In this document: positions 1 to 32,000 of the stretch, piece by piece
How positions within the stretch are numbered: the first letter of the stretch is position 1
Layout of the letters: every line of letters starts with the position of its first letter
Source: Pyrobaculum calidifontis JCM 11548
GTDB taxonomy: Archaea > Thermoproteota > Thermoprotei > Thermoproteales > Thermoproteaceae
Reading direction: 5' to 3'
Length of the DNA stretch: 32,000 nt
Assembly (NCBI RefSeq): GCF_000015805.1
Contig: NC_009073.1
Location: 1,380,001 to 1,412,000, forward strand
The notes under the pieces: model-generated
Databases searched by the model: none
What the model was told of the DNA's origin: nothing
What the model saw: only the letters and a program-made list of their open reading frames with translations
Translations under genes and position numbers: made by a program

Positions 1-1043
1 ACCCACCTCCCGCCTTTTATGTACTTCGCCACTCCCCGCACCACGGCGTATACGGCTGCGGCGAGGCCTAGGCCGTAGAGCAGAAGCGCGGCAAAGAGGG
101 CGAGGTAGTTCCCGGCAAGCGACGCCAGCGCCACCACTGTGGCAAACCCGGCGTAGGGGAGAATACAGGGAGTCCACACAGCGCCTAGAGAAAAGCCGAA
201 GAGGAAGTCGCCGGCAGAGCCAAGCCGCTTAAAGGCGAAAGTCTGCAACCTAGAGACAGCGGCGGCGTATTTGACGCTCAGCCTCTCCACGAGGAGGACA
301 GCCCCCAGCAGTAGCAGAGCCACCCCGCCCACCGCGAGAAAGACCTGCCTAGCATACGCAACTGCGCCTCCCACCGCCGCCACAGCCACGCCAACGGCGG
401 CGTAGGACAAGACCATCCCCAGAAGCACCTTGGGCAAACTCCGCCGCGCAAAATGTGTCACGGCGGCGACGCCTAGCACTGGGAGAACGCAGGGAGAAAA
501 CGCGCTGGCGACGCCTAGCACAAACGCAGACAGCAAAGCGGCATACGGGAAGGCGTCGCCGCCCTCTTGCACGCCCTTGGGAGAGAGAAATTCCACAAAC
601 ACACGCTTTAGGTCAACCCCAGGAGGCACGTCCGCCCCCGTCCAAAAGCCCAGTAGCCTAATCCTCCCGCCCTCCGCCACCCCTATTACCACCGTGGGCG
701 TGCCCGGGATTAAAAAAGTCCTCTCACCCCTAACCACGTAGTATTTCACAACCCCGTGATCCACATACGCCACCTGCCCATCCACCACTACGTCAATGCC
801 GCTTATACGCGCCCTAGATAAATCAAGGGTGTAGAGGCTGTACTTCGACATTAAGGCGGCGACTTCCCCATCTGAGAAAAGCGCCTCAAGCCTCTTACAC
901 TCCTCACACCCAGGCTGGTATATGTACAGCAGGAAGGTGCCGTTGACCTCGTAAGGCGACTCCACCTCTTGAAACACGAGAAGGCCCTTCTGCAGAGCTA
1001 AGGCCAAAGCGGCGAGAACTAAGACGAGCAGTACCTGCCTCAT
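1..1043 (-). CDS. ccdA: Thioredoxin-fold (CxxC) domain fused to a CcdA/DsbD-type thiol-disulfide membrane transporter. The 3' end runs off the window.
   Basis: Absent from the ORF track because there is no stop inside the window. My translation from the ATG at 1043-1041 gives MRQVLLVLVLAALALALQ (signal/TM). It continues ...LLYIYQPGCEECKRLEAL (Trx CxxC) ...FLIPGTPTVV (cis-Pro loop). A polytopic part follows with the two CcdA signature cysteines (SAFSPCVLPVLG and GAVWTPCILPYAG). There is an ATGA start/stop overlap with the upstream ORF at 1040-1043. Confidence 0.7.
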   Translation of the reverse strand, partial: MRQVLLVLVLAALALALQKGLLVFQEVESPYEVNGTFLLYIYQPGCEECKRLEALFSDGEVAALMSKYSLYTLDLSRARISGIDVVVDGQVAYVDHGVVKYYVVRGERTFLIPGTPTVVIGVAEGGRIRLLGFWTGADVPPGVDLKRVFVEFLSPKGVQEGGDAFPYAALLSAFVLGVASAFSPCVLPVLGVAAVTHFARRSLPKVLLGMVLSYAAVGVAVAAVGGAVAYARQVFLAVGGVALLLLGAVLLVERLSVKYAAAVSRLQTFAFKRLGSAGDFLFGFSLGAVWTPCILPYAGFATVVALASLAGNYLALFAALLLYGLGLAAAVYAVVRGVAKYIKGGRW

Positions 1044-1612
1044 AGCCTATCCAACAGCCCCGCCACTACTATCCCTATCGCAGTTGTAAAAACTGCGGCA
1101 AGCCACGCCGGGGCCCCCTCTACCACCATCGCCAACGGGGGCAGGGCCAAGACTGCGGTCATTGCAGTAGCTGCGGGCGGGGGCAAGCCGCCGTATACCG
1201 CGAAGAGCGCCGCCAACGCGGCCAGAGTAGACATAAGAAACGCCGCCGCGGCGGCGAGTGGGGCGAGGGAGAGGTCAATGAAGAGGGAGGAGAGGGCCGT
1301 GGAGGCCATGGACAAGGCGCTTGTGACAACGAGTTTTGAGACGTAGACCCCGCTGTGCCCCGCGTAGTAGACAAGGCCCTCCAACACGCCGCGGTCCCAG
1401 TCTCTAATGACGTAGAGATACGCCGAGAGCTGCGAGGCCAAAAACGCCACGAGAAAGACTGCGTATCTCCCAGCGTAAGACCCCACTACCCCAGCCGCCA
1501 GAGAGGCCACGAAGAGAAACACAAGCTCCTCCACTCTCCTAGCCGCCGCCTTGAAGTCGGCCTTAACTACCTCCAGCATACTGAACATCCTCAATCCTGA
1601 CCTCATGCCCAA
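1040..1612 (-). CDS. ccmB: CcmB-like haem exporter permease
   Basis: A 190-aa polytopic membrane protein directly downstream of, and overlapping, the ABC ATPase. The segment VIRDWDRGVLEGLVYYAG resembles the conserved CcmB loop (D/E-x-G-x-LE). The true start may be an internal Met (MFSML, about 1585), because the listed start overlaps ccmA by 50 nt. Confidence 0.5.
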   Translation of the reverse strand: MGMRSGLRMFSMLEVVKADFKAAARRVEELVFLFVASLAAGVVGSYAGRYAVFLVAFLASQLSAYLYVIRDWDRGVLEGLVYYAGHSGVYVSKLVVTSALSMASTALSSLFIDLSLAPLAAAAAFLMSTLAALAALFAVYGGLPPPAATAMTAVLALPPLAMVVEGAPAWLAAVFTTAIGIVVAGLLDRL

Positions 1613-2144
1613 TCCCCAGGGGGAATGGGGAGGTGAGGAGGGCGGCCCCCCTCTCCTTCAACAAGTCTAACAACTCGCCTCTCGCCTCCTCGTCGAGGCC
1701 CGTGGTAGGCTCGTCGATTACGAGGTTGGGGGGGTCGGGGAGGAGGGCTCTCACCACGTCTACCCGCCTCCTCCACCCAAAGCTAAGCGCCTTGACAGGC
1801 TTGTCCAACACCTTGCAGACGCCCAGGGGACAGCCCACAAGCCTCCCGCCGGACAGCTTGGCAAAAAGCTTCAAGTTCTCTCGGACAGTGAGCTCTGGGT
1901 AGAGCATGGGCGTGTGGAATACCACGCCTAAGACGCTGGCGGGCACCCTGGGCCTTCTCCCGTCGACCAGCACCTCCCCCCGAGAGGGCTCCAACACCCC
2001 AGCAATGATTTTAACCAGGGTAGTTTTGCCAGAGCCGTTGGGTCCCACCAATGTGACAACGCTGTTAACTCGCATGTTTACCCCACGGAGGACCCAAAAT
2101 CCTCCAAGCCTTTTCCACACGTCTCTAATCTCAATCATATACAC
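1563..2144 (-). CDS. ccmA: ABC transporter ATP-binding protein, CcmA-like
   Basis: Walker A GPNGSGKTT, degenerate signature LSFGWRRRV, Walker B LVIDEPTTGLD. It sits in ccm context. The listed start is GTG (2144); an ATG two codons in (2138) is an alternative. Confidence 0.7.
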   Translation of the reverse strand: MYMIEIRDVWKRLGGFWVLRGVNMRVNSVVTLVGPNGSGKTTLVKIIAGVLEPSRGEVLVDGRRPRVPASVLGVVFHTPMLYPELTVRENLKLFAKLSGGRLVGCPLGVCKVLDKPVKALSFGWRRRVDVVRALLPDPPNLVIDEPTTGLDEEARGELLDLLKERGAALLTSPFPLGIGHEVRIEDVQYAGGS

Positions 2145-2178
2145 GCCATATACAAAAATTCACACATTAAAGCCTTGC

Positions 2179-2204
2179 TATAACACTTGTACACTTAATA
2201 TACA
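2179..2204 (-). promoter_or_regulatory. Phased hexamer array upstream of ccmA: TATAAC-n3-TGTACA-cttaa-TATACA
   Basis: The plus strand reads TATAAC (2179-2184), TGTACA (2188-2193), TATACA (2199-2204). The central hexamer starts 44 nt from the start at 2144. A TATA-like TTTAAT (plus attaaa, 2166-2171) lies between. The 17-mer TGTACACTTAATATACA is identical to 7591-7607. Confidence 0.6.
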
Positions 2205-2579
2205 CTATGACTTAACTGGGGCATAGTAGGCAGAGTGGCAACCCTTCAAAATTGTGGTTATGTTCAAGGTCTTGGTGGCTGGGTTGTAGAACCCCTCTAC
2301 CACTACCTCGCCGCTGAATTGGAAAGAGGGACCCGCCAGCCTTACGACGGTGTCGTAGGGCACCACAGCCCTTATGGTAAAGCCGTCGCGGCCTCTGAGG
2401 ATTAGGTAGATGTAGTCCCCCTCTCTCCCGTACTCCACAAGTTGGCCGGACACTCTCACCTTGCCTCCTGGGAAGTTCTTCAAGTCGGAGACGTCCTTGG
2501 GAGTTCCAACAAAGAGCGAGGCTATGCCCGCGGCCAAGAAGACTGCCACAAGGGCCCCCGCCACTACCCACCTATTCAT
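2205..2579 (-). CDS. ccmE: CcmE haem chaperone, archaeal variant with C-terminal CxxxY instead of HxxxY
   Basis: 124 aa with an N-terminal TM (WVVAGALVAVFLAAGIASLF) and an OB-like body (VRVSGQLVEY...FTIRAVVPYD...GEVVVEGFY). The C-terminus is ILKGCHSAYYAP, which contains C-H-S-A-Y (CxxxY). ATGA overlap with ccmC. Confidence 0.75.
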   Translation of the reverse strand: MNRWVVAGALVAVFLAAGIASLFVGTPKDVSDLKNFPGGKVRVSGQLVEYGREGDYIYLILRGRDGFTIRAVVPYDTVVRLAGPSFQFSGEVVVEGFYNPATKTLNITTILKGCHSAYYAPVKS

Positions 2580-3535
2580 AGCCTCTCCCGGAGCCAGAGT
2601 ATAAAAGCCATTGTGGCGAAGTAAAGCGCGGCGTTTACATACGCGCTGAAGTGCCGCACCAGCTCCACCCCGCCGCCTGCCACAGCCACGAAGTTCTTGG
2701 GCAAAGTAGGCGTGCCGTTGAAAAAGGCGGGGCTTAACACTTGCCCAGGCGGCACGTTGAGCACCTGCCCGCTCTCTAACACAATAGACGTCTCAGTCAC
2801 ATTCACCACCCTCTGGGGTTGGTAGAGGAGCCAAGGGTAGAGGAGAGCCACTGCCACAACGAGGCCGGCTAAATACACGGCTGAGGTCCACCTCGCCGGC
2901 TTAACAAAGAGGAGGGTCAAGAAGATGGTCAAGATCAAGAGGATGCGCATGCCCATGTACTGCCCCAGGGGCCCCCCGAAGGTGGTGCCCGGCCTGGGGT
3001 GAAACGCCTGTGCCAAGACAGGCGCGAGGAGAGAGACAATTGCGAGGACAAAGCCCGCGATAACAAAAGACTGGGCAAGCTTTACGCTCCTCTCGGGGTC
3101 CTCGACCCCCCTCCTAATGGCTGGGTATAGGGAGTAAATCAGCGCGAGCACTAGGATAGACATCTGTCTGGGGTCTAGGGCGAGGGGCGTGCCCCAGCTC
3201 TCCGCCGCCCAGACGGTGCCGCTGACAAAGGCGTACCACCCCAGCGCCGCCACTGAGTAGGCCGAGAAGTCCATCCACTTGAGAGCCCGCTCTGAGAGAC
3301 CCCTCCAAGCCCCCCACACCGCCAAGACAAAGGACAGAGCGGCCATGACGTAGAGGACAACCGCGGGCGGCACGTGGACGTAGACGTTTAAATACGCCGT
3401 GGGAGCCCCCAGCTCAGCCACAATAAGCGGAAACGGCCCCCAATTCACCAAATAAACCGCGGTAGCCACGTCTACCACTATTAAAACCGCCAGGAGAATA
3501 CCCAAGGGAGACATGTGGACATAATACACGTCCAT
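2576..3535 (-). CDS. ccmC: CcmC-like haem-handling membrane protein with an extra C-terminal extracytoplasmic segment and a terminal TM
   Basis: Polytopic, with a Trp-rich loop WAAESWGTPLALDPRQ (a divergent WWD motif). The likely true start is the ATG at 3514 (MSPLGILL...). The ATG at 3535 lies inside a TATA-like TTAAATA box that sits about 23 nt upstream of 3514. Confidence 0.65.
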   Translation of the reverse strand: MDVYYVHMSPLGILLAVLIVVDVATAVYLVNWGPFPLIVAELGAPTAYLNVYVHVPPAVVLYVMAALSFVLAVWGAWRGLSERALKWMDFSAYSVAALGWYAFVSGTVWAAESWGTPLALDPRQMSILVLALIYSLYPAIRRGVEDPERSVKLAQSFVIAGFVLAIVSLLAPVLAQAFHPRPGTTFGGPLGQYMGMRILLILTIFLTLLFVKPARWTSAVYLAGLVVAVALLYPWLLYQPQRVVNVTETSIVLESGQVLNVPPGQVLSPAFFNGTPTLPKNFVAVAGGGVELVRHFSAYVNAALYFATMAFILWLRERL

Positions 3536-3546
3536 ATTTAAGTCTA

Positions 3547-3563
3547 TGTATACTAAGTGTACA
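3547..3563 (-). promoter_or_regulatory. Hexamer pair TGTATA-ctaag-TGTACA upstream of ccmC
   Basis: TGTATA is at 3547-3552 and TGTACA at 3558-3563. The TGTACA starts 44 nt from the ATG at 3514. The pair abuts the TATA-like TTAAATA and lies 6 nt after the stop of the upstream cytochrome gene. Confidence 0.5.
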
Positions 3564-3569
3564 CAAAGA

Positions 3570-4976
3570 CTAACGTTTATCCACGCGTCTATTTACCCAC
3601 AGAGCCGCCAACCCGCCAACAAGCAAGACCACGGCGATCAGCCCCACTGGGCTAGGCCCCGCAGACGATTTAGCCACGACCTCTGAATACGCAGAGGGCT
3701 CCACAGCCCACGTCTGAACTTTAAACTGGTAGCCAATGGCATGCGCATTAGACACCCTACTGGGGTCTATGGAGAGAAAGTGGCAATTGAAGCAGGAGAC
3801 CCAGACTCTACTAGGCCCAACGCCCAACGGCAGAGTAGAGACAAAGTCGTTTTTATAGGCGTCCCAAAGCCCCACCTCAATATTCCGCCCAGGCGTCTTA
3901 GCCGTGATATTACCCACCAGCGAGGCGACGCTCCCCGTGGCGTTGTACTGAGTATAAGCGCGGGCAAGTTTCACAATAGTGGGCGCCGTCTCTACCCCCG
4001 AGCCAGACCCCTCATACGTCCACAACCCCGCGAGCCACTGCCCCCCATACACATAGCCCACGTGAACCACCGAGTGACACCTACACCCCACACCCCAGTG
4101 CACACTAGTAGAAACCACAGACGCAATAGCCGAGTGACAAGAGCCACAGTACTTCCAAGCCTCGTCCCCACCATAGGTGTTGTGCGCCCAGACATTTTGC
4201 CTAACCGTGGGGTCATACACCGTCGACGGCTGGCCGTGACACGGCTGACAAGCATCAGGATGTTGCAAATACTGCGTAGGCGAAAGAGTCCTCTTCGTCG
4301 CATTAATGTAGCGGGCGACATCCCAAATGTTATACCCATGGAAGTGGCAGTTAAAACAGGAAAGCCAGCTCTCCTCCGCCACTGCCCCATAGGCACCGCC
4401 GAATTTGGCGGGCACAGAGGCTATGTCGCCCACCCACCAATCCCACAACACCACCACGGCCACATTAACTGTATACCCTCCACTGTACAACTGATTAACA
4501 AGCTGGCATACCTTGGGGGGACAGTTGCTGGGCGTCCGCGTACAGTTGCACCAAAGCTTCGCCTGTTTAAACACGAGAGGCGGGTCTACATAAGGCGGAG
4601 CGGCGACGGGAAGATAAGTCTCTACTAAAACCTCGCTAGGGTGTGTAGAACTGTGACGGTTGAGATTTACATGTATAACTGCGTGGCATGCACATTCACG
4701 CGCACGCGGCATAACAGGCACCCCAGCCACCCGCTTGCCGTTGCCGTCATGACATCCACAATACCTTCGGTCTTGGCGATGTCCGTAGGGCGGGGGCGAG
4801 AGGTAAAACGTGGCGCTGGATAATTTCGCGTGGGGGGCGCCGGCCACGTACTCCACATGACAGTTAAGACAGCCTCTATCTCGCTGTTCACTGTGGCAAC
4901 TGTCGCAGTTCCCCACTTGAACCGACACGGCGAGGGTAAACACGGCTAGAGATAAGACTAGGACGAGCTTATTCAT
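3570..4976 (-). CDS. Secreted multihaem c-type cytochrome with a C-terminal membrane anchor (6 CxxCH plus 3 CxCH motifs)
   Basis: Signal peptide MNKLVLVLSLAVFTLAVSV. CxxCH motifs: CDSCH, CLNCH, CFNCH, CQPCH, CGSCH, CFNCH. CxCH motifs: CGCH, CACHAVIHV, CRCHSVVHV. C-terminal TM plus basic tail: GLIAVVLLVGGLAALWVNRRVDKR. N-x-S/T sequons are present. Confidence 0.8.
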   Translation of the reverse strand: MNKLVLVLSLAVFTLAVSVQVGNCDSCHSEQRDRGCLNCHVEYVAGAPHAKLSSATFYLSPPPYGHRQDRRYCGCHDGNGKRVAGVPVMPRARECACHAVIHVNLNRHSSTHPSEVLVETYLPVAAPPYVDPPLVFKQAKLWCNCTRTPSNCPPKVCQLVNQLYSGGYTVNVAVVVLWDWWVGDIASVPAKFGGAYGAVAEESWLSCFNCHFHGYNIWDVARYINATKRTLSPTQYLQHPDACQPCHGQPSTVYDPTVRQNVWAHNTYGGDEAWKYCGSCHSAIASVVSTSVHWGVGCRCHSVVHVGYVYGGQWLAGLWTYEGSGSGVETAPTIVKLARAYTQYNATGSVASLVGNITAKTPGRNIEVGLWDAYKNDFVSTLPLGVGPSRVWVSCFNCHFLSIDPSRVSNAHAIGYQFKVQTWAVEPSAYSEVVAKSSAGPSPVGLIAVVLLVGGLAALWVNRRVDKR

Positions 4977-7548
4977 AGCGGGTTAAGTAGAACAGCAGTA
5001 TTACTGCCGCCAACGAGGAGAGCCATAGGAGGTTCACCAGCGGCACCGTCTTTACGCTTATGTGTATTTCGCTCTGCGTCGGCGTGTATTGGTGGACTAA
5101 CGTGGCGAGCTCTAGTAGGGCTGTCAAAAAGGTGGTGGCGAAGCTCTGGGGGTCGGCGTTGGAGAGGAGGTTTATGTTGTACCCCGCCGCGGCGAGGGCC
5201 AATAGCTTGAGGCTCTCCCGCGGGTTAAGCGTCTTACACACCTGCGATAGGTAGTAAATCATGGGCTCTGGATATGTGGCAAACTCCCCCTGGACGTATG
5301 GAGTGAAGACAGCTATGTAAACATCGTCGAGCCCGCGGGGCACAGTGACAACCGCCGATACTAGGCCGTGTATGCCAGACACCTCCCCGTTTATGGCGTA
5401 TCTAACCACGGCCTCCAGCCTCCTGCCATCTACCGCCAACACAGTCTTGGAGAAGGCCTCGGCGGGGACCGCCTTCGGGACGTCGGAGAAGGTGTGGGCA
5501 GCTCTCACGTCTGACAAGAGGTCGAGGTAGGGGGTTTGTAATAGGCCGTAGAGGGGGGTGCCCGGCGTCATAGTCATGTAGTACAAAGTCAAGTTCATGT
5601 CAAGCGGCATGGGCACAGCCCTCCTCACGCCCCCCACTTCCACCACGGCAGACATTGGGATTAGGGCGCCACCGCTGGACACTAAAGTCCCCGTGACGTT
5701 GACCACGGCGTCCCCCGCCTTAAACACAAGCGGCTTCTCCACTGTCATTGTCTGATTCACCGGGGAGTTGCCCCATATGTACAACATGAGGGCCAGCCCC
5801 CCAGCCCCGCCGTGTGCCACATACGCCCCCACAGACGCGTTTTCCACGAAGTAGACGTTGTCCCCCGCCTCAATGCGGAGGTCGCCCACATGCACAGGCT
5901 TTTTGACTAGCGCAAAGAGGTAGGACAAGGCGGGGTCTCCCTCGACGCGCCGCCTCCCCTCCTCTATAAAAGGCCTAGCCTGACTCACAAGGGAGCCCGC
6001 CGACAATAGGCCATACTGGGCGTATTGATACACGGAGTTTCCCCTATACACCGTGTAGATGTCGACCTTGTCGGCGGAGAGACCGAGTTGGTAGTCCTCC
6101 ACTCTTATGGAGACGCCGGCCACTTTAGCCTCTGCGCCTGGCTCCACGTAGAGGTCTAGGAAATACGCCCTGCTGTACGCGTGAGGCAGACTGTACACCG
6201 CGGCTACGAAGAAGAGGAGGAGGAAGAGGTGGAGTATCCTCAACACAGACGTCCTCCCCCTAGCCCTATACGCCGAGTATAAAATTACCCCGGCCCCCAT
6301 GGCCGCCCAGACCAAGGCGGCTCCCACCGCGGCGTTTGTAAGCGGGTGCGACTTCGGCGAGAAGGGGACCGCCCCCACATAGGCGGCCGCGGCCAAGGCG
6401 CCGCTGGCCACGGCCCCCACGGCGACGTAGAGGAGGAGCGTTTTGCCGCCCCTCTCTAGGTATATCAGCGGCGAGAACATGAGCGTTATCAACACCAGCA
6501 GATAGAGGGCGGGGTTGTAGAACCACATCCCGTCGTCCATCTGCGGCGGCGCCGTGTTTAAGCCAAAGGCCACCCCCAGCGAGGGGACTAGGAGAGAGCC
6601 GTAGAGAAAGACCCCCGCCGTGAATATGGAGAGGAAAGTCAACATCTTGCCCCAGTTTTCCACAGCCCACTTAGCCACGAGGAGGTGGCGGAGGGCCATA
6701 AGCAGAAAGGCCAGGGAGAGGGCTAGGAGGAGGTAGCCGCCTGCGCCAGGCGAGGCAAAGCCGTGGAGGGGGCTCATCCCCGTGCGAGTGACAAAGAGGG
6801 CTAGAAACACCGAGCCCGCCGCCAAGAGGAAAGAGGCCTTTTTCACGTCGCTAAGCGCCTTGGGGGCGTGGAGGGCGGCGGCAGCCACGACGAAGACCAT
6901 GAGCTGGGCAGTCTCCACGGGGTCCCACGCCCAGTACCCACCCCAGCCAAAAGTGACATAGCTCCAGTACCCACCTACCACAAGCCCCGCGAAGAGGAAG
7001 GCCAGCGCCGCATAGGCAAGACGCCTCAGTCCAACGGCCTCGACGTAGGCCAAGGCGAGAGACGTGGCAAAAACTCCCGCATACCCTAAAAAGACCAGCG
7101 GCGGGTGGATAGAGACCCAGAAGCTCTTAAGCAGTGGGTTTATGCCCCCGCCCACAGTGGCCTCCTGCAGAGTGTCAAACGGCCCGTAGAAGTATGCCGA
7201 CGCGCCTAAGAGGAGGAGCACCGCCGCCGCGGCCCTCGCCACCTTCAAAGGGGCGCCAGCCCTATGCACAAGGAAAATGAAAACCCCCAAGAAGAAAGAC
7301 AAGAGGAGGAGGCTAGACCCAGTCCCAGCCCACGACGCAGAAAGCCTCAGCCACCAGTCCGCCCCCACGTTAGTGTTCTTAGCCACCTCGAGGAGAGAGA
7401 AGTCCTGGGCCAAAAACGACGCGGCGTAGTAAAGCCAAGAGGCGGCCAACAACGCGGTGGCCGCCGCCAGCAAGCGGACTCTCCCAGTGACAACAAACGC
7501 CAGGTAGACAACCAGAGCTATTGCAAAGACGAAGCCAGTTGGATGCAT
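4969..7548 (-). CDS. ccmF: CcmF-like cytochrome c haem lyase with a large C-terminal extracytoplasmic domain and a terminal TM
   Basis: 859 aa. The N-terminal ~460 aa are polytopic and carry the canonical WWD motif WGGYWAWDPVET. About 350 aa of soluble-looking domain follow, then a final TM (LWLSSLAAVILLFYL). It overlaps the downstream cytochrome gene by 8 nt. Confidence 0.8.
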   Translation of the reverse strand: MHPTGFVFAIALVVYLAFVVTGRVRLLAAATALLAASWLYYAASFLAQDFSLLEVAKNTNVGADWWLRLSASWAGTGSSLLLLSFFLGVFIFLVHRAGAPLKVARAAAAVLLLLGASAYFYGPFDTLQEATVGGGINPLLKSFWVSIHPPLVFLGYAGVFATSLALAYVEAVGLRRLAYAALAFLFAGLVVGGYWSYVTFGWGGYWAWDPVETAQLMVFVVAAAALHAPKALSDVKKASFLLAAGSVFLALFVTRTGMSPLHGFASPGAGGYLLLALSLAFLLMALRHLLVAKWAVENWGKMLTFLSIFTAGVFLYGSLLVPSLGVAFGLNTAPPQMDDGMWFYNPALYLLVLITLMFSPLIYLERGGKTLLLYVAVGAVASGALAAAAYVGAVPFSPKSHPLTNAAVGAALVWAAMGAGVILYSAYRARGRTSVLRILHLFLLLFFVAAVYSLPHAYSRAYFLDLYVEPGAEAKVAGVSIRVEDYQLGLSADKVDIYTVYRGNSVYQYAQYGLLSAGSLVSQARPFIEEGRRRVEGDPALSYLFALVKKPVHVGDLRIEAGDNVYFVENASVGAYVAHGGAGGLALMLYIWGNSPVNQTMTVEKPLVFKAGDAVVNVTGTLVSSGGALIPMSAVVEVGGVRRAVPMPLDMNLTLYYMTMTPGTPLYGLLQTPYLDLLSDVRAAHTFSDVPKAVPAEAFSKTVLAVDGRRLEAVVRYAINGEVSGIHGLVSAVVTVPRGLDDVYIAVFTPYVQGEFATYPEPMIYYLSQVCKTLNPRESLKLLALAAAGYNINLLSNADPQSFATTFLTALLELATLVHQYTPTQSEIHISVKTVPLVNLLWLSSLAAVILLFYLTRYE

Positions 7549-7566
7549 ATGCGCCTCTACACAGAA

Positions 7567-8883
7567 CTATTTATGCCTAGCTATACAACGTGTACACTTA
7601 ATATACAGTGGAACCACAGGAATTAGTAGAACAAAAAACCAGAGAAGCGAAAAGAGGAGTAGGTTGGGGTAGACCGCGATGTCTGCCACAATTGAAACCT
7701 TCAGCCCCCCGCACTCCCTGCCGAGGAGAGCAGAGAGTCTACACAGCTGGTATGAGAAGTACACCTCGTCTCCCAGCCAAAACCTCGCCACCACCACGTG
7801 TGGAAAGAGGTAGGCAGTGACCGTATACGACTCCGCCTTGGCCATTGAAAAGTCCACGGACAGGGGTATTGAGTACTCCCCCACGCCTTTTATTACCACG
7901 TCGAAAACCCCCGCCCCCCGCTCGCCCTCTACGCCAAACGTGGCCCCCTTCAATGCCACATATCTGCCATCTGCCGCAGCCAGAGAGCCGTCTGGCGCCA
8001 CGTCGAGGGGGCCCAACTTCCCCGAAAAAGTGGCGGGGGGAGGCAGGAGGAGGGGGGAGAAGTAGATCAACGCCACCGCGGCCGCGGCAAAGGCCAGGAG
8101 AGATGCCCTGGGCAAAGAGGCGGCGAGGAGAACTGCGAAGGGCAACACAGCCGAGAGGAGAGGCGCAAGCGAAGGCGGGGAGAAGTAGACGGCCAAGAGG
8201 TAGACCCCCGCCGCCATGGCCAACCCCCCAGCAAACCTCCTAGGCGAGGCGGCCAGAGAGGCCACTGCCACGGAGGCCGCGGCGAGGGCCAACAAGTACC
8301 TCCCCCCGACGAATTCCCCCGGCGAGCCTGTGAAAAGCCTAAAAAGCCCCCAGCCCAGCCAAAGCGCAGTCAAGCCGGTGAGCACCACGGCCCATTTCCC
8401 ATTGCCCCTATCGACGGGAGAAAAGACGAGGGGGACTAGGGCGAGGGAGAGGGCCGGGGCCAGAGGCCAGCGGCCAAAAGGCGAGTCAAACAGCAGGACG
8501 ACGGACTGCAAAACCAGCGAGGTGGCGCCCAGCAGGTAGGCCAGCCTCCCCCCTCCAGCCCTCCACCCGGCCCACGCCAAGAGGGCGACGTAGCCGAAGT
8601 AGGGGCTTAACACGTCGATGGGCTGCCCAGCCGCTATATACCCCGCCGAGGTAACGGCGATGCCCCCCGCCGTGAGTAGATACCCATGCCGCCAGAACAC
8701 AATGGCGGAGAGGAATAGGGCAAGAGAAAGCGCGAGGAGAAGCGACAAAAACTGCCCCGACCCCCCCGCCGCCCACACCACGAAAAGCAACGCGGCGTAG
8801 AGAGAGAGAAACCACCTAAAACCCCTGGCAAAAACCGCCAAGGCGAGAGAGAAAAGAGCTAGGAAAGGGAGGGGGTCAGGCAC
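7567..8883 (-). CDS. Polytopic membrane protein of unknown function in the ccm cluster (about 9-10 TM, an extracytoplasmic domain and a terminal TM)
   Basis: 438 aa with a GTG start. It is highly hydrophobic and Ala/Leu-rich for ~290 aa, followed by a beta-looking domain (GKLGPLDVAPDGSL...VYFSYQL) and a final TM (LLLFSLLWFFVLLIPVV). I could find no WWD or CxxC motif. The position between a cytochrome gene and ccmF suggests a maturation accessory role. This is inference only. Confidence 0.5.
   Translation of the reverse strand: MPDPLPFLALFSLALAVFARGFRWFLSLYAALLFVVWAAGGSGQFLSLLLALSLALFLSAIVFWRHGYLLTAGGIAVTSAGYIAAGQPIDVLSPYFGYVALLAWAGWRAGGGRLAYLLGATSLVLQSVVLLFDSPFGRWPLAPALSLALVPLVFSPVDRGNGKWAVVLTGLTALWLGWGLFRLFTGSPGEFVGGRYLLALAAASVAVASLAASPRRFAGGLAMAAGVYLLAVYFSPPSLAPLLSAVLPFAVLLAASLPRASLLAFAAAAVALIYFSPLLLPPPATFSGKLGPLDVAPDGSLAAADGRYVALKGATFGVEGERGAGVFDVVIKGVGEYSIPLSVDFSMAKAESYTVTAYLFPHVVVARFWLGDEVYFSYQLCRLSALLGRECGGLKVSIVADIAVYPNLLLFSLLWFFVLLIPVVPLYIKCTRCIARHK
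7582..7607 (-). promoter_or_regulatory. Phased hexamer array upstream of ccmF: TATACA-acg-TGTACA-cttaa-TATACA
   Basis: TATACA 7582-7587, TGTACA 7591-7596, TATACA 7602-7607. The central hexamer starts 43 nt from the ATG at 7548. A TATA-like ATAAATA (plus tatttat, 7568-7574) is present. The array lies inside the last codons of ORF 7567..8883. Confidence 0.6.
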
Positions 8884-8910
8884 GGGGAGAAAAAGGGAGG
8901 GGGTTTATTT

Positions 8911-10068
8911 TTACTGTGCCCTCCTCCTCAGCGCCAAGAAGGCGCCTCCAAGCAACGTGGCAGTGGCCAAGAGGGCGACTAGCGACAAGTTAGGCGCCAC
9001 GCCGCCGCCAGCCGCCTGAGCCGCCGGCATCACAATCTTGTGCGGGTCAGTGAGAGAGTTAAGCACATCGGCGGGTATGCCTATCTTCCACACGCCGCCC
9101 ACCTCCATCACCTTAGCCGTGCCAAGCTGACCCTGGTAGACGAAGTGGCAGTTGAAACACGCAGCAACGCCTGGGTTAACGGCCACTGGCAAGTAGTAGG
9201 GAGCTCTTGAATATGGCGCATATGGAGCTACCAATATGAAGTCGCCAGTGTGTATGTCAAATACGCCCATGACAATAGTCTCGCCATTAGGCGCCTCCTC
9301 AGTCAACGGATGCGTCCTGACACTGGGGTTCTTCAGCACGGCGCCAGATGCAGTACCCCACTCATAGCGGAATATACCAGCTTGCTCTAAAGCACTGAAG
9401 AAGTCTGTCTCAAGGAAGTCGGCAGCAGAGCTCTTTGCTTTTACTGTGCCGTTGGCATACTTATCGTAGCCTACAAGTAGCGCCTTTACCGTAACCTCGC
9501 CCTTGCTCTCTAGAAGTTGCATCAACGACGTCGGCGCATTACCACTGAATGTGTATGTGCCTTCTGGCGTACCTTTGAAACATATGTACACGTTCCGGAA
9601 GTCTAGAGTGGGCTTGGCGCCGAAATAGCCCGGCGTAGCGGTAGATAATCTGGGCACATAGAAGTATATACATGCAGTGTAGCCGTCTGTTGGATTGCCG
9701 TAGCCCACGTGTGCTACTGCGTGACACGCACATCCATACGAGTTCAGAAGACCGGAGTGCACATTACCGGGGCCGCTATTAATAGAGTTCCAAATAGCTA
9801 CGTGGCAGTTTATACACTTTTTCCATACGTCTGTACCCTTGAGTACTTGGTGGCTCCAGACACACTCCTGCTGGCTTGGGTCACAAGCGCCAGCGGCCGG
9901 CCCGCTAGTTAGTCCGGAGAGGGCTTGGCTGTTGGCCGTTCCTGTCGAGTTTGAGTGGCAGGAGATGCAGTTTGTTGGGTGGTTGTATGAATAGGGCGGG
10001 CCGTACGTTGCTGCTACGAATACTGCTAGTAGTAGTAGCGTTGTAATTAGCGCGGGGAATTTCTTCAT
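8911..10068 (-). CDS. Secreted multihaem c-type cytochrome with a C-terminal membrane anchor (3 CxxCH plus 1 CxCH)
   Basis: Signal peptide MKKFPALITTLLLLAVFVAA. CxxCH motifs: CISCH, CINCH, CFNCH. CxCH motif: CACHAVAHVGY. C-terminal anchor LVALLATATLLGGAFLALRRRAQ. It is a single-module paralog of 3570..4976, sharing the CxCHxVxHV and CFNCHF blocks. Confidence 0.8.
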   Translation of the reverse strand: MKKFPALITTLLLLAVFVAATYGPPYSYNHPTNCISCHSNSTGTANSQALSGLTSGPAAGACDPSQQECVWSHQVLKGTDVWKKCINCHVAIWNSINSGPGNVHSGLLNSYGCACHAVAHVGYGNPTDGYTACIYFYVPRLSTATPGYFGAKPTLDFRNVYICFKGTPEGTYTFSGNAPTSLMQLLESKGEVTVKALLVGYDKYANGTVKAKSSAADFLETDFFSALEQAGIFRYEWGTASGAVLKNPSVRTHPLTEEAPNGETIVMGVFDIHTGDFILVAPYAPYSRAPYYLPVAVNPGVAACFNCHFVYQGQLGTAKVMEVGGVWKIGIPADVLNSLTDPHKIVMPAAQAAGGGVAPNLSLVALLATATLLGGAFLALRRRAQ

Positions 10069-10101
10069 GTGAGATGAGAAATTTTTGGGTATTTAAACTT
10101 T

Positions 10102-10167
10102 TGTATTTGTCAAGTACTTTTTTTATGTTTTTTGTACACTCTGTATTTTGTGTGTACATTTTGTATT
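10102..10167 (-). promoter_or_regulatory. Hexamer cluster upstream of the trihaem cytochrome gene
   Basis: TGTATT (10102-10107)-n5-AGTACT (10113-10118), with the latter starting 45 nt from the ATG at 10068. Two further copies of TGTACA-n3-TGTATT lie at 10133-10147 and 10153-10167, a 20-bp period. A TATA-like TTTAAATA (plus tatttaaa, 10090-10097) is present. The distal copies lie in the last codons of ORF 10110..11918. Confidence 0.5.
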
Positions 10168-11918
10168 CGGCGTAGGGCTGGGAATAGGAGTGGGGCTAGG
10201 GCGACTAGCGCGGGGGCGTAGGGCGGCTCTTCTTGGCGTTGTGGAGGCTTGGGTAGCGCCGTGACTTGGGCGTGGGGCTGGGCGGGGGCTTGGCTCCAGT
10301 TGGCCCACCTCTCTGCTATTTGACAAGCGTGTACTCTCGCCAAGTAGAGTAACTTGGTCTCGTTTAGGGGAGCCGCGGCGGCTATGGCCAAGTTTTCTCG
10401 TAATGAGACTTGGCCGTCTGGTCTTACGACGTGGCTCAGCGCGTCTAGGTAGTGTAGGTATTTTACGTCTGTGGTGTTGGGGAAGGCTGGGTGTAGGGCG
10501 AAGTAGGTGAGGGCGTAGGCCAACGCCTCTATGTAGTAGCCCAGGGCCGCCTTGTAGTTTCCCTGTCTCATTGCTATTTCGCCTCTGGCGTAGTTGAGGG
10601 CGGCGTTTCCCACGAGTTGTGGAGATATTATGTCTGTGGCTTTTGAGTACATGTCGGCGTATCTCACTGCCTGTTCTACATATCTGCGGAGGCTCGCCGC
10701 AGCCTTCTCTATGTCGTATGGCTCAGCGCTGTGTGTATAGTAGAGGAGGGATTTCCATAGGTAGTAGACTGCTTGTGCATATTTGTACGCGGCCTGCGCG
10801 GCGCTGTCTATAAAGCCCATTTTGTAATAGGCATAGTCGAGTCCAGCGTCTCGCATGTAGACCTGGGCCGTGTGTATATACATGTGGGCGTATGCCATGT
10901 CGCACAGCGGCGCCGTGTTGTTAGCCACAGCGTCTGCGAGCTCAAGCAAGGCGGCTAGGTATGTGGCTATCTCTACCTCGGCCCCCTGTGGGTCTGTCAG
11001 CATCCTCACGTAGAAGTACGGCGTGGCCGCCTCTGCTATTGCGCGGGGGAGGGCCTCTGTGGCGAGGTCAGTGTTGTTCTTTGCCACTTGTACATAGGCC
11101 AGGGCTTGGGCGGCGCCTCGCCTTAGCACATCTGCGTACTGTGGGTAAAGCGCCGCGAGGCGGAGGGTCTTGTTTACAAAGAGGAGGGCCTCTTTTTCAA
11201 CTGCGTCTATTGGCGTGGCGCTGTTTAAGACGGTCTCGGCGGCTTGGCCCAGCCTCTCTAGATTCGCCGTGAGGTTGTAGGCGGCCCCCGCGGCGATGGC
11301 TACGGCTTGGTATATGTTGCCCACTTCTTCTACTGGCACTATCTCGGCCAGGGGGAGGGGCCTCCTCTCTACTCTCTCTACCAAGGCGCCGTAGACGCCG
11401 TAGAGCTTGGGCTTCCACACTATTTTGTAGTCGTAGTGTTGGAGGACTGGGTATACGAAGAGTTTGAAGCCGTACTGCCTGGCGCCCTGGGCCTTTTCCA
11501 CGAGGCCTCCCACGAAGTCTACTACGCCGCCGGGGGCCAGAGTCCCCGTGTAGATGATCGACGCGTTGAGGGGGGTGTGCGTTATTGCGCTGTACGCCGC
11601 CACTGCCACTGTCAGCGATAGGCTTGTCCCCACTAGGGCCCGCGAGGCGTTTAGCGGGTTTATCACCACGGTGTAGTTTAGGGCGAGGGGGTCGACTCCC
11701 GCCGCTATTGCGGCTTCCCAACACGCCGAGATTGTGGAGTAGTAGAAGGTTAAGTCGTAGTAGTCTAGGCCCTTGATTTCAACGGTGCCGTTGCCTGGCC
11801 CCACGTACACCGCCACTTGGACTGGCACTGCCCTTCCGTCGTAGATGGCTAGCCCATACGCCGTCCCCTGGCCGTAGGCCAAGGCGGCTAGTAGGAGGAG
11901 GACTAGCGCCCGTGGCAT
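10110..11918 (-). CDS. Secreted protein with an N-terminal Lon-like (S16) peptidase-type domain, an Ala/Tyr-rich helical (TPR-like) repeat region and a C-terminal anchor
   Basis: Signal peptide MPRALVLLLLAALAYG. LVGTSLSLTVAVAAYSAITHTPL and TGTLAPGGVVDFVGGLVEKAQGARQYGFKLFVYP resemble the Lon proteolytic-domain blocks (G-x-S-A-G...; TG-x-I-x-x-G-x-V-x-P-V-GG-x-x-EK...G-x-K-x-x-x-x-P). Candidate Ser and Lys residues are retained. The helical repeat region includes GNYKAALGYYIEALAYALTY. The C-terminal hydrophobic stretch is ALVALAPLLFPAL followed by a basic tail. Assigned by motif recollection only. Confidence 0.5.
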   Translation of the reverse strand: MPRALVLLLLAALAYGQGTAYGLAIYDGRAVPVQVAVYVGPGNGTVEIKGLDYYDLTFYYSTISACWEAAIAAGVDPLALNYTVVINPLNASRALVGTSLSLTVAVAAYSAITHTPLNASIIYTGTLAPGGVVDFVGGLVEKAQGARQYGFKLFVYPVLQHYDYKIVWKPKLYGVYGALVERVERRPLPLAEIVPVEEVGNIYQAVAIAAGAAYNLTANLERLGQAAETVLNSATPIDAVEKEALLFVNKTLRLAALYPQYADVLRRGAAQALAYVQVAKNNTDLATEALPRAIAEAATPYFYVRMLTDPQGAEVEIATYLAALLELADAVANNTAPLCDMAYAHMYIHTAQVYMRDAGLDYAYYKMGFIDSAAQAAYKYAQAVYYLWKSLLYYTHSAEPYDIEKAAASLRRYVEQAVRYADMYSKATDIISPQLVGNAALNYARGEIAMRQGNYKAALGYYIEALAYALTYFALHPAFPNTTDVKYLHYLDALSHVVRPDGQVSLRENLAIAAAAPLNETKLLYLARVHACQIAERWANWSQAPAQPHAQVTALPKPPQRQEEPPYAPALVALAPLLFPALRRIQNVHTKYRVYKKHKKST

Positions 11919-12607
11919 CTGGCGCAGTCTAGGAAGTCGGCTGGGCTAAAGCCCATGGCTCTGGGCCCGTGGCACCCTATGCATGGGACTCCCTTGCCTG
12001 CGCCTATTTGGCAGTCTGGCCCTATTGGGACATACCACCTGGACCACGGACTGTGGCACTCTAGGCATACCTCGTATTTGCCCATGTCTACTTGGGCCCA
12101 GGCGGAGTCGTGGAAGACCATGTGGGTGTTTAACACTTTGTTGTAGTCGTGGCAGGTCTGACATCTGGCGCTTGTGGTGGCGGAGTCGTGGGGGTTGTGG
12201 CAGAGGGTGCAGCTCTTTAGCCTGTCTGCCAGCTGGGCGTGCGCCTCGTGGATGTTTAACTGGGAGAAGGACTGGGCTGTGTGGCAGGTGAGACACTGGT
12301 CGAACATGGGCTGGGCGTATCGCGCCGCTATTTGTTGGGGAGTTGGGTTTTCCACTGCTTGTACGTAGATCCAGCGGAGTAGGTCTATGGAGTGGCAGGT
12401 GGCGCAGGAGGTTCCCCCATGCGGCGTATTTTTAATGTTGGCGATGAAGGGGAGCATGTTGTGGCAGGTGGCGCACACGGCCGATGACCCGGGGTCGTAC
12501 CTCAAGTACAGCCAAAAGCCGACTCCGGCGACCACCGCCGCGGCTAACAACAGCAGTGCCACAGTCCTGGGAGTAAGCGCCTTTCTCAGCCGCTGTAGCC
12601 TACCCAT
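11903..12607 (-). CDS. Membrane-anchored octahaem c-type cytochrome, NapC/NirT/NrfH-like
   Basis: N-terminal TM (TVALLLLAAAVVAGVGFWLYL) and eight CxxCH motifs: CATCH, CATCH, CLTCH, CTLCH, CQTCH, CLECH, CIGCH, CARCH. It overlaps both neighbouring genes (8 nt and 16 nt). Confidence 0.8.
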   Translation of the reverse strand: MGRLQRLRKALTPRTVALLLLAAAVVAGVGFWLYLRYDPGSSAVCATCHNMLPFIANIKNTPHGGTSCATCHSIDLLRWIYVQAVENPTPQQIAARYAQPMFDQCLTCHTAQSFSQLNIHEAHAQLADRLKSCTLCHNPHDSATTSARCQTCHDYNKVLNTHMVFHDSAWAQVDMGKYEVCLECHSPWSRWYVPIGPDCQIGAGKGVPCIGCHGPRAMGFSPADFLDCARCHGR

Positions 12608-14222
12608 GGCCCGCCAGCCTCCTTATTAAAATTGCAAGTATGGCAATGAACGGAAAAATCGCCGCCGTCAACACGTCTCGCGTCTCTTTGGGGGCTAGCT
12701 GGGGGTTTTGTGGTAGAGTTAGTACATACGCGTACCCCGACTCTACTTTGAAGGCGGCGAGGTTGTCGCCATAGAGGTAGAAGACGAGGTAGACGTAGTC
12801 GCCGGGGGGCATTGGCAAGAGGTATCTAAGTCTCACTGTGCCGTTTATGTACCCGGCGTAGCGGCCAGAGTTTGTGGAATTGAAAAGCGTCGTGGGCGGC
12901 AACGGGATGAGAACCCCGCTTTTGTTCATTAGTAGGATTGGCCATAGCGCCGTCTGTCTTAGGGGGTCTCTAGGCCTCGCTGTCACGTTCATTTCGACGT
13001 AGGCCGCCACGGCGTTGGGGAGGCGGGGTATTTCCAGTCTCATGAGGGGCTGCGGCTGTGTTAGCTGTATGGAGTAGTAGTGGGGCACCACTAGGGGTGT
13101 CTTTTTCTCCAGTGTAATGGGCTGGGCGGGTACTTGGGGCAGTTGTACCACGCCTTTTTTAACTACGCCGGGGCCTGTGTATACGACTGTGACATTTCCG
13201 CCTGCCGTGGCCTCCAGCGGCAAGAGGCGTATTGTCAACAGACTGGGCTTGGCCACCTCTGCAAAGAGCGTGGCTGAGAGCGCGTGTTCTAGGGCGAGCC
13301 CCTCTGGCGACACTGTGTCGTTTAATAACACGTCGTATTGTACTCCCAGCGCCGTCTGTCTAATGCCCACTACTACTCCGGCCAGCGTCCTGTATTCCAC
13401 CGTGGGCGGCTGTATTGATATAGGCCCGGTGTAGTTCATGGGGTATATGGCGTAGCGGTTTTGAGGCCCGGCTATCTCCACTTTGAAGTATGTGACGTTG
13501 CCCCACGCCTTTGACGGCTCTAGGAGTATCTCTCCGCCGCCGCTTAAGTCCTTCTCCACGGTGACGTTGCCCACGTTCAGCGTTACTTTTACCTGTATGT
13601 ACTTGGCTAAGTAGTAGTAATAGGGCTGGTACGCTATTCTCAGGGCCTTAGACCTATTGAAGCAGTACCATGAGACTATTTTTAGAAGGCCTATGTCTCC
13701 CCCGTATTTCCCGGCTAGGTCTATTTGAAGCCAGTTGCAGAGGTCTACCACCCGCGTTTTGACGTTGAAGGCTAGGGCGCGCCACTCGGGGGTAAAGACT
13801 AGGCTTTGCCCAGCCCTCTTGGCCGCCTCTGCTATGTCTAGGTAGTACACGTCTTTTACCACGCCGCCGCGGGTCACCACTATGAAAGTGGCATTTAAGA
13901 ACTCCACCGCTGTTTCCTCGCCTGCGCACGCGTCCATGAGGGTTTGGCTGAGGGACAACGTGGCAGTGTTCTGCGGGTTTTGGAAAACGTAGTGCATCGT
14001 CTTCTCCCCCTTCGCTCCGCAGTTGAAGCGTAGGTGTAAGACGGCTATTGTGTAGACGTCTTCGCCTAGGTGTTGAGATAGGGCGGTGTTGTTTACCTTG
14101 ACTGCAACTACTACGTCTGTTACTATGGTGAGCGTGGTCTTGTTTACTACTTCTACCTCGATGCCTGGCGCCACTGTTATGGCTATGGCGAAAGGGGCAA
14201 TAAGTAGAACGAGGTATTTCAT
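12600..14222 (-). CDS. Secreted, heavily N-glycosylation-sequon-rich protein of unknown function with a C-terminal anchor
   Basis: The start is reassigned to the ATG at 14222 (MKYLVLLIAPFAIAITVAPG, a signal peptide). The ORF-track extension to 14351 runs through the TATA and hexamer promoter region. At least 13 N-x-S/T sequons are present. C-terminal TM AAIFPFIAILAILIRRL. No recognisable catalytic or cofactor motif. Confidence 0.6.
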   Translation of the reverse strand: MKYLVLLIAPFAIAITVAPGIEVEVVNKTTLTIVTDVVVAVKVNNTALSQHLGEDVYTIAVLHLRFNCGAKGEKTMHYVFQNPQNTATLSLSQTLMDACAGEETAVEFLNATFIVVTRGGVVKDVYYLDIAEAAKRAGQSLVFTPEWRALAFNVKTRVVDLCNWLQIDLAGKYGGDIGLLKIVSWYCFNRSKALRIAYQPYYYYLAKYIQVKVTLNVGNVTVEKDLSGGGEILLEPSKAWGNVTYFKVEIAGPQNRYAIYPMNYTGPISIQPPTVEYRTLAGVVVGIRQTALGVQYDVLLNDTVSPEGLALEHALSATLFAEVAKPSLLTIRLLPLEATAGGNVTVVYTGPGVVKKGVVQLPQVPAQPITLEKKTPLVVPHYYSIQLTQPQPLMRLEIPRLPNAVAAYVEMNVTARPRDPLRQTALWPILLMNKSGVLIPLPPTTLFNSTNSGRYAGYINGTVRLRYLLPMPPGDYVYLVFYLYGDNLAAFKVESGYAYVLTLPQNPQLAPKETRDVLTAAIFPFIAILAILIRRLAGHG

Positions 14223-14254
14223 GTGTCTGAATTTTGTAAAATTATTTAAGCACA

Positions 14255-14282
14255 TGTATTCAAGTTGTACACTTGTTATAAT
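14255..14282 (-). promoter_or_regulatory. Phased hexamer array TGTATT-n5-TGTACA-n5-TATAAT
   Basis: TGTATT 14255-14260, TGTACA 14266-14271, TATAAT 14277-14282, in exact 11-bp register. The central hexamer starts 44 nt from the ATG at 14222. A TATA-like TTAAATAA (plus ttatttaa, 14243-14250) is present. The array overlaps the stop codon of the upstream nrfD-like gene. Confidence 0.6.
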
Positions 14283-15253
14283 GGTTCTGGAATTCCAGCG
14301 TATACCACTAGCGTTCTTAGGGCTAGTGCGCCGAAGAGGCCGGCGACGCATCCTGCGTAAGTTAACTTGGGGCTGTGCCTAATTTTTGACAGCGCGGCTG
14401 TGGCGAGGGGGGTTACGATTCCGAGGCCGATTACGAAGACCCAGAAGATCGGCGCTAGCTCGCCCCACAGCACTGCGTGTGCGCTTTCTCTTGCCGCGAA
14501 TGAGGCGGAGTTTAGGGCGTTGTAGAGGAAGAGGAATATCACGGCGACTTCGCCTATTTCAAATAAGACGCCGTATTTCTCAGTGGTGTGTACTAGGTGT
14601 TCTCTGTCTAAGTGGTACATTCTTATGAGGGCTAAGGCCCCCGCCGTGGCGCTGAATATCCATATGGTGGGTATGCCGGGGATTCCCCAGAGCGTCGTGT
14701 TCCAAAACGGCACTGCCTTTGCTTCAGATATTAAAAAGCCGCTGTACAACGTCACCAATACTCCGATGGCCATTGCTAGGTAGTAGTACCACCTCTGTGC
14801 CAGTAGCCACGTGGCGATTTTGTCTAAGAGGGCTAGTAGTGGCGCGAGGGGCTTTGCCAAAGGCTGTGGGAGCGCGGCTTGGATTCGTCTTACTAGGTAG
14901 GGGAGTGCCCATATGGCCACTACGAGAAGCGCCAGTATTAACATGACTATGCCGAGTGCCATCCAGGAAAATCGCAACTCCCCCCTTAGGAATGGGAAGA
15001 GGAAGTTGTATCTAAGCTCTAGGAAGGAGTTCAACATGGCGAACATCATGACTGTGGGTGGTCTTGAGAGATCTCCCATTACGAAGAGGAGGGCAAGTAT
15101 GATCGAGGCCAGTAGCACGTAGGTCAGCGTCTCGTACCGTAGCTCCTCTCCCCTTAGCTTGAAAATTGACATGGCCACCATCCCCATGCCGACTAGCCCG
15201 GCGAAGAATAGGAAGGGGCCTATTAAGAAGGCGTCCCAATACTCCTGAAACAT
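14276..15253 (-). CDS. NrfD/PsrC-family polytopic quinone-interacting membrane subunit
   Basis: 325 aa with about 8-9 TM helices. It is a paralog of 17544..18416 (both begin ...EIW/EYW..LIGPFL... and end ...LRxLVxxAGxxEP). It is the last gene of an operon with two FeS proteins and a cytochrome. Confidence 0.7.
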   Translation of the reverse strand: MFQEYWDAFLIGPFLFFAGLVGMGMVAMSIFKLRGEELRYETLTYVLLASIILALLFVMGDLSRPPTVMMFAMLNSFLELRYNFLFPFLRGELRFSWMALGIVMLILALLVVAIWALPYLVRRIQAALPQPLAKPLAPLLALLDKIATWLLAQRWYYYLAMAIGVLVTLYSGFLISEAKAVPFWNTTLWGIPGIPTIWIFSATAGALALIRMYHLDREHLVHTTEKYGVLFEIGEVAVIFLFLYNALNSASFAARESAHAVLWGELAPIFWVFVIGLGIVTPLATAALSKIRHSPKLTYAGCVAGLFGALALRTLVVYAGIPEPL

Positions 15254-15954
15254 TACTCCTCCACGATGAAGAACTTGGGCTTAGTGTTTTTCTCTGGCAT
15301 TAGTACGTAGACCCGCTTGGCGGCGGCCAGCCTCTTTGAGATTGAGGAGTTGGGGTCGTTTATGTCGCCGAAGTCTCTTGCCCCCACTGGGCAGAAGGCG
15401 ACGCAGGCGGGGAGCCCCCCACTCTTTACCCGTTGGATGCACCAAGTGCACTTGGAGGGCGTGCCTTCTTTATTTATCCACCTGGCGTCGTAGGGGCACG
15501 AAGATATGCAGTACTTACAGCCGACGCAGAGGTTGTAGTCCACTAGCACAATGCCCCCGTCTTTATCGACGTAGGAGGCGCCAGTGGGGCAGTTGCGGAC
15601 GCAAGGCGCATCTTCGCAGTGTTGACACTGTATAAATATAAAGCGCGGCAAATCTCCGTGCTCTGTTTCAACTATTTTTGTATTTGCCTGAGGCCACCCC
15701 CACGACGCGTTTGGAGACTTGTCTCTTCCATAGTTTACCGCGTTGCAGGCAGCCACACAGGCTCCACAGAAGATGCACTTGGAAACGCTCCAGAGGAAGG
15801 CGTACTTTTTGCCTTGGCCGTCTTTGACTTGGCCCACTTCTACTGGCTGTAGTTTTAGCCCCTTGGCGTTGCTTTTCGACGGCAACAAGGATAGTGCAGC
15901 TAGAGCCACTGGCAATGTGAGAAATTGGCGCCTATTCATGGCCCCCCTCGCCAC
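15253..15954 (-). CDS. Tat-exported 4x[4Fe-4S] ferredoxin-type subunit (NrfC/PsrB-like)
   Basis: Twin-arginine signal MNRRQFLTLPVALAALSL. Four Cys clusters: CIFCGACVAAC, CQHCEDAPCVRNCP, CVGCKYCISSCP, CTWC...CVAFCP. Confidence 0.8.
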   Translation of the reverse strand: MARGAMNRRQFLTLPVALAALSLLPSKSNAKGLKLQPVEVGQVKDGQGKKYAFLWSVSKCIFCGACVAACNAVNYGRDKSPNASWGWPQANTKIVETEHGDLPRFIFIQCQHCEDAPCVRNCPTGASYVDKDGGIVLVDYNLCVGCKYCISSCPYDARWINKEGTPSKCTWCIQRVKSGGLPACVAFCPVGARDFGDINDPNSSISKRLAAAKRVYVLMPEKNTKPKFFIVEE

Positions 15955-16726
15955 TCTTCTCCTCGATGCGCGACTGGCGCCAGCCCACTAAGGCCATGAT
16001 CGCCACGGCGGCTGCGGCCGCCTCTATGCCTAAGTAGCTGATTGGCGGGAGAGAGCCTCTTTCTAGTGGGAATGAGAGAATTCTCTTAGTCTCCTCGGGG
16101 TCTTTCTTTCTTGCGACGTCGGTTAAAAAGGCGGAGAAGGCCTTCTCGTCGCTATACACGTACACCCAATGTGTGAGCTCTATGCCGTAGGTTTTCCGCC
16201 CCTTTTTCTCCTCTTTTCTTGCCTGGGCGTATATCTCCGATATGGGGCCGAATTTTAACGCGCCTGTTGGACAAGCCTCTACGCAAGCGGGCGGCTTGCC
16301 CTCCGCCGCTCTATCCACGCAGAGGTCGCATTTTCTATACCGTCTATCTGCTCCTTGTCTAGGTACTCCGTATGGGCAAACAGCGGCGCATCTCCCACAG
16401 CCTATGCACTTGTCTGTCTGAATAACCACGGCGCCGTACTCTGTGACAATGTGGGCGTCCACTGGGCATACCAAGGCACACACCGCCGAGTAGCAGTGGA
16501 AACATCTGTAAAGCATTGGGACGCTGGCATATTGCCTAAGTGAGAGCCAGTTAGTCGCAGTGAGAGAGGAAGGGGAAAAAGTTTTTGACCGTAGCTCATA
16601 TGCTGTGCCATTTCTAATTTTACACGCCTCTACACACTTTCCACAGCCAGTGCATTTATCCACGTCGAATAATATGCCATACTCCTTCCGCGGATTAGGC
16701 CACGACACTGGAGTCAGTTTGACCAC
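15932..16726 (-). CDS. 4x[4Fe-4S] ferredoxin-type protein with a C-terminal TM tail anchor (HybA/FdnH-like topology)
   Basis: GTG start. Cys clusters: CTGCGKCVEAC, CFHCYSAVCALVCP, CIGCGRCAAVCP, CDLC...CVEACP. No signal peptide. C-terminal hydrophobic helix IEAAAAAVAIMALVGW followed by a charged tail. Confidence 0.75.
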   Translation of the reverse strand: MVKLTPVSWPNPRKEYGILFDVDKCTGCGKCVEACKIRNGTAYELRSKTFSPSSLTATNWLSLRQYASVPMLYRCFHCYSAVCALVCPVDAHIVTEYGAVVIQTDKCIGCGRCAAVCPYGVPRQGADRRYRKCDLCVDRAAEGKPPACVEACPTGALKFGPISEIYAQARKEEKKGRKTYGIELTHWVYVYSDEKAFSAFLTDVARKKDPEETKRILSFPLERGSLPPISYLGIEAAAAAVAIMALVGWRQSRIEEKSGEGGHE

Positions 16727-16760
16727 GTAAAAGCTTCTTTTATGTTTATTTAAACCATTC

Positions 16761-16795
16761 TATTACAAATGTACACTTGGTATACATTGTGTACA
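16761..16795 (-). promoter_or_regulatory. Phased hexamer array TATTACA-n2-TGTACA-cttgg-TATACA-ttg-TGTACA
   Basis: TGTACA 16770-16775 starts 44 nt from the GTG at 16726. TATACA is at 16781-16786 and TGTACA at 16790-16795. A TATA-like TTTAAATA (plus tatttaaa, 16747-16754) is present. It has the same 26-nt architecture as 21486-21511. Confidence 0.6.
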
Positions 16796-17488
16796 CTACG
16801 AGTAGTGGCACTGTGTACATGGCCTACCTGTTATATCAGGCGGCGTAAGCTGTAGATGACAGGTAAGACAAGTCTTGCCCTCTACCACGCCTTGTAGACA
16901 GGGAGCTGCCGGGGGTACATAGGCGTGTGAATTTGGCGAGTGGCATTTGCCGCACATCTCTACGCTGAATGTGAAGGGGCTATTGTGCATTTGCATATGC
17001 TTTTCCACTGTGGGGAGGTATGGGTGGCAATTGGCGCAGGACTGGGGGAGGAAGTTTTCGATGTGGATGGCGTGGCACACGCTACATGTATTAGTGGTAT
17101 TAACTACTGCAAGGTGGGCGGTGTGTATGTACAACTTCTGTGGATTTGTGTGACATTCTAGACAGGGCTCATATAGGCCTTTGTGTGGATAATACTTATT
17201 GAATACGTCGAGGGAATTTGGGCGAGATGTCAAGTATGTCCAAACCATGTCTGCCATGTCGCCTATCGTAATTTTGTGGCATACGAGACAGCTGTATTTT
17301 GAGTGCGGCTTGCTTATATTGCCTATGTAGAATGACATTGTATGACATATTCCACATTGTACATTTACTGTTGGAGTATATACAAAAAATGCGTATAGGA
17401 CCGGTATCGAAAAAATAAGTATCAATATGACAATTACGATGGCCTTTATTACTGACGCCTTTTTAATAGGCATTCTAAATTTCAACAC
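16796..17488 (-). CDS. Membrane-anchored octahaem c-type cytochrome, NapC/NirT/NrfH-like (paralog of 11903..12607)
   Basis: N-terminal TM (AIVIVILILIFSIPVLYAFFV) and eight CxxCH motifs: CGICH, CLVCH, CLECH, CSVCH, CANCH, CGKCH, CLTCH, CTQCH. The motifs are collinear with the other octahaem protein. Start is GTG at 17488 or ATG at 17473. The gene is visibly AT-richer than its neighbours. Confidence 0.8.
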   Translation of the reverse strand: MLKFRMPIKKASVIKAIVIVILILIFSIPVLYAFFVYTPTVNVQCGICHTMSFYIGNISKPHSKYSCLVCHKITIGDMADMVWTYLTSRPNSLDVFNKYYPHKGLYEPCLECHTNPQKLYIHTAHLAVVNTTNTCSVCHAIHIENFLPQSCANCHPYLPTVEKHMQMHNSPFTFSVEMCGKCHSPNSHAYVPPAAPCLQGVVEGKTCLTCHLQLTPPDITGRPCTQCHYS

Positions 17489-17521
17489 AATGCTTCACAA
17501 TCAGAAAAATATATGCCTTGT

Positions 17522-17548
17522 TATTCAAGATGTACACTTTGTATTACA
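17522..17548 (-). promoter_or_regulatory. Phased hexamer array TATTCA-n3-TGTACA-n5-TATTACA
   Basis: TGTACA 17531-17536 starts 43 nt from the start at 17488. A TATA-like ATATATTT (plus aaatatat, 17508-17515) is present. The array overlaps the stop codon of the upstream nrfD-like gene. Confidence 0.55.
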
Positions 17549-18416
17549 CTGGCGCTTCAAAAACTCCAGCTTGTAGTACTAATACCCTCAGCAGTAGGGC
17601 GCCTATTAGTGCCAGCAAGGCGGCTGTAGCGGCGAGGTATTTGTTCTCCCTCTTGGCGAGGTAGAGGCCTATGAATAATGGCGCCAATATCCCCAGCGCC
17701 ACTACGCCTATCCAAAAAGGCGCGGCCAAATCGCCGTATGCCAAAGCCTCTGCGCTTGTCCTAGCCGCCCTACTGCCCCCGTAGAGGGCGAGGCTGACTA
17801 AGGCGAACACCGCCAGCAACTCCGCCGCGTCTAAGGCGAAGCCGTACCTCGTGGCGGCCTTTGACACAGCCTCTGAGTGCACCAACAGTTTGACCACCGC
17901 CGTTGCGCACACTGAGGCGCTTATTATCCACAGCACGGGTATCAGCGCCGTGTTCCAAAACGGCACCCCCGGCGCCGCGGCGATTAAGAACCCGCTGTAT
18001 ATTGTCACCGCAACTCCCACTAGCAGAAGCAGTGCGTCATACCACTTGGCGTCTACCAGCGGCCTCAACGCCCCGATCCCGGCGTGTCTCAGTGCCACTA
18101 AGAGAGTTAACACCAGCATTACCAACAGCAGGGCTATGCCCACGGCCATCCAGCTTCTCGTCCAGCCGAAGGTTCCGCCGAACACCGCGCTCATGATTGC
18201 CGAGGGCATATTCCACGGCCTAGACAAGTCTGCTACCACAAACACAAGCGCTAGCGCGAGGGAGATAAAGGTCACCCAGCTCAGCTCCCTCCTCTTCTCC
18301 TCTACGCCGCTCCACTTTAGCAATACGTAGGCCACGGCCGTCATTCCGCTAATGCCGGCTAGCCAGAGGAACGGCCCTATGAGCCAGGGGTTCCAAATCT
18401 CTTGAAACGCCGTCAT
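17544..18416 (-). CDS. NrfD/PsrC-family membrane anchor subunit of a molybdopterin oxidoreductase
   Basis: 290 aa, about 8 TM. ATGA-type 4-nt overlap with the FeS subunit gene. Third gene in an A-B-C order. Confidence 0.75.
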   Translation of the reverse strand: MTAFQEIWNPWLIGPFLWLAGISGMTAVAYVLLKWSGVEEKRRELSWVTFISLALALVFVVADLSRPWNMPSAIMSAVFGGTFGWTRSWMAVGIALLLVMLVLTLLVALRHAGIGALRPLVDAKWYDALLLLVGVAVTIYSGFLIAAAPGVPFWNTALIPVLWIISASVCATAVVKLLVHSEAVSKAATRYGFALDAAELLAVFALVSLALYGGSRAARTSAEALAYGDLAAPFWIGVVALGILAPLFIGLYLAKRENKYLAATAALLALIGALLLRVLVLQAGVFEAPV

Positions 18417-18976
18417 GGCCCCACCACCACGAAGTACTTTGGCGAAGTGCCCTTTTCCTCAAGCAACCTAACGTAGCGGCTTCTCGCGAGCCTTCTAGAA
18501 ATCTCAGACGTTGGGTCGTCTATGTCTCCAAACGCCCTGGCGCCCGCTGGGCACACCTCTACGCAGACCGGCCGGAGGCCGGCCTTTACTCTGCTTAAAC
18601 ACTCCTCGCCCATGCACTTCATGGGCAAGCCGGTCTCTTCGTCTAGCCACCTGGCCTCGTAGGGGCAGGCCACCATGCAGTACTTACAGCCGATGCAGAG
18701 GGCCGGGTTTATCTTGACGAGTCCGTCTACGTCTCTGTAAGAGGCGCCGGTGGGGCACACTGTGACGCAGGGCGCATTTTCGCAGTGCTGGCACTGGACT
18801 AGCAACAACATGGGCCTGGGCCCCTTCTCCACAGCGATTCTCTTTATATTGCTTCTAAGCCACCCCCACGTCTTGTTTTCGCCTGTGGAAGAGCGGTAGT
18901 TTGCGGCGTTGCACGCGGCTATACACGCGCCGCAGGCAATGCACCTGGACTGGTCCCAGAGGTGTGCCAGCCTCAT
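18413..18976 (-). CDS. 4x[4Fe-4S] electron-transfer subunit (PsrB/DmsB-like)
   Basis: Cys clusters CIACGACIAAC, CQHCENAPCVTVCP, CIGCKYCMVACP and a C-terminal ...CVEVCP. No own signal peptide, consistent with co-export alongside the Tat-signal catalytic subunit. Confidence 0.8.
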   Translation of the reverse strand: MRLAHLWDQSRCIACGACIAACNAANYRSSTGENKTWGWLRSNIKRIAVEKGPRPMLLLVQCQHCENAPCVTVCPTGASYRDVDGLVKINPALCIGCKYCMVACPYEARWLDEETGLPMKCMGEECLSRVKAGLRPVCVEVCPAGARAFGDIDDPTSEISRRLARSRYVRLLEEKGTSPKYFVVVGP

Positions 18977-21441
18977 AGTCTCCTCACCCGAACGCTTGCG
19001 TTTGTAGCAGCGCTACCGCTCACCGGCTCTAGCTTGCCGCTGGCAAACCACTCCGGATTGACGCCCTCGCGGAGGAACTCGTACTCGCCAGTGAGTAGCC
19101 TACTCGTCCTACCCCCAGCCATTGCGTATGTGAACAACACCCCTGGTCTAACGCGGTTTGTCACCTTTACCACGGCCTTCGCCTTAAACCCGTTGTCTAA
19201 GCCCTCTAGCTCCACCACGTCTCCGTCTTTGACGCCTAGCCGCTCGGCGTCGACGGGGTTCATCCACACAGTCCTATCCACGATCCACTTGGCGTTCTTC
19301 ACCATGACCATGTGCGCGCTTATGATTTGATCCTTCCCGTTTACTAGGTAGAACTCGTCGGGGGCGCTTGGGACCTTGTACAGAGGCGGCCTCCAGTCGG
19401 GCAGTGGGTCTCTGTTGTACTGCAGAGCCCTCAGCGCGTAGATTTCCACTTTCCCGCTCGGAGTGCCCAGGGGCGTCTTATACGGCCTGGCCTCGTAAGA
19501 CTTCTTCTTAAAGACGTAGAACCCCTTGGCCTTGAGCTCCTCCTCCAGCCTCGCAGGGTCTAGGTTCCACGCATTTGCCAGACTTATGATTACGGCCTTC
19601 TTAATGGCCTCTTCGTATTCCTCAAAGGCGTGTGGGTCTGCGTACTTCTCCGTGTAGCCCACGGCGGCGGCCTTCTCTGGGAAGGCCCTCCTGATGATCT
19701 CCATCAAGGCCCAGAAGGCGTTTCTCGCATCTACGCCGGGGGGCGGGTCGAGCACTTTCTCCGAGTAGACTACGCCCGCGTGTAGACTCCACTTCATAGT
19801 CCCCATCTCGCCGCGCTCGAGGAACATGAGGTCTGGCAGTACGTAGTCGCACCAATCCACGTGGTCTTGCGGCAGTATGTCTATGGCCACCACTAGCTCC
19901 AACTTGCTTAAGGCTTGCTTGAGCTTCTCCGTATTGACGTCTCTTGTGAAAGGCGCAGTGCCCACTATGAAGAGGGCCTTTATCGGGTAGGGCTTCTCAG
20001 TGATTATTGCGTCGAGCAATGCGTCAAAGACGCTGGTCGCAAGCGGGTATGCCACCTTGTCCACTCTTTGGGCCTTGGGCGCTGGGAGCTCTTGCGCGGT
20101 TATGCCCACGTCGCATACTTGGAATATCGTCACCACTTTCCCCGCCGCGGTGGTAACCGCGTTTGGGTACTTGGCGCTTTCTTGGAAGCAGAGGCCGCCT
20201 CTCTTGTCTATGTTGCCCACTAGGGCGTTTAAGATGAGGATTGCCATGTACAAGTCGAGCTCGTTGCCGTTTTTAGCGGCGTACCACCCGTCCTCTGCCA
20301 CGCCCCTCGCCGTGGCGAACTCCACGGCAATTCTCCGAATATCGGCCGCGGGGACTCCGGTTATCTTCTCGGCCTCCTCTGGCGGATACTTAGCCGCCCT
20401 CTCGGCCAAGAGCTTAAACGCCGTCTTTACTCTGACCTCGCCCTGCGGCGTTTGAACAACGCCCTCGTAGTCCAGGGCCGGGTCTTGGGCCTTGTCATGT
20501 GGCACAAGGGACTTAGTCGCATTGTCGTAGACGAGGTAGGCCGAGCCTTCGCCGCCTAGGTCTTTCTCAGTGAGCGGCTTGCCGTCTGGCTTAATGAGGA
20601 ACGGGGCGTTGGTGTACTTCTTTAAAAACGCGGCGTCGTAGAGGCCCCGGGTTATTATCACGTTTATGAGAGAGAGTACGAAGGCCGTGTCTGTGCCTGG
20701 GATTATGGGCACCCACTCCACCGAGGAGTAGGCCAAGTTGGGGGCCCTTGGGTCAACTACGACAATTTTCACCCCCCTCTCCCTAGCCTTGGCCACCTGC
20801 CTCACGAGGCCCATCGCGGCGTCTAAATTCCTCCCCACCAGGAGGATGTAAGTGGCGTTTTCATAGTCTGGGTCCACTGAGGGCGGGCCTCCTGCGCCTA
20901 GGACAAACCCCCTGGCCACGGTGGGGGCGTTGTGGCAAGTCCCCTCGTGCCCCACCACGTTGGGAGTCCCCAAGACGCTGGCTATGAAGGGCAGTATCCA
21001 AGAGTGTACGTCGTGTCTAGTGAAGGCGACGCTCTCTGGCCCGTACTTGTTCACTATGTCTCTGAGCTTCTGTGCAATTTCGTTCAACGCAGTGTCCCAG
21101 TCCACCTCTTGGAACTTCCCCTCTCCCCTGTTTCCAACGCGCTTTAGAGGCTTCTTCAGCCTGAGGGGGTGGTTCCAGAGCTGAAGCGCAGAGGCTGGGC
21201 GGAAGCACATGCCGGGCTGGGGGTGCTCCAGGTTGGGCAAGAGGTACATTCTGTCGCCTCTTTTGACAAAGATTAAGCCGCACGCTGCTCCACACGCGCC
21301 GCAGATCACAGGCGCTTTCACCTCCTCCGCGGCCGTCTTTTGTGCAGTTTGCTGAGCCGCCGATGTCAGCGTCAGCGGAAGCGCAGAAACAACGCCAACA
21401 GTAGCGGCGAGTTTGACGAAGTCTCTTCTCGAAATTTCCAT
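18973..21441 (-). CDS. Molybdopterin (DMSO reductase family) oxidoreductase catalytic subunit, Psr/Phs/Arr/Ttr-like. Substrate not assignable.
   Basis: The start is reassigned to the ATG at 21441 (MEISRRDFVKLAATVGVVSALPL, a Tat signal). The track extension to 21543 runs through the promoter. N-terminal FeS0 motif CGACGAAC-x24-C. The length (822 aa) and A-B-C operon order are typical of the family. Confidence 0.8.
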   Translation of the reverse strand: MEISRRDFVKLAATVGVVSALPLTLTSAAQQTAQKTAAEEVKAPVICGACGAACGLIFVKRGDRMYLLPNLEHPQPGMCFRPASALQLWNHPLRLKKPLKRVGNRGEGKFQEVDWDTALNEIAQKLRDIVNKYGPESVAFTRHDVHSWILPFIASVLGTPNVVGHEGTCHNAPTVARGFVLGAGGPPSVDPDYENATYILLVGRNLDAAMGLVRQVAKARERGVKIVVVDPRAPNLAYSSVEWVPIIPGTDTAFVLSLINVIITRGLYDAAFLKKYTNAPFLIKPDGKPLTEKDLGGEGSAYLVYDNATKSLVPHDKAQDPALDYEGVVQTPQGEVRVKTAFKLLAERAAKYPPEEAEKITGVPAADIRRIAVEFATARGVAEDGWYAAKNGNELDLYMAILILNALVGNIDKRGGLCFQESAKYPNAVTTAAGKVVTIFQVCDVGITAQELPAPKAQRVDKVAYPLATSVFDALLDAIITEKPYPIKALFIVGTAPFTRDVNTEKLKQALSKLELVVAIDILPQDHVDWCDYVLPDLMFLERGEMGTMKWSLHAGVVYSEKVLDPPPGVDARNAFWALMEIIRRAFPEKAAAVGYTEKYADPHAFEEYEEAIKKAVIISLANAWNLDPARLEEELKAKGFYVFKKKSYEARPYKTPLGTPSGKVEIYALRALQYNRDPLPDWRPPLYKVPSAPDEFYLVNGKDQIISAHMVMVKNAKWIVDRTVWMNPVDAERLGVKDGDVVELEGLDNGFKAKAVVKVTNRVRPGVLFTYAMAGGRTSRLLTGEYEFLREGVNPEWFASGKLEPVSGSAATNASVRVRRL

Positions 21442-21473
21442 GTTTCCATAGAATTTTATAGATATAAAACTCT

Positions 21474-21511
21474 TGTTATGAAAAGTGTACACTTGATATA
21501 CATGTTGTACA
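21474..21511 (-). promoter_or_regulatory. Phased hexamer array TGTTAT-n6-TGTACA-cttga-TATACA-tgt-TGTACA
   Basis: TGTACA 21486-21491 starts 45 nt from the ATG at 21441. TATACA is at 21497-21502 and TGTACA at 21506-21511. A TATA-like TTTTATAT (plus atataaaa, 21462-21469) is present. The region is shared with the divergent HEPN gene. Confidence 0.6.
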
Positions 21512-21548
21512 TATGGCAAAGCTTTTATTTCTCTCAGCCCCATGGCGC

Positions 21549-21921
21549 GTGGAGTCTTGGCTTAGGCGGGCCGCCAAGTTTAGGGAATATGCCCGCGAGG
21601 ACTTACGCGCGGGGAGGTACGACTCCGCGGCGTTTTTTTGTGCAACAGTCGGTGGAGCTTGCGCTTAAGGCCCTTCTTATTAAGCTGACGGGCTCTAGGC
21701 CTCAGACCCACGCCACTGGCGACTTGCTTGAGCTTGTGGAAAAGGCGCTCGGCGTAACTTTTCCAGAGGACGTAAGGCGCTGCGCCGAGCTTTTAGAACA
21801 GCACTATATCCAGCCCCGCTGCCCAGAGGCGCGGCTCAGCGACTATAGGCGGTGGGAGGCTGAGGAGGCCGTGGAGTGTATGGAGAAGGTGTGGGCGCAT
21901 GTCGTGGATAAGTATCGTTAG
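21549..21921 (+). pseudogene. HEPN-domain protein gene interrupted by a +1 frameshift in a T7 run
   Basis: In the frame of GTG 21549, the sequence reads (M)ESWLRRAAKFREYAREDLRAGRYDSAAFF and stops at 21666-21668. The frame of ORF 21340..21921 continues VQQSVELALKALLIKLTGSRPQTH...LEQHYIQPRCPE. The two halves join seamlessly if one T is removed from the T7 run at 21633-21639. A TATA-like TTTTATTT at 21523-21530 fits a leaderless start at 21549. Confidence 0.6.
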
Positions 21922-22570
21922 AGAGGTGGCCGAGGAGAAGAGGAGGAGAGCTGAGGAGCTTATTAAACGGCTGTGCGAGAGGGGCGGCGCAGTTCTGCTC
22001 TTCGGCTCTAGGGCTAGGGGAGAGGCGCACCTTCTCAGCGACTGGGACTTGGCGCTCATTGTGGCTGAGGGGGAGTACAGAGTGGAGAGCACTGGCGTTG
22101 GGCAACTCTTCATAGTCCCCCTCGACAAGTTGGACAACATCCTGGAGTTCAGTATGGTCGTATTGGACATATTCGCCGACGGGGTGTTGCTCTGCGGCGA
22201 CGAATCGTTGTACAAGTCGGCGCTGGAGAGATTCAAACGCTACGTCGAGGAGAAGAGGCTTGTGAGAACTAGGCTGGGGGTGGATCCCCGCGTGGCTCTA
22301 AGACATAGCCTCTCCGCCGCGCGACCTGCGACCACGTCGGCCAGCTGTATGTCTGGCACCTTGTGCGACGGCTTGGCGACAAAGCGGGCGAATTTACCTA
22401 TGTTGACCAGCCCCTCATCTACTACATACAGGTCGGCCTCCACGCTTTTTATAAGCCTGAGGAAGGCTTGTTCTAGGTCTTTCTTCGCCTATGTGAACGA
22501 CCACATACTACGTGGGGTAATGCCTCACGATTTCCACGTACGCCTCCTCGCCGACGCCCATCCGCTTTAA
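21899..22570 (+). CDS. Minimal nucleotidyltransferase (MNT) partner of the HEPN gene. Only the first ~130 aa look like real coding sequence.
   Basis: Contains the motif LLFGSRARGEAHLLSDWDLALIV (GS-x-x-x-G...D-x-D). It overlaps the HEPN 3' end by 23 nt. After about 22290 the frame stays open, but the translation becomes Ser/Thr/Arg-rich and is antisense to a better-looking minus-strand reading frame. Confidence 0.55.
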   Translation: MSWISIVREVAEEKRRRAEELIKRLCERGGAVLLFGSRARGEAHLLSDWDLALIVAEGEYRVESTGVGQLFIVPLDKLDNILEFSMVVLDIFADGVLLCGDESLYKSALERFKRYVEEKRLVRTRLGVDPRVALRHSLSAARPATTSASCMSGTLCDGLATKRANLPMLTSPSSTTYRSASTLFISLRKACSRSFFAYVNDHILRGVMPHDFHVRLLADAHPL

Positions 22571-22669
22571 CACCCTCCACTTTAGCTCTTTGACTATGCC
22601 GTATCTCCGCTTGAGCGCTTCAACGAGGTCTAAGCCGCCGTGCATATAGCCAGCCACTTCTATTAGCAC
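22240..22669 (-). pseudogene. Decayed minus-strand ORF of unknown function (two frames)
   Basis: Segment 1 (22669/22645 to the stop at 22508-22510) reads ...VLIEVAGYMHGGLDLVEALKRRYGIVKELKWRVLKRMGVGEEAYVEIVRHYPT*. Segment 2 is in another frame (open from 22488 to 22240) and reads AKKDLEQAFLRLIKSVEADLYVVDEGLVNIGKFARFVAKPSHKVPDIQLADVVAGRAAERL... It then runs antisense into the MNT gene. I recognised no family. Confidence 0.25.
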
Positions 22670-22778
22670 GCCGCCAACGGCATAATAACTGCAAGGTGTC
22701 CCGTGGCTACGACCCGATTTAGCTACTTATTGCGCACAAGGCTTATAATCTGTATAGAGTGTAGATTATGGCTGTGAC

Positions 22779-22869
22779 GCCGGAGATGCGGCCCCGCGCT
22801 AGGGGCTGAGCACCGGCTAGCCGTATGCGGGCGGGTGTGCGGCCCCGGACGAGGGGCTAAGCACCGCCC
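22779..22869. repeat. Two tandem, sequence-related GC-rich hairpins (candidate structured RNA or 3' element)
   Basis: Unit 1: outer stem GCCGG (22779-22783) with CCGGC (22813-22817); inner stem GGCCCC (22790-22795) with GGGGCT (22802-22807); loop GCGCTA. Unit 2: outer GGGCGGGTG (22829-22837) with CACCGCCC (22862-22869); inner GGCCCC (22841-22846) with GGGGCT (22853-22858); loop GGACGA. The units align at about 28 of 36 positions. Confidence 0.35.
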
Positions 22870-22871
22870 AA

Positions 22872-23780
22872 CTACTCTTCCACGACGTAGTTCCTAAGTC
22901 TCCCCACGCCCTCTACCTCTGCCTCTACCACGTCTCCCCCTCTCAGGTACTTGCCCTTTGAGTGCCCTACGCCCGGTGGGGTGCCTGTGAATATCATGTC
23001 GCCTGGCTTCAGCGTTATGCCTTGGGAGGCCCAGTGGATCAACTGTTGGACGTTGAAGATGAGGTCGGAGGTGTTGCCCTCCTGCTCCAACTGGCCGTTT
23101 ACCCACAGCCTCAAGTCGAGGCGGTTGGGGTCGGGCACCTCGTCCCTAGTGACAATCCAAGGCCCCACCGGCGCCGCCGTGTCCATGGACTTGCCCCAAA
23201 TCCAGTTCTGCCCATAGGGGTTTAGCTGATGGGGCCATCCCTCGGGGAACTGCCAGTCGCGGATAGACACGTCGTTGCCCACCGCGTAGCCAAAGACGTA
23301 GTCCAAGGCCTCCTCGGGCTGTATGTACTTCCCAGCTCTCCCAATGACGACGACCAGCTCCACTTCCCAGTCCACCTTCTGCGCCACCTTGTGTTTGATT
23401 ATCCTCCCCTCGTGCCCCACCAGGGCGTTGGGGAACTTGGGGAAGAAGTAGGGCCTCTCAGGAGGCTTAAAGCCCATCTCTCTGCCGTGCGCTTTGTAGT
23501 TCACGGCTACTGCGAATATCTTCTCTGGGTCTGGCACCGGGGGCTCCCACAGAATGTCGCCGGGCGAGTAGTAGGGGCCCTTGGCCTTTGCCTCCAGCCT
23601 TCTCACGACCTCAAGCGCGGGCTCTCCCACGGCGATTAGCTTCCTCATGCTGTATAAAAAGTCGGGGGCTTCGTAGGCGCCGAAGACCTCCTTGTAGGCC
23701 TCTGGCAGATCTAGCACTTTCCCGTTTTTCCAAAGCCCAACCTTGGCCACGCCCCCCTTTCTAAACGTCAACAGCCTCAT
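22872..23780 (-). CDS. Fumarylacetoacetate hydrolase (FAH) family protein
   Basis: The start is reassigned to the ATG at 23780 (MRLLTFRKGG...). The track extension overlaps the panB start and the shared promoter. Typical FAH C-terminal domain blocks: IFAVAVNYKAHG, DWEVELVVVIG, GYAVGNDVSIRD, GDMIFTGTPPGVG. Confidence 0.8.
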   Translation of the reverse strand: MRLLTFRKGGVAKVGLWKNGKVLDLPEAYKEVFGAYEAPDFLYSMRKLIAVGEPALEVVRRLEAKAKGPYYSPGDILWEPPVPDPEKIFAVAVNYKAHGREMGFKPPERPYFFPKFPNALVGHEGRIIKHKVAQKVDWEVELVVVIGRAGKYIQPEEALDYVFGYAVGNDVSIRDWQFPEGWPHQLNPYGQNWIWGKSMDTAAPVGPWIVTRDEVPDPNRLDLRLWVNGQLEQEGNTSDLIFNVQQLIHWASQGITLKPGDMIFTGTPPGVGHSKGKYLRGGDVVEAEVEGVGRLRNYVVEE

Positions 23781-23826
23781 ATGAGCGAGATGTCCCAAGT
23801 TTATAAATATAGAAGATTTCTGCCAC

Positions 23827-24624
23827 ATGGAGAAGAGGAAGGTCACTATTAGACATTTTCTAGAGGCTAAGGGGTCTAGGAAGTTGGCCATGGTCACGGC
23901 TTACGACTACCCCACGGCCAGGCTTGTGGACGAGGCGGGGGTAGACGGAATCTTGGTGGGGGACTCTCTGGGCATGGTGGTGCTGGGCTATGAGAACACG
24001 CTCCGGGTCACTCTGAGGGACATGGTGGCCCACGTGGCTGCTGTGGCCCGCGCCAGGCCGAGGGCCCTCGTGGTGGCGGACATGCCGTTTATGACCTACG
24101 AGACTGGGCCGAGGGACGCCCTTAGAGCGGCGGCGAAGCTCGTGAGGGCCGGTGCCGAGGCTGTGAAGCCGGAGGGGGGCGTGGAGATTGTGGACGTGGT
24201 GGAGAAGTTGACTAAGACGGGGGTGCCCGTGATGGGACACATTGGGCTTAACCCCCAGCGCGTTTTGACCCTGGGCGGATTCAGAATGGTAGGGAAAGAT
24301 GAGGAGGCCAGGAGGAAGGTGTTGGAAGACGCCAAGGCTTTGCAAGAGGCAGGCGCCTTCGCCCTAGTAGTGGAGTTCGTCCCTGCCTCTCTGGCTAAGG
24401 AGGTTACAGAGGCTGTGAAGATACCCACCATATGCATAGGCGCGGGGCCTCACTGCGATGGGCAAATCCTCGTGTTACACGACATAATCGGCTTGTCTGA
24501 GAAGCCGCCGAGTTTTGCAAAGCGATACGCCGACGTGGCCTCGATAATTAGAGAGGCCGTGGCTAAATACGTGGCAGAGGTGCGGGAGGGGAAGTTCCCG
24601 ACCCCCGAGCACTACCGCCCATAA
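23827..24624 (+). CDS. panB: 3-methyl-2-oxobutanoate hydroxymethyltransferase (ketopantoate hydroxymethyltransferase)
   Basis: MVTAYDYPTARLVDEAGVDGILVGDSLGMVVLGYENTL, ADMPFMTY, VKPEGG, PVMGHIGLNPQ and IGAGPHCDGQILVLHD are the classical PanB blocks. Confidence 0.9.
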   Translation: MEKRKVTIRHFLEAKGSRKLAMVTAYDYPTARLVDEAGVDGILVGDSLGMVVLGYENTLRVTLRDMVAHVAAVARARPRALVVADMPFMTYETGPRDALRAAAKLVRAGAEAVKPEGGVEIVDVVEKLTKTGVPVMGHIGLNPQRVLTLGGFRMVGKDEEARRKVLEDAKALQEAGAFALVVEFVPASLAKEVTEAVKIPTICIGAGPHCDGQILVLHDIIGLSEKPPSFAKRYADVASIIREAVAKYVAEVREGKFPTPEHYRP

Positions 24625-24625
24625 C

Positions 24626-24631
24626 TTTTTT
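24626..24631 (+). terminator. Oligo-T tract directly after the panB stop
   Basis: TAA at 24622-24624 is followed by cTTTTTT (T6 at 24626-24631). Archaeal terminators are commonly oligo-T runs. There is no experimental support here. Confidence 0.35.
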
Positions 24632-24650
24632 ACCAGGAGTTGGACAATAC

Positions 24651-25145
24651 GTGCTTCCGAAGTCTCTGTTAGAGGAGGCCAAGAGGAGAGGCGTCGACCT
24701 TGTGGAAGTGGTTGCTAAGGCCCTTTCTCTCGACCCGCCAGCCATCGCCGAGGCGCACCTGGAGCTGGCCGAGCGCTTCTTGGAGGAGGGAAGGGGGCTA
24801 GTGGATAAAGACCCTGTGCAGGCCAGCGAGAAGTTGTACAAGGCGGCTGTAGAGGCCGTGAAGGCGGCGGCAGTGTTGTTGGGCCTTGAGGAGGCGGAGA
24901 GGGCAAGGGAGGCAGGCAGGTGGACCGCGGCGCTTCTCTTCAGCGCAGTAGAGAAGTTGGCTGAAAAGACGCAGAGGGAGGTTAGGTGGTGGTGGAGAAC
25001 TGCGTGGGTATTGCACGTGGAGGGATTCCACGAGGCTAGGCTTAAGCCCACTGAAAAAGACGTAGAAGACGTGGAAAATTTAGTCAAGCTTGTGGGAAAA
25101 CTGAAAAAAGGGGATTTAGGGGAAGTACCAGGCGCCGTTGGCTAA
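24651..25145 (+). CDS. PaREP1-like helical (HEPN-related) protein
   Basis: GTG start. The all-helical, Glu/Ala/Lys-rich translation contains AEAHLELAERFLEEGRGLVDKDPVQASEKLYKAAVEAVKAAA and ...WVLHVEGFHEARL. This matches my recollection of the Pyrobaculum PaREP1 family signature. Not verified by search. Confidence 0.5.
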   Translation: MLPKSLLEEAKRRGVDLVEVVAKALSLDPPAIAEAHLELAERFLEEGRGLVDKDPVQASEKLYKAAVEAVKAAAVLLGLEEAERAREAGRWTAALLFSAVEKLAEKTQREVRWWWRTAWVLHVEGFHEARLKPTEKDVEDVENLVKLVGKLKKGDLGEVPGAVG

Positions 25146-25946
25146 GAGGGCTAGTCTTATCAAGAATACCGCTATTATGGCTAAAGCGCCGCCAGCGGCT
25201 ACTCCGAGCTTGTTTCTCGTCAACGCGCTGACGGCGGCTACGGCGGCTAGCACGACGCCGGCAGTGGAGGCGGGGTCTGCCATTGCCGCTGTTGCGCTGT
25301 AGGCCGCGGCGTAGGGGCCTATTGACGAGAGTTGGAGGTGTAACAGCCAAGTGAGAGCCATTAGTCCGCTTCCCGCCGCTATCCAGGGGCCTGTCTCCCT
25401 CTTGCCCACTAGCCCGTACAAACCGCTCCCGGCGGCGAGCCCCATGAAGAGCGCCAGCAGAGGCACGGCGGCGCTGTGCCAGAAGGCTATTCCCCGCTCA
25501 TACGCCAAGACGAGCCCTGTGTAGATCGCGGCAAATACTCCGAAGGCGGCCATCAATGCCCCAAGCGCGTTCATCACAGCCCTACTGCGCCCCCACACGG
25601 CCACTTTGTCTAACGGCCTTATGAGCGGCAACGTGAACAGGAGGGACCAGAGTATGAGCAGGGATATCCCAGTGGCTCCCCACACCATCCAGCTAGAGAG
25701 GTTAGCACGTGGATTCACAAATGGGAATACCAACATGCCGGCTGTGGGCGGCTTTAACAGCTCGGAGGCCAGTATGCCCAGCGCGGCTGCCGGCAACACG
25801 ACGCCGAGGACGCCGCCTAGGGCCGCCCACTTGGCCTCGCCTCTTCTCCACAGCACGTAGGCCCACACCACCGCGAAGCTGGCTATTGCTAACAACGTCA
25901 TCTCCACAGCGACTGGTAGACCCCAGACCTCGTTGCGGACTATCAT
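25116..25946 (-). CDS. NrfD/PsrC-family membrane anchor subunit
   Basis: 276 aa, about 8 TM. 4-nt overlap with the FeS subunit gene. It is the last gene of the A-B-C operon and overlaps the PaREP1-like gene convergently by 30 nt. Confidence 0.7.
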   Translation of the reverse strand: MIVRNEVWGLPVAVEMTLLAIASFAVVWAYVLWRRGEAKWAALGGVLGVVLPAAALGILASELLKPPTAGMLVFPFVNPRANLSSWMVWGATGISLLILWSLLFTLPLIRPLDKVAVWGRSRAVMNALGALMAAFGVFAAIYTGLVLAYERGIAFWHSAAVPLLALFMGLAAGSGLYGLVGKRETGPWIAAGSGLMALTWLLHLQLSSIGPYAAAYSATAAMADPASTAGVVLAAVAAVSALTRNKLGVAAGGALAIIAVFLIRLALLANGAWYFP

Positions 25947-26632
25947 AGCCCCACGTAGTACACTCTTCCTCCAGTTCCAAGGTCTGGCCTTGCCAACTTG
26001 GCCTTGCCGCTTCTCACAAGCTCGGCAACTGGGTCGCTTGGGTCGTCCAAGTCGCCGAACATTCTAGACTTGGTGGGGCACACCTCCACACACGCCGGCG
26101 TCCACAGCTTCCCATCTCCGGCGTATCTGTGGTAGCAGAAGGTGCACTTGTCCACTGCGTCTACTCTAAACGCCCACTTGTTTGGCACAGGAGGCTTAAA
26201 CATGACTCCGCCGTAGGCCTCGCCGGCCGCGGCCTCTTTCACAAGGGGCGCCTCCTCGGCCTCGCGCCACTCGTGGGGCTCTGGCCTATACCTAGACCCG
26301 TAGGGGCAGGCCACTATGCAGTAACCACAGCCGATGCACAGCTCCTTGTCCACCAACACGACGCCCTCCTCTGTCTTATACGTAGCGCCCGTTGGACACA
26401 CCCTCTGACACGGCGTATTTTCACAGTGGTAGCACAGAGATGAGATAAACTTCCTCGCCGGCATATCTGACTCACGCCAATCCACCCAAGTCCTCAGTTT
26501 CACAGTCTGAGGCCTCCCCACGCTCTTTGGCCTAGCCGCAGTGAAGACTTGGCCGTGTTCAATTACACAAGCGGCTACGCAGGCGCGGCAGCCGACGCAC
26601 TTGCCTACGTCTATGACGAATACCGGCCTCAT
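25943..26632 (-). CDS. 4x[4Fe-4S] electron-transfer subunit (PsrB/TtrB-like)
   Basis: Cys clusters CVGCRACVAAC, CYHCENTPCQRVCP, CIGCGYCIVACP, CTFC...CVEVCP. No signal peptide. Confidence 0.8.
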   Translation of the reverse strand: MRPVFVIDVGKCVGCRACVAACVIEHGQVFTAARPKSVGRPQTVKLRTWVDWRESDMPARKFISSLCYHCENTPCQRVCPTGATYKTEEGVVLVDKELCIGCGYCIVACPYGSRYRPEPHEWREAEEAPLVKEAAAGEAYGGVMFKPPVPNKWAFRVDAVDKCTFCYHRYAGDGKLWTPACVEVCPTKSRMFGDLDDPSDPVAELVRSGKAKLARPDLGTGGRVYYVGL

Positions 26633-29600
26633 ACCCTCACCACCTCTACCACTGTGTTACCCATGGCCCCAGGCGTGCCCAATTTCCCAGCCATCATAGC
26701 GCCGAAGTAGTTGTCGTCGCTGTCCCCCGCCCTTATGTCGGCCAGCTTCGCCGCCTTGACCCTCAGCCGGCCCTTTGGCACAAGCCAGTAGTGGTATATG
26801 GCGATGATGTCCGGCCTAACCATGTTCGTCACCCTCACCTTGAACCTGGCCGTGGGGACGTTTTGGGCGCCCACGGCCTTTAATTGCTCAAGGACCTTGG
26901 GCGCCGCGGGCCTTACCTCAATCCAGTCCCCGTCCTTCACGCCGAGGGCCGCCGCGGTGGACGGGTGAATCCACGCAGTGAGGAGCTCGTCGGGCGTCAG
27001 AGTGTTTAGGAGCATGTTGTTCTGAGTGTGGCTGTGGGTGTGGGTATATGGCCCGTGGCGGTATACCAACAACAACCTCTTTGGCGGCTGCGGCGGGACG
27101 AGGCCGTTGACCTCGATGTCCGGCGTGGGAGGCGCCGTGGCCCACATGTAGTCTGGCCTAGCCATGCCCGCGTAGAGAGGCACTGGGGAGAACAGGGGGT
27201 CTACGCCGCTCTTTGTCCCTTCGAGGTCGGAGGGGTCTATAGACGTGGCTGGCTTGCCGAAGACTCTCGACACGTCGTAGGCCAAGTTTATGCTGTATAT
27301 CTCCACTCTCCCACTCGGCGTGGGGAATGGCACAGTGCCCGCAGTGATGGGCGCATTGTAGTGTATAGTCCTCCACAGCCACTGCTCTAGAGATACGTCG
27401 TATTTCACGGGCTTGTACACGTGGACTCTCACCTTCACCTCCCTGCCGAGCGCCTGCGACCACCTCTCGTCTACAACTGTCTCTATCCGGCCCGTGGGCA
27501 CGAGCACCATGTAGCCGCCCATCTTGTACAAGTCGTCCACCGTTGGAGCTCTCACGTTGCCCTGCTCGTCGACAATCCTAATCCTCCTAAACGTGGCGTT
27601 GATGAAGTTCCTCAGATTTGTTATTGGGAATATGCCGTCCTCTGTGATCATTCCCACGGGCATGTTCTGAGACCAGTCTGTCCCATCTCTCGCCTTGACG
27701 CCGAGCTGTTGCAACCGCCTCGCAATCATTAGCAAAACCTCGAATATTGTGCGCCCGTCCCTGGAGCGGTACTGCTTGTCCAACTCCCCCGGCTTAGCCC
27801 CCTGTTGTATCTTCGCCATGTACTCCTCGTAGTACCACGGGAATCTGACAGAGATGGCTGGGAACGGGGAGAACGGGCCGGGCAACGCCAAGTCCATCCT
27901 CTCGAGGTAGGGCAAGTCGGGGAGTATTAAGTCAGCGAAGGCCGTGGTGTCGTTGAACTGTATGTCGTGGACAATTACGAGGTCGAGCTCTCTGAAGATC
28001 TGTTCCACCAGCCTGGAGTTGCCTATCTGCGGTATTGGGTTAGAGCCTACGATGAACACAACCTTGGTCTTAAAGGGCTTGCCGTGTACCACGCTTTCGT
28101 ACAGCGCCTGTACAGTGTCGTACGGGTAGAGGTAGCCCTTCTTCTCGGCCTCCTCGGCCCACTTCTCCACTAGGGCAGGGACGGGTGGGGCGCCTCTGTC
28201 GCTGGGGCCTGGCAGCGGAGGCGCCACTGGGATGACGTATATGCCGCCTAGGTTAGCTGAGACGTACTCGCTGAAGGTGGCCCCACGTATTGTCTTATAC
28301 GGCACGTCCTTCCTAGTGTACTTAAGCACCTTGGTGTATATGTCGGAGTAGGGCATTATGAGGTGCGTCAACAGGAAGATGCCGCCTGGCTGCTGTATGC
28401 GGCCCAGCAGTGCCATTACTATCCCAACGGCTCTCCACGTCTGCGGCGAGTTGGAGTAGCGGGGGTCGTGCCAGCCGATGGGCGCCACGGCGCGGTGCTT
28501 GGCAACAATCTCCGCCGCCTTCCTCAAGTCTTCCACCGAGACGTCGGCCTCCTTTGCCGCAGCCTCCATGTAGTCGGCGACGCCGTGCTTCTTCGCGAGG
28601 GCGGCCAAGTTGGCGTCTACCCACTCCTTCAGGATGGTGAGCGCTGTCTTGACCTTCGCCGTGGTCCCGTCTTTTAGCTGTACCTCGTACTCGCCGAATA
28701 GGGCCGGCTTAGCCGCGGCGTTGTCTGGCGCAGGGGCGTTGGCGGCGGCGTCCCACACCACGTAGGCAAAGGCCTTGGGCTCAGATGCGCCGTACTTGGC
28801 CCAGTCTACCTCAGAGGCTAGGAGGGGTATCCCGTTGTCTAGCCTAATTAGGAAGGGGGCGTTGGTATATCTGACGAGGTAGGGCTCTGCGTAGTAGCCG
28901 TTGTCCAGTATGTACTTAATAAAGGCCAGGAGGACGGCGAGGTCTGTGCCCGGCTTAACCGGCAGCCAGACGTCTGCGTAGGAGGCGGTCTCGTCGAATA
29001 CTGGGCTTAGCACCACGAGCTTGGCCCCCCTCTTCACGGCCTCCATGAAGCGCCACGTTTCTGTCACAACGCCGGCGCCTATGACGTTGCGCCGCACCAC
29101 AAGTATGGCCTCCGCCTCGCCGTAGTCTACACACACGGTGTGGGCTTGGTGGCCGTGGCCCCACGTGAGCCAGTGGCCGAGGTAGCGGGGGTATGTGCAG
29201 TACGGGTTGTCAAAGGTTATTATCCCTCCGCCGAAGGTGTCGGCGAATCTAGAGATGGGGACTCCTGCCCTCATTGACGCCGTGGGGCCCCAGGCGCCGA
29301 AGAGGAACGTGAAGGCGTGCCTCTCGTTGTTGTCGGCGAGCTCCTTGAGCTTCTTCGCTATTATCTCAATGGCCGTGTTCCAGTCCACTTCTACAAAGTC
29401 GTCGTACTTCCCCCTGTTCTGTGAGAGCTGGCGCTTTGCCTCCTCCCAGCTGATCTTCCCCTGGGCCCAGTCCACCAGCGCCCTCCTGGCCATGGGCTTC
29501 TTTATGGCGTCTGGGTTAAGCCACGTACTAAACGTGCCCGAGACCCCCCTGGCGCATATCCCCATGGCGCTGGTGGGAGCGTTGGTGTTCGGCCTAATTC

Positions 29601-29805
29601 TCACCGGCTTCCCGTTCGCCACGTCTACATAGATGGCGCACTGCGCCATACACATCCCGCATATAGACGGCACCGAGGTGACCTTCACAGCGCTTGGCGC
29701 CTGTTGTCCCACCTGCTCCGCGGCCTTGATTAAAACACCGGCGACACCTCCAACAATGCCTATGGTAATACCAGCTTTAATTACATCACGCCTAGAGATA
29801 GACAT
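26629..29805 (-). CDS. Large (1058 aa) molybdopterin (DMSO reductase family) oxidoreductase catalytic subunit. The size is TtrA-like; the substrate is not assignable.
   Basis: Tat signal MSISRRDVIKAGITIGIVGG. FeS0 motif CGMCMAQC-x27-C. Followed by FeS and NrfD subunit genes, each with a 4-nt overlap. Confidence 0.8.
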   Translation of the reverse strand: MSISRRDVIKAGITIGIVGGVAGVLIKAAEQVGQQAPSAVKVTSVPSICGMCMAQCAIYVDVANGKPVRIRPNTNAPTSAMGICARGVSGTFSTWLNPDAIKKPMARRALVDWAQGKISWEEAKRQLSQNRGKYDDFVEVDWNTAIEIIAKKLKELADNNERHAFTFLFGAWGPTASMRAGVPISRFADTFGGGIITFDNPYCTYPRYLGHWLTWGHGHQAHTVCVDYGEAEAILVVRRNVIGAGVVTETWRFMEAVKRGAKLVVLSPVFDETASYADVWLPVKPGTDLAVLLAFIKYILDNGYYAEPYLVRYTNAPFLIRLDNGIPLLASEVDWAKYGASEPKAFAYVVWDAAANAPAPDNAAAKPALFGEYEVQLKDGTTAKVKTALTILKEWVDANLAALAKKHGVADYMEAAAKEADVSVEDLRKAAEIVAKHRAVAPIGWHDPRYSNSPQTWRAVGIVMALLGRIQQPGGIFLLTHLIMPYSDIYTKVLKYTRKDVPYKTIRGATFSEYVSANLGGIYVIPVAPPLPGPSDRGAPPVPALVEKWAEEAEKKGYLYPYDTVQALYESVVHGKPFKTKVVFIVGSNPIPQIGNSRLVEQIFRELDLVIVHDIQFNDTTAFADLILPDLPYLERMDLALPGPFSPFPAISVRFPWYYEEYMAKIQQGAKPGELDKQYRSRDGRTIFEVLLMIARRLQQLGVKARDGTDWSQNMPVGMITEDGIFPITNLRNFINATFRRIRIVDEQGNVRAPTVDDLYKMGGYMVLVPTGRIETVVDERWSQALGREVKVRVHVYKPVKYDVSLEQWLWRTIHYNAPITAGTVPFPTPSGRVEIYSINLAYDVSRVFGKPATSIDPSDLEGTKSGVDPLFSPVPLYAGMARPDYMWATAPPTPDIEVNGLVPPQPPKRLLLVYRHGPYTHTHSHTQNNMLLNTLTPDELLTAWIHPSTAAALGVKDGDWIEVRPAAPKVLEQLKAVGAQNVPTARFKVRVTNMVRPDIIAIYHYWLVPKGRLRVKAAKLADIRAGDSDDNYFGAMMAGKLGTPGAMGNTVVEVVRV

Positions 29806-29837
29806 GTGTTATACGAATGCTTTTATTTTTAAACGTT

Positions 29838-29905
29838 TGTATTAATAATGGACAAGAGTTAACACAGTATATGTCTATTGTACACCTGTGTACACTTTAT
29901 ATACA
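29838..29905 (-). promoter_or_regulatory. Extended hexamer cluster upstream of the 1058-aa oxidoreductase gene
   Basis: TGTATT (29838-29843)-n5-TGGACA (29849-29854), with the latter starting 44 nt from the ATG at 29805. Distal hexamers: TGTACA 29879-29884, TGTACA 29889-29894, TATACA 29900-29905. A TATA-like TTTAAAAATAAAA (plus 29821-29833) is present. The distal part overlaps the stop of the RHH gene (29897). Confidence 0.55.
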
Positions 29906-30334
29906 CTCCACTTCGAGGAAGTCGCCCCGTTCTCTGCAATTGCACCCAACTCCGACGAAGAGGCCACAGAGCGTGGCCCTCATCTGGGGGTCGCTCACTC
30001 GGAAGAGGTTGTTCCCCACCCTGTATGCAGACATCACCTGGGGCCCCACGCATGTAACTACCTCGAAGAACTCCCTAGGCGTGTAGTACGCGCGGAGCAA
30101 CATCCCAGCATTGACGCCGACTTCGTAGCCAGATCTGCCAGGCCCAACACTCCTAGTAATTCTGCAGATGTGTATTAGGTCAATGGGGTCAATGCCGTGG
30201 TCTACGGCGTCTATAAGCGCCTGTATCGCCGCCTCTACAACCTCGGAGGGCCTCCTCCCCACTTTTTTCACCTTTTGAGAAAACTCTTGGGCGAGGGCTT
30301 GGTCTACGGCCAGGCGGGCATAACGCTGAGGCAT
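29897..30334 (-). CDS. Ribbon-helix-helix (CopG/Arc-like) N-terminal domain protein with a Cys-containing C-terminal domain of unknown function. Candidate transcription regulator.
   Basis: The N-terminus is RYARLAVDQALAQEFSQKVKKVGRRPSEVVEAAIQALIDAV. This fits the pattern beta-strand, helix, G-x-x-x-SE, helix. The C-terminal ~90 aa have no motif I recognise and include 5 Cys residues. Confidence 0.55.
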   Translation of the reverse strand: MPQRYARLAVDQALAQEFSQKVKKVGRRPSEVVEAAIQALIDAVDHGIDPIDLIHICRITRSVGPGRSGYEVGVNAGMLLRAYYTPREFFEVVTCVGPQVMSAYRVGNNLFRVSDPQMRATLCGLFVGVGCNCRERGDFLEVECI

Positions 30335-30351
30335 GTACTACCGTAGTACAT
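30333..30351 (-). promoter_or_regulatory. Perfect 8-3-8 palindrome ATGTACTA-ccg-TAGTACAT over the start of the RHH gene (candidate operator)
   Basis: Read directly: 30333-30340 ATGTACTA, 30344-30351 TAGTACAT. The palindrome includes the first two bases of the start codon (30334-30333), which spans 30332-30334. A TATA-like TTTTATATC (plus gatataaaa, 30355-30363) lies immediately upstream in gene orientation. Confidence 0.6.
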
Positions 30352-30364
30352 CTAGATATAAAAA

Positions 30365-30931
30365 TTATCCACAAGTAATCTCTGCTGTTATTACGTTTTT
30401 CTCCACGGCGATTTTTGGCTGACATTTCCATTGTCGTATGGCTTCTTCTGCGAATGTGGCTAGGCATTTTGCCGATTTTTCGCCGGGGGCTATGAAGACT
30501 ATTCTCCACGTCTCTCCCCGGCGGGTGAAGCTTAGGCGGGCCGTTGGGAATAGGGCGAAGAACTGGGCCGCCGTCTGTACCAGCTCGGGGAATGTGAAGC
30601 GTGCAGAGGCCAGTTGGCCAAACCTTGCCCCCATCTCTCTCAGCGCCTTAGCCACGTCTCCGTCTTCACACACTCCCCACTTCTCGGCAAAGAGCTCCAA
30701 AAGCGGAAGAGGCACGGGGACGACGTCGAAGGCAAGGGCAAGCTCCACCAGCCTAAACATCTCTAAACCCCTAGAAGGAGAAATACCACGACGAAAAAGC
30801 TCCACAGCCAAGCGGAGGGCGTCTGAGGAAAACCTTATGAGAGAGAGTCTTTGGCTTTTTGCGAGGGCGGAGGCCTCCTTTGCCACGTCGCCTTCGACTG
30901 GTATCGTGGTTCTCGGCGTCTCTTCTTCCAT
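30365..30931 (-). CDS. Protein with a possible ribbon-helix-helix-like N-terminus and an unknown C-terminal domain
   Basis: TTIPVEGDVAKEASALAKSQRLSLIRFSSDALRLAVELF has a strand-helix-helix pattern, weaker than in the downstream gene. 188 aa, with no other recognisable motif. Confidence 0.4.
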   Translation of the reverse strand: MEEETPRTTIPVEGDVAKEASALAKSQRLSLIRFSSDALRLAVELFRRGISPSRGLEMFRLVELALAFDVVPVPLPLLELFAEKWGVCEDGDVAKALREMGARFGQLASARFTFPELVQTAAQFFALFPTARLSFTRRGETWRIVFIAPGEKSAKCLATFAEEAIRQWKCQPKIAVEKNVITAEITCG

Positions 30932-30953
30932 GTGCGCAACTCATTGCTTCCTT

Positions 30954-31385
30954 TTAAGGCTTCACGGCTTGTAGCTTCATGCCTCCCTCTAGTCCCCCCT
31001 CGGGGAAGTACCAGTCTTTTACTATCTTGAAGCCGCACTGCTCTAGCAGTTTTCCAAGTCTGGTCTCCCCTGGCGGGGTTCCCCTCTGGAGCTGGGCCAG
31101 GGTCTCTTTGTCGCCGACGTATTCGAGGTAGAGGACGTCGCCGGGCTCCATGTGGCGGTGGAGGACGCAGAGGACGTGGCGCAGCTCCTCGGCGGAGGCG
31201 CCTTGGCTTATGTTGAAGACCTCTGCCCACGGCGAGTAGTAGGGCGGGCGGCCCTTGAAGACTTTTACAACGCACAGCGCCTCCCCGCCCCTGTAGATTA
31301 TGAAGTCCACCTCCTCGGGGTAGCGGCCCCTCTTTGCCACAGCTCTCAGAGGCGCAAAGGCCGAGGGCTCCAACTCAGCCAGCAC
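30954..31385 (-). CDS. Conserved-looking hypothetical protein (143 aa)
   Basis: Clean ORF with a GTG start and a TATA-like element (plus tatttata, 31403-31410) 18-25 nt upstream. No motif recognised. It lies 22 nt upstream of the next gene, so it is probably co-transcribed. Confidence 0.5.
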   Translation of the reverse strand: MLAELEPSAFAPLRAVAKRGRYPEEVDFIIYRGGEALCVVKVFKGRPPYYSPWAEVFNISQGASAEELRHVLCVLHRHMEPGDVLYLEYVGDKETLAQLQRGTPPGETRLGKLLEQCGFKIVKDWYFPEGGLEGGMKLQAVKP

Positions 31386-31564
31386 GGCCGCACCTCGTCA
31401 AGTATTTATATCTATGTCTAATTGTCGGCGTGGCCGCTCTTTTGAGCCTTGTGGACGTGGTCATCGCAATAGCCTCCTCGTCGGCTACCCTAGGCCGCTG
31501 GCTGGCCGCCCAGCTGATAAAAATCCAGAGGGGTGAGCACGTGTTGAAGGCGGGGGGCTAGCCT

Positions 31565-32000
31565 ATGCGCCTCCTCATCGTGGCAGACGTCCACGACGCC
31601 GTGGAGATGGTCAAGAGGATTAGGGAGTCCGTGGACGCGGTGATCGCTGCGGGGGACTTCACCTATAGGGGCACTCTAGAGACCTCTGCCGCGGTCCTCC
31701 ACGCCCTCGCCGAGCTGGGCCCAGTCTACTTTGTCCCAGGCAACTGCGACCCTCCCCAGCTCGCCGACTACACGGCCGACGGAGTCTACCCTCTACACAG
31801 CCGTGTGGTCCAGCTCGGGCCCTTCCGGGTGGGGGGTGTGGGGGGTAGCACTCCCACCCCCTTCCCATACGCCAATCTGTTCGTCATGGGGGAAGGGGAG
31901 TTTGAGGCGTTGCTGAGGGGCCTCTCCCCAACGCCGCATGTCTTCGTCTCGCACGATCCCCCGAGGGGCCACTTAGACAGAGTGGGAGGGGTGAGGCCGG
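31565..32000 (+). CDS. Calcineurin-like metallophosphoesterase, 3' end outside the window
   Basis: Absent from the ORF track because there is no stop in the window. My translation from the ATG at 31565 is MRLLIVADVHDAVEMV...AAGDFTYRG...VYFVPGNCD...HVFVSHDPPRGHLD. This shows the D-x-H, GD, GN-x-D and H blocks of the family. Confidence 0.7.
   Translation, partial: MRLLIVADVHDAVEMVKRIRESVDAVIAAGDFTYRGTLETSAAVLHALAELGPVYFVPGNCDPPQLADYTADGVYPLHSRVVQLGPFRVGGVGGSTPTPFPYANLFVMGEGEFEALLRGLSPTPHVFVSHDPPRGHLDRVGGVRP

Follow-up and report, generated by a model that had tools for sequence, protein, structure and literature searches.

The closest described system comes from Pyrobaculum calidifontis itself. 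PDB entry 8E5F is described as Pcal_1490, the tetrahaem subunit of an extracellular cytochrome filament, with cryo-EM depicting a micron-scale extracellular polymer that had been sheared off the cells (Baquero et al., 2023). The haem chain of this protein (PcECF) has the geometry found in electron-conducting nanowires. The filaments came from a facility culture grown statically in yeast extract/tryptone/thiosulfate medium with no Fe(III) added, assuming that the same preparation was used, and P. calidifontis also bears several other surface filaments, which are involved in biofilms. For haem attachment there is a precedent in the archaeal CcmABCEF system, where a CxxxY motif is universal in CcmE (PMC9084895). 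In the genus Pyrobaculum, multihaem cytochromes are dispensable for Fe(III) reduction: some species that have none still carry it out, and P. islandicum does so with no c-type cytochrome at all.

We analysed a window of 32,000 nt from P. calidifontis JCM 11548 (NC_009073.1, 1,380,001-1,412,000), in which an island of ~17 kb occupies positions 1-17488; coordinates are those of the window, and all features lie on the minus strand. The original prediction, drawn from gene content alone, was that this island encodes an archaeal pathway for outward electron transfer. That idea was essentially right, and its centrepiece is already known from the published filament: because Pcal_1490 is identical to the filament protein of 8E5F, the exit of electrons through the island is the reading already published for its central gene. 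The island is probably the biogenesis-and-charging locus of this filament, or "nanowire", with the electron route proposed below. The filament alone is the experimental part of this picture; topology and synteny are our grounds for inferring which proteins exchange electrons with it, in what order the carriers act and which way the electrons flow.

The filament subunit and the other cytochromes

A six-frame count over the 32-kb window recovers exactly the 25 CxxCH motifs in four proteins reported originally, all on the minus strand and all within four ORFs (eight in 16796-17488, eight in 11903-12607, six in 3570-4976 and three in 8911-10068), whereas shuffled sequence gives 1.7 on average and never more than 6. 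These ORFs adjoin ccm genes and an NrfD/FeS/FeS module. Sec or Tat signals together with membrane anchors are predicted to place all the redox proteins outside the membrane, in line with the outward orientation first proposed for the cytochromes. For the two anchored cytochromes that had been called 3-haem and 6-haem proteins, the genes and anchors were found as described, while the haem counts were too low, owing to additional conserved CxCH sites.

The supposed 3-haem protein (8911-10068; UniProt A3MW92) is Pcal_1490, the filament subunit PcECF/PcECN, with 385 of 385 residues identical to 8E5F_A (100%, E 7e-268). Its polymer is the tetrahaem filament of 8E5F, which makes it a nanowire subunit and more than an "anchored" cytochrome. 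Besides three CxxCH motifs it carries C113-A-C115-H116, which is nearly invariant across the family. Three CxxCH sites and this CACH match the four haems of 8E5F, so that the CxCH motif supplies the fourth haem site. The protein has a signal peptide and a C-terminal PNL-TM-RRR segment, and a homologue is kept with the island core in every related locus examined.

The supposed 6-haem protein, Pcal_1487 (3570-4976, 468 aa), has the motifs, profile matches and topology of a tandem double ECF-like cytochrome. Its six CxxCH and three CxCH motifs, the latter conserved in the family, make 8-9 haem sites, and a signal peptide and a C-terminal TM anchor are predicted. By hhalign, its C-terminal half matches the entire PcECF with a probability of 99.7%, its N-terminal half matches PcECF at 99.0%, and the two halves match one another at 99.2%. 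The public annotation of 380 aa is too short at the N-terminus, orthologues being 466-514 aa long. As a membrane-anchored protein, Pcal_1487 is a candidate for the base of the filament, or an adaptor to it, close to the membrane, a role that is speculative because structure prediction reached a pLDDT of 37.8.

Two octahaem cytochromes with N-terminal TM anchors complete the set. The first, oct2 (11903-12607), is a c7/c3-type protein with eight CxxCH motifs (Cytochrome_C7, 4e-12) and a weak NapC/NirT match, under cut-off, at its N-terminus; it belongs to the conserved core. Its paralogue in the family alignment, oct1 (16796-17488), also has eight CxxCH motifs and a Cytochrome_C7 domain, and matches the GSU1996-type structure 3ov0 at 2e-5. 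All eight motifs are invariant across the nine members of the octahaem family alignment.

Haem attachment genes and candidates for filament maturation

The island had been credited with a complete variant System I (CcmABCEF plus Trx-CcdA). CcmA, CcmC and CcmF are recognised by Pfam; neither Pfam nor NCBIfam has a model that matches CcmB or CcmE, CcmE also finding no match among solved structures, and both are putative assignments from position and topology, with the C-x3-Y motif in addition for CcmE. The ABC ATPase CcmA (1563-2144; PF00005 ABC_tran, E 3e-22) is 80-86% identical in related loci L002 and L003. The gene for its putative permease partner CcmB (1040-1612; six predicted TM helices) overlaps ccmA and is conserved in the same two loci, and the putative archaeal-type CcmE (2205-2579) has an N-terminal TM anchor and a C-terminal C117-x3-Y121. 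The CcmC-like haem exporter (2576-3535; PF01578, Cytochrom_C_asm, E 8e-10) has a C-terminal extension and probably starts at M8 (3514), since a promoter module (3534-3564) extends over the first ATG. The CcmF-type haem lyase (4969-7548, 859 aa; PF01578, E 2e-18) carries a WWD-type motif, WGGYWAWDP, and, by topology prediction, consists of 12 TM helices, ~380 aa of soluble domain and a final TM helix. At the window edge, which cuts its 3′ end, lies a thioredoxin-fold/CcdA (DsbD-TM) fusion (1-1043), with a signal/TM segment, a CEEC thioredoxin-like motif, two TM-embedded SPC/TPC cysteines and a weak NCBIfam DsbD match; its orthologues are collinear in L002, L003, L005 and L006, and it probably serves cytochrome c maturation as the thiol-reducing arm.

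An orphan polytopic membrane protein of 438 aa (7567-8883) always adjoins the filament gene. It matches nothing in Pfam or NCBIfam and has nine representatives among 1.84 billion proteins; in Thermoproteus its homologue shares one reading frame with that of Pcal_1487. The AF2 model reaches pLDDT 77-87 at residues 281-420 only, where a C-terminal beta-domain is confident, and from this half-confident model the top Foldseek match was CcmF 6ZMQ (E 2.7e-5, TM-score 0.28), a likeness to which sequence comparisons lent no support. From the model, the orphan could be a lyase partner resembling the C-terminal part of CcmF or a filament assembly factor.

The predicted glycoprotein/octahaem/S16-like operon was recovered, with 15 sequons, eight CxxCH and a weak Lon_C domain in its respective members. 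The S16-like protein (10110-11918, 602 aa) is an exported Lon-protease-like protein matching the LonB proteolytic domains 1xhk (6e-6) and 1z0b, with Lon_C at 20.9 bits, just short of the Pfam cut-off. The residues of its Ser-Lys dyad, Ser in G-T/P-S-L-S and Lys in G-G/N-x-x-E-K, are kept in four orthologues. It has a signal peptide, 11 sequons, a helical C-terminal region and a probable C-terminal anchor, and its sequence makes it a candidate for the processing protease that removes the C-terminal anchor of Pcal_1490. The sequon-rich protein (12600-14222; 583 aa for the ORF as listed) appears secreted and C-terminally anchored, with 15 N-x-S/T sequons and TM segments; it matches nothing in Pfam or NCBIfam and is conserved in six of six related loci. 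Several listed ORF starts prove over-extended when start codons are compared with aligned promoter modules, and for this protein, whose ORF was listed to 14351, the position of the promoter module points to M44 (14222, MKYLVLL) as the probable start.

Quinol module, shared operator and neighbouring operons

The other predicted operon, octahaem/FeS/FeS/NrfD, was likewise found, with Cytochrome_C7, two 16-Cys Fer4_11 proteins and an NrfD domain. The NrfD/PsrC-type integral membrane quinol-interacting subunit (14276-15253; PF03916, E 6e-21) has 7-8 TM helices. FeS2 (15253-15954; Fer4_11, 3e-24; Tat signal RRQFL) is a PsrB/NrfC-type four-cluster ferredoxin whose likeness to PsrB is seen in its match to 2vpw_B at 5e-44. 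FeS1 (15932-16726) is an FdnH-type four-cluster ferredoxin with a C-terminal TM helix, matching 1kqf_B at 1e-28 over residues 11-240, a likeness that takes in this helix; topology prediction found no signal peptide of its own, and it is probably co-exported.

We compared six related loci, including P. oguniense, MAG loci and Thermoproteus. The island is collinear in four other Pyrobaculum-type loci, and over its whole extent in P. oguniense and two MAG loci, one of which is truncated where its contig stops. In L006, the third MAG locus, the gene order is kept without FeS/FeS/NrfD, and in Thermoproteus the island core recurs without the quinol module. Because the module is missing in these two of the six loci, it is accessory and not an obligatory entry point; where it is absent, electrons must enter by oct2 or another complex. 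In L003 and L005, HemA follows the ccm set.

An operator, TGTAYA-N5-TGTACA, precedes nine promoters, including those of two adjacent Psr/Phs-type molybdoenzyme operons. It has 18 matches against 0.19 expected, 17 of them at respiratory promoters, lies upstream of the TATA boxes and aligned with these and the start codons in all island transcription units, and is kept at orthologous promoters of five other loci. The modules comprise those of ccmA (2166-2204; TGTATATTAAGTGTACA and a TATA-like box), ccmF (7569-7607, within the 3′-terminal part of the 438-aa gene; conserved in L001, L002, L003 and L005), the filament gene (10081-10161; a pair of TGTACA-type sites, with a TTTAAATA box lying 22 nt ahead of the ATG; conserved in L001, L002, L005 and L006), the 583-aa/oct2/S16 unit (14244-14282) and the FeS/FeS/NrfD unit (16748-16795), the last two conserved in L001 and L002, and a weaker, operator-like copy before oct1 (17509-17547; 64-65% identical to the reference copies).

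The original prediction saw no terminal reductase, which is correct inside 1-17488. However, 55 bp beyond the right boundary, on the same strand and with the island's promoter-operator motif, begins a Psr/Phs-type molybdopterin oxidoreductase operon (17544-21441) encoding a Tat-exported catalytic subunit, an FeS subunit and NrfD (Molybdopterin, Molydop_binding, Fer4_11 and NrfD domains; best NCBIfam match PhsA, 359 bits, under cut-off). The catalytic ORF was listed to 21543; the operator at 21486-21502 precedes MEISRRDF, with M35 (21441) as the probable start. The same operator recurs at 29889-29905, where it precedes another Mo/FeS/NrfD operon (25116-29805). Its occurrence in the island units and both Psr/Phs-type operons suggests, at the level of sequence, one respiratory regulon, of which the 17544-21441 operon is a putative member. 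A Mo operon also adjoins the island in P. oguniense and L006, and none does in L003 or L005.

Proposed electron route and direction of flow

In the proposed route, the NrfD/PsrC-type subunit would take electrons from membrane quinol and pass them through the Tat-exported PsrB-type ferredoxin and the tail-anchored FdnH-type ferredoxin outward to oct1. From there they would reach the core octahaem oct2, then the C-terminally anchored Pcal_1487 with its 8-9 haems, and the Pcal_1490 polymer would carry them on to an acceptor outside the cell. A streamlined archaeal System I (CcmABCEF and Trx-CcdA, no CcmH) would attach the ~30 haems, including those at conserved CxCH sites, and the 438-aa orphan may aid haem attachment or filament assembly. 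The Lon-like Ser-Lys protease, as best candidate, would cut the PNL-TM-RRR anchor of Pcal_1490, allowing the subunit to leave the membrane and polymerise.

NrfD/PsrBC-type modules can work in both directions, depending on the complex. The sequence leaves the direction unfixed, and the same parts could form an inward or bidirectional conduit, in which the filament and anchored cytochromes gather electrons from reduced minerals or sulfur species, or from cells nearby, and the NrfD module acts as a cytochrome:quinone reductase feeding the nitrate or oxygen respiratory chains of this facultative aerobe. Filaments from cells in static, thiosulfate-containing medium without Fe(III) agree with this, and a review calls the physiological roles of PcECN and AvECN undetermined. 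However, an operator common to two Psr/Phs-type reductase operons fits an acceptor-side (reductive) regulon better, and the insulated nanowires OmcS and OmcE are discussed in the literature as outward conduits; we regard inward or bidirectional flow as unlikely, though worth keeping in mind.

The neighbouring operons bear on another reading, in which the anchored cytochromes are pseudo-periplasmic carriers for soluble-substrate enzymes (the thiosulfate/polysulfide-type molybdoenzymes next to the island, or enzymes of denitrification with genes at other sites) and the filament is a side product or storage form. One Mo/FeS/NrfD operon 55 bp upstream on the same strand, a second 8 kb away with the same operator, the adjacency repeated in P. 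oguniense and L006, and thiosulfate in the growth medium would all suit such wiring. Yet each Mo operon has FeS and NrfD subunits of its own and needs no cytochrome, the L003 and L005 islands lack a Mo neighbour, and in all loci the filament protein accompanies the core, which makes this account improbable. It is very improbable that the filament is mainly non-respiratory, serving as a matrix component for structure or adhesion, as a redox buffer ("capacitor") or as a surface that detoxifies oxidants, and that the ccm genes lie beside it only because the genome has its general cytochrome c maturation locus here. The other biofilm-related surface filaments of P. calidifontis, a ccm set that may be the sole one in the genome and the HemA gene next to it in L003 and L005 point that way, but ~30 haem sites, a dedicated quinol-linked module and co-regulation with respiratory reductases would be a high price for a fibre that is purely structural, and the haem chain is arranged as in nanowires that conduct electrons.

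Filament subunit and its double-domain paralogue

The minus-strand reading frame at 8911-10068 matches chain A of structure 8E5F at 385 of 385 residues over its full length (E 7e-268) and is annotated as Pcal_1490 of P. calidifontis JCM 11548 (UniProt A3MW92). Because this frame corresponds to the 8E5F subunit over its entire length, the window holds the nanowire locus of P. calidifontis. In outline, published work (Baquero et al., 2023, Cell 186:2853) describes a protein that polymerizes into an extracellular filament: identical tetrahaem c-type cytochrome subunits assemble into a helix whose haems form an unbroken, insulated chain. Pcal_1490 is the same protein as this PcECF/PcECN subunit (8E5F, A3MW92), with no difference between the two, and the original prediction of outward electron transfer is supported by the presence of a published extracellular filament subunit from the same organism. 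The system is thus already known, its central protein having been solved and published in 2023 from this organism, and the locus is a rediscovery. The primary paper may or may not already contain the details of the locus, namely the double-domain make-up and mis-annotated start of Pcal_1487, the CxCH sites and the conserved Lon dyad, and likewise the orphan 438-aa protein, the accessory status of the quinol module and the shared operator.

The dense packing of minus-strand genes over 1-17488 is as had been described, and so is the number of haem motifs in four proteins: a six-frame count of the whole 32-kb window gives exactly 25 CxxCH, all on the minus strand in four reading frames (eight each at 16796-17488 and 11903-12607, six at 3570-4976 and three at 8911-10068), compared with a mean of 1.7 and a maximum of 6 in shuffled sequence. 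The label of a 3-haem cytochrome given to Pcal_1490 is accurate for its CxxCH motifs but undercounts its haems, the structure being tetrahaem and the protein carrying an additional, nearly invariant CxCH. Across 13 aligned members of the family, the element Y-G-C113-A-C115-H116-A-V-x-H-V-G-Y is nearly invariant and is the sole other Cys...Cys-His element. Since the structure contains four haems, and the protein only three CxxCH and no other conserved Cys...Cys-His element, we deduce from the sequence and the published stoichiometry, rather than from coordinates, that CxCH (C113/C115/H116) is the fourth haem attachment site. An alternative site at C62/C69/H73 was rejected, as neither half of Pcal_1487 retains these cysteines, whereas CxCH is conserved there. 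Across all six frames of the window CxCH occurs five times, four of them inside the two filament-family reading frames, and three of these four share the context C-x-C-H-x-V-x-H-V. A search of the accessible literature found no discussion of CxCH haem sites.

Pcal_1487 (3570-4976, minus strand) had been labelled a 6-haem cytochrome. Six CxxCH motifs are indeed present, to which three CxCH must be added, giving eight to nine sites in all. Its public annotation is 380 aa in length, and a 468-aa form with a signal peptide is backed by orthologues of 466-514 aa; the predicted topology is a signal peptide followed by a C-terminal TM helix. In profile-profile comparison, residues 238-465 match the whole of PcECF with 99.7% probability, and the N-terminal half matches PcECF with 99.0% and its own C-terminal half with 99.2% probability. 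Both halves are therefore homologous to PcECF, making Pcal_1487 a tandem double filament-type domain. An AlphaFold2 model of it, built from nine aligned sequences, reached a mean pLDDT of only 37.8 and was unusable. In a Thermoproteus sp. MAG (locus L003, 11233-13824, plus strand), the homologues of the 438-aa protein and of Pcal_1487 share one frame of 863 aa with no intervening stop. This frame may be a natural fusion, or its internal MFKK... signal peptide could instead mark a separate start.

Quinol module, exported proteins and haem attachment

Upstream of the filament gene lies a unit made up of an octahaem cytochrome (oct1, 16796-17488), two ferredoxin-like proteins (FeS1, 15932-16726, and FeS2, 15253-15954) and a membrane subunit (NrfD, 14276-15253), all on the minus strand. 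NrfD belongs to PF03916 (E 6e-21), with no solved homologue found in a structure search. FeS1 and FeS2 are Fer4_11 proteins with 16 cysteines each. FeS2 has a Tat signal (RRQFL), and among solved proteins the PsrB subunit of Thermus polysulfide reductase is closest to it (2vpw_B, 5e-44). FeS1 has no signal peptide and its match to E. coli FdnH extends through the C-terminal TM helix of FdnH (1e-28), on which basis it is probably co-exported and tail-anchored. The unit thus combines an NrfD-family membrane subunit with an outer-face 4x[4Fe-4S] subunit of PsrB type, the composition of a Psr/Nrf-type quinol module. A family search found no molybdopterin domain in the unit, so that it is not a Psr-type reductase; FeS1, FeS2 and NrfD form a PsrBC-like quinol-interacting module, in which the second ferredoxin and oct1 replace the catalytic molybdopterin subunit. 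Compared with NrfCD/PsrBC-based quinol:cytochrome c modules (Nrf, Geobacter Cbc-type complexes, Desulfovibrio Qrc and alternative complex III), the NrfD-family subunit, the PsrB/NrfC-type 4x[4Fe-4S] subunit and an outward multihaem cytochrome are shared, whereas the island has a second, FdnH-like tail-anchored ferredoxin, an N-anchored octahaem cytochrome and no molybdopterin-like subunit. Weak matches to ActB were also seen.

A second octahaem cytochrome (oct2, 11903-12607, minus strand) is a paralogue of oct1 at about 30% identity. Both show c7/c3-type multihaem signatures in a family search, and all eight CxxCH are invariant across nine members of the family. Weak matches to NapC/NirT occur in six of the nine (best 2e-5); oct2 itself scores 15.5 bits against PF03264 (E 0.014, cut-off 24.1). 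The likeness is limited to the TM helix and the first two haems. Membership of the NapC/NirT/NrfH family is not supported, as the scores fall under the Pfam threshold.

Two further exported proteins are encoded next to oct2. The 602-aa protein (10110-11918, minus strand) has a Sec signal, and its N-terminal domain matches the proteolytic domains of archaeal LonB proteins (1xhk, 6e-6); a long helical region lies beyond that domain. Its match to Pfam Lon_C is weak (20.9 bits, cut-off 21.1), and four orthologues retain both residues of the Lon dyad, Ser and Lys. A family search found no AAA+ module, and because this is combined with a signal peptide, the protein is a stand-alone exported S16-like domain and not Lon proper. 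Pcal_1490 itself ends in a conserved P359-N-L followed by a TM helix and RRR. Subunits still embedded in the membrane cannot make up a micron-long filament, which implies that this anchor is removed; the obvious candidate for the task is the exported Lon-like Ser-Lys protein. In Geobacter, the OmcZ precursor is matured by the subtilisin-like protease OzpA to its polymerizable form. By analogy, the Lon-like protease would cut the Pcal_1490 anchor; the two systems share the concept of a serine protease that acts outside the cytoplasm and whose gene lies close to that of a nanowire subunit, but the island has a Lon-type Ser-Lys dyad rather than a subtilisin, and processing there is conjectural. 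The 583-aa protein (longest frame 12600-14351, minus strand) has 15 sequons, a C-terminal anchor and, after correction of its start, a signal peptide; it matches no known family in Pfam or NCBIfam.

The haem-attachment genes had been described as a complete System I. Domain matches bear this out for CcmA (1563-2144; ABC_tran, 3e-22), the 319-aa CcmC (2576-3535) and the 859-aa CcmF (4969-7548), the latter two matching Cytochrom_C_asm (PF01578) at 8e-10 and 2e-18, and for the Trx/CcdA-like fusion (1-1043), which runs beyond the left window edge; for CcmB and CcmE, neither Pfam nor NCBIfam gave a match. The putative CcmB (1040-1612) is assigned by position and six TM helices, and the putative CcmE (2205-2579) by position, an N-terminal anchor and a C-terminal C117-HSA-Y121 (C-x3-Y), with no match in the PDB or among solved CcmE structures. 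The CxxxY motif is reported to be universal in archaeal CcmE, and the absence of CcmH and CcmI domains from every island reading frame (Pfam and NCBIfam) is expected for archaea (PMC9084895). The CcmABCEF system of Methanosarcina acetivorans shares CcmA, CcmC, CcmF and a CcmE-like CxxxY with the island, and likewise has no CcmD, CcmH or CcmI (PMC9084895). The island differs in its one long 859-aa CcmF with a large extra soluble domain, in the orphan 438-aa protein, in a putative CcmB and CcmE too divergent for family models and, as deduced, in having CxCH among its substrates. In two related loci (L003, 17416-18603; L005, 20327-21107), the gene immediately after Trx-CcdA is HemA (glutamyl-tRNA reductase, haem biosynthesis), which probably also lies just past the left window edge.

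The orphan 438-aa membrane protein (7567-8883, minus strand) sits between the filament gene and ccmF and has nine representatives only among 1.84 billion proteins. Its AlphaFold2 model is confident for residues 281-420 only, a C-terminal beta-domain, with the TM region poorly modelled. Foldseek returned a single significant match, the haem lyase CcmF (6ZMQ, E 2.7e-5, TM-score 0.28); a PDB-sequence profile search, hhalign against the CcmF of the window and an exhaustive profile search gave no support for this likeness. The match is kept as a lead only. In M. acetivorans, CcmF is divided between two proteins, an N-terminal one that is catalytic and a C-terminal one that is accessory (PMC9084895), which makes a CcmF-C-terminal-like role for the 438-aa protein plausible. 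The 27-bp gap at 8884-8910, after the Pcal_1490 stop codon, holds a T5 tract (CCCTTTTTCT), which could be a partial archaeal terminator ahead of the 438-aa gene, a gene without its own operator. Over 6000-9000 the plus strand shows a very strong positive AT skew (up to +0.42), which is explained by the minus-strand genes for CcmF and the 438-aa protein: both products are highly hydrophobic and use T-rich codons.

A shared putative operator and the related loci

A module of roughly 40 nt recurs upstream of eight units in the island and the adjacent molybdoenzyme operon (Mo1), with a ninth copy before a second such operon (Mo2). Its core, TGTAYA-N5-TGTACA, has 18 strand-wise matches at no more than one mismatch versus 0.19 expected, and all but one of these fall at respiratory promoters. 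On the minus strand, copies lie before ccmA (2188-2204), ccmC (3547-3563), ccmF (7591-7607), the filament gene (10142-10158), the 583-aa gene (14255-14271), FeS1 (16770-16795), Mo1 (21486-21502) and Mo2 (29889-29905), with a weaker copy at the oct1 promoter (17509-17547). At most promoters the core is placed 5-16 nt upstream of a TATA-like box, and farther at the filament gene and Mo2; the box in turn lies about 20-28 nt ahead of the start codon, as expected for leaderless Pyrobaculum transcripts. This geometry moves the starts of three over-extended longest frames on the minus strand: the 583-aa protein (12600-14351) to M44, Mo1 (18973-21543) to M35 (MEISRRDF, a Tat signal) and CcmC (2576-3535) to M8. 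The operator is kept at orthologous promoters in five of the related loci (L001, L002, L003, L005 and L006). A generic promoter element was ruled out, as no copy is found at the housekeeping genes of the window (21.5-25 kb and 30-32 kb). A literature search on the TGTACA motif in Pyrobaculum found nothing relevant. We take TGTAYA-N5-TGTACA to be a putative regulator site that would couple the nanowire genes to two Psr/Phs-type reductase operons.

A scan of genome contigs returned two loci only, and an exact look-up did not locate the P. ferrireducens homologue. Among the related loci compared with the island, all 16 genes are collinear in P. oguniense TE7 (L002) and in an NCBI MAG (L005), the latter with HemA downstream. 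In a Pyrobaculum MAG (L001), whose contig starts at FeS1, collinearity extends from FeS1 to CcmE within the 18-kb stretch compared. A metagenome contig (L006) has oct1 but no FeS/FeS/NrfD, and a divergent Mo/FeS/NrfD operon upstream. The Thermoproteus MAG loci (L003/L004) contain the core only, with no oct1/FeS/FeS/NrfD, in the order 583-like, oct2, Lon-like, CcmF, filament, 438-like in frame with Pcal_1487-like, CcmC-E-A-B, Trx-CcdA and, last, HemA. The conserved core, being what the compared loci share, is therefore the filament gene, Pcal_1487, oct2, the Lon-like protein, the sequon-rich 583-aa protein, the 438-aa protein and the Ccm set. FeS/FeS/NrfD is absent from L006 and the whole unit from L003/L004, which makes the quinol module an accessory part of the locus. 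The low G+C of the module (0.50-0.53 over oct1/FeS/FeS/NrfD, window 13000-18000, versus 0.56-0.61 elsewhere) fits separate acquisition and this patchy distribution.

The island and the clusters of Geobacter sulfurreducens OmcE and OmcS have in common polymerized multihaem c-type cytochromes, in which bis-His haems form a continuous chain, and a subunit gene clustered with other multihaem cytochromes. The OmcE and OmcS subunits have no sequence or fold kinship with Pcal_1490, and their clusters encode beta-barrel and lipoprotein outer-membrane components but no ccm genes; in the island, where there is no outer membrane, anchored cytochromes, the Lon-like protease, the orphan membrane protein and a whole Ccm system are found instead.

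Proposed electron path, alternatives and neighbouring genes

Electrons would pass from quinol through NrfD, FeS2, FeS1 and oct1 to oct2, along a path whose direction the sequence does not fix, and onward from oct2 through Pcal_1487 to the Pcal_1490 polymer and an external acceptor, with haem attachment carried out by the interleaved archaeal CcmABCEF/Trx-CcdA. Beyond formation of the Pcal_1490 filament, this mechanism is drawn from topology, homology and synteny. We consider the overall reading as a nanowire locus reasonably probable, and are much less confident of the specific roles given to Pcal_1487, to the protease and to the 438-aa protein. A fuller proposal makes the locus a self-contained, co-regulated nanowire kit. 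Pcal_1487, with its eight to nine haems, would be the membrane-anchored nucleator or base by which the polymer connects to the anchored octahaem cytochromes; the Lon-type protease would clip the PNL-TM-RRR anchor and so license polymerization; CxCH would be a natural haem site with a one-residue spacer, needing the unusual CcmF and/or the 438-aa protein; and one transcription factor acting on TGTAYA-N5-TGTACA would activate the kit together with the two molybdoenzyme reductases. That all four parts hold jointly is doubtful.

Filament-bearing cells came from static yeast extract/tryptone/thiosulfate cultures without Fe(III), according to the methods of the same laboratory's companion paper. P. 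islandicum has no c-type cytochromes and still reduces Fe(III) oxides, P. aerophilum and P. arsenaticum reduce them indirectly, and multihaem cytochromes occur in only four to five of seven Pyrobaculum species, among them two iron reducers, P. oguniense and strain 1860. Since species without it reduce Fe(III) oxides, the island is not required for iron respiration in the genus, and comparing its presence or absence with metal-respiring phenotypes, as originally suggested, would give no clean answer. The same chain run inward, for electron uptake, is compatible with a path of unfixed direction; we regard it as unlikely. A role in service of the co-regulated molybdoenzymes would draw on the operator that the island shares with Mo1 and Mo2, two Tat-exported, Psr/Phs-like molybdopterin oxidoreductase operons (Mo/FeS/NrfD; 17544-21441 and 25116-29805, both minus strand) whose best NCBIfam match, under the cut-off, is the thiosulfate reductase PhsA. 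We rate this service role lower again than electron uptake. A non-respiratory role seems highly improbable. In P. oguniense (L002, 633-2540), a pair of small unrelated genes, of which one runs on the opposite strand, lies between the Mo1-type NrfD and oct1, so that the Mo operon and the island are neighbours but separate units.

Under the favoured reading as a nanowire locus, the anatomy bears on a wider problem. Long-range extracellular electron transfer is currently explained by cytochrome nanowires; only two from archaea have a structure, and the P. calidifontis filament is one of them. A 2026 review raises, as questions on such filaments, how the membrane charges them, their secretion, anchoring and termination, and their use. 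For each step the locus supplies named, conserved candidates in a cultivable hyperthermophile: the quinol module, the two anchored octahaem cytochromes, the double-domain paralogue as a possible base, the Lon-like protease, the orphan membrane protein, CxCH and the operator. These details make the charging, anchoring and regulation of a nanowire directly testable.

Immediately to the right of the Mo1 operon, at 21340-22570 on the plus strand, are genes for a HEPN-domain protein and for a nucleotidyltransferase (MNT), probably a toxin-antitoxin pair. There is also a PaREP1 gene at 24651-25145, and the Thermoproteus locus has similar genes, NTP_transf_2 and PaREP1, on its flanks.

Follow-up and report, generated by a model that had tools for sequence, protein, structure and literature searches.

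The window, a stretch of 32,000 nt of Pyrobaculum calidifontis JCM 11548, harbours a respiratory island with nine minus-strand promoters in front of cytochrome c maturation (ccm), cytochrome and Mo/FeS/NrfD operons, together with two genes for proteins of 145 and 188 aa (Table 1). Paralogous units are present in the island, namely two octahaem cytochromes and three FeS/NrfD sets.

The promoter element of the respiratory island

All nine respiratory promoters share one common element. The recognition unit is a 24-bp palindrome, TATA-N5-TGTACA-N5-TATA, in which each of the three sub-sites (TATA, TGTACA and TATA) is two-fold symmetric on its own; as befits a palindrome, the sites give scores on either strand. 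Neighbouring sub-sites have their centres 10 bp apart and so occupy the same face of the helix. Some promoters carry extra copies 20 bp upstream, chained through one shared TATA arm, so that the sub-sites alternate every 10 bp and tandem cores lie 20 bp apart.

The TGTACA core starts 48–50 nt upstream of the start codon in 9/9 promoters (gene strand, with the start codons predicted in the earlier note), and an A/T-rich TATA box is placed at -27 to -20 in all of them, the start codon following about 27 nt past the beginning of the box. These boxes are near consensus, with TTAAATA in most promoters. The 24-bp unit ends 7 nt before the TATA box, abutting the BRE position, and the 7-nt BRE region beside it is somewhat conserved (aAGGc). 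Seven of the nine window promoters have a good copy that ends at this point; in the remaining two the proximal copy is degenerate and better copies are found further upstream. The centre of the core lies about 23 bp ahead of the TATA box, with additional copies on the side facing away from it. From the left arm up to and including the TATA box, the nine promoters align without a gap, only the motif positions matching between them.

Table 1. Promoter sites and genes in window coordinates, with distances of core starts from the start codon in brackets and leave-one-out scores in bits
Feature	Position	Strand	Cores	TATA box	Predicted start	Score	Remarks
ccmA-ccmB promoter operator, TATATTAAGTGTACAAGTGTTATA	2179..2202	(-)	2188-2193	2164-2171	2144	30.6	
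ccmC-ccmE promoter operator, TAGTCTTTGTGTACACTTAGTATA	3549..3572	(-)	3558-3563	3534-3541	3514	11.7	left arm degenerate
ccmF/six-haem cytochrome promoter operator	7582..7605	(-)	7591-7596	7567-7574	7548	32.8	within 3' end of upstream membrane-protein gene (7567-8883)
385-aa cytochrome c promoter, triple tandem array	10104..10167	(-)	AGTACT 10113-10118 (-50); TGTACA 10133-10138 (-70); TGTACA 10153-10158 (-90)	10089-10096	10068	4.4 (proximal)	
Operator, operon of 540-aa secreted protein/octahaem cytochrome/602-aa protein	14257..14280	(-)	14266-14271	14242-14249	14222	32.6	left arm overlaps stop codon of upstream NrfD gene
FeS-FeS-NrfD operon promoter array	16761..16819	(-)	proximal 16770-16775 (-49); distal 16790-16795 (-69); third TGTACA 16814-16819	16746-16753	16726	33.6 (proximal)	proximal site 16761-16784; distal site 16781-16804
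Octahaem cytochrome promoter operator	17522..17545	(-)	17531-17536	17507-17514	17488	28.0	
PhsA-like Mo-oxidoreductase/FeS/NrfD operon, tandem operators	21477..21520	(-)	proximal 21486-21491 (-50); distal 21506-21511 (-70)	21462-21469	21441	30.9	
1058-aa Mo-oxidoreductase/FeS/NrfD operon promoter, divergent array	29840..29903	(-)	degenerate proximal TGTCCA, plus-strand 29849-29854 (-49); TGTACA 29879-29884 (-79); TGTACA 29889-29894 (-89)	29825-29832	29805	7.3 (proximal)	TATA arm up to 29903
145-aa protein gene, candidate regulator	29897..30334	(-)					family without assignment
145-aa gene core promoter half-site, TTTTTATA-TCTAGA-TGTACT-N10-ATG	30335..30364	(-)	hexamer 30345-30350				
188-aa protein gene	30365..30931	(-)					family without assignment; immediately upstream of 145-aa gene

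The window contains 30 copies of TGTACA, 14 of them within the nine promoter regions, whereas dinucleotide-shuffled versions contain 5.35 ± 2.17. Sites were scored with a 24-nt weight matrix in a leave-one-out manner, using Markov-shuffled windows as the null, whose maximum was 14.7 bits. Six strong sites, those belonging to the starts at 2144, 7548, 14222, 16726, 17488 and 21441, reach 28–34 bits. The site at 3514 is moderate, its leave-one-out score lying below the null maximum (31.1 bits with a 19-site matrix), and the proximal hexamers at 10068 and 29805 are weak. The matrix scan of the window gave no match above the null in coding sequence, nor at the panB/FAH, PaREP1-like, DUF1122 and nucleotidyltransferase promoters, and the promoter of the 188-aa gene is likewise devoid of the element. 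The distance from TATA box to start codon in the unrelated window promoters is identical to that of the respiratory ones.

The common element that the earlier note had pointed out in these nine promoters is confirmed as real. The unit, however, is a 24-bp palindrome and not a run of equivalent hexamers, and the proposed 11-bp register is replaced by the measured steps of 10 bp (sub-sites) and 20 bp (tandem cores). The distance of 43–45 nt given there from central hexamer to start codon is that of the proximal end of the hexamer. The A/T-rich TATA-like box reported near each start is found again in 9/9 promoters, the absence of the array from unrelated promoters agrees with the window scan in spite of their shared TATA geometry, and the 17-mer at 2188-2204 and 7591-7607 is indeed identical, the identity extending no further. 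As for the nine start codons, orthologous promoters back at least 14222, 17488 and 3514, but several differ from other calls: those at 2144, 14222 and 17488 differ from automatic gene calls on metagenome contigs with the same genes, and those at 3514 and 21441 lie downstream of the longest ORF start.

Conservation and specificity of the element

Orthologous promoters in P. ferrireducens, a P. arsenaticum MAG, P. aerophilum and several Pyrobaculum/Thermoproteus MAGs carry the element as well, and its distance is equal in P. ferrireducens, the P. arsenaticum MAG and other Pyrobaculum/Thermoproteus lineages. In the lineages that keep it, coding DNA is only about 68–72% identical and the bases around the element are not conserved. 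Conservation in orthologous promoters, which the earlier note had set beforehand as a point on which its proposal could fail, was found down to a CcmF identity of 43%. In an alignment of 19 proximal sites from four genomes, T-9, A-8 and A12/T13/A14 show little or no variation and the spacer positions vary freely; invariance of the core in this set arises by construction, since the sites were aligned on exact TGTACA.

A closer look at the individual promoters showed orthologous ccmA-ccmB sites of 36 bits in P. ferrireducens and the P. arsenaticum MAG, and a TAGT left arm of the ccmC-ccmE operator that is kept in four other lineages. The ccmF operator is present in all ccmF orthologues examined and was found independently in a Pyrobaculum MAG through a genome pattern scan. 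Orthologous sites reach 32–38 bits for the octahaem cytochrome at 17522..17545, whose orthologues have GTG starts 48–50 nt from the core, and 33–39 bits for the PhsA-like operon (L064, L107 and L157), with a TGCACA variant in P. aerophilum. The operator at 14257..14280 is kept in L048, L050 and L151; it is missing in P. ferrireducens, in which the gene overlaps the upstream NrfD gene and lacks a promoter of its own. The tandem arrangements are also retained to different extents. The layout of three sites in 20-bp steps at the 385-aa cytochrome c promoter is the same in L048 and partly retained in P. ferrireducens and in the Thermoproteus MAG L176, and the FeS-FeS-NrfD orthologues have a perfect distal core and a degenerate proximal one. 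At the 1058-aa operon the upstream TGTACA pair, but not the proximal hexamer, is retained in L166 (at -90/-80), and the P. aerophilum-type orthologue has a perfect TGTACA at -51, given the start codon called in L173.

In 276 kb sampled from 17 Pyrobaculum/Thermoproteus loci around islands, 61 of the 64 sites with at least 18 bits are located at island promoters and none of the 64 at unrelated flanking genes. Among the Pyrobaculum-like matches listed in a metagenome pattern scan, all lie upstream of ccmC, ccmF, a PhsA-like reductase or an octahaem cytochrome. Within the sampled 276 kb the element is thus restricted to a functionally coherent set of genes, and this restriction points to a dedicated operator rather than to the generic promoter element that the earlier note had named as the outcome contrary to its proposal.

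The 145-aa and 188-aa gene pair

The half-site of the 145-aa gene is positioned between TATA box and start codon; it does not figure in the list of sites of the earlier note. An arrangement TATA-N5-TGTACA-N9/10-ATG is seen at this gene in five other lineages (L166, P. aerophilum, T. tenax, P. ferrireducens and L177), and the site is absent from the corresponding promoter of the Thermoproteus MAG L176. The 145-aa family is confined to Pyrobaculum and Thermoproteus. The pair accompanies the island in every lineage whose flanks were retrieved, the 145-aa gene being co-located in seven lineages and always having the 188-aa gene directly upstream of it, and the 145-aa protein is a plausible candidate for an autoregulated regulator.

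The AlphaFold2 monomer model of the 145-aa protein has residues 1–11 unstructured, followed by helices at 12–24 and 29–45. In its apparent beta-alpha-alpha pattern and its G-x-x-P-S-E turn the N-terminus resembles a ribbon-helix-helix domain. An hhalign comparison with a ribbon-helix-helix alignment, whose references were hand-typed, gave a modest result (probability 52%, P 1.4e-4) in a register that sets GRRPSE against the GRSxNSE turn. No Pfam match was obtained at E <= 10 with the full length or the N-terminal 50 residues, and there was no NCBIfam match and no PDB sequence match to a ribbon-helix-helix protein. Foldseek searches with the model returned no match, the C-terminal domain resembling no solved structure. 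Across the family H46, H55 and C57 are invariant and C131 and C144 nearly invariant. The 188-aa protein, for which seven orthologues align, is probably a distant paralogue of the 145-aa protein, as suggested by hhalign (P 1.2e-3 over the N-terminal halves).

The pair adjoins hemA in Pyrobaculum, and sirohaem and dsr genes lie nearby in T. tenax. In P. ferrireducens the 188-aa gene is placed directly after hemA, at the end of a gene run that begins at the motif-bearing ccmA promoter. A 194-aa protein, whose sequence appears by eye typical of a winged-helix protein, is encoded beside the pair in T. tenax and L177.

The predicted operator and its candidate regulator

Conservation, specificity and geometry support the proposal of the earlier note that the array serves a dedicated regulator coordinating cytochrome maturation, cytochromes and terminal reductases, and the distance of the proximal copies from the TATA box is in line with its placement just upstream of BRE in leaderless-type promoters. 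The element is very probably an operator whose dedicated, sequence-specific transcription factor co-regulates the Ccm genes, several multihaem cytochromes and three Mo/FeS/NrfD-type membrane oxidoreductase operons. An oligomeric factor would bind the phased sub-sites cooperatively and, placed against BRE/TATA, would control the recruitment of TFB and TBP. As for the sign, our best guess is that the respiratory promoters are activated, whereas a site between TATA box and start codon, such as that of the 145-aa gene, would serve repression. With less assurance, the factor may be the island-encoded 145-aa protein, possibly with its 188-aa paralogue, which would occupy each palindromic sub-site with one ribbon-helix-helix dimer and would sense a haem, metal or redox signal through its conserved His/Cys C-terminal domain.

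That the element is instead a general promoter feature, or an extended promoter that an alternative TFB/TBP paralogue recognises, is very unlikely. Its fixed distance from the TATA box and the somewhat conserved aAGGc of the adjoining 7-nt BRE region would fit such a role, but it is missing from all unrelated promoters examined despite their identical TATA-to-start geometry, and neither palindromy, nor 20-bp tandem copies upstream, nor a copy downstream of the TATA box of the 145-aa gene is expected of a directional core-promoter element. Still more improbable, to the point of being hardly credible, is a functionless remnant of promoter duplication in a recently expanded island. The island does contain paralogous units (two octahaem cytochromes and three FeS/NrfD sets) and one 17-mer is identical between two promoters; however, the identity ends exactly at the 17-mer, only motif positions match between promoters, and the orthologue comparison disfavours this origin, the motif positions being kept where coding DNA is about 70% identical.

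A repressor acting on the same operator is a distinct possibility, short of probable: it would bind the BRE-abutting proximal arm, spread along the phased sub-sites and block TFB/TBP, so that cytochrome and reductase promoters of high intrinsic strength would stay silent until a signal releases it. TATA boxes this close to consensus would be compatible with repression no less than with activation, a protein bound to the proximal arm, 7 nt away from the box, would probably extend to BRE, and the site of the 145-aa gene overlaps the core promoter, a position typical of repression. The core about 23 bp upstream of the TATA box with copies running outward is, on the other hand, the layout reported for archaeal activator sites upstream of BRE, one of them that of GvpE (PMC2241852). 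The chances are about even that the regulator is another protein, such as the 194-aa winged-helix candidate or a factor encoded elsewhere, the pair being regulated accessories for haem or cofactor handling. The proximity of the pair to hemA and to sirohaem/dsr genes would agree with this, as would the lack of a DNA-binding domain detectable in either protein by Pfam, NCBIfam, PDB sequence search or Foldseek, the winged-helix character of the 194-aa sequence (by eye, with no database match) and a TGTACA directly after the TATA box in the 194-aa gene promoter of L177. Against it, the 194-aa gene was found by tblastn in only 2 of 21 sequences, whereas the pair occurs with the island in every lineage with retrieved flanks, and the beta-alpha-alpha N-terminus of the 145-aa protein, its G-x-x-P-S-E turn and the hhalign register fit a ribbon-helix-helix protein. 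The fullest form of the 145-aa reading is offered tentatively, and is rather unlikely to hold in every part: the two proteins would form a new Thermoproteales-only regulator family and the master switch of cytochrome c-based respiration in Pyrobaculum and Thermoproteus. Their N-termini would resemble ribbon-helix-helix domains, a sensor domain with His/Cys residues would perhaps answer to haem or redox state, and the proteins would read the 10-bp phased TATA/TGTACA arrays to activate from upstream of BRE and to repress their own promoter.

Archaeal activating sequences that adjoin BRE include Ptr2/Lrp-type and TFB-RF1 sites. Another archaeal activator site upstream of BRE is the GvpE upstream activating sequence of gas-vesicle promoters (PMC2241852). 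The element resembles these in being a short conserved stretch immediately upstream of BRE/TATA, sometimes duplicated; upstream activating sequences of this kind are needed by a gene-specific factor. It differs from them in its three-part palindrome, its 10-bp phased sub-sites with shared arms, and its predicted service to at least nine operons of one pathway. In the dual-function regulators SurR and TrmBL1 of Thermococcales the effect is set by the position of the site relative to BRE/TATA. The present motif likewise has two locations, upstream of BRE/TATA in one set of promoters and, for the 145-aa gene, past the TATA box; motif sequence, taxon (Thermoproteales) and regulated pathway all differ.

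Among ribbon-helix-helix regulators, of which CopG is one, Arc and Mnt place two dimers about 11 bp apart on phased sub-sites, omega binds heptad arrays and NikR joins a ribbon-helix-helix domain to a C-terminal metal-binding domain. The likeness lies in two-fold symmetric sub-sites spaced about one helical turn and in a candidate whose apparent beta-alpha-alpha N-terminus precedes a C-terminal domain containing conserved His/Cys; the 145-aa protein, however, has no Pfam ribbon-helix-helix match and a C-terminal domain like no solved structure. The operators of the YefM-YoeB and Axe-Txe antitoxins are paired palindromes with a TGTACA core, and thus have in common with the element the core hexamer and palindromes that adjoin each other at a promoter. 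The bacterial toxin-antitoxin loci to which they belong control no genes but their own, have another spacing and use a binder of Phd/YefM fold. An operator of this type was rejected because the downstream genes are ccm, cytochrome and oxidoreductase genes, the likeness being confined to the core sequence, and no Phd/YefM domain was found among the window proteins scanned. The two antitoxin systems are dealt with in PMC7544224 and PMC7730913.

In the searchable literature no description was found of the motif or of the 145-aa and 188-aa proteins. The 24-bp palindrome marks, as predicted from DNA sequence, an undescribed respiratory regulon in hyperthermophilic archaea. To our knowledge, little is known of the regulation of respiratory pathways in crenarchaea, and if the pair were the master switch it would, as far as we know, be the first respiratory regulator with its regulon defined in Crenarchaeota. 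The 24-bp element offers a defined DNA bait for finding the regulator, with an island-encoded candidate already named, and the nine natural promoters are a well-defined set for the study of factors positioned against BRE/TATA in archaeal transcription. The element also delimits a concrete predicted regulon, in which haem attachment (Ccm) is combined with three molybdopterin oxidoreductases and with multihaem cytochromes of a kind suspected of extracellular electron transfer. In some lineages haem synthesis would be joined to this regulon as well, hemA being located downstream of ccmA/ccmB.

Element in the nine respiratory promoters

The window is a Pyrobaculum-type respiratory gene island in which nearly all genes of interest lie on the minus strand, and at nine of its operons a conserved, palindromic, position-fixed and pathway-specific element abuts the BRE. 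The TGTACA hexamer at its centre (the core) occurs 30 times in the window, against 5.35 ± 2.17 in dinucleotide-preserving shuffles, and 14 of these copies fall in the nine upstream regions. The earlier note had placed this hexamer at a fixed distance from the start codon; with the start codons of that note it does begin at −48 to −50 on the gene strand in all nine promoters. Their sequences align free of gaps over about 40 nt, with the consensus tATA-nn-AAG-TGTACA-nn-T-nnn-ATA, seven bases (aAGGc) and then TTTAAATA. The 17-mer described as identical at 2188 and 7591 is real, and the identity stops exactly at its ends. The TATA box is placed at −27 to −20, and the panB, PaREP1-like, DUF1122 and 188-aa gene promoters of the window carry theirs at the same distance; the leaderless-type geometry is therefore a general one, and the upstream element alone sets the nine apart.

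Features of the window (promoters are named by the start codon, the first coordinate of each operon)
Feature	Position	Strand or location
ccmA-ccmB	2144 to 1040	minus
ccmC-ccmE	3514 to 2205	minus
ccmF and six-haem cytochrome	7548 to 3570	minus
385-aa cytochrome c and membrane protein	10068 to 7567	minus
540-aa secreted protein, octahaem cytochrome, 602-aa protein	14222 to 10110	minus
Two FeS proteins and NrfD	16726 to 14276	minus
Second octahaem cytochrome	17488 to 16796	minus
PhsA-like molybdopterin oxidoreductase with FeS and NrfD subunits	21441 to 17544	minus
1058-aa molybdopterin oxidoreductase with FeS and NrfD subunits	29805 to 25116	minus
145-aa gene	29897-30334	directly upstream of 29805 promoter
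188-aa gene	30365-30931	directly upstream of 29805 promoter, with 145-aa gene
Tandem copies of the element	10124-10147 and 10144-10167	
Tandem copy of the element	16781-16804	
Tandem copy of the element	21497-21520	

A 24-nt weight matrix, from which the BRE and the TATA box were left out, was scored in leave-one-out fashion. Six sites reach 28–34 bits and the ccmC site 11.7 bits, and the proximal hexamer scores 4.4 bits at the 10068 promoter and 7.3 bits at the 29805 promoter; the top score across shuffled windows was 14.7 bits. Real matches above this value all lie in the nine promoter regions, with the exception of one beside the 145-aa gene. This motif-like match, at 30357-30380, was rejected because its right arm proved to be that gene's TATA box and its apparent core reads TGGATA; the true feature in this area, TATA-N6-TGTACT, is placed nearer to the start codon of that gene.

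The fixed position, given as −44 in the earlier note, is weakest at the 29805 promoter, which nevertheless belongs to the set. This least regular member has TGTCCA as its proximal hexamer and two perfect cores at −79 and −89. Its orthologue in L166, a locus of the Pyrobaculum/Thermoproteus lineage, keeps the upstream pair (−80/−90) and not the proximal hexamer, and the P. aerophilum-type orthologue shows a perfect proximal TGTACA at −51, counted from the start codon called in L173, a metagenome contig close to P. aerophilum. The starts at 2144, 3514, 14222, 17488 and 21441, on which the constant spacing rests, are not those of the longest ORFs or of the automatic calls made on identical metagenome contigs (e.g. 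551 vs 540 aa, 225 vs 230 aa and 191 vs 193 aa). For most of these five, promoter geometry and orthologues favour the start first proposed.

Inspection of 19 proximal sites from four genomes revealed no or almost no variation at T-9, A-8 and A12-T13-A14 and free variation in the spacers, the constancy of the core in this table being given by construction because the sites were aligned on exact TGTACA. The sites also score on both strands, and these two properties identify the unit as the palindrome TATA-N5-TGTACA-N5-TATA, with each TATA arm 10 bp from the core, centre to centre. Optional in-phase tandem copies are found upstream, placed exactly 20 bp away and reusing the TATA arm; the Pyrobaculum MAG locus L048 contains three overlapping copies. 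With steps of 20 bp and a shared arm, TATA and TGTACA alternate along the array every 10 bp. The helically phased array proposed earlier holds in substance, with a register of 10 rather than 11 bp and with hexamers that are not all equivalent.

Two further proteins encoded in the island deserve mention. The 540-aa secreted protein (12600-14222) had no family match, and the 602-aa protein (10110-11918) contains a weak Lon-protease C-terminal-like region. Since both are conserved around the octahaem cytochrome in all related loci, the three may form a dedicated extracytoplasmic cytochrome complex.

Conservation and specificity

P. ferrireducens, Pyrobaculum MAGs and a MAG of P. arsenaticum are the closest named relatives. 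Octahaem cytochrome homologues gave access to syntenic loci in P. ferrireducens (L047), one Pyrobaculum MAG (L048/L049) and the P. arsenaticum MAG (L050). Their coding DNA is only ~68–72% identical to the window, yet their promoters for ccmA, ccmC, ccmF, the 385-aa cytochrome, the 540-aa protein, the FeS operon and the octahaem cytochrome all keep the element. The core again lies ~49 nt before the start codon, a distance that grows to ~69 nt at promoters whose distal copy is the better match. An informative exception is the 540-aa gene of P. ferrireducens: it overlaps the NrfD gene upstream, lacks a separate promoter and is not preceded by the element. Conservation at orthologous promoters extends to more distant loci: several promoters carry the element in L176 (a Thermoproteus MAG, CcmF 43% identical) and L177 (48%), and in P. 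aerophilum it precedes both reductase operons flanking PAE2842, one of them with a TGCACA core.

Scanning of 276 kb from 17 loci, some overlapping one another, with the 19-site matrix at a cut-off of ≥18 bits gave 64 site locations. In 52 of them an ORF homologous to an island protein follows within the next 40–115 nt, nine are distal tandem copies or stand before genes cut by the locus end, and the remaining three, weak sites (18–20 bits) with imperfect cores, were assigned to no island gene. Within these 276 kb none of the sites stands before a flanking gene, among them those for acetyl-CoA synthetase, PaREP1, PIN, CBS and protease proteins. A looser pattern scan of metagenomes returned at least 120 matches and informs on the genes preceded, not on counts. 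Among the matches listed, all contigs with detectable similarity to the island have the site before ccmC, ccmF, an octahaem cytochrome or the PhsA-like reductase. The identical reductase-promoter sequence stands on another short contig, and the remainder is low-G+C or low-complexity sequence. A strict, 18-base-equivalent pattern was also run against 185,579 genomes, one per prokaryotic species; it gave one Pyrobaculum match (a ccmF promoter) and 22 chance bacterial matches, and was set aside as too strict to define the regulon.

Transcription-factor operators beside archaeal core promoters are well known as a kind. A TGTACA core is also present in the operators of the bacterial YefM-YoeB and Axe-Txe modules; as context, spacing and binder differ, this likeness is a coincidence of sequence. 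No description of the motif, the regulon or the 145-aa and 188-aa proteins was found in the searchable literature, which did not cover the P. aerophilum respiratory transcriptome. The value of the finding is that it delimits a respiratory regulon in Crenarchaeota and puts forward a regulator candidate that can be tested.

Some of the genes concerned differ between relatives. In L050 (12407-13658) the promoter of the 385-aa cytochrome retains an intact triple operator array, but the gene is represented only by a 191-aa C-terminal fragment starting ~650 nt away, so that it appears disrupted in this MAG. The large molybdopterin oxidoreductase beside PAE2842 is called as two ORFs of 695 and 369 aa in P. 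aerophilum IM2 (L172, 10533-13729) and as one of 1062 aa in L173 (10542-13730), a difference pointing to a frameshift in the type strain or to a pseudogene there.

Candidate regulator and mode of regulation

Conservation across lineages and pathway specificity in the 276 kb support the dedicated regulator originally envisaged. The candidate is the 145-aa protein, perhaps with the 188-aa protein. Members of the 145-aa family were found in Pyrobaculum and Thermoproteus only, and wherever the genomic context of a lineage was retrieved, L166, L176 and L177 included, the pair lies within the island or next to it. It adjoins the reductase operons in P. aerophilum and its close relative, and dsr and sirohaem-related genes in T. 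tenax; the gene order in P. ferrireducens is ccmA-ccmB-377aa-hemA-191aa-145aa-reductase. In the T. tenax locus (L174, 9415-14126) the pair stands beside dsrAB/dsrC, near CbiA-like and uroporphyrinogen methyltransferase genes, and not beside molybdopterin reductase or ccm genes.

A related half-site covers the core promoter of the conserved 145-aa gene. The short gap before it has the sequence TATA-N5-TGTACA-N9/10-ATG in five lineages (L166, L177, P. aerophilum, P. ferrireducens and T. tenax), with N6 and TGTACT in the window; the half-site is absent in L176. Here the TATA box doubles as motif arm and the core is placed between it and the start codon, the position expected for autorepression.

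Along the N-terminal sequence of the 145-aa protein, a short segment resembling a strand is followed by two helices with a G-R-x-P-S-E turn between them; in the AF2 monomer model residues 1–11 are unstructured and helices span residues 12–24 and 29–45. Comparison with a profile from a hand-made alignment of classical ribbon-helix-helix proteins gave a probability of 52% (P 1.4e-4) in the expected register. His46, His55 and Cys57 are invariant in the family, and Cys131 and Cys144 nearly so. The N-terminal half of the 188-aa protein aligns weakly with this family (P 1.2e-3). Neither protein received a family assignment, and searches of Pfam, NCBIfam, PDB sequence profiles and Foldseek with the candidate gave no match. 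In the immediate flanks of L047, L048 and L050 no conserved regulator was found. Only in T. tenax and L177 is the pair preceded by a 194-aa protein, whose sequence has a winged-helix look. That the pair is the regulator is possible, although on balance we consider it somewhat improbable.

Ribbon-helix-helix dimers would suit the sub-sites, each two-fold symmetric and one helical turn apart. Arc, Mnt, CopG and omega are ribbon-helix-helix regulators acting on sub-sites of such a layout, a likeness compatible with the candidate. A single oligomeric factor would occupy the sub-sites cooperatively, along the same face of the helix, and would control TFB/TBP recruitment. Activation at the respiratory promoters is favoured because archaeal activators are reported to act at sites immediately upstream of the BRE, as described for the GvpE upstream activating sequence (PMC2241852); by this analogy, the factor would activate the respiratory operons and repress the 145-aa gene. 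Repression at all sites is a serious alternative, since the TATA boxes are near consensus.

Operators overlapping gene ends

Coding sequence of the window contains 19 TGTACA copies, against 9.9 ± 2.6 after synonymous-codon shuffling, 13 of them in the frame xTG-TAC-Axx. This excess reflects mostly codon and dipeptide usage and was dropped as part of the signal; a few of the copies belong to operators extending into the ends of genes. At ccmF, the operator together with the TATA box (7567-7610) forms the last 13 codons and stop of the upstream membrane-protein gene (…LYIKCTRCIARHK), and the same C-terminal peptide is kept in the Pyrobaculum MAG L042 (FLYIKCTRLITRHK), so conservation of this tail may be driven by the promoter that it encodes. 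The NrfD stop codon lies inside the left TATA arm of the 540-aa promoter (14276-14281). At 16796-16819 the distal site of the FeS promoter runs into the end of the octahaem gene, with the third TGTACA inside that gene, and the last codons of the 145-aa gene (29897-29903; …C-I-stop, TGTATATAA) constitute the outermost arm of the reductase array.

Follow-up and report, generated by a model that had tools for sequence, protein, structure and literature searches.

One-residue-spacer CxCH motifs as probable haem c attachment sites in PcECN and a predicted nine-haem neighbour from the Pyrobaculum calidifontis nanowire locus

Two cytochrome genes lie on the reverse strand of the window, the 32,000-nucleotide stretch of the Pyrobaculum calidifontis JCM 11548 genome analysed here, and each product carries, besides canonical CxxCH sites, a CxCH string in which a single residue separates the cysteines. 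A preliminary description of the locus had offered three roles for this string, namely an attachment site for c-type haem, a donor of two distal histidines or a metal or disulfide site, and the question is which of them applies. Three lines of evidence, the number of haems relative to the number of motifs, the invariance of the block, and the interchange of CxCH and CxxCH at homologous positions, make it very probable that CxCH attaches c-type haem through a motif whose spacer is one residue and not the usual two, both in the nanowire subunit PcECN and in its 468-aa neighbour in the same locus, for which nine haems are predicted.

Translation of the two open reading frames recovered exactly the strings quoted earlier, CGCH, CACH and CRCH in the 468-aa product and CACH in the 385-aa product. 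The extended form CxCH-[AS]-V-x-H-V was found three times and not four times as had been counted, YCGCHDG being a bare CxCH with no His at +4. Over 20,000 shuffles of each sequence the mean number of CxCH strings was 0.043 for the 468-aa protein, with no shuffle reaching three, and 0.009 for the 385-aa protein, and an origin by chance was rejected on these expectations. A sequencing or frameshift artefact was also rejected, as the motifs are kept in independent assemblies. Both cytochromes have a signal-like hydrophobic N-terminal segment and a hydrophobic C-terminal segment followed by basic residues.

Haem count of PcECN

The 385-aa open reading frame (positions 8911..10068, reverse strand; UniProt A3MW92) matches PDB 8E5F chain A over 385 of 385 residues with 100% identity (E 7e-268, sequence search of the PDB). 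This entry is PcECN, the subunit of the extracellular cytochrome nanowire of P. calidifontis published by Baquero et al. (2023, Cell 186:2853), and the passages on 8E5F/A3MW92 in secondary papers describe a tetrahaem subunit with c-type haems and bis-His ligation. The supplement of PMC11936953 gives four haem-to-haem steps per 8E5F subunit and lists haem indices without Cys or His numbers. No sequence relationship was detected between the AvECN chain 8E5G and a single-module member of the PcECN family.

PcECN contains three CxxCH motifs and one CxCH. Motif counts and family alignments place the canonical sites at CISCH (C34, site 1, positions 9955..9969), CINCH (C85, site 2, 9802..9816) and CFNCH (C304, site 4, 9145..9159), all on the reverse strand. 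Site 3, C113-A-C115-H116-A-V-A-H120 followed by V (9709..9732, reverse strand), holds the sole leftover Cys-His dipeptide. As there are four haems, three CxxCH motifs and exactly four Cys-His dipeptides, the fourth haem must be on C113-A-C115-H116; the four covalent haems per subunit given in the literature require this site. The identity of the protein with 8E5F, a tetrahaem c-type cytochrome, thus supports the first of the three roles. In the proposed arrangement C113-A-C115-H116 would carry the third of the four haems, both cysteines of a CxCH motif would be thioether-bonded to the haem vinyls and the next His would be the proximal iron ligand. For PcECN the bonding of both C113 and C115 and the proximal role of H116 are deduced, not taken from coordinates.

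The 2023 structure already includes the CxCH-bound haem of PcECN and largely settles the nature of the motif, so that the present work is a refinement and extension, not a discovery. CXCH is also among the haem-binding patterns of one published pipeline, the FEET regular expression. Apart from that expression, a search of full-text literature for CxCH-type motifs returned only a mention of the Rieske box. In the secondary literature naming PcECN, no discussion of CxCH was found.

Among the altered motifs, CXXCK of NrfA included, two cysteines likewise precede the proximal ligand, and the spacer is other than two residues in CX3CH, CX4CH and CX15CH of MccA; their spacers are longer than the canonical one, whereas that of CxCH is shorter. 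A spacer of one residue is geometrically tighter than any spacer known to be well characterised. It could be argued on this ground that only C115 binds haem, as the single cysteine does in euglenozoan (A/F)xxCH cytochromes, and that C113 serves in a disulfide, in metal binding or in redox tuning. The distribution of cysteines in PcECN speaks against this. The 12 cysteines fit four haem-binding pairs and two further conserved pairs, C62/C69 and C133/C163, and since the three CxxCH pairs and these two pairs account for the others, C113 would be left without a disulfide partner. C113 is also invariant throughout the family, including members at 20-30% identity, and is retained in the six of 23 relatives in which the spacer lengthens to CxxCH. 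Attachment through a single thioether is accordingly considered improbable, and attachment through both cysteines is preferred.

Conservation and spacer length at the third site

Each of the 21 PcECN-family sequences that span YGCACHAVAHVG (48-100% identity) carries this segment without substitution. Among 23 diverse relatives at 20-30% identity, C113, C115, H116 and H120 are invariant without exception, so that the alignment of homologues proposed earlier found both Cys and both His residues of the block strictly conserved. The invariant columns in this set correspond exactly to the four haem sites, H120 and F309, the PcECN residues being C34, C37, H38, C85, H89, C113, C115, H116, H120, C304, C307 and H308. 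Four His residues outside the motifs, H73, H104, H120 and H343, show a conservation of 90% or more in the same 23 relatives, which is the number of distal ligands needed for four bis-His haems. The family is recognised by CxxCH, CxxCH, Cx(1-2)CH-x3-H and CFNCH-F in that order, together with the four conserved distal His. Identifiable PcECN-like members are from Pyrobaculum and Thermoproteus, and there are many metagenomic relatives besides.

While the residues of site 3 are fixed, the spacer is not. In the same alignment column it is one residue in 17 of the 23 relatives and two residues in the remaining six (CKGCH, CQGCH, CQACH or CLGCH). The block is thus positionally equivalent to a canonical CxxCH in relatives of PcECN, as are sites in the 468-aa family described below, and the Cys...Cys-His arrangement is kept in the homologues of both cytochromes. 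Spacers of one, two, three and four residues all occur at homologous sites across the PcECN-like family.

This interchange bears on whether the block attaches haem at all. The same four-residue string is the strictly conserved, cluster-binding CxCH box of Rieske [2Fe-2S] proteins, and the block has two His residues, so a metal, iron-sulfur or disulfide site, or a pure donor of two distal His, might be envisaged. The cytochromes here differ from Rieske proteins in being multihaem and in that the site interchanges with CxxCH. A Rieske-type box was rejected for both, as neither has a Rieske domain or a partner CxH box (no Pfam match at E ≤ 0.01), and no other metal-site Pfam domain was found. The haem count of PcECN contradicts a role other than attachment, there being four haems, three CxxCH motifs and no spare Cys-His dipeptide; in relatives the same column of the alignment holds a canonical CxxCH; and if both His were distal, the conserved His would be too few for four bis-His haems. 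Such a role is therefore regarded as very improbable, and the metal or disulfide site put forward earlier finds no support. The proposal of two distal His is half retained. The first His is deduced to be proximal to the block's own haem, while the invariant second His, H120, and its equivalents would probably coordinate, from the distal side, the iron of an adjacent haem in the stack, as judged from conservation.

Multihaem censuses usually count CxxCH and a few long-spacer variants. A rule based on CxxCH undercounts here, as PcECN would be called trihaem and its 468-aa neighbour hexahaem, and the counts for PcECN-like nanowire cytochromes are put right once Cx1CH is accepted as one of the ordinary forms between which a haem site can switch. 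No description of the family-wide spacer plasticity or of the 468-aa paralogue was found in the literature.

The 468-aa paralogue

The second cytochrome gene (3570..4976, reverse strand) predicts a 468-aa protein with a signal peptide, a C-terminal anchor and nine candidate haem sites, six CxxCH (C24, C36, C207, C243, C277 and C395) and three CxCH. Neither this protein nor the 385-aa cytochrome has a model in Pfam or NCBIfam, and neither has a Pfam match at E ≤ 0.01. In a plain sequence search the 468-aa protein gave a weak match to 8E5F (E 1e-6). Profile alignment of the PcECN family with residues 222-464 (hhalign probability 99.8%, E 4e-28) placed four haem sites in register, and the N- and C-modules of the 468-aa protein align with each other (hhalign probability 98.7%, E 3e-16). 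The C-module is a clear homologue of PcECN; the whole protein differs from PcECN in its tandem form and in its nine candidate sites, of which three are CxCH. Full-length orthologues are 441-514 aa. The genome-contig scan confirmed only two loci, in Pyrobaculum sp. and P. oguniense, and an AlphaFold2 model built on the family alignment was of low confidence (pLDDT 39).

The 468-aa protein is a PcECN-like paralogue in tandem form, and three of its nine predicted haem sites are CxCH. The protein would have arisen by tandem duplication of the PcECN fold, with four sites in the C-module and the same four plus one extra in the N-module, giving nine haems. The modular scheme proposed earlier, with one module in PcECN and two in the 468-aa protein, is borne out for the C-terminal module, to which PcECN aligns with its four sites in register, but the N-terminal module has five candidate sites and not four.

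The C-module block, C298-R-C300-H301-S-V-V-H305 followed by V (4062..4085, reverse strand), aligns with PcECN C113..H120 and is invariant in 10 of 10 orthologues. Its N-module counterpart, C95-A-C97-H98-A-V-I-H102 followed by V (4671..4694, reverse strand), aligns with it and is CxCH in the protein from the window and in six of the seven other full-length orthologues; the remaining one (P0033) has canonical CVVCH-MSF-H. Variation in the opposite direction is seen at the two N-terminal canonical sites, CDSCH (C24) and CLNCH (C36) (4857..4907, reverse strand), where orthologous positions carry CxCH or Cx4CH. CDSCH is replaced by CDCH in one orthologue (L003) and in the fragment P0055; at the CLNCH position P0026 and P. 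oguniense (L004) have CSCH, and P0027 has CTGSGCH. Altogether three to four sites vary in spacer length among the 468-aa orthologues, with CxCH, CxxCH and Cx4CH among the forms.

The bare CxCH, C73-G-C75-H76 (4749..4760, reverse strand), is a probable additional, ninth haem site, to which relatives and hhalign both point. Of the four CxCH strings it is the weakest case, being missing from two relatives and having no His at +4. Y-C-x-C-H is found in eight of the 10 relatives covering the region, and the two that lack it, P0028 and P0033, keep all other sites. The protein might then be octahaem, two modules of four sites in agreement with the earlier scheme, with both CxCH-x3-H blocks binding haem and YCGCH structural or vestigial. 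Against this, YCxCH is present in most relatives and tracks H108, a candidate distal ligand (eight sequences have both and two, P0028 and P0033, have neither), hhalign pairs it with a genuine CxxCH, the YCGSCH of the C-module, and more distant double-module relatives also have a fifth N-module site in the form Cx3-5CH. An octahaem protein is on this evidence rather unlikely, and nine sites are preferred.

Maturation genes flanking the cytochromes

Genes related to cytochrome c maturation flank both cytochrome genes on the same strand, and their order is kept in two other contigs (L001 and L002). The gene at 4969..7548, which shares 8 nt with the beginning of the 468-aa gene, predicts an 859-aa CcmF/NrfE-like haem lyase (Pfam Cytochrom_C_asm, E 1.6e-18; NCBIfam nrfE/CcmF, E 1.7e-25, below the curated cut-off). 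On the other side of the 468-aa gene, 2576..3535 predicts a 319-aa CcmC-like haem-handling membrane protein (Cytochrom_C_asm, E 7.7e-10; NCBIfam ccmC, E 1.7e-8, likewise short of the curated cut-off) and 1563..2144 a 193-aa CcmA-like ABC ATPase (ABC_tran, E 3e-22). A candidate CcmB permease at 1040..1612 is assigned from gene position only, as in L001 and L002. Between the CcmC and CcmA genes, 2205..2579 encodes a candidate archaeal-type CcmE of 124 aa with an N-terminal anchor, ending in KGCHSAYYAPVKS, with the C-terminal motif C-H-S-A-Y (CxxxY); the position of its gene is kept in L001 and L002. It has no PDB sequence match, and the CcmE-like, CcmB-like and 438-aa proteins gave nothing in Pfam at E ≤ 10, so the CcmE assignment is a provisional one.

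The streamlined archaeal System I consists of CcmABCEF, with a CxxxY form of CcmE and no CcmD, CcmH or CcmI (Allen et al. 2006; Gupta et al. 2022, PMC9084895). The window likewise has CcmA-, CcmC- and CcmF-like genes, combining haem handling with an ATPase in one cluster. It also encodes the candidate CcmE, small, anchored and with CHSAY at its end, and no CcmH, CcmD or CcmI was detected among the window open reading frames scanned. It departs from the system described (PMC9084895) in that the CcmF-like protein is unusually long and adjoins an unassigned 438-aa membrane protein. Attachment of the haems would presumably take place on the outer side of the cytoplasmic membrane and be the work of the system encoded around both cytochromes (CcmA, B, C, E-like and F), whose lyase would then accept any spacer length from one residue to four. 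A tie between CxCH and a System I that lacks CcmH is plausible from the gene context.

In bacteria, sites with long spacers and CXXCK sites depend on lyases of their own. The window, with a single CcmF-like and a single CcmC-like protein, shows no sign of a second lyase of this dedicated kind. We tentatively suggest, as a possibility that we hold to be less likely than its opposite, that the 859-aa CcmF-like lyase, perhaps with the 438-aa protein as partner, is relaxed enough to serve interchangeable Cx1-Cx4CH sites with no second lyase, and that the 468-aa protein is a nonahaem cytochrome in which three haems are on CxCH and one has His/Met ligation, a conserved M89 standing where a distal His would be; it would serve either as another subunit of the wire or as the base of the PcECN filament next to the membrane. 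That the archaeal Ccm system here may accept very short spacers bears on heterologous production of such wires.

The 438-aa protein itself is a polytopic membrane protein encoded between the PcECN and CcmF genes (7567..8883, reverse strand); it has no Pfam or NCBIfam match, and its position is kept in L001 and L002. It is weakly similar to the membrane part at the N-terminus of P0034, a part that is joined there to a cytochrome of the 468-aa type.

CxCH motifs in the two cytochromes

Both cytochrome open reading frames are present, on translation, as the preliminary description had named them. A regular-expression search of the translated 385-aa protein, PcECN (8911..10068, minus strand), found three canonical CxxCH haem c sites, C34 CISCH, C85 CINCH and C304 CFNCH, and one CxCH motif, C113 CACH-AVAH (9709..9732, minus strand). 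In its PcECN-like paralogue, the 468-aa protein (3570..4976, minus strand), the same search found CxxCH at C24 (CDSCH), C36 (CLNCH), C207 (CFNCH), C243 (CQPCH), C277 (CGSCH) and C395 (CFNCH), and CxCH at C73 (CGCH, 4749..4760), C95 (CACH-AVIH, 4671..4694) and C298 (CRCH-SVVH, 4062..4085), all on the minus strand. A CxCH-[AS]-V-x-H-V block had been reported to recur four times; three copies have this form, but the fourth, YCGCHDG, is a bare CxCH. Composition-preserving shuffles give an expectation of 0.043 CxCH in the 468-aa protein and 0.009 in PcECN, so the motifs are not due to chance. No CxCH occurs in the window's remaining two multihaem cytochromes, each of ∼230 aa with eight CxxCH (11903..12607 and 16796..17488, minus strand).

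The fourth haem of PcECN

A PDB sequence search matched the 385-aa protein to chain A of 8E5F with identity over all 385 residues (E 7e-268). Published papers trace 8E5F to Baquero et al. 2023 and give it as PcECN (UniProt A3MW92), the extracellular cytochrome nanowire of P. calidifontis; they also refer to it as a tetrahaem protein with c-type haems and bis-His ligation, and a published supplementary table has four haem-to-haem steps per subunit. The nature of the CxCH site is already known to the extent that the same protein has a solved tetrahaem structure. The Cys-His dipeptides of PcECN number just four (C37-H38, C88-H89, C115-H116 and C307-H308) and its CxxCH motifs three, hence C115-H116 is needed to accommodate four c-type haems and the CACH site must carry one. 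At residue level, bonding of CACH (C113/C115/H116) to a haem is thus deduced from the haem and motif counts. The twelve cysteines of PcECN can be accounted for as four haem-binding pairs plus the conserved pairs C62/C69 and C133/C163, leaving haem as the sole partner for C113.

The segment YGCACHAVAHVG is identical in 21/21 PcECN-family proteins covering the region, from a set of 22 (48-100% identity) found in Pyrobaculum species, P. ferrireducens, a Thermoproteus species and metagenomes. When 1.8 billion representative proteins were searched with a profile, 50 relatives emerged, in two classes, single-module (∼240-310 aa) and double-module (∼430-515 aa). An alignment was then built from PcECN, 21 single-module relatives with 20-30% identity to it, and the C-terminal half (C-module) of the 468-aa protein. 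The motif had been described as conserved, and both of its Cys and both of its His (C113, C115, H116 and H120) are invariant in these 23 sequences, as are C34, C37, H38, C85, H89, C304, C307, H308 and F309, and conservation is 90% or more at H73, H104 and H343. The four proximal and four further conserved His are the exact ligand requirement of four bis-His haems.

Tandem modules and spacer interchange

In profile-profile comparisons, the PcECN family matched residues 222-464 of the 468-aa protein (probability 99.8%, E 4e-28), pairing CISCH with CQPCH, CINCH with CGSCH, CACH with CRCH and CFNCH with CFNCH, with the conserved PcECN residues H30, H73, H104 and H120 likewise in register. The N-terminal half (N-module) matched the C-terminal half (probability 98.7%, E 3e-16), pairing CACH with CRCH, CFNCH with CFNCH and YC-GCH with YCGSCH. 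These matches make the 468-aa protein a tandem PcECN-like cytochrome, in agreement with the two modules originally proposed, except that the N-module has five candidate sites rather than four. A count of eight haems is possible. However, the bare YCxCH is retained in 8/10 relatives covering the region and is missing from exactly P0028 and P0033, the two that also lack H108; such joint loss would be expected if YCxCH binds a haem for which H108 is the distal ligand, and favours a predicted nine haems. A count of conserved residues suggests a coherent N-module ligand set of H49, M89, H102, H108 and H239. M89 shares an alignment column with the distal His of the C-module (H293) and of PcECN (H104), which hints at one His/Met haem in the N-module. 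This residue (about 4710..4712, minus strand) is Met in all aligned orthologues but one. AlphaFold2 gave no usable model of the 468-aa protein (pLDDT 39). The public database copy, P0024, is 380 aa long and begins at M89; it lacks residues 1-88, which hold the signal peptide, YCGCH and two of the CxxCH sites. The long form is supported by orthologues of 441-514 aa that span 90-99% of it.

Spacer length varies at homologous sites. In the 23-sequence alignment, the C113-C115 spacer is one residue in 17 and two in 6 (CKGCH and CQGCH twice each, CQACH and CLGCH). Among orthologues of the 468-aa protein, C24 CDSCH is replaced by CDCH in the fragment P0055 and in L003, a Pyrobaculum MAG, C36 CLNCH is CSCH in P0026 and P. 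oguniense (L004) and CTGSGCH (Cx4CH) in P0027, and C95 CACH, shared by most, is CVVCH in P0033. Single-module relatives P0037 and P0070 have Cx3CH and Cx4CH at sites 1 and 2. At the level of sequence comparison, interchange of CxCH and CxxCH is the strongest argument for haem attachment, since a site at which spacer length drifts while both Cys and the His are kept behaves as a haem attachment site, unlike a metal or disulfide centre.

Of the roles first suggested for CxCH, haem attachment is supported, for PcECN already within a published tetrahaem structure, and one published pipeline includes CXCH as a haem-binding pattern. Donation of two distal His holds in part; the invariant second His is likely the distal ligand of a neighbouring haem, but the first would be the proximal ligand of its own. 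A metal or disulfide site finds no support given the interchange with CxxCH. A Rieske-like reading was rejected on the same ground and because no Rieske domain is detected.

Maturation genes and the genes upstream of PcECN

Both cytochrome genes are embedded in a same-strand (minus) cytochrome c maturation cluster, comprising a candidate CcmB assigned by gene position (1040..1612), a CcmA-like ATPase (1563..2144), a presumed CcmE (2205..2579), a CcmC-like protein (2576..3535) and a CcmF/NrfE-like protein (4969..7548). The presumed CcmE, a 124-aa anchored protein assigned by gene position and its C-terminal CHSAY, is too divergent for a recognisable match in Pfam, NCBIfam or PDB sequence searches. 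The cluster resembles the streamlined archaeal System I described in PMC9084895 (CcmABCEF, CcmE with CxxxY, no CcmD/H/I), and its gene order, cytochromes included, is repeated on two metagenomic contigs. The end of ccmF and the start of the 468-aa gene share 8 nt (4969..4976), and the CcmC- and CcmE-like genes share 4 nt (2576..2579). This arrangement suggests co-transcription and translational coupling of the cytochrome with its maturation genes. Three points go beyond what was found in the searchable literature: the implied acceptance of a one-residue spacer by this archaeal Ccm system, the variation of spacers from Cx1 to Cx4 at homologous positions across the family, and the predicted nonahaem encoded nearby, with its three CxCH sites. 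They are incremental, and useful for haem counting and heterologous expression.

Between the PcECN and CcmF genes lies the gene of a polytopic membrane protein of 438 aa that matches no family (7567..8883, minus strand); this protein may act as a partner in maturation or assembly. Its position is kept in the related loci L001 and L002, and metagenomic P0034 joins a membrane domain weakly similar to it (E 9e-5 over 62 aa) and a 468-like cytochrome in one polypeptide.

Directly upstream of PcECN is the gene for a 602-aa protein, secreted or anchored, whose C-terminal domain weakly matches Lon protease (10110..11918, minus strand); the protein is a candidate protease for C-terminal anchor removal or filament assembly; this position is also kept in L001 and L002. 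Further upstream are the octahaem cytochromes, two NrfD-like membrane proteins, three 4Fe-4S proteins and a molybdopterin oxidoreductase (region including 14276..16726 and 17544..21543, minus strand), and a second molybdopterin oxidoreductase (26629..29805). The genes upstream of PcECN plausibly form a route from quinol to the wire; the cytochrome, NrfD, 4Fe-4S and molybdopterin genes resemble modules for quinol oxidation and terminal reduction, which could supply the wire or draw on it. The NrfD-like and octahaem cytochrome genes have between them a gene for a 583-aa protein that matches no family (12600..14351, minus strand); L001 and L002 carry a counterpart there, of 542 or 517 aa.

What the first reader, a model, noticed from the sequence alone, without database searches (positions are those of the whole stretch)
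14276..17488. Operon with NrfD, a Tat FeS protein, a tail-anchored FeS protein and an octahaem cytochrome, but no catalytic subunit
The operon encodes four proteins: a membrane-anchored octahaem NapC/NirT-like cytochrome; a signal-less 4-cluster ferredoxin with a C-terminal TM tail; a Tat-signal 4-cluster ferredoxin; and an NrfD-type integral membrane subunit.

It has no molybdopterin or other catalytic subunit, unlike the two complete PsrABC-type operons downstream. The composition resembles quinol:cytochrome modules such as NrfBCD, the Qrc/ACIII core or Geobacter Cbc-type complexes. However, it has two FeS proteins and an 8-haem subunit.

The FeS proteins carry an exported-type signal or a tail anchor and the cytochrome is also predicted to face outward. 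This suggests a menaquinol-to-outer-face electron wire.
Basis: partly seen in the sequence, partly recalled or inferred. Interest (0 to 1): 0.6.

Follow-up and report, generated by a model that had tools for sequence, protein, structure and literature searches.

The report
Quinol-to-cytochrome module beside archaeal nanowire genes
Four Pyrobaculum genes (an eight-haem membrane cytochrome, two iron-sulfur proteins and a quinone-binding membrane anchor) look like a home-made electron outlet. It probably carries electrons from the membrane quinone pool to the cell's extracellular cytochrome "nanowire"; this is a new variant of a known kind of complex and is so far untested.

Summary
On the minus strand at 14276-17488 lie four genes:
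- an N-terminally anchored octahaem cytochrome (cyt8A)
- a signal-less 16-Cys ferredoxin with a C-terminal TM tail (FeS_tail)
- a Tat-signal 16-Cys ferredoxin (FeS_tat)
- an NrfD-type anchor (NrfD2)

The genome is Pyrobaculum calidifontis. The solved nanowire subunit PcECN (PDB 8E5F) is encoded 4 kb downstream.

The module is built from local paralogues:
- FeS_tat and NrfD2 are fast-evolving duplicates of the neighbouring PsrB1/PsrC1.
- FeS_tail duplicates the formate-dehydrogenase beta subunit (FdnH type), tail included.
- cyt8A belongs to a tiny family with an NrfH/NapC-like front and a c7-like back.

The module is conserved in four Pyrobaculum species, always directly upstream of the nanowire/Ccm island and never with a Mo subunit of its own. 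The adjacent PsrABC1 has an independent distribution.

- Promoter-like TGTACA/TATA elements precede both cyt8A and FeS_tail, so there are probably two transcription units.
- The Psr operon is upstream, not downstream.
- cyt8A may itself oxidise quinol.

Best reading: an outward-facing menaquinol:cytochrome wire, a new variant of the NrfCD-plus-multihaem kind. The same window's island was noted earlier in this scan. No expression or biochemical data could be obtained.

The parts
17489..17543 (-). Promoter-like spacer between the psrC1 stop and the cyt8A start. It holds a TGTACA palindrome (17531-17536) and an ATATATTTTT TATA-like box (17505-17514), about 22 nt before the GTG.
   Evidence: Sequence read. 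The TGTACA box lies 43 nt before the start, the same spacing as at five other unit heads in the window. It is conserved upstream of the cyt8A orthologues.
16796..17488 (-). cyt8A: a membrane-anchored octahaem c-type cytochrome with an NrfH/NapC-like N-terminal part (CxxCHxM on haem 1) and a c7-like C-terminal part.
   Evidence: 8 CxxCH motifs and TM 13-31. Invariant haem motifs and M51. The family profile hits NrfH 2J7A_C at E=2e-7 and GSU1996 3OV0 at E=9e-21. PF03264 is hit by 12 of 19 family members but not by cyt8A itself. GC is 44.9% against 57.2% for the genome.
16727..16795 (-). Second promoter-like spacer. It holds TGTACA boxes at 16790-16795 and 16770-16775 (a third lies at 16814-16819 inside the cyt8A 3' end), a TGTATA variant, and a TTTAAATAA box (16746-16754) about 24 nt before the GTG of FeS_tail.
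   Evidence: The same arrangement is seen in the G003, G006 and MAG orthologous loci.
15932..16726 (-). FeS_tail: a signal-less ferredoxin with four [4Fe-4S] motifs and a C-terminal TM tail. It is a diverged duplicate of the FdnH-type formate dehydrogenase beta subunit.
   Evidence: The best PDB match is E. coli FdnH 1KQF_B, E=1.3e-28, residues 11-240. It is 42% identical to the own-genome FdhB, which sits in an FdhA-FdhB-cyt b-FdhE operon. It is sister to the Thermoproteales FdhB clade with a stem length of 1.31. All 16 Cys and the tail motif are conserved, and two FdhB segments are deleted.
15253..15954 (-). FeS_tat: a Tat-signal ferredoxin with four [4Fe-4S] motifs, of PsrB/NrfC type. The likely true start is the ATG at 15939, which overlaps the end of FeS_tail by 8 nt.
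   Evidence: 54% identical to the neighbouring PsrB1. Best PDB match is Thermus PsrB 2VPW_B, E=5e-44. Groups with PsrB1 at 100/99 support. RR signal and 16 Cys are conserved in four orthologues.
14276..15253 (-). NrfD2: an NrfD/PsrC-type integral membrane quinone-site subunit with three clade-specific insertions.
   Evidence: Pfam NrfD. 35% identical to PsrC1. Nested in the Thermoproteaceae PsrC1-type clade with a stem length of 1.3. PsrC-clade invariant residues are kept. AF2 pLDDT 85 with an extra helix at 130-152. Foldseek matches ActC and PsrC.
17544..21441 (-). Context: the complete PsrABC-type molybdoenzyme operon (PsrA1 with a Tat signal from M35, PsrB1, PsrC1). It is the source of the FeS_tat/NrfD2 paralogues and is not part of the module.
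   Evidence: Its distribution is independent of the module.
8911..14222 (-). Context and likely electron acceptors: the secreted 540-aa protein (12600-14222), the second octahaem cyt8B (11903-12607), a Lon-like 602-aa protein (10110-11918) and the nanowire subunit PcECN (8911-10068).
   Evidence: PcECN matches 8E5F_A at E=7e-268 over 1-385. The gene order is conserved directly after the module in every genome that has it.

Best explanation
The four genes encode an outward-facing electron-transfer module with no catalytic centre. It connects the menaquinone pool to the extracellular cytochrome system (cyt8B, PcECN nanowire) encoded just downstream.

Proposed mechanism:
1. NrfD2 binds menaquinol at a P-side site. 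This is inferred from PsrC homology.
2. Electrons pass through the four clusters of FeS_tat, which docks on NrfD2 as PsrB does on PsrC.
3. FeS_tail takes the place that the Mo subunit holds on PsrB and adds four more clusters. It lacks a signal peptide. It is probably assembled with FeS_tat in the cytoplasm, exported by 'hitch-hiking' on FeS_tat's Tat signal, and held by its FdnH-type tail.
4. In formate dehydrogenase-N the FdnH membrane-proximal cluster feeds a haem. Here FeS_tail is proposed to reduce the haems of the membrane-anchored cyt8A in the same way.
5. The c7-like C-terminal haems of cyt8A hand electrons on to the outer cytochromes.

What is shown:
- domain content
- topology signals
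- paralogous origins
- conservation and synteny
- shared promoter motif

What is inferred:
- subunit contacts
- co-export
- direction of electron flow
- the identity of the acceptor
For: - Domains and topology signals.
- FeS_tat/NrfD2 are PsrB1/PsrC1 duplicates that keep all Cys and the PsrC-clade invariant residues.
- FeS_tail is an FdnH duplicate that keeps all 16 Cys and the tail, but has lost two FdhB segments and has no Mo partner.
- FeS_tail, FeS_tat and NrfD2 overlap by 8 and 1 nt, which implies coupled translation.
- cyt8A's N-terminus is NrfH-like and its C-terminus is c7-like.
- The module is conserved in 4 Pyrobaculum species and several metagenome contigs, and is always contiguous with the orf583-cyt8B-Lon-PcECN-Ccm island.
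- PcECN identity.
- The same TGTACA box sits 43-45 nt before the start codons of the PsrA1, cyt8A, FeS_tail, orf583, CcmF and CcmA units, with 30 boxes in the window against 5.4 expected. It is conserved in orthologues.
- TatC is present.
- NrfD + FeS + multihaem clusters are already read as MK:cytochrome c oxidoreductases in other archaea: PMC7327174. The known NrfD complexes are reviewed in PMC8076601.
Against: - There are no expression, proteomic or biochemical data.
- cyt8A has its own promoter-like element and a very different GC content (44.9%), so it may not be a stoichiometric subunit.
- Related islands in G021 and G274 have cyt8-type cytochromes but no FeS/NrfD genes. The nanowire system therefore does not require the trio.
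- A complex of two beta-type FeS subunits, and Tat hitch-hiking between them, has no precedent that I know of.
- The cyt8A model was poor (pLDDT 64) and its fold search gave nothing.
- No multimer prediction was possible.
Confidence: 0.55

Rival explanations
1. The architecture is the same but electrons flow the other way. The module would be a cytochrome:menaquinone reductase, like Qrc or Nhc of sulfate reducers. It would bring electrons from outside (reduced minerals, partner cells, the nanowire) into the quinone pool, possibly in an electrogenic way.
For: NrfD-type complexes work in both directions: Qrc and Nhc reduce quinone (PMC8076601). Nothing in the sequence fixes the direction. The physiological role of PcECN in this facultative aerobe and nitrate reducer is unknown.
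Against: The module shares its TGTACA promoter box with two Psr-type terminal reductase operons. This suits an electron-outlet regulon. Pyrobaculum species are known Fe(III) reducers rather than Fe(II) oxidisers (PMC8280799).
Confidence: 0.15
2. The four genes form two independent devices. cyt8A (like cyt8B) would be a stand-alone NrfH/CymA-type quinol dehydrogenase. The FeS_tail-FeS_tat-NrfD2 trio would be a separate quinol-oxidising base that serves some other partner encoded elsewhere, such as a soluble or anchored redox protein or enzyme.
For: Separate promoter-like elements flank cyt8A, and its GC content is deviant. cyt8-family cytochromes occur without any FeS/NrfD neighbours in G021 and G274. 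The CxxCHxM motif and the NrfH profile match suggest that cyt8A can oxidise quinol by itself.
Against: cyt8A and the trio co-occur in all four species and are always adjacent in the same order. No candidate catalytic partner is conserved nearby. FdnH-type subunits normally hand electrons to a haem.
Confidence: 0.2
3. FeS_tail is a true cytoplasm-facing tail-anchored protein. The set would then be a transmembrane complex with FeS domains on both faces.
For: FeS_tail has no signal peptide in any orthologue. Tail-anchored proteins default to a cytoplasmic N-domain.
Against: The tail, with its basic WRQSRIEEK stretch after the TM, is homologous to that of bona fide FdnH-type subunits. By established knowledge of FdnGHI these are exported with a Tat partner. 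NrfD has no cofactor and there is no b-haem subunit, so electrons would have no route across the membrane.
Confidence: 0.05
4. The block is a decaying remnant of a Mo-enzyme operon that lost its catalytic gene.
For: FeS_tat and NrfD2 derive from a PsrBC pair, and the clade stems are long.
Against: All 32 cluster cysteines, the RR signal, the tail and the 8 haem motifs are intact in four species at 63-80% identity (51% for cyt8A in G003). FeS_tat has gained a Tat signal and NrfD2 has gained structured insertions. These are signs of new function, not decay.
Confidence: 0.03

Closest known systems
NrfBCD part of E. coli NrfABCD (quinol:nitrite reductase)
   Same: An NrfD anchor, a Tat-exported four-cluster NrfC-type protein and a multihaem cytochrome c as electron acceptor. 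There is no Mo subunit and everything sits on the outer face.
   Different: NrfB is a soluble pentahaem that feeds the enzyme NrfA. Here the cytochrome is membrane-anchored, octahaem and NrfH-like. A second four-cluster protein is inserted. No terminal enzyme is encoded. FeS_tat and NrfD2 score far below the NrfC/NrfD equivalog cut-offs.
NrfD + 4Fe-4S ferredoxin + multihaem clusters read as menaquinone:cytochrome c oxidoreductases in Methanoperedenaceae and metal reducers (PMC7327174); Geobacter Cbc-type complexes
   Same: The same three-part logic and the same proposed role: exit of electrons from the quinone pool to extracellular cytochromes.
   Different: Those clusters were acquired laterally from bacteria and have one FeS protein. 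The Pyrobaculum module was assembled from local Thermoproteales paralogues and has two FeS proteins.
Hmc/Nhc complexes of Desulfovibrio (HmcABC.., NhcABCD)
   Same: A multihaem cytochrome, a four-cluster FeS protein with a C-terminal TM helix (HmcB/NhcB) and an NrfD-like subunit.
   Different: They work towards quinone reduction. They have one outer FeS protein, a soluble cytochrome and a 10-TM NrfD. The HmcB model scores 90.9 bits against a cut-off of 420.
Alternative complex III / Qrc
   Same: A quinol (or quinone) site in an NrfD subunit, an FeS chain and a TM-anchored multihaem cytochrome, with no active Mo centre. The NrfD2 model superposes best on ActC.
   Different: ACIII and Qrc keep a degenerate molybdopterin-like domain (ActB1, QrcB) that carries the Tat signal. 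Here that place is taken by an FdnH-like FeS protein, and the Tat signal sits on the PsrB-like subunit.
Formate dehydrogenase-N FdnGHI (PDB 1KQF) and polysulfide reductase PsrABC (PDB 2VPW)
   Same: These are the parent families of the parts: FeS_tail ~ FdnH (tail included), FeS_tat ~ PsrB, NrfD2 ~ PsrC.
   Different: Both parents have a Mo catalytic subunit that carries the Tat signal, and FdnH sits on a di-haem b subunit. None of these is present in the module.
E. coli NapGH-NapC and Hyd-2 (HybOCAB)
   Same: NapGH is an FeS-based quinol dehydrogenase that feeds a NapC-type membrane cytochrome. Hyd-2 has two tail-anchored FeS proteins in series on an NrfD-like anchor. (Own knowledge and PMC8076601.)
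   Different: NapH is not NrfD-type. In Hyd-2 one of the FeS proteins is the hydrogenase small subunit.

Membership tests
NrfD/PsrC membrane anchor family (PF03916) | Pfam model above the gathering score | tested here: met
   NrfD2 scores 75.8 bits against a cut-off of 25.8, over residues 5-321.
NrfD/PsrC membrane anchor family (PF03916) | Eight-helix double four-helix-bundle fold like PsrC/ActC | tested here: met
   The AF2 model has pLDDT 85. Foldseek matches ActC 8K9E_C (TMq 0.71) and PsrC 2VPW_C (TMt 0.71).
NrfD/PsrC membrane anchor family (PF03916) | P-side quinone-site residues | tested here: inconclusive
   NrfD2 keeps every residue that is invariant across the Thermoproteales PsrC1 clade, including DLSRP, SWM, YSGF, PFWN and the late Arg. 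These were not mapped one-to-one onto Thermus PsrC N18/H21/Y130.
NrfD equivalog of cytochrome c nitrite reductase (TIGR03148) | Score above the curated cut-off | tested here: not met
   58.5 bits against 347.6.
NrfC / PsrB-type four-cluster subunit | Four Cys motifs and a twin-arginine signal of its own (NrfC, DsrO, TtrB type) | tested here: met
   FeS_tat has 16 conserved Cys and a conserved MNRR[QTE]FL signal. It matches 2VPW_B at E=5e-44.
NrfC equivalog (TIGR03149), DsrO, TtrB | Score above the curated cut-off | tested here: not met
   158.8 against 377.6, 158.2 against 200, and 155.1 against 416.
FdnH-type formate dehydrogenase beta subunit | Four clusters, no signal peptide and a C-terminal TM tail | tested here: met
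   FeS_tail matches 1KQF_B at E=1.3e-28 over residues 11-240. The tail motif is shared with FdhB homologues.
FdnH-type formate dehydrogenase beta subunit | Encoded next to a Tat-signal Mo/W alpha subunit and a cytochrome b | tested here: not met
   Neither is present in the module or its orthologues. Genuine relatives have both. TIGR01582 scores 100.5 against a cut-off of 334.7.
NapC/NirT/NrfH quinol dehydrogenase cytochromes (PF03264) | N-terminal TM helix followed by a first haem in a CxxCHxM motif | tested here: met
   TM at 13-31. CGICHTM is present, and M51 is conserved in at least 90% of the 19 family members.
NapC/NirT/NrfH quinol dehydrogenase cytochromes (PF03264) | Significant match to the family model or to a solved member | tested here: inconclusive
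   The family profile hits NrfH 2J7A_C at E=2e-7 over the N-terminal 95 positions. PF03264 is hit by 12 of 19 members (best E 1.5e-5) but not by cyt8A itself. The structure model was too poor to test the fold.
NapC/NirT/NrfH quinol dehydrogenase cytochromes (PF03264) | Four (or five) haems | tested here: not met
   There are eight invariant CxxCH motifs. The C-terminal half resembles the c7-type domains of GSU1996.
Alternative complex III / Qrc | A molybdopterin-like (cofactor-less) subunit or domain fused or adjacent to the FeS subunit | tested here: not met
   No molybdopterin-family domain occurs in any of the four proteins.
NrfD-FeS-multihaem MK:cytochrome c oxidoreductase clusters (loosely defined kind, PMC7327174) | Adjacent genes for an NrfD-like protein, a 4Fe-4S protein and a multihaem cytochrome, without a catalytic subunit | tested here: met
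   Conserved in orthologous loci.
NrfD-FeS-multihaem MK:cytochrome c oxidoreductase clusters (loosely defined kind, PMC7327174) | Quinol:cytochrome activity | not testable with these tools
   This needs biochemistry.

The most novel reading that the evidence does not exclude
The module is an arch that joins two quinone-reactive membrane subunits: the NrfD2 site and the NrfH-like first haem of cyt8A. The link is an eight-cluster FeS bridge made of two beta-type subunits, exported together on a single Tat signal. Such a device could cycle quinone/quinol or couple NrfD ion movement to electron export. That would give energy conservation, or pmf-assisted export, that the plain NrfH-type cyt8B route lacks. 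It would also be the first case of Tat hitch-hiking between two FeS beta subunits.
Probability: 0.12. Interest if true: 0.75.

Novelty: new variant of a known kind. Interest (0 to 1): 0.5.

Why it matters
The structure of the Pyrobaculum calidifontis cytochrome nanowire is solved (8E5F). How electrons reach it from the cytoplasmic membrane of an archaeon with no outer membrane is not established. None of the papers I could search describes this module.

The module is the obvious candidate for that first step. It can be tested directly by co-purification, menaquinol:cytochrome assays and expression profiling.

It also shows how a respiratory module can be built by tinkering. Duplicates of a polysulfide-reductase base, a formate-dehydrogenase beta subunit and a quinol-dehydrogenase cytochrome were recombined, a Tat signal moved onto the FeS subunit, and the catalytic subunit was dispensed with. 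This converges on the NrfCD-cytochrome design seen in bacteria and in methanotrophic archaea.

Tried and rejected
- Baquero et al. 2023 (the PcECN paper) and Mardanov et al. 2012 (P. ferrireducens genome) are not held. I could not see whether they comment on these genes. Full-text searches for Pyrobaculum + NrfD + multihaem and for 'PcECN' found no description of the module.
- AF2 model of cyt8A: poor (pLDDT 64), and Foldseek found nothing. The NrfH-like fold therefore rests on profile matches only.
- phmmer of NrfD2 against PDB found nothing. The fold search was needed instead.
- The search for related loci with the cyt8 alignment failed because there was no conserved stretch. With FeS_tail alone it found only Pyrobaculum orthologues plus unrelated ferredoxins. 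A wide survey for the FdnH-like + PsrB-like + NrfD trio outside Thermoproteota was therefore not achieved.
- Rejected: 'part of the upstream Psr operon'. The module has its own promoter-like elements, there is an opposite-strand gene between them in P. oguniense and the MAG, and PsrA1 has an independent distribution.
- Rejected: 'decaying remnant'. All cofactor motifs are intact in four species.
- The Pyrodictium delaneyi proteomics paper did not bear on this family.

Full report
WHAT IS THERE

The minus strand of the window carries, in transcription order:
- a complete Psr-type molybdoenzyme operon: PsrA1 18973-21441 with a Tat signal from Met35, PsrB1 18413-18976 and PsrC1 17544-18416
- the four genes of the finding
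- a secreted 540-aa protein (12600-14222)
- a second octahaem cytochrome, cyt8B (11903-12607)
- a Lon-like 602-aa protein
- a 385-aa cytochrome
- a membrane protein, CcmF, a 468-aa cytochrome, and CcmC/A/B with a CcdA-like gene

The 385-aa cytochrome is the solved Pyrobaculum calidifontis nanowire subunit (8E5F_A, E=7e-268 over the full length). The genome is one 2,009,313-bp contig.

THE FOUR PROTEINS

- cyt8A is 230 aa, with 8 CxxCH motifs and a single N-terminal TM helix after a basic N-terminus.
- FeS_tail is 264 aa, with 16 Cys in four ferredoxin motifs, a TM helix at 229-247 and no space for a signal peptide. The upstream open frame is at most 8-23 codons in the orthologues.
- FeS_tat has an MNRRQFL twin-arginine signal and 16 Cys. 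Orthologues start at the equivalent ATG, so the real start is probably 15939 rather than 15954.
- NrfD2 is a Pfam NrfD protein. Its AF2 model (pLDDT 85) superposes on ActC of alternative complex III and on PsrC.

None of the four contains a molybdopterin or other catalytic domain, and none reaches the cut-off of any curated equivalog (NrfC, NrfD, DsrO, TtrB, FDH-beta, HmcB, QrcC).

OPERON STRUCTURE

The gaps are:
- PsrC1 to cyt8A: 55 nt
- cyt8A to FeS_tail: 69 nt
- FeS_tail to FeS_tat: -8 nt
- FeS_tat to NrfD2: -1 nt
- NrfD2 to the next gene: 53 nt

Both spacers around cyt8A hold the palindrome TGTACA about 43-44 nt before the next start codon. A TATA-like box follows, 22-24 nt before the start.

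The same box at 43-45 nt heads the PsrA1, orf583, CcmF and CcmA units. There are 30 TGTACA in the window against 5.4 expected from composition.

TGTACA/TGTATA plus a TATA-like box also precede the cyt8A and FeS_tail orthologues in three other genomes.

I therefore read cyt8A as its own unit and FeS_tail-FeS_tat-NrfD2 as a translationally coupled three-gene operon. Both would belong to one regulon with the Psr operons and the cytochrome island. Read-through cannot be excluded, and transcript data could not be obtained.

ORIGINS OF THE PARTS

FeS_tat:
- It is 54% identical to the neighbouring PsrB1 and carries a 48-residue N-terminal addition made of the Tat signal and a linker.
- It groups with PsrB1 at 100/99 support.

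NrfD2:
- It is 35% identical to PsrC1.
- In a tree of its 57 detectable relatives, the NrfD2 clade (100/100, stem 1.3 substitutions per site) sits inside the Thermoproteaceae PsrC1-type clade, with Thermofilaceae PsrC outside.
- It keeps every residue that is invariant in that clade.
- It has three insertions: a disordered P-side loop (65-94), a confidently predicted extra helix (130-152) on the cytoplasmic side between TM3 and TM4, and a 3-residue insert.

FeS_tail:
- Its best solved match is E. coli FdnH (1KQF_B, E=1.3e-28, aligned up to the tail).
- It is 42% identical to the genome's own FdhB, which lies in a classical FdhA-FdhB-cytochrome b-FdhE operon.
- The nearest non-orthologous relatives in metagenomes also sit in such operons.
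- In a tree, the FeS_tail clade (stem 1.31) is sister to Thermoproteales FdhB (100/98).
- All 16 Cys and the tail motif (TM then WRQSRIEEK) are shared with true FdhB proteins. Two FdhB segments (about 20 and 7 residues) are deleted, and I take this as loss of contacts with the Mo subunit (inference).

cyt8A:
- It belongs to a very small family: 23 representatives at E<=1e-3 among 1.8 billion cluster representatives, and 6 of 401 sampled genomes of the phylum.
- The family has invariant haem motifs and a nearly invariant Met in CxxCHxM on haem 1. In Desulfovibrio NrfH this motif supplies the ligand of the quinol-site haem (own knowledge).
- A family profile matches NrfH (2J7A_C, E=2e-7) over the TM-proximal part and the c7-type domains of Geobacter GSU1996 (3OV0, E=9e-21) over the rest.
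- Pfam NapC/NirT is hit by 12 of 19 members, but not by cyt8A itself.
- The AF2 model was too poor to test the fold.

DISTRIBUTION AND SYNTENY

The module occurs in 4 of 18 Pyrobaculum species genomes:
- this one
- P. oguniense TE7
- a 2.47-Mb genome that carries the proteins named P. ferrireducens
- a MAG

It also occurs on several metagenome contigs. The order is always cyt8A-FeS_tail-FeS_tat-NrfD2, and it always lies directly upstream of orf583-cyt8B-Lon-PcECN-orf438-CcmF.

A Psr operon is adjacent here. In P. oguniense and the MAG it is 1.9 kb away with an opposite-strand PaREP1 gene in between. In the ferrireducens-like genome the 14.5 kb upstream holds no oxidoreductase genes. The PsrA1 orthologue lies 800 kb away there, and PsrA1 orthologues also exist in six complete genomes that lack the module. 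The catalytic subunit is therefore not 'merely relocated'.

The reverse does not hold. A Thermoproteus-type genome (G021) and a genome of another family (G274, with three cyt8 paralogues) have cyt8 + Lon-like + ECN-like islands without any FeS/NrfD genes. The trio plus cyt8A is thus a Pyrobaculum-specific addition to an older cytochrome island.

MECHANISM

I commit to an outward-facing menaquinol:cytochrome wire with this path: NrfD2 quinol site, then four clusters of FeS_tat, then four clusters of FeS_tail, then the haems of cyt8A, then the downstream cytochromes and the nanowire.

Reasons for outward topology:
- c-type haem attachment by Ccm occurs outside.
- FeS_tat has a conserved RR signal, and TatC exists in the genome.
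- FeS_tail keeps the FdnH tail with basic residues after the helix. In that family this goes with export alongside a Tat-signal partner and a cytoplasmic C-terminus.
- NrfD proteins carry no cofactor, so a cytoplasmic FeS_tail would be electrically isolated.

The only Tat signal in the operon is on FeS_tat, and its gene overlaps the FeS_tail gene by 8 nt. This suggests co-assembly and hitch-hiking (inferred).

FdnH naturally bridges an FeS chain to a membrane-proximal haem. That makes it a sensible adaptor between a PsrB-type chain and an NrfH-type cytochrome (inferred).

Direction, partners and stoichiometry are not shown. The main rivals are reverse operation, two independent devices, and a cytoplasmic FeS_tail.

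COMPARISON WITH KNOWN SYSTEMS

The design 'NrfD + NrfC-type FeS + multihaem cytochrome, no catalytic subunit' is known from:
- NrfBCD
- Nhc/Hmc
- the ACIII/Qrc cores (PMC8076601)
- clusters read as MK:cytochrome c oxidoreductases in Methanoperedenaceae and metal reducers (PMC7327174)

What differs here:
- a second, FdnH-derived four-cluster protein
- an NrfH-like octahaem anchor, which gives a possible second quinone site
- the Tat signal on the PsrB-type subunit
- assembly from local paralogues rather than lateral acquisition
- physical linkage to a structurally solved nanowire gene

I file it as a new variant of a known kind, with interest 0.5.

Noticed in passing
window, TGTACA at 2188, 7591, 10133/10153, 14266, 16770/16790, 17531, 21486/21506, 29879/29889: A TGTACA palindrome sits at a fixed 43-45 nt (with second copies about 20 nt further up) before the start codons of the unit heads CcmA, CcmF, orf583, FeS_tail, cyt8A and PsrA1. 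Near ECN and PsrA2 it sits at 65-85 nt. There are 30 copies in 32 kb against 5.4 expected. It looks like one regulon covering both Psr operons, the module, the nanowire genes and the Ccm genes.
   Followed up: partly
window 16796-17488: cyt8A has 44.9% GC (GC3 50%) against 57.2% for the genome and 59.7% for its paralogue cyt8B. It is only about 29-31% identical to cyt8B, while two non-orthologous representatives of unknown origin are 36-39% identical to it. This suggests a separate, possibly lateral, origin.
   Followed up: partly
window 12600-14351: The longest ORF of the 583-aa protein overlaps the 3' end of NrfD2. The TGTACA box at 14266 and the signal-peptide-like MKYLVLLIAPFAIA point to the ATG at 14222 as the real start, giving 540 aa.
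   Followed up: partly
G000:C1:376250-379825 (L004): This is a classical membrane formate dehydrogenase operon: FdhA, FdhB (275 aa, tail-anchored), a 4-TM cytochrome b (239 aa) and an FdhE-like protein. It is the source family of FeS_tail.
   Followed up: partly
L039+L040 (G274:C1:232000-268000): A genome of another Thermoproteota family carries three cyt8-family octahaem genes, a Lon-like gene and 3- and 5-haem cytochromes in one 12-kb island, with no NrfD or FeS genes. It may be a simpler version of the same export system.
   Followed up: partly
L011 7542-9003; G006 region between PsrC1 and cyt8A: In P. oguniense and a related MAG, a 188-aa gene of unknown function and an opposite-strand PaREP1 gene are inserted between the Psr operon and the module.
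   Followed up: no
window 14276-15253 (NrfD2 residues 65-94 and 118-152): Two clade-specific insertions distinguish NrfD2 from PsrC1: a low-confidence P-side loop next to the DLSRP motif, and a confidently predicted extra helix on the cytoplasmic side. They could be docking sites for the FeS_tail tail or the cyt8A anchor.
   Followed up: partly

Follow-up and report, generated by a model that had tools for sequence, protein, structure and literature searches.

A conserved gene pair with ribbon-helix-helix-like N-termini as candidate regulator of TGTACA-bearing respiratory promoters in Pyrobaculum calidifontis

Two adjacent genes, encoding proteins of 188 and 145 amino acids, in the 32,000-nucleotide stretch of Pyrobaculum calidifontis DNA that was analysed here (the window) are, judged from their sequences and surroundings, the best candidate for a regulator of the neighbouring respiratory operons. 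We consider it an evenly balanced proposition that they are lineage-specific, distantly paralogous ribbon-helix-helix (RHH) transcription factors, in which a DNA-binding N-terminal RHH domain would be combined with a C-terminal ligand- or redox-sensing domain. The pair would repress the 145-aa gene and control a regulon marked by TGTACA hexamers.

Conservation of the gene pair

The two genes and the neighbouring operon are located as follows.

30365..30931, minus strand: 188-aa gene; ORF whose product matches a hypothetical protein of P. calidifontis at 100% identity
29897..30334, minus strand: 145-aa gene; ORF annotated as hypothetical protein ABO08928.1 / WP_011850186.1
26629..29805, minus strand: 1058-aa Psr/Phs-type molybdopterin oxidoreductase (Pfam), followed by 4Fe-4S and NrfD subunits

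Both ORFs had been put forward from the letters alone, and both proved to be real: their proteins are conserved among many Pyrobaculum and Thermoproteus and are annotated as hypothetical only. A suspicion that the 145-aa gene had been left unannotated was ruled out by its existing record. Fourteen loci were examined, 12 of them non-redundant, with a scan of genome contigs by exact peptide patterns giving seven. The 188-aa and 145-aa genes were adjacent in all 14 loci, T. tenax carrying two paralogous copies, and both families were confined to Pyrobaculum and Thermoproteus. The synteny of the pair with the operon of the 1058-aa-type oxidoreductase was likewise conserved. When co-occurrence was checked among the pair-bearing loci, every ortholog-bearing locus examined had hexamer elements; at the T. 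tenax pair located beside dsr, no arrays were found at the neighbouring promoters.

RHH assignment of the N-termini

Family alignments of the 145-aa protein (A1), the 188-aa protein (A2) and the two combined (A3) were compared by hhalign with a hand-assembled alignment of RHH reference sequences. Probabilities of 61%, 76% and 89%, respectively, were obtained, and the match of A3 (E 2e-6) was in register across the strand and both helices. In 100 column shuffles, the scores of A1, A2 and A3 were never equalled. The turns that join the helices are conserved (GRxPS and G-F-S, of the G-x-S type, in the two families), as are alternating strand residues (Y5, R7 and A9 in one family; R, T and P in the other). 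In line with this, the AF2 monomer models of both proteins displayed an extended N-terminus followed by helices H12-24 and H29-45 in the 145-aa protein and H14-26 and H31-47 in the 188-aa protein (pLDDT 83). A direct hhalign comparison of A1 with A2 scored 29.7, against 13.0 ± 2.1 for shuffles, and their C-terminal halves had no detectable similarity (E 0.36).

The RHH assignment was matched neither by a curated model nor by a known structure. Pfam and NCBIfam searches with the full proteins, all A1 members and N-terminal fragments (Pfam E up to 10) returned no RHH and no informative family, and sub-threshold TetR_C_33 and RepB matches were dismissed as noise. PDB sequence searches with A1 and A2 gave nothing below E 0.4 and no RHH chain; those with A3 gave low-E matches to designed PPR proteins, phosphoglycerate kinase and de novo proteins, which are unrelated and were deemed spurious. 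A profile search with A1 over 1.84 billion representative proteins recovered two relatives in total and thus linked A1 neither to known families nor to A2.

On the evidence of profiles and monomer models, both N-termini are RHH-like, with profile scores well above shuffled controls; the beta-ribbon that defines the RHH fold is a feature of the dimer. The sequence-only reading, which had assigned RHH N-termini to both proteins and called that of the 188-aa protein the weaker, was therefore upheld on the first point and reversed on the second, the 188-aa signature being the stronger of the two.

Putative sensor domains

The 145-aa protein consists of an RHH-like N-terminus (~4-45), an invariant DHGxDPxDxxHxCR motif with a Gly-rich core (42-86) and a C-terminal small alpha/beta domain. 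Its family has a mean column identity of 82% in A1, and a fold search with its AF2 model gave no significant match. The 188-aa protein comprises a canonical RHH-like N-terminus (RTTIPVEGDVAKE...G-x-S...), a helical region and a bb-a-bb C-terminal domain.

It had been suggested that the C-terminal domains act as redox or metal sensors, given their Cys residues. Four Cys are conserved in the 188-aa family (C88, C156, C170 and C187 in A2); the C-terminal Cys residues of the 145-aa family are missing from T. tenax and P. islandicum. Within the latter family, H46, D49, D52, H55 and C57 form an invariant cluster, and the DHGxDPxDxxHxCR motif is, from its sequence, the better candidate for a putative sensor.

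A Foldseek search with the 188-aa model retrieved TPC6/Bet3, H-NOX, the PoxR sensor domain and BcsD (E 5e-4 to 1e-2). Its non-RHH part, a helical layer plus an antiparallel sheet, aligns to TPC6, Nostoc H-NOX and the PoxR sensor domain, with TM-scores of 0.33-0.45 for these V4R/Bet3/H-NOX matches that designed alpha/beta proteins and BcsD equalled or bettered. A Pfam scan of both proteins matched no V4R, H-NOX or Bet3 model. The modelled tail of the 188-aa protein may weakly resemble the V4R/Bet3/H-NOX sensor fold. V4R sensors such as PoxR, DmpR and MopR contain a phenol-sensing domain, and sensors of the MopR/PoxR type have a Cys-ligated zinc site, to which the four conserved Cys of the 188-aa family may be compared. 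No protein that joins a V4R domain to an RHH domain is known to us.

Conserved Cys and His residues would also suit a redox protein, or a factor with an accessory, assembly or maturation role for the neighbouring molybdoenzyme/cytochrome complexes, that is co-regulated with these complexes, and such a role would accord with the lack of matches to curated DNA-binding families (Pfam, NCBIfam) and with the position of the pair, which adjoins Psr/Phs-type Mo-oxidoreductase or SQR-like genes in most loci. We nevertheless regard it as improbable, given that the N-terminal RHH profile similarity far exceeds that of shuffled controls, that no TorD/NarJ-type chaperone was matched and that the downstream neighbours of the pair differ in T. 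tenax (locus L004) and P. islandicum. Nor would it explain why the boxes of the 145-aa promoter, described below, are placed like an operator.

TGTACA hexamers at respiratory promoters

The hexamer elements of the window, together with the TATA box of the operon adjacent to the pair, are the following.

2188..2204, no strand assigned: 17-mer TGTACActtaaTATACA, 15 nt upstream of the TATA box of a ccmA-like operon
16770..16819, no strand assigned: three TGTACA plus TGTATA, upstream of a 4Fe-4S/NrfD operon
29879..29905, no strand assigned: array of the 1058-aa oxidoreductase operon, reading TGTATA, N5, TGTACA, N4, TGTACA on the gene strand
29822..29833, minus strand: TATA box (TTTAAAAATAA) of the 1058-aa oxidoreductase operon
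3547-3563, 7591-7607, 10133-10158, 14266-14271, 17531-17536 and 21486-21511: further occurrences of the same module

TGTACA was observed 30 times in the window, against 5.35 expected. In the 110-nt zones upstream of starts, 14 copies were present, against 1.23 ± 1.10 expected from the composition of the zones (maximum of six in 2000 simulations), which corresponds to a density of 5.5 per kb compared with 0.54 per kb elsewhere (p = 1.6e-8). As had been claimed for nine respiratory promoters, all 14 zone hexamers fall at nine respiratory or cytochrome promoters, and none was found at housekeeping promoters. TGTACA was also the commonest 6-bp palindrome in the non-coding DNA of nine loci.

These hexamers lie upstream of TATA, on the side opposite to that seen in the 145-aa promoter. 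A fixed arrangement, in which TGTACA precedes TATA by 15-16 nt, is common to six promoters; the proximal hexamer is placed at -49 to -44 from the ATG, around two turns upstream of TATA, and hexamers follow one another at spacings of 9, 10, 11, 20 or 21 bp. In a survey of the 120 nt upstream of 72 annotated genes from four loci, TGTACA was found at 4/4 genes of the 145-aa family (at -15 or -5), at 2/2 Mo-oxidoreductases and at 2/2 SQR-like genes, the three other matches being a wHTH-like gene, a YeiH-family (PF03601) gene and a 72-aa ORF.

The array at 29879..29905 reaches into the 3' end of the 145-aa gene, where it takes in the final two codons and the stop. The stop codon itself, said earlier to lie inside the neighbouring hexamer cluster, is indeed contained in the 17-mer TGTACActttaTATACA at 29889-29905, and a third TGTACA follows at 29879-29884, upstream of the 1058-aa oxidoreductase gene. 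Equivalent TGTACA pairs occur after the 145-aa-family gene in loci L005, L007-L010 and L013, and single hexamers in L001, L006 and L011. The operon of the 1058-aa protein, whose best NCBIfam match was PhsA, under the curated cutoff, is presumably the adjacent target of the pair.

An operator-like palindrome in the 145-aa promoter

Two elements separate the coding regions of the pair.

30356..30364, minus strand: TATA box of the 145-aa gene (TTTTTATAT), directly 3' of the 188-aa stop codon
30333..30351, no strand assigned: candidate operator, a perfect 19-bp palindrome holding two hexamers 11 bp apart

The palindrome reported at 30333-30351, between TATA and the start codon and overlapping that codon, was confirmed. 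Its plus strand reads ATGTACTACCGTAGTACAT, with arms that are really 9-1-9 (ATGTACTAC-C-GTAGTACAT). The gene strand carries, in this order, TAA (188-aa stop, 30367-30365), TTTTTATAT, CTAGA, TGTACT (30350-30345), ACGGT, AGTACA (30339-30334) and TG, so that the second hexamer overlaps the ATG, its last base (30334) being the A of the 145-aa start codon. The distance from the end of the TATA box to the ATG is 21 nt, which fits a leaderless promoter. The 6-5-6 layout of TGTACT-N5-AGTACA recurs in the 17-mers of respiratory promoters and, in both P. calidifontis and P. islandicum, as TGTACA-N5-TATACA.

The window holds four perfect inverted repeats whose arms are 8 nt or longer and whose spacer does not exceed 6 nt, against 4.3 ± 2.5 in Markov simulations. 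The palindrome is therefore not significant by itself, and its weight comes from the comparison with other genomes. In 11 of the 12 non-redundant loci, the stretch from TATA to the ATG of the 145-aa-family gene contains a hexamer, either exact TGTACA or, as in the window, a one-mismatch variant, so that the position expected of an autorepressor-type operator, between TATA and the start of its own gene, is conserved across genomes. In seven of those loci, a second (x)GTACA lies over the ATG, 10-11 bp from the first, and the spacers around the hexamers vary from locus to locus. An alignment of nine orthologous intergenic regions revealed an invariant TATA core (TTATA, extended to TTTATAT in most), a variable stretch of 4-5 nt, TGTACA in 8/9 (the TGTACT of the window counted), another variable stretch of 4-5 nt, and xGTACA over the ATG in five of the nine. 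P. islandicum and the second T. tenax pair have the same promoter layout. At the exceptional locus, L010, GTGGGCCCAC replaces TGTACA in the 145-aa promoter, and the RHH strand residues are unchanged. Of the earlier proposal of a palindrome built on a TGTAC core, what stands is the conserved TGTACA hexamer, usually in two copies 10-11 bp apart, and only P. calidifontis has the extended 19-bp palindrome.

This pattern bears directly on the possibility that the palindrome is a chance feature, or an RNA/DNA hairpin such as a terminator of the 188-aa gene, with no operator role. About four perfect palindromes of such size are expected per window, and this one lies 14 nt past the 188-aa stop codon, after a T-run. 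A chance origin or a hairpin is still very improbable, since it is the hexamers, and not the extended stem, that are conserved at the same TATA offset in the 11 loci, with varying spacers, and an Rfam scan of the window found no RNA family. To our knowledge, moreover, archaeal termination does not require hairpins.

Two small proteins encoded side by side, an RHH-like N-terminus and a promoter palindrome also call to mind a type II toxin-antitoxin-like module with an autoregulating RHH antitoxin. We give this hardly any credence: the RHH-like domain is found on both partners, no toxin family was matched in Pfam, the operator-bearing promoter drives the second gene only, and, rather than being patchy or mobile, the pair shows vertical conservation and keeps its synteny with respiratory genes throughout the genus.

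More serious is the alternative that another factor binds the boxes, for instance a winged-helix dimer on the 17-bp TGTAYA-N5-TRTACA, with the 145-aa gene being a repressed member of the regulon and the pair doing something else. The 17-mer has the 11-bp half-site spacing that is classic for HTH dimers, and the wHTH-like gene of our survey, with a weak match to the HVO_A0261_N/PF0610 winged-helix domain (E 6e-5) and the 17-mer in its own promoter, is the immediate upstream neighbour of the pair in P. islandicum (locus L012, 7457-7984) and T. tenax. However, it was absent within 10 kb of the pair in the remaining loci, the window included. The variable spacing, together with a hexamer that is itself a 6-bp palindrome, suits a small symmetric dimer better than a rigid HTH dimer, and boxes downstream of TATA, the usual signature of an autoregulator, are a property of the 145-aa-family gene only (11/12 non-redundant loci). 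We judge this alternative unlikely, if worth keeping in mind, and return to the RHH pair as the candidate binding protein.

Proposed mechanism and comparison with known systems

Were the pair to act on the hexamers, one RHH dimer would sit on each self-complementary TGTACA, with its two-stranded beta-ribbon in a single major groove, and hexamers one helical turn apart (9-11 bp) would permit cooperative binding, as with MetJ or Arc. At the leaderless 145-aa promoter, the two hexamers would take up the space from TATA to the start, and their occupation would block the recruitment of RNA polymerase, resulting in negative autoregulation of the 145-aa gene. Bound to the hexamers upstream of TATA, one or both of these proteins would activate or gate transcription at the respiratory promoters. 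Possible signals, which would be sensed via the conserved Cys and His residues, are the redox state, a metal or Fe-S cofactor, and reactive sulfur species; it is the presence of Psr/Phs-like reductases and an SQR-like enzyme among the presumed targets that suggests the latter.

Several known systems offer parallels. NikR, like the pair as predicted here, has an N-terminal RHH domain and a C-terminal sensing/oligomerisation domain with His/Cys ligands, its palindromic site overlaps a promoter, as the candidate operator does, and the invariant His/Asp/Cys cluster in the 145-aa sequence recalls a His/Cys metal site. Neither protein had a sequence, Pfam or NCBIfam match to NikR or NikR_C, and the predicted order of secondary-structure elements differs from the ACT-like ferredoxin fold of the NikR C-terminal domain. 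The pair also differs in that two paralogous genes occur together and the 6-bp boxes are 10-11 bp apart; the half-sites of the NikR operator are ~16 bp apart.

With MetJ and Arc/Mnt/CopG, the pair would share short two-fold-symmetric boxes that each accept one RHH dimer, cooperativity on arrays of 2-5 boxes, for which the met boxes and the Arc operator subsites, 11 bp apart, are precedents, and autorepression from promoter-overlapping sites. In contrast to those proteins, the similarity is visible by profile-profile comparison only, the proteins of the pair are 3-4 times larger, with extra domains, and the arrays also occur upstream of TATA, in an activator-like position at a TBP/TFB-dependent archaeal promoter.

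The likeness to FNR, ArcA and NarL, and to SqrR, CstR and BigR, is functional only and would consist of a Cys-based sensor governing terminal reductases, cytochrome maturation and an SQR-like gene, with autoregulation; the folds of those regulators (CRP/FNR, response regulators and ArsR) are unrelated, and they work with the bacterial transcription machinery.

Significance

Pyrobaculum is the textbook case of respiratory versatility in hyperthermophilic archaea, using O2, nitrate, arsenate, selenate, Fe(III) and sulfur compounds. In the accessible literature, we found no regulator of its respiratory pathways and nothing relevant on TGTACA in Pyrobaculum, RHH proteins in Pyrobaculum or Thermoproteales regulons; an earlier mention elsewhere is possible. 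The outcome of the present analysis is a well-defined cis-element with a fixed promoter geometry, conserved across genera, a specific candidate protein for binding it, and two orphan families that may now be described, on profile and model grounds, as RHH plus putative sensor domain.

In its broadest form, which we advance tentatively and lean somewhat against, the proposal makes a Thermoproteaceae-specific RHH paralog pair with Cys/His-rich sensor domains the master regulator of Pyrobaculum respiratory genes, activating from upstream and self-repressing from downstream of TATA, possibly as a hetero-oligomer. The genes falling within such a scope are those for Psr/Phs-type molybdoenzymes, SQR, multihaem cytochromes and cytochrome c maturation. 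If true, the pair would do in archaea, on an RHH scaffold, what FNR/ArcA or persulfide sensors such as SqrR do in bacteria, and would be a rare case of an archaeal RHH protein that is both global activator and autorepressor, opening a route to the signal that switches respiratory modes at ~90-100 °C.

RHH-like N-termini and divergent C-terminal regions

The genes concerned are the following:

29897..30334 (-), 145-aa gene
30365..30931 (-), 188-aa gene (the two together, the pair)
26629..29805 (-), adjoining 1058-aa Psr/Phs-type molybdopterin oxidoreductase, start of the presumed target operon

The 145-aa protein corresponds to ABO08928.1/WP_011850186.1, annotated as hypothetical, and the 188-aa protein shares 100% identity with a P. 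calidifontis hypothetical protein; no matches to either were found in Pfam, NCBIfam or PDB sequences. Both families occurred only in Pyrobaculum and Thermoproteus (P. calidifontis, P. aerophilum, P. arsenaticum, P. oguniense, P. islandicum, WP30, T. tenax with two copies, and MAGs), and a profile of the 145-aa family retrieved only two relatives from 1.84 billion representative proteins.

The AF2 models (pLDDT of 75 for the 145-aa and 83 for the 188-aa protein) shared an extended N-terminus, two helices, further helices and a small antiparallel sheet against a helix. The N-termini of the two families could be aligned with one gap only. Compared by hhalign, the families scored 29.7 vs. 13.0 ± 2.1 for shuffles; they are distant paralogs over approximately their first 60 residues, and no similarity was detectable between their C-terminal halves. 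Both N-termini combined (alignment A3) matched the RHH reference without a shift in register, from the strand up to and including helix B. The three queries below had real scores of 22–29, with none of 100 column shuffles above 15.4.

hhalign comparison with the RHH reference (alignment of 15 classical RHH domains, sequences entered by hand)
Both families combined (A3): probability 89%, E 2e-6
188-aa family alone: probability 76%, E 2.2e-5
145-aa family alone: probability 61%, E 8.3e-5

Also consistent with RHH were a helix-capping G-x-S turn, which reads GRxPS in one of the families and G-F-S in the second, and alternating invariant strand residues (Y5, R7 and A9 in the 145-aa family; R, T and P in the 188-aa family). 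An accessory or maturation factor would fit the pair less well.

With regard to the C-terminal regions, the sequence-only reading had proposed Cys-based sensors. The C-terminal Cys residues of the 145-aa family are not present in T. tenax or P. islandicum. The most conserved stretch of this family is residues 42–86 (DAVDHGIDPIDxIHICRxxRSxGxGRxGYExGxxAGxLLRAYYxP), in which we infer that the invariant H46, D49, D52, H55 and C57 may form a metal- or cofactor-binding cluster. Four Cys are conserved in the 188-aa family (C88, C156, C170 and the C-terminal C187). Structures aligning to the non-RHH part of its model (E 5e-3 to 1e-2, TM 0.33–0.45) were TPC6, which has the Bet3 fold, an H-NOX domain from Nostoc, and PoxR's phenol sensor domain, which is of V4R type; since BcsD and designed alpha/beta proteins matched equally well or better, assignment to a V4R/Bet3/H-NOX fold is only suggestive.

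A conserved element between TATA box and start codon of the 145-aa gene

The window sequence at 30333–30351, ATGTACTACCGTAGTACAT, is a perfect 9-1-9 palindrome, and it lies, as had been described, between the TATA box and the start codon and overlaps the latter. Read on the gene strand, the stop TAA of the 188-aa gene is followed by the TATA box TTTTTATAT, 5 variable nt and TGTACT-ACGGT-AGTACA, the last base of which is also the first of the ATG. With 21 nt from TATA box to ATG, the spacing fits a leaderless promoter; Pyrobaculum transcripts are usually leaderless. The half-site with a TGTAC core was likewise confirmed, the 6-5-6 geometry being that of the respiratory 17-mers, and so was the position of the 145-aa stop codon in the neighboring hexamer cluster: it is enclosed by the 17-mer TGTACActttaTATACA (29889–29905), which together with a third TGTACA at 29879 makes up the upstream array of the 1058-aa oxidoreductase operon. 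Every statement of that observation was correct.

Taken alone, the palindrome is not more than chance, because the window holds four perfect inverted repeats whose arms measure 8 nt or more vs. 4.3 expected. A chance hairpin is one of the readings that fit the data less well. The 188-aa and 145-aa genes were adjacent, in the same order and 20–40 nt apart in 14/14 loci; a toxin–antitoxin module is also among the readings that fit the pair less well. Alignment of nine orthologous intergenic regions revealed a conserved TATA box, a variable 4–5-nt spacer, TGTACA in 8/9 regions (counting the TGTACT of the window), a second variable spacer and, in five of nine, another (x)GTACA over the ATG. This layout was found in P. 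islandicum; the sequence at the second T. tenax pair is TGAACA-N4-TGTACAtg. The exception was L010, a Thermoproteales MAG locus, where the promoter carries a GC-rich palindrome (GTGGGCCCAC / CACATGTG, 10550–10578) and not TGTACA. The strand residues predicted to face DNA do not differ in the L010 protein, and the gene still has a TGTACA-N4-TGTACA pair on its 3' side.

Directly 3' of the 145-aa-family gene, TGTACA-N4-TGTACA-type pairs or single TGTACA boxes precede the orthologous Mo-oxidoreductase or an SQR-like gene, the latter at L010 and at the second copy of T. tenax. In P. islandicum, TGTACAtaagtTATACA lies in the divergent promoter of the PhsA-like oxidoreductase adjoining the pair. In WP30-type genomes the 188-aa gene itself bears a TGTACA, located 10 nt 5' of its TATA box, which hints that the paralogs may be regulated differently.

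In T. tenax the entire pair occurs twice, as paralogous copies close to dsrABC and directly 5' of the SQR-like gene (the latter copy at L013 8001-9026), which suggests duplication and sub-specialisation of the system. In the window, a DUF1122 gene (30954-31385) stops 22 nt short of the 188-aa gene; its presence next to the pair is not shared by other species. A clear TATA box is lacking in between, where just a weak TTAAAAGG overlaps the stop codon of the DUF1122 gene, and the two genes may therefore be co-transcribed in P. calidifontis. In P. aerophilum, P. oguniense and two MAGs, but not in the window, a conserved ORF of ~85 aa ends just 5' of the 188-aa-family gene:

L001 5135-5392, ~85-aa ORF
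L011 9730-9972, ~85-aa ORF
L007 9739-9960, ~85-aa ORF
L008 9750-9974, ~85-aa ORF

TGTACA hexamers at respiratory promoters

The window contains 30 TGTACA copies vs. 5.35 expected. Fourteen fall within 110-nt zones 5' of start codons (5.5 per kb vs. 0.54 per kb elsewhere, p = 1.6e-8), while 2000 simulations keeping the composition of each zone gave 1.23 ± 1.10, with a maximum of 6. These 14 copies are distributed over nine promoters, namely those of cytochrome c maturation genes (ccmA-, ccmC- and ccmF-like), of two operons for multihaem cytochromes, of 4Fe-4S/NrfD operons, of two Mo-oxidoreductases of the Psr/Phs type and of two secreted proteins without a known function. Six of the nine share a fixed module (TGTATA, nnAAG, TGTACA, 15–16 nt, TATA box), with the proximal hexamer at -49 to -44 relative to the start codon.

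The 15-nt spacer from proximal TGTACA to TATA box is itself conserved at 2150-2187, 7553-7590 and 17493-17530 (nnTTGnATAnCAAGG, e.g., tCTTGaataaCAAGg) and also 5' of the T. tenax SQR-like gene (cagaTTATAGCTAAG, L013 9052-9066); it may represent another site of protein binding or else an extended BRE-proximal element. For the 583-aa (ORF 12600-14351(-)) and 856-aa (ORF 18973-21543(-)) proteins, the start of the longest ORF falls 5' of the gene's own promoter module in each case; the true starts are probably the ATGs at 14222 (MKYLVLLIAP..., signal-peptide-like) and 21441 (MEISRRDFVK, Tat-like), which place the proximal TGTACA at -49 to -44, as at four other promoters. A HEPN/nucleotidyltransferase pair and a PaREP1-family gene (21340-22570, 24651-25145) interrupt the respiratory island, and neither has TGTACA upstream in the window. 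Inside genes TGTACA is also ~3-fold over-represented (16 copies outside promoter zones vs. ~5 expected from dinucleotide shuffles; e.g., 4484, 5778, 27414 and 28109), probably owing to codon usage (TAC Tyr contexts).

Among the 72 genes called in four loci, TGTACA in the 120 nt preceding the start codon was found at the 145-aa-family gene in 4/4 cases (at -15 or -5), at Mo-oxidoreductases in 2/2 and at SQR-like genes in 2/2; the only others bearing it were one wHTH-like gene, one gene of the YeiH family and a small ORF, and it was absent at ammonium transport, NAD synthase, glycolytic, CRISPR and dsr genes. In nine loci, TGTACA is also the commonest palindrome of 6 bp outside coding sequence. 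Given this confined distribution, it is a specific cis-element rather than a feature of promoters in general.

The main alternative to the pair is that a different factor binds the TGTACA boxes. The wHTH-like gene (weak match to the winged-helix domain HVO_A0261_N, E 6e-5; PF0610-like_N) lies directly 5' of the pair in P. islandicum, where its own promoter carries a TGTACA 17-mer, and in T. tenax, but none of the other loci, window included, has it less than 10 kb from the pair. Its two products are 78% identical:

L012 (P. islandicum) 7457-7984, wHTH-like gene, 175 aa
L004 (T. tenax) 4596-5180, wHTH-like gene, 194 aa

Proposed mechanism

The repeated unit is a self-complementary hexamer, with neighbors 9, 10, 11, 20 or 21 bp apart. 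Such a 6-bp dyad-symmetric site would be too short for two helix-turn-helix reading heads and would suit the two-fold-symmetric beta-ribbon of one RHH dimer. Cooperative binding is established for the RHH proteins MetJ, at met boxes, and Arc, at subsites 11 bp apart, and the TGTACA arrays, one helical turn apart, recall these systems. A protein bound 3' of the TATA box and across the start site should block polymerase recruitment and thereby autorepress the 145-aa gene, and a site about two turns upstream of the TATA box would be placed like that of an archaeal activator. The targets (Psr/Phs-like reductases, SQR-like enzyme, YeiH-family transporter, cytochromes), together with the conserved Cys/His, point to redox, sulfur species or metal as the signal.

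No prior description of the system or of the motif was found in the accessible literature. The proposal that the pair regulates the TGTACA arrays is partly supported, in a refined form, and keeps its candidate status, now with RHH-like N-termini and a conserved operator position in its favor. On sequence grounds, the pair is best described as candidate RHH transcription factors with novel sensor domains, conserved paralogs linked to a respiratory regulon motif that is, so far as the accessible literature shows, previously undescribed.
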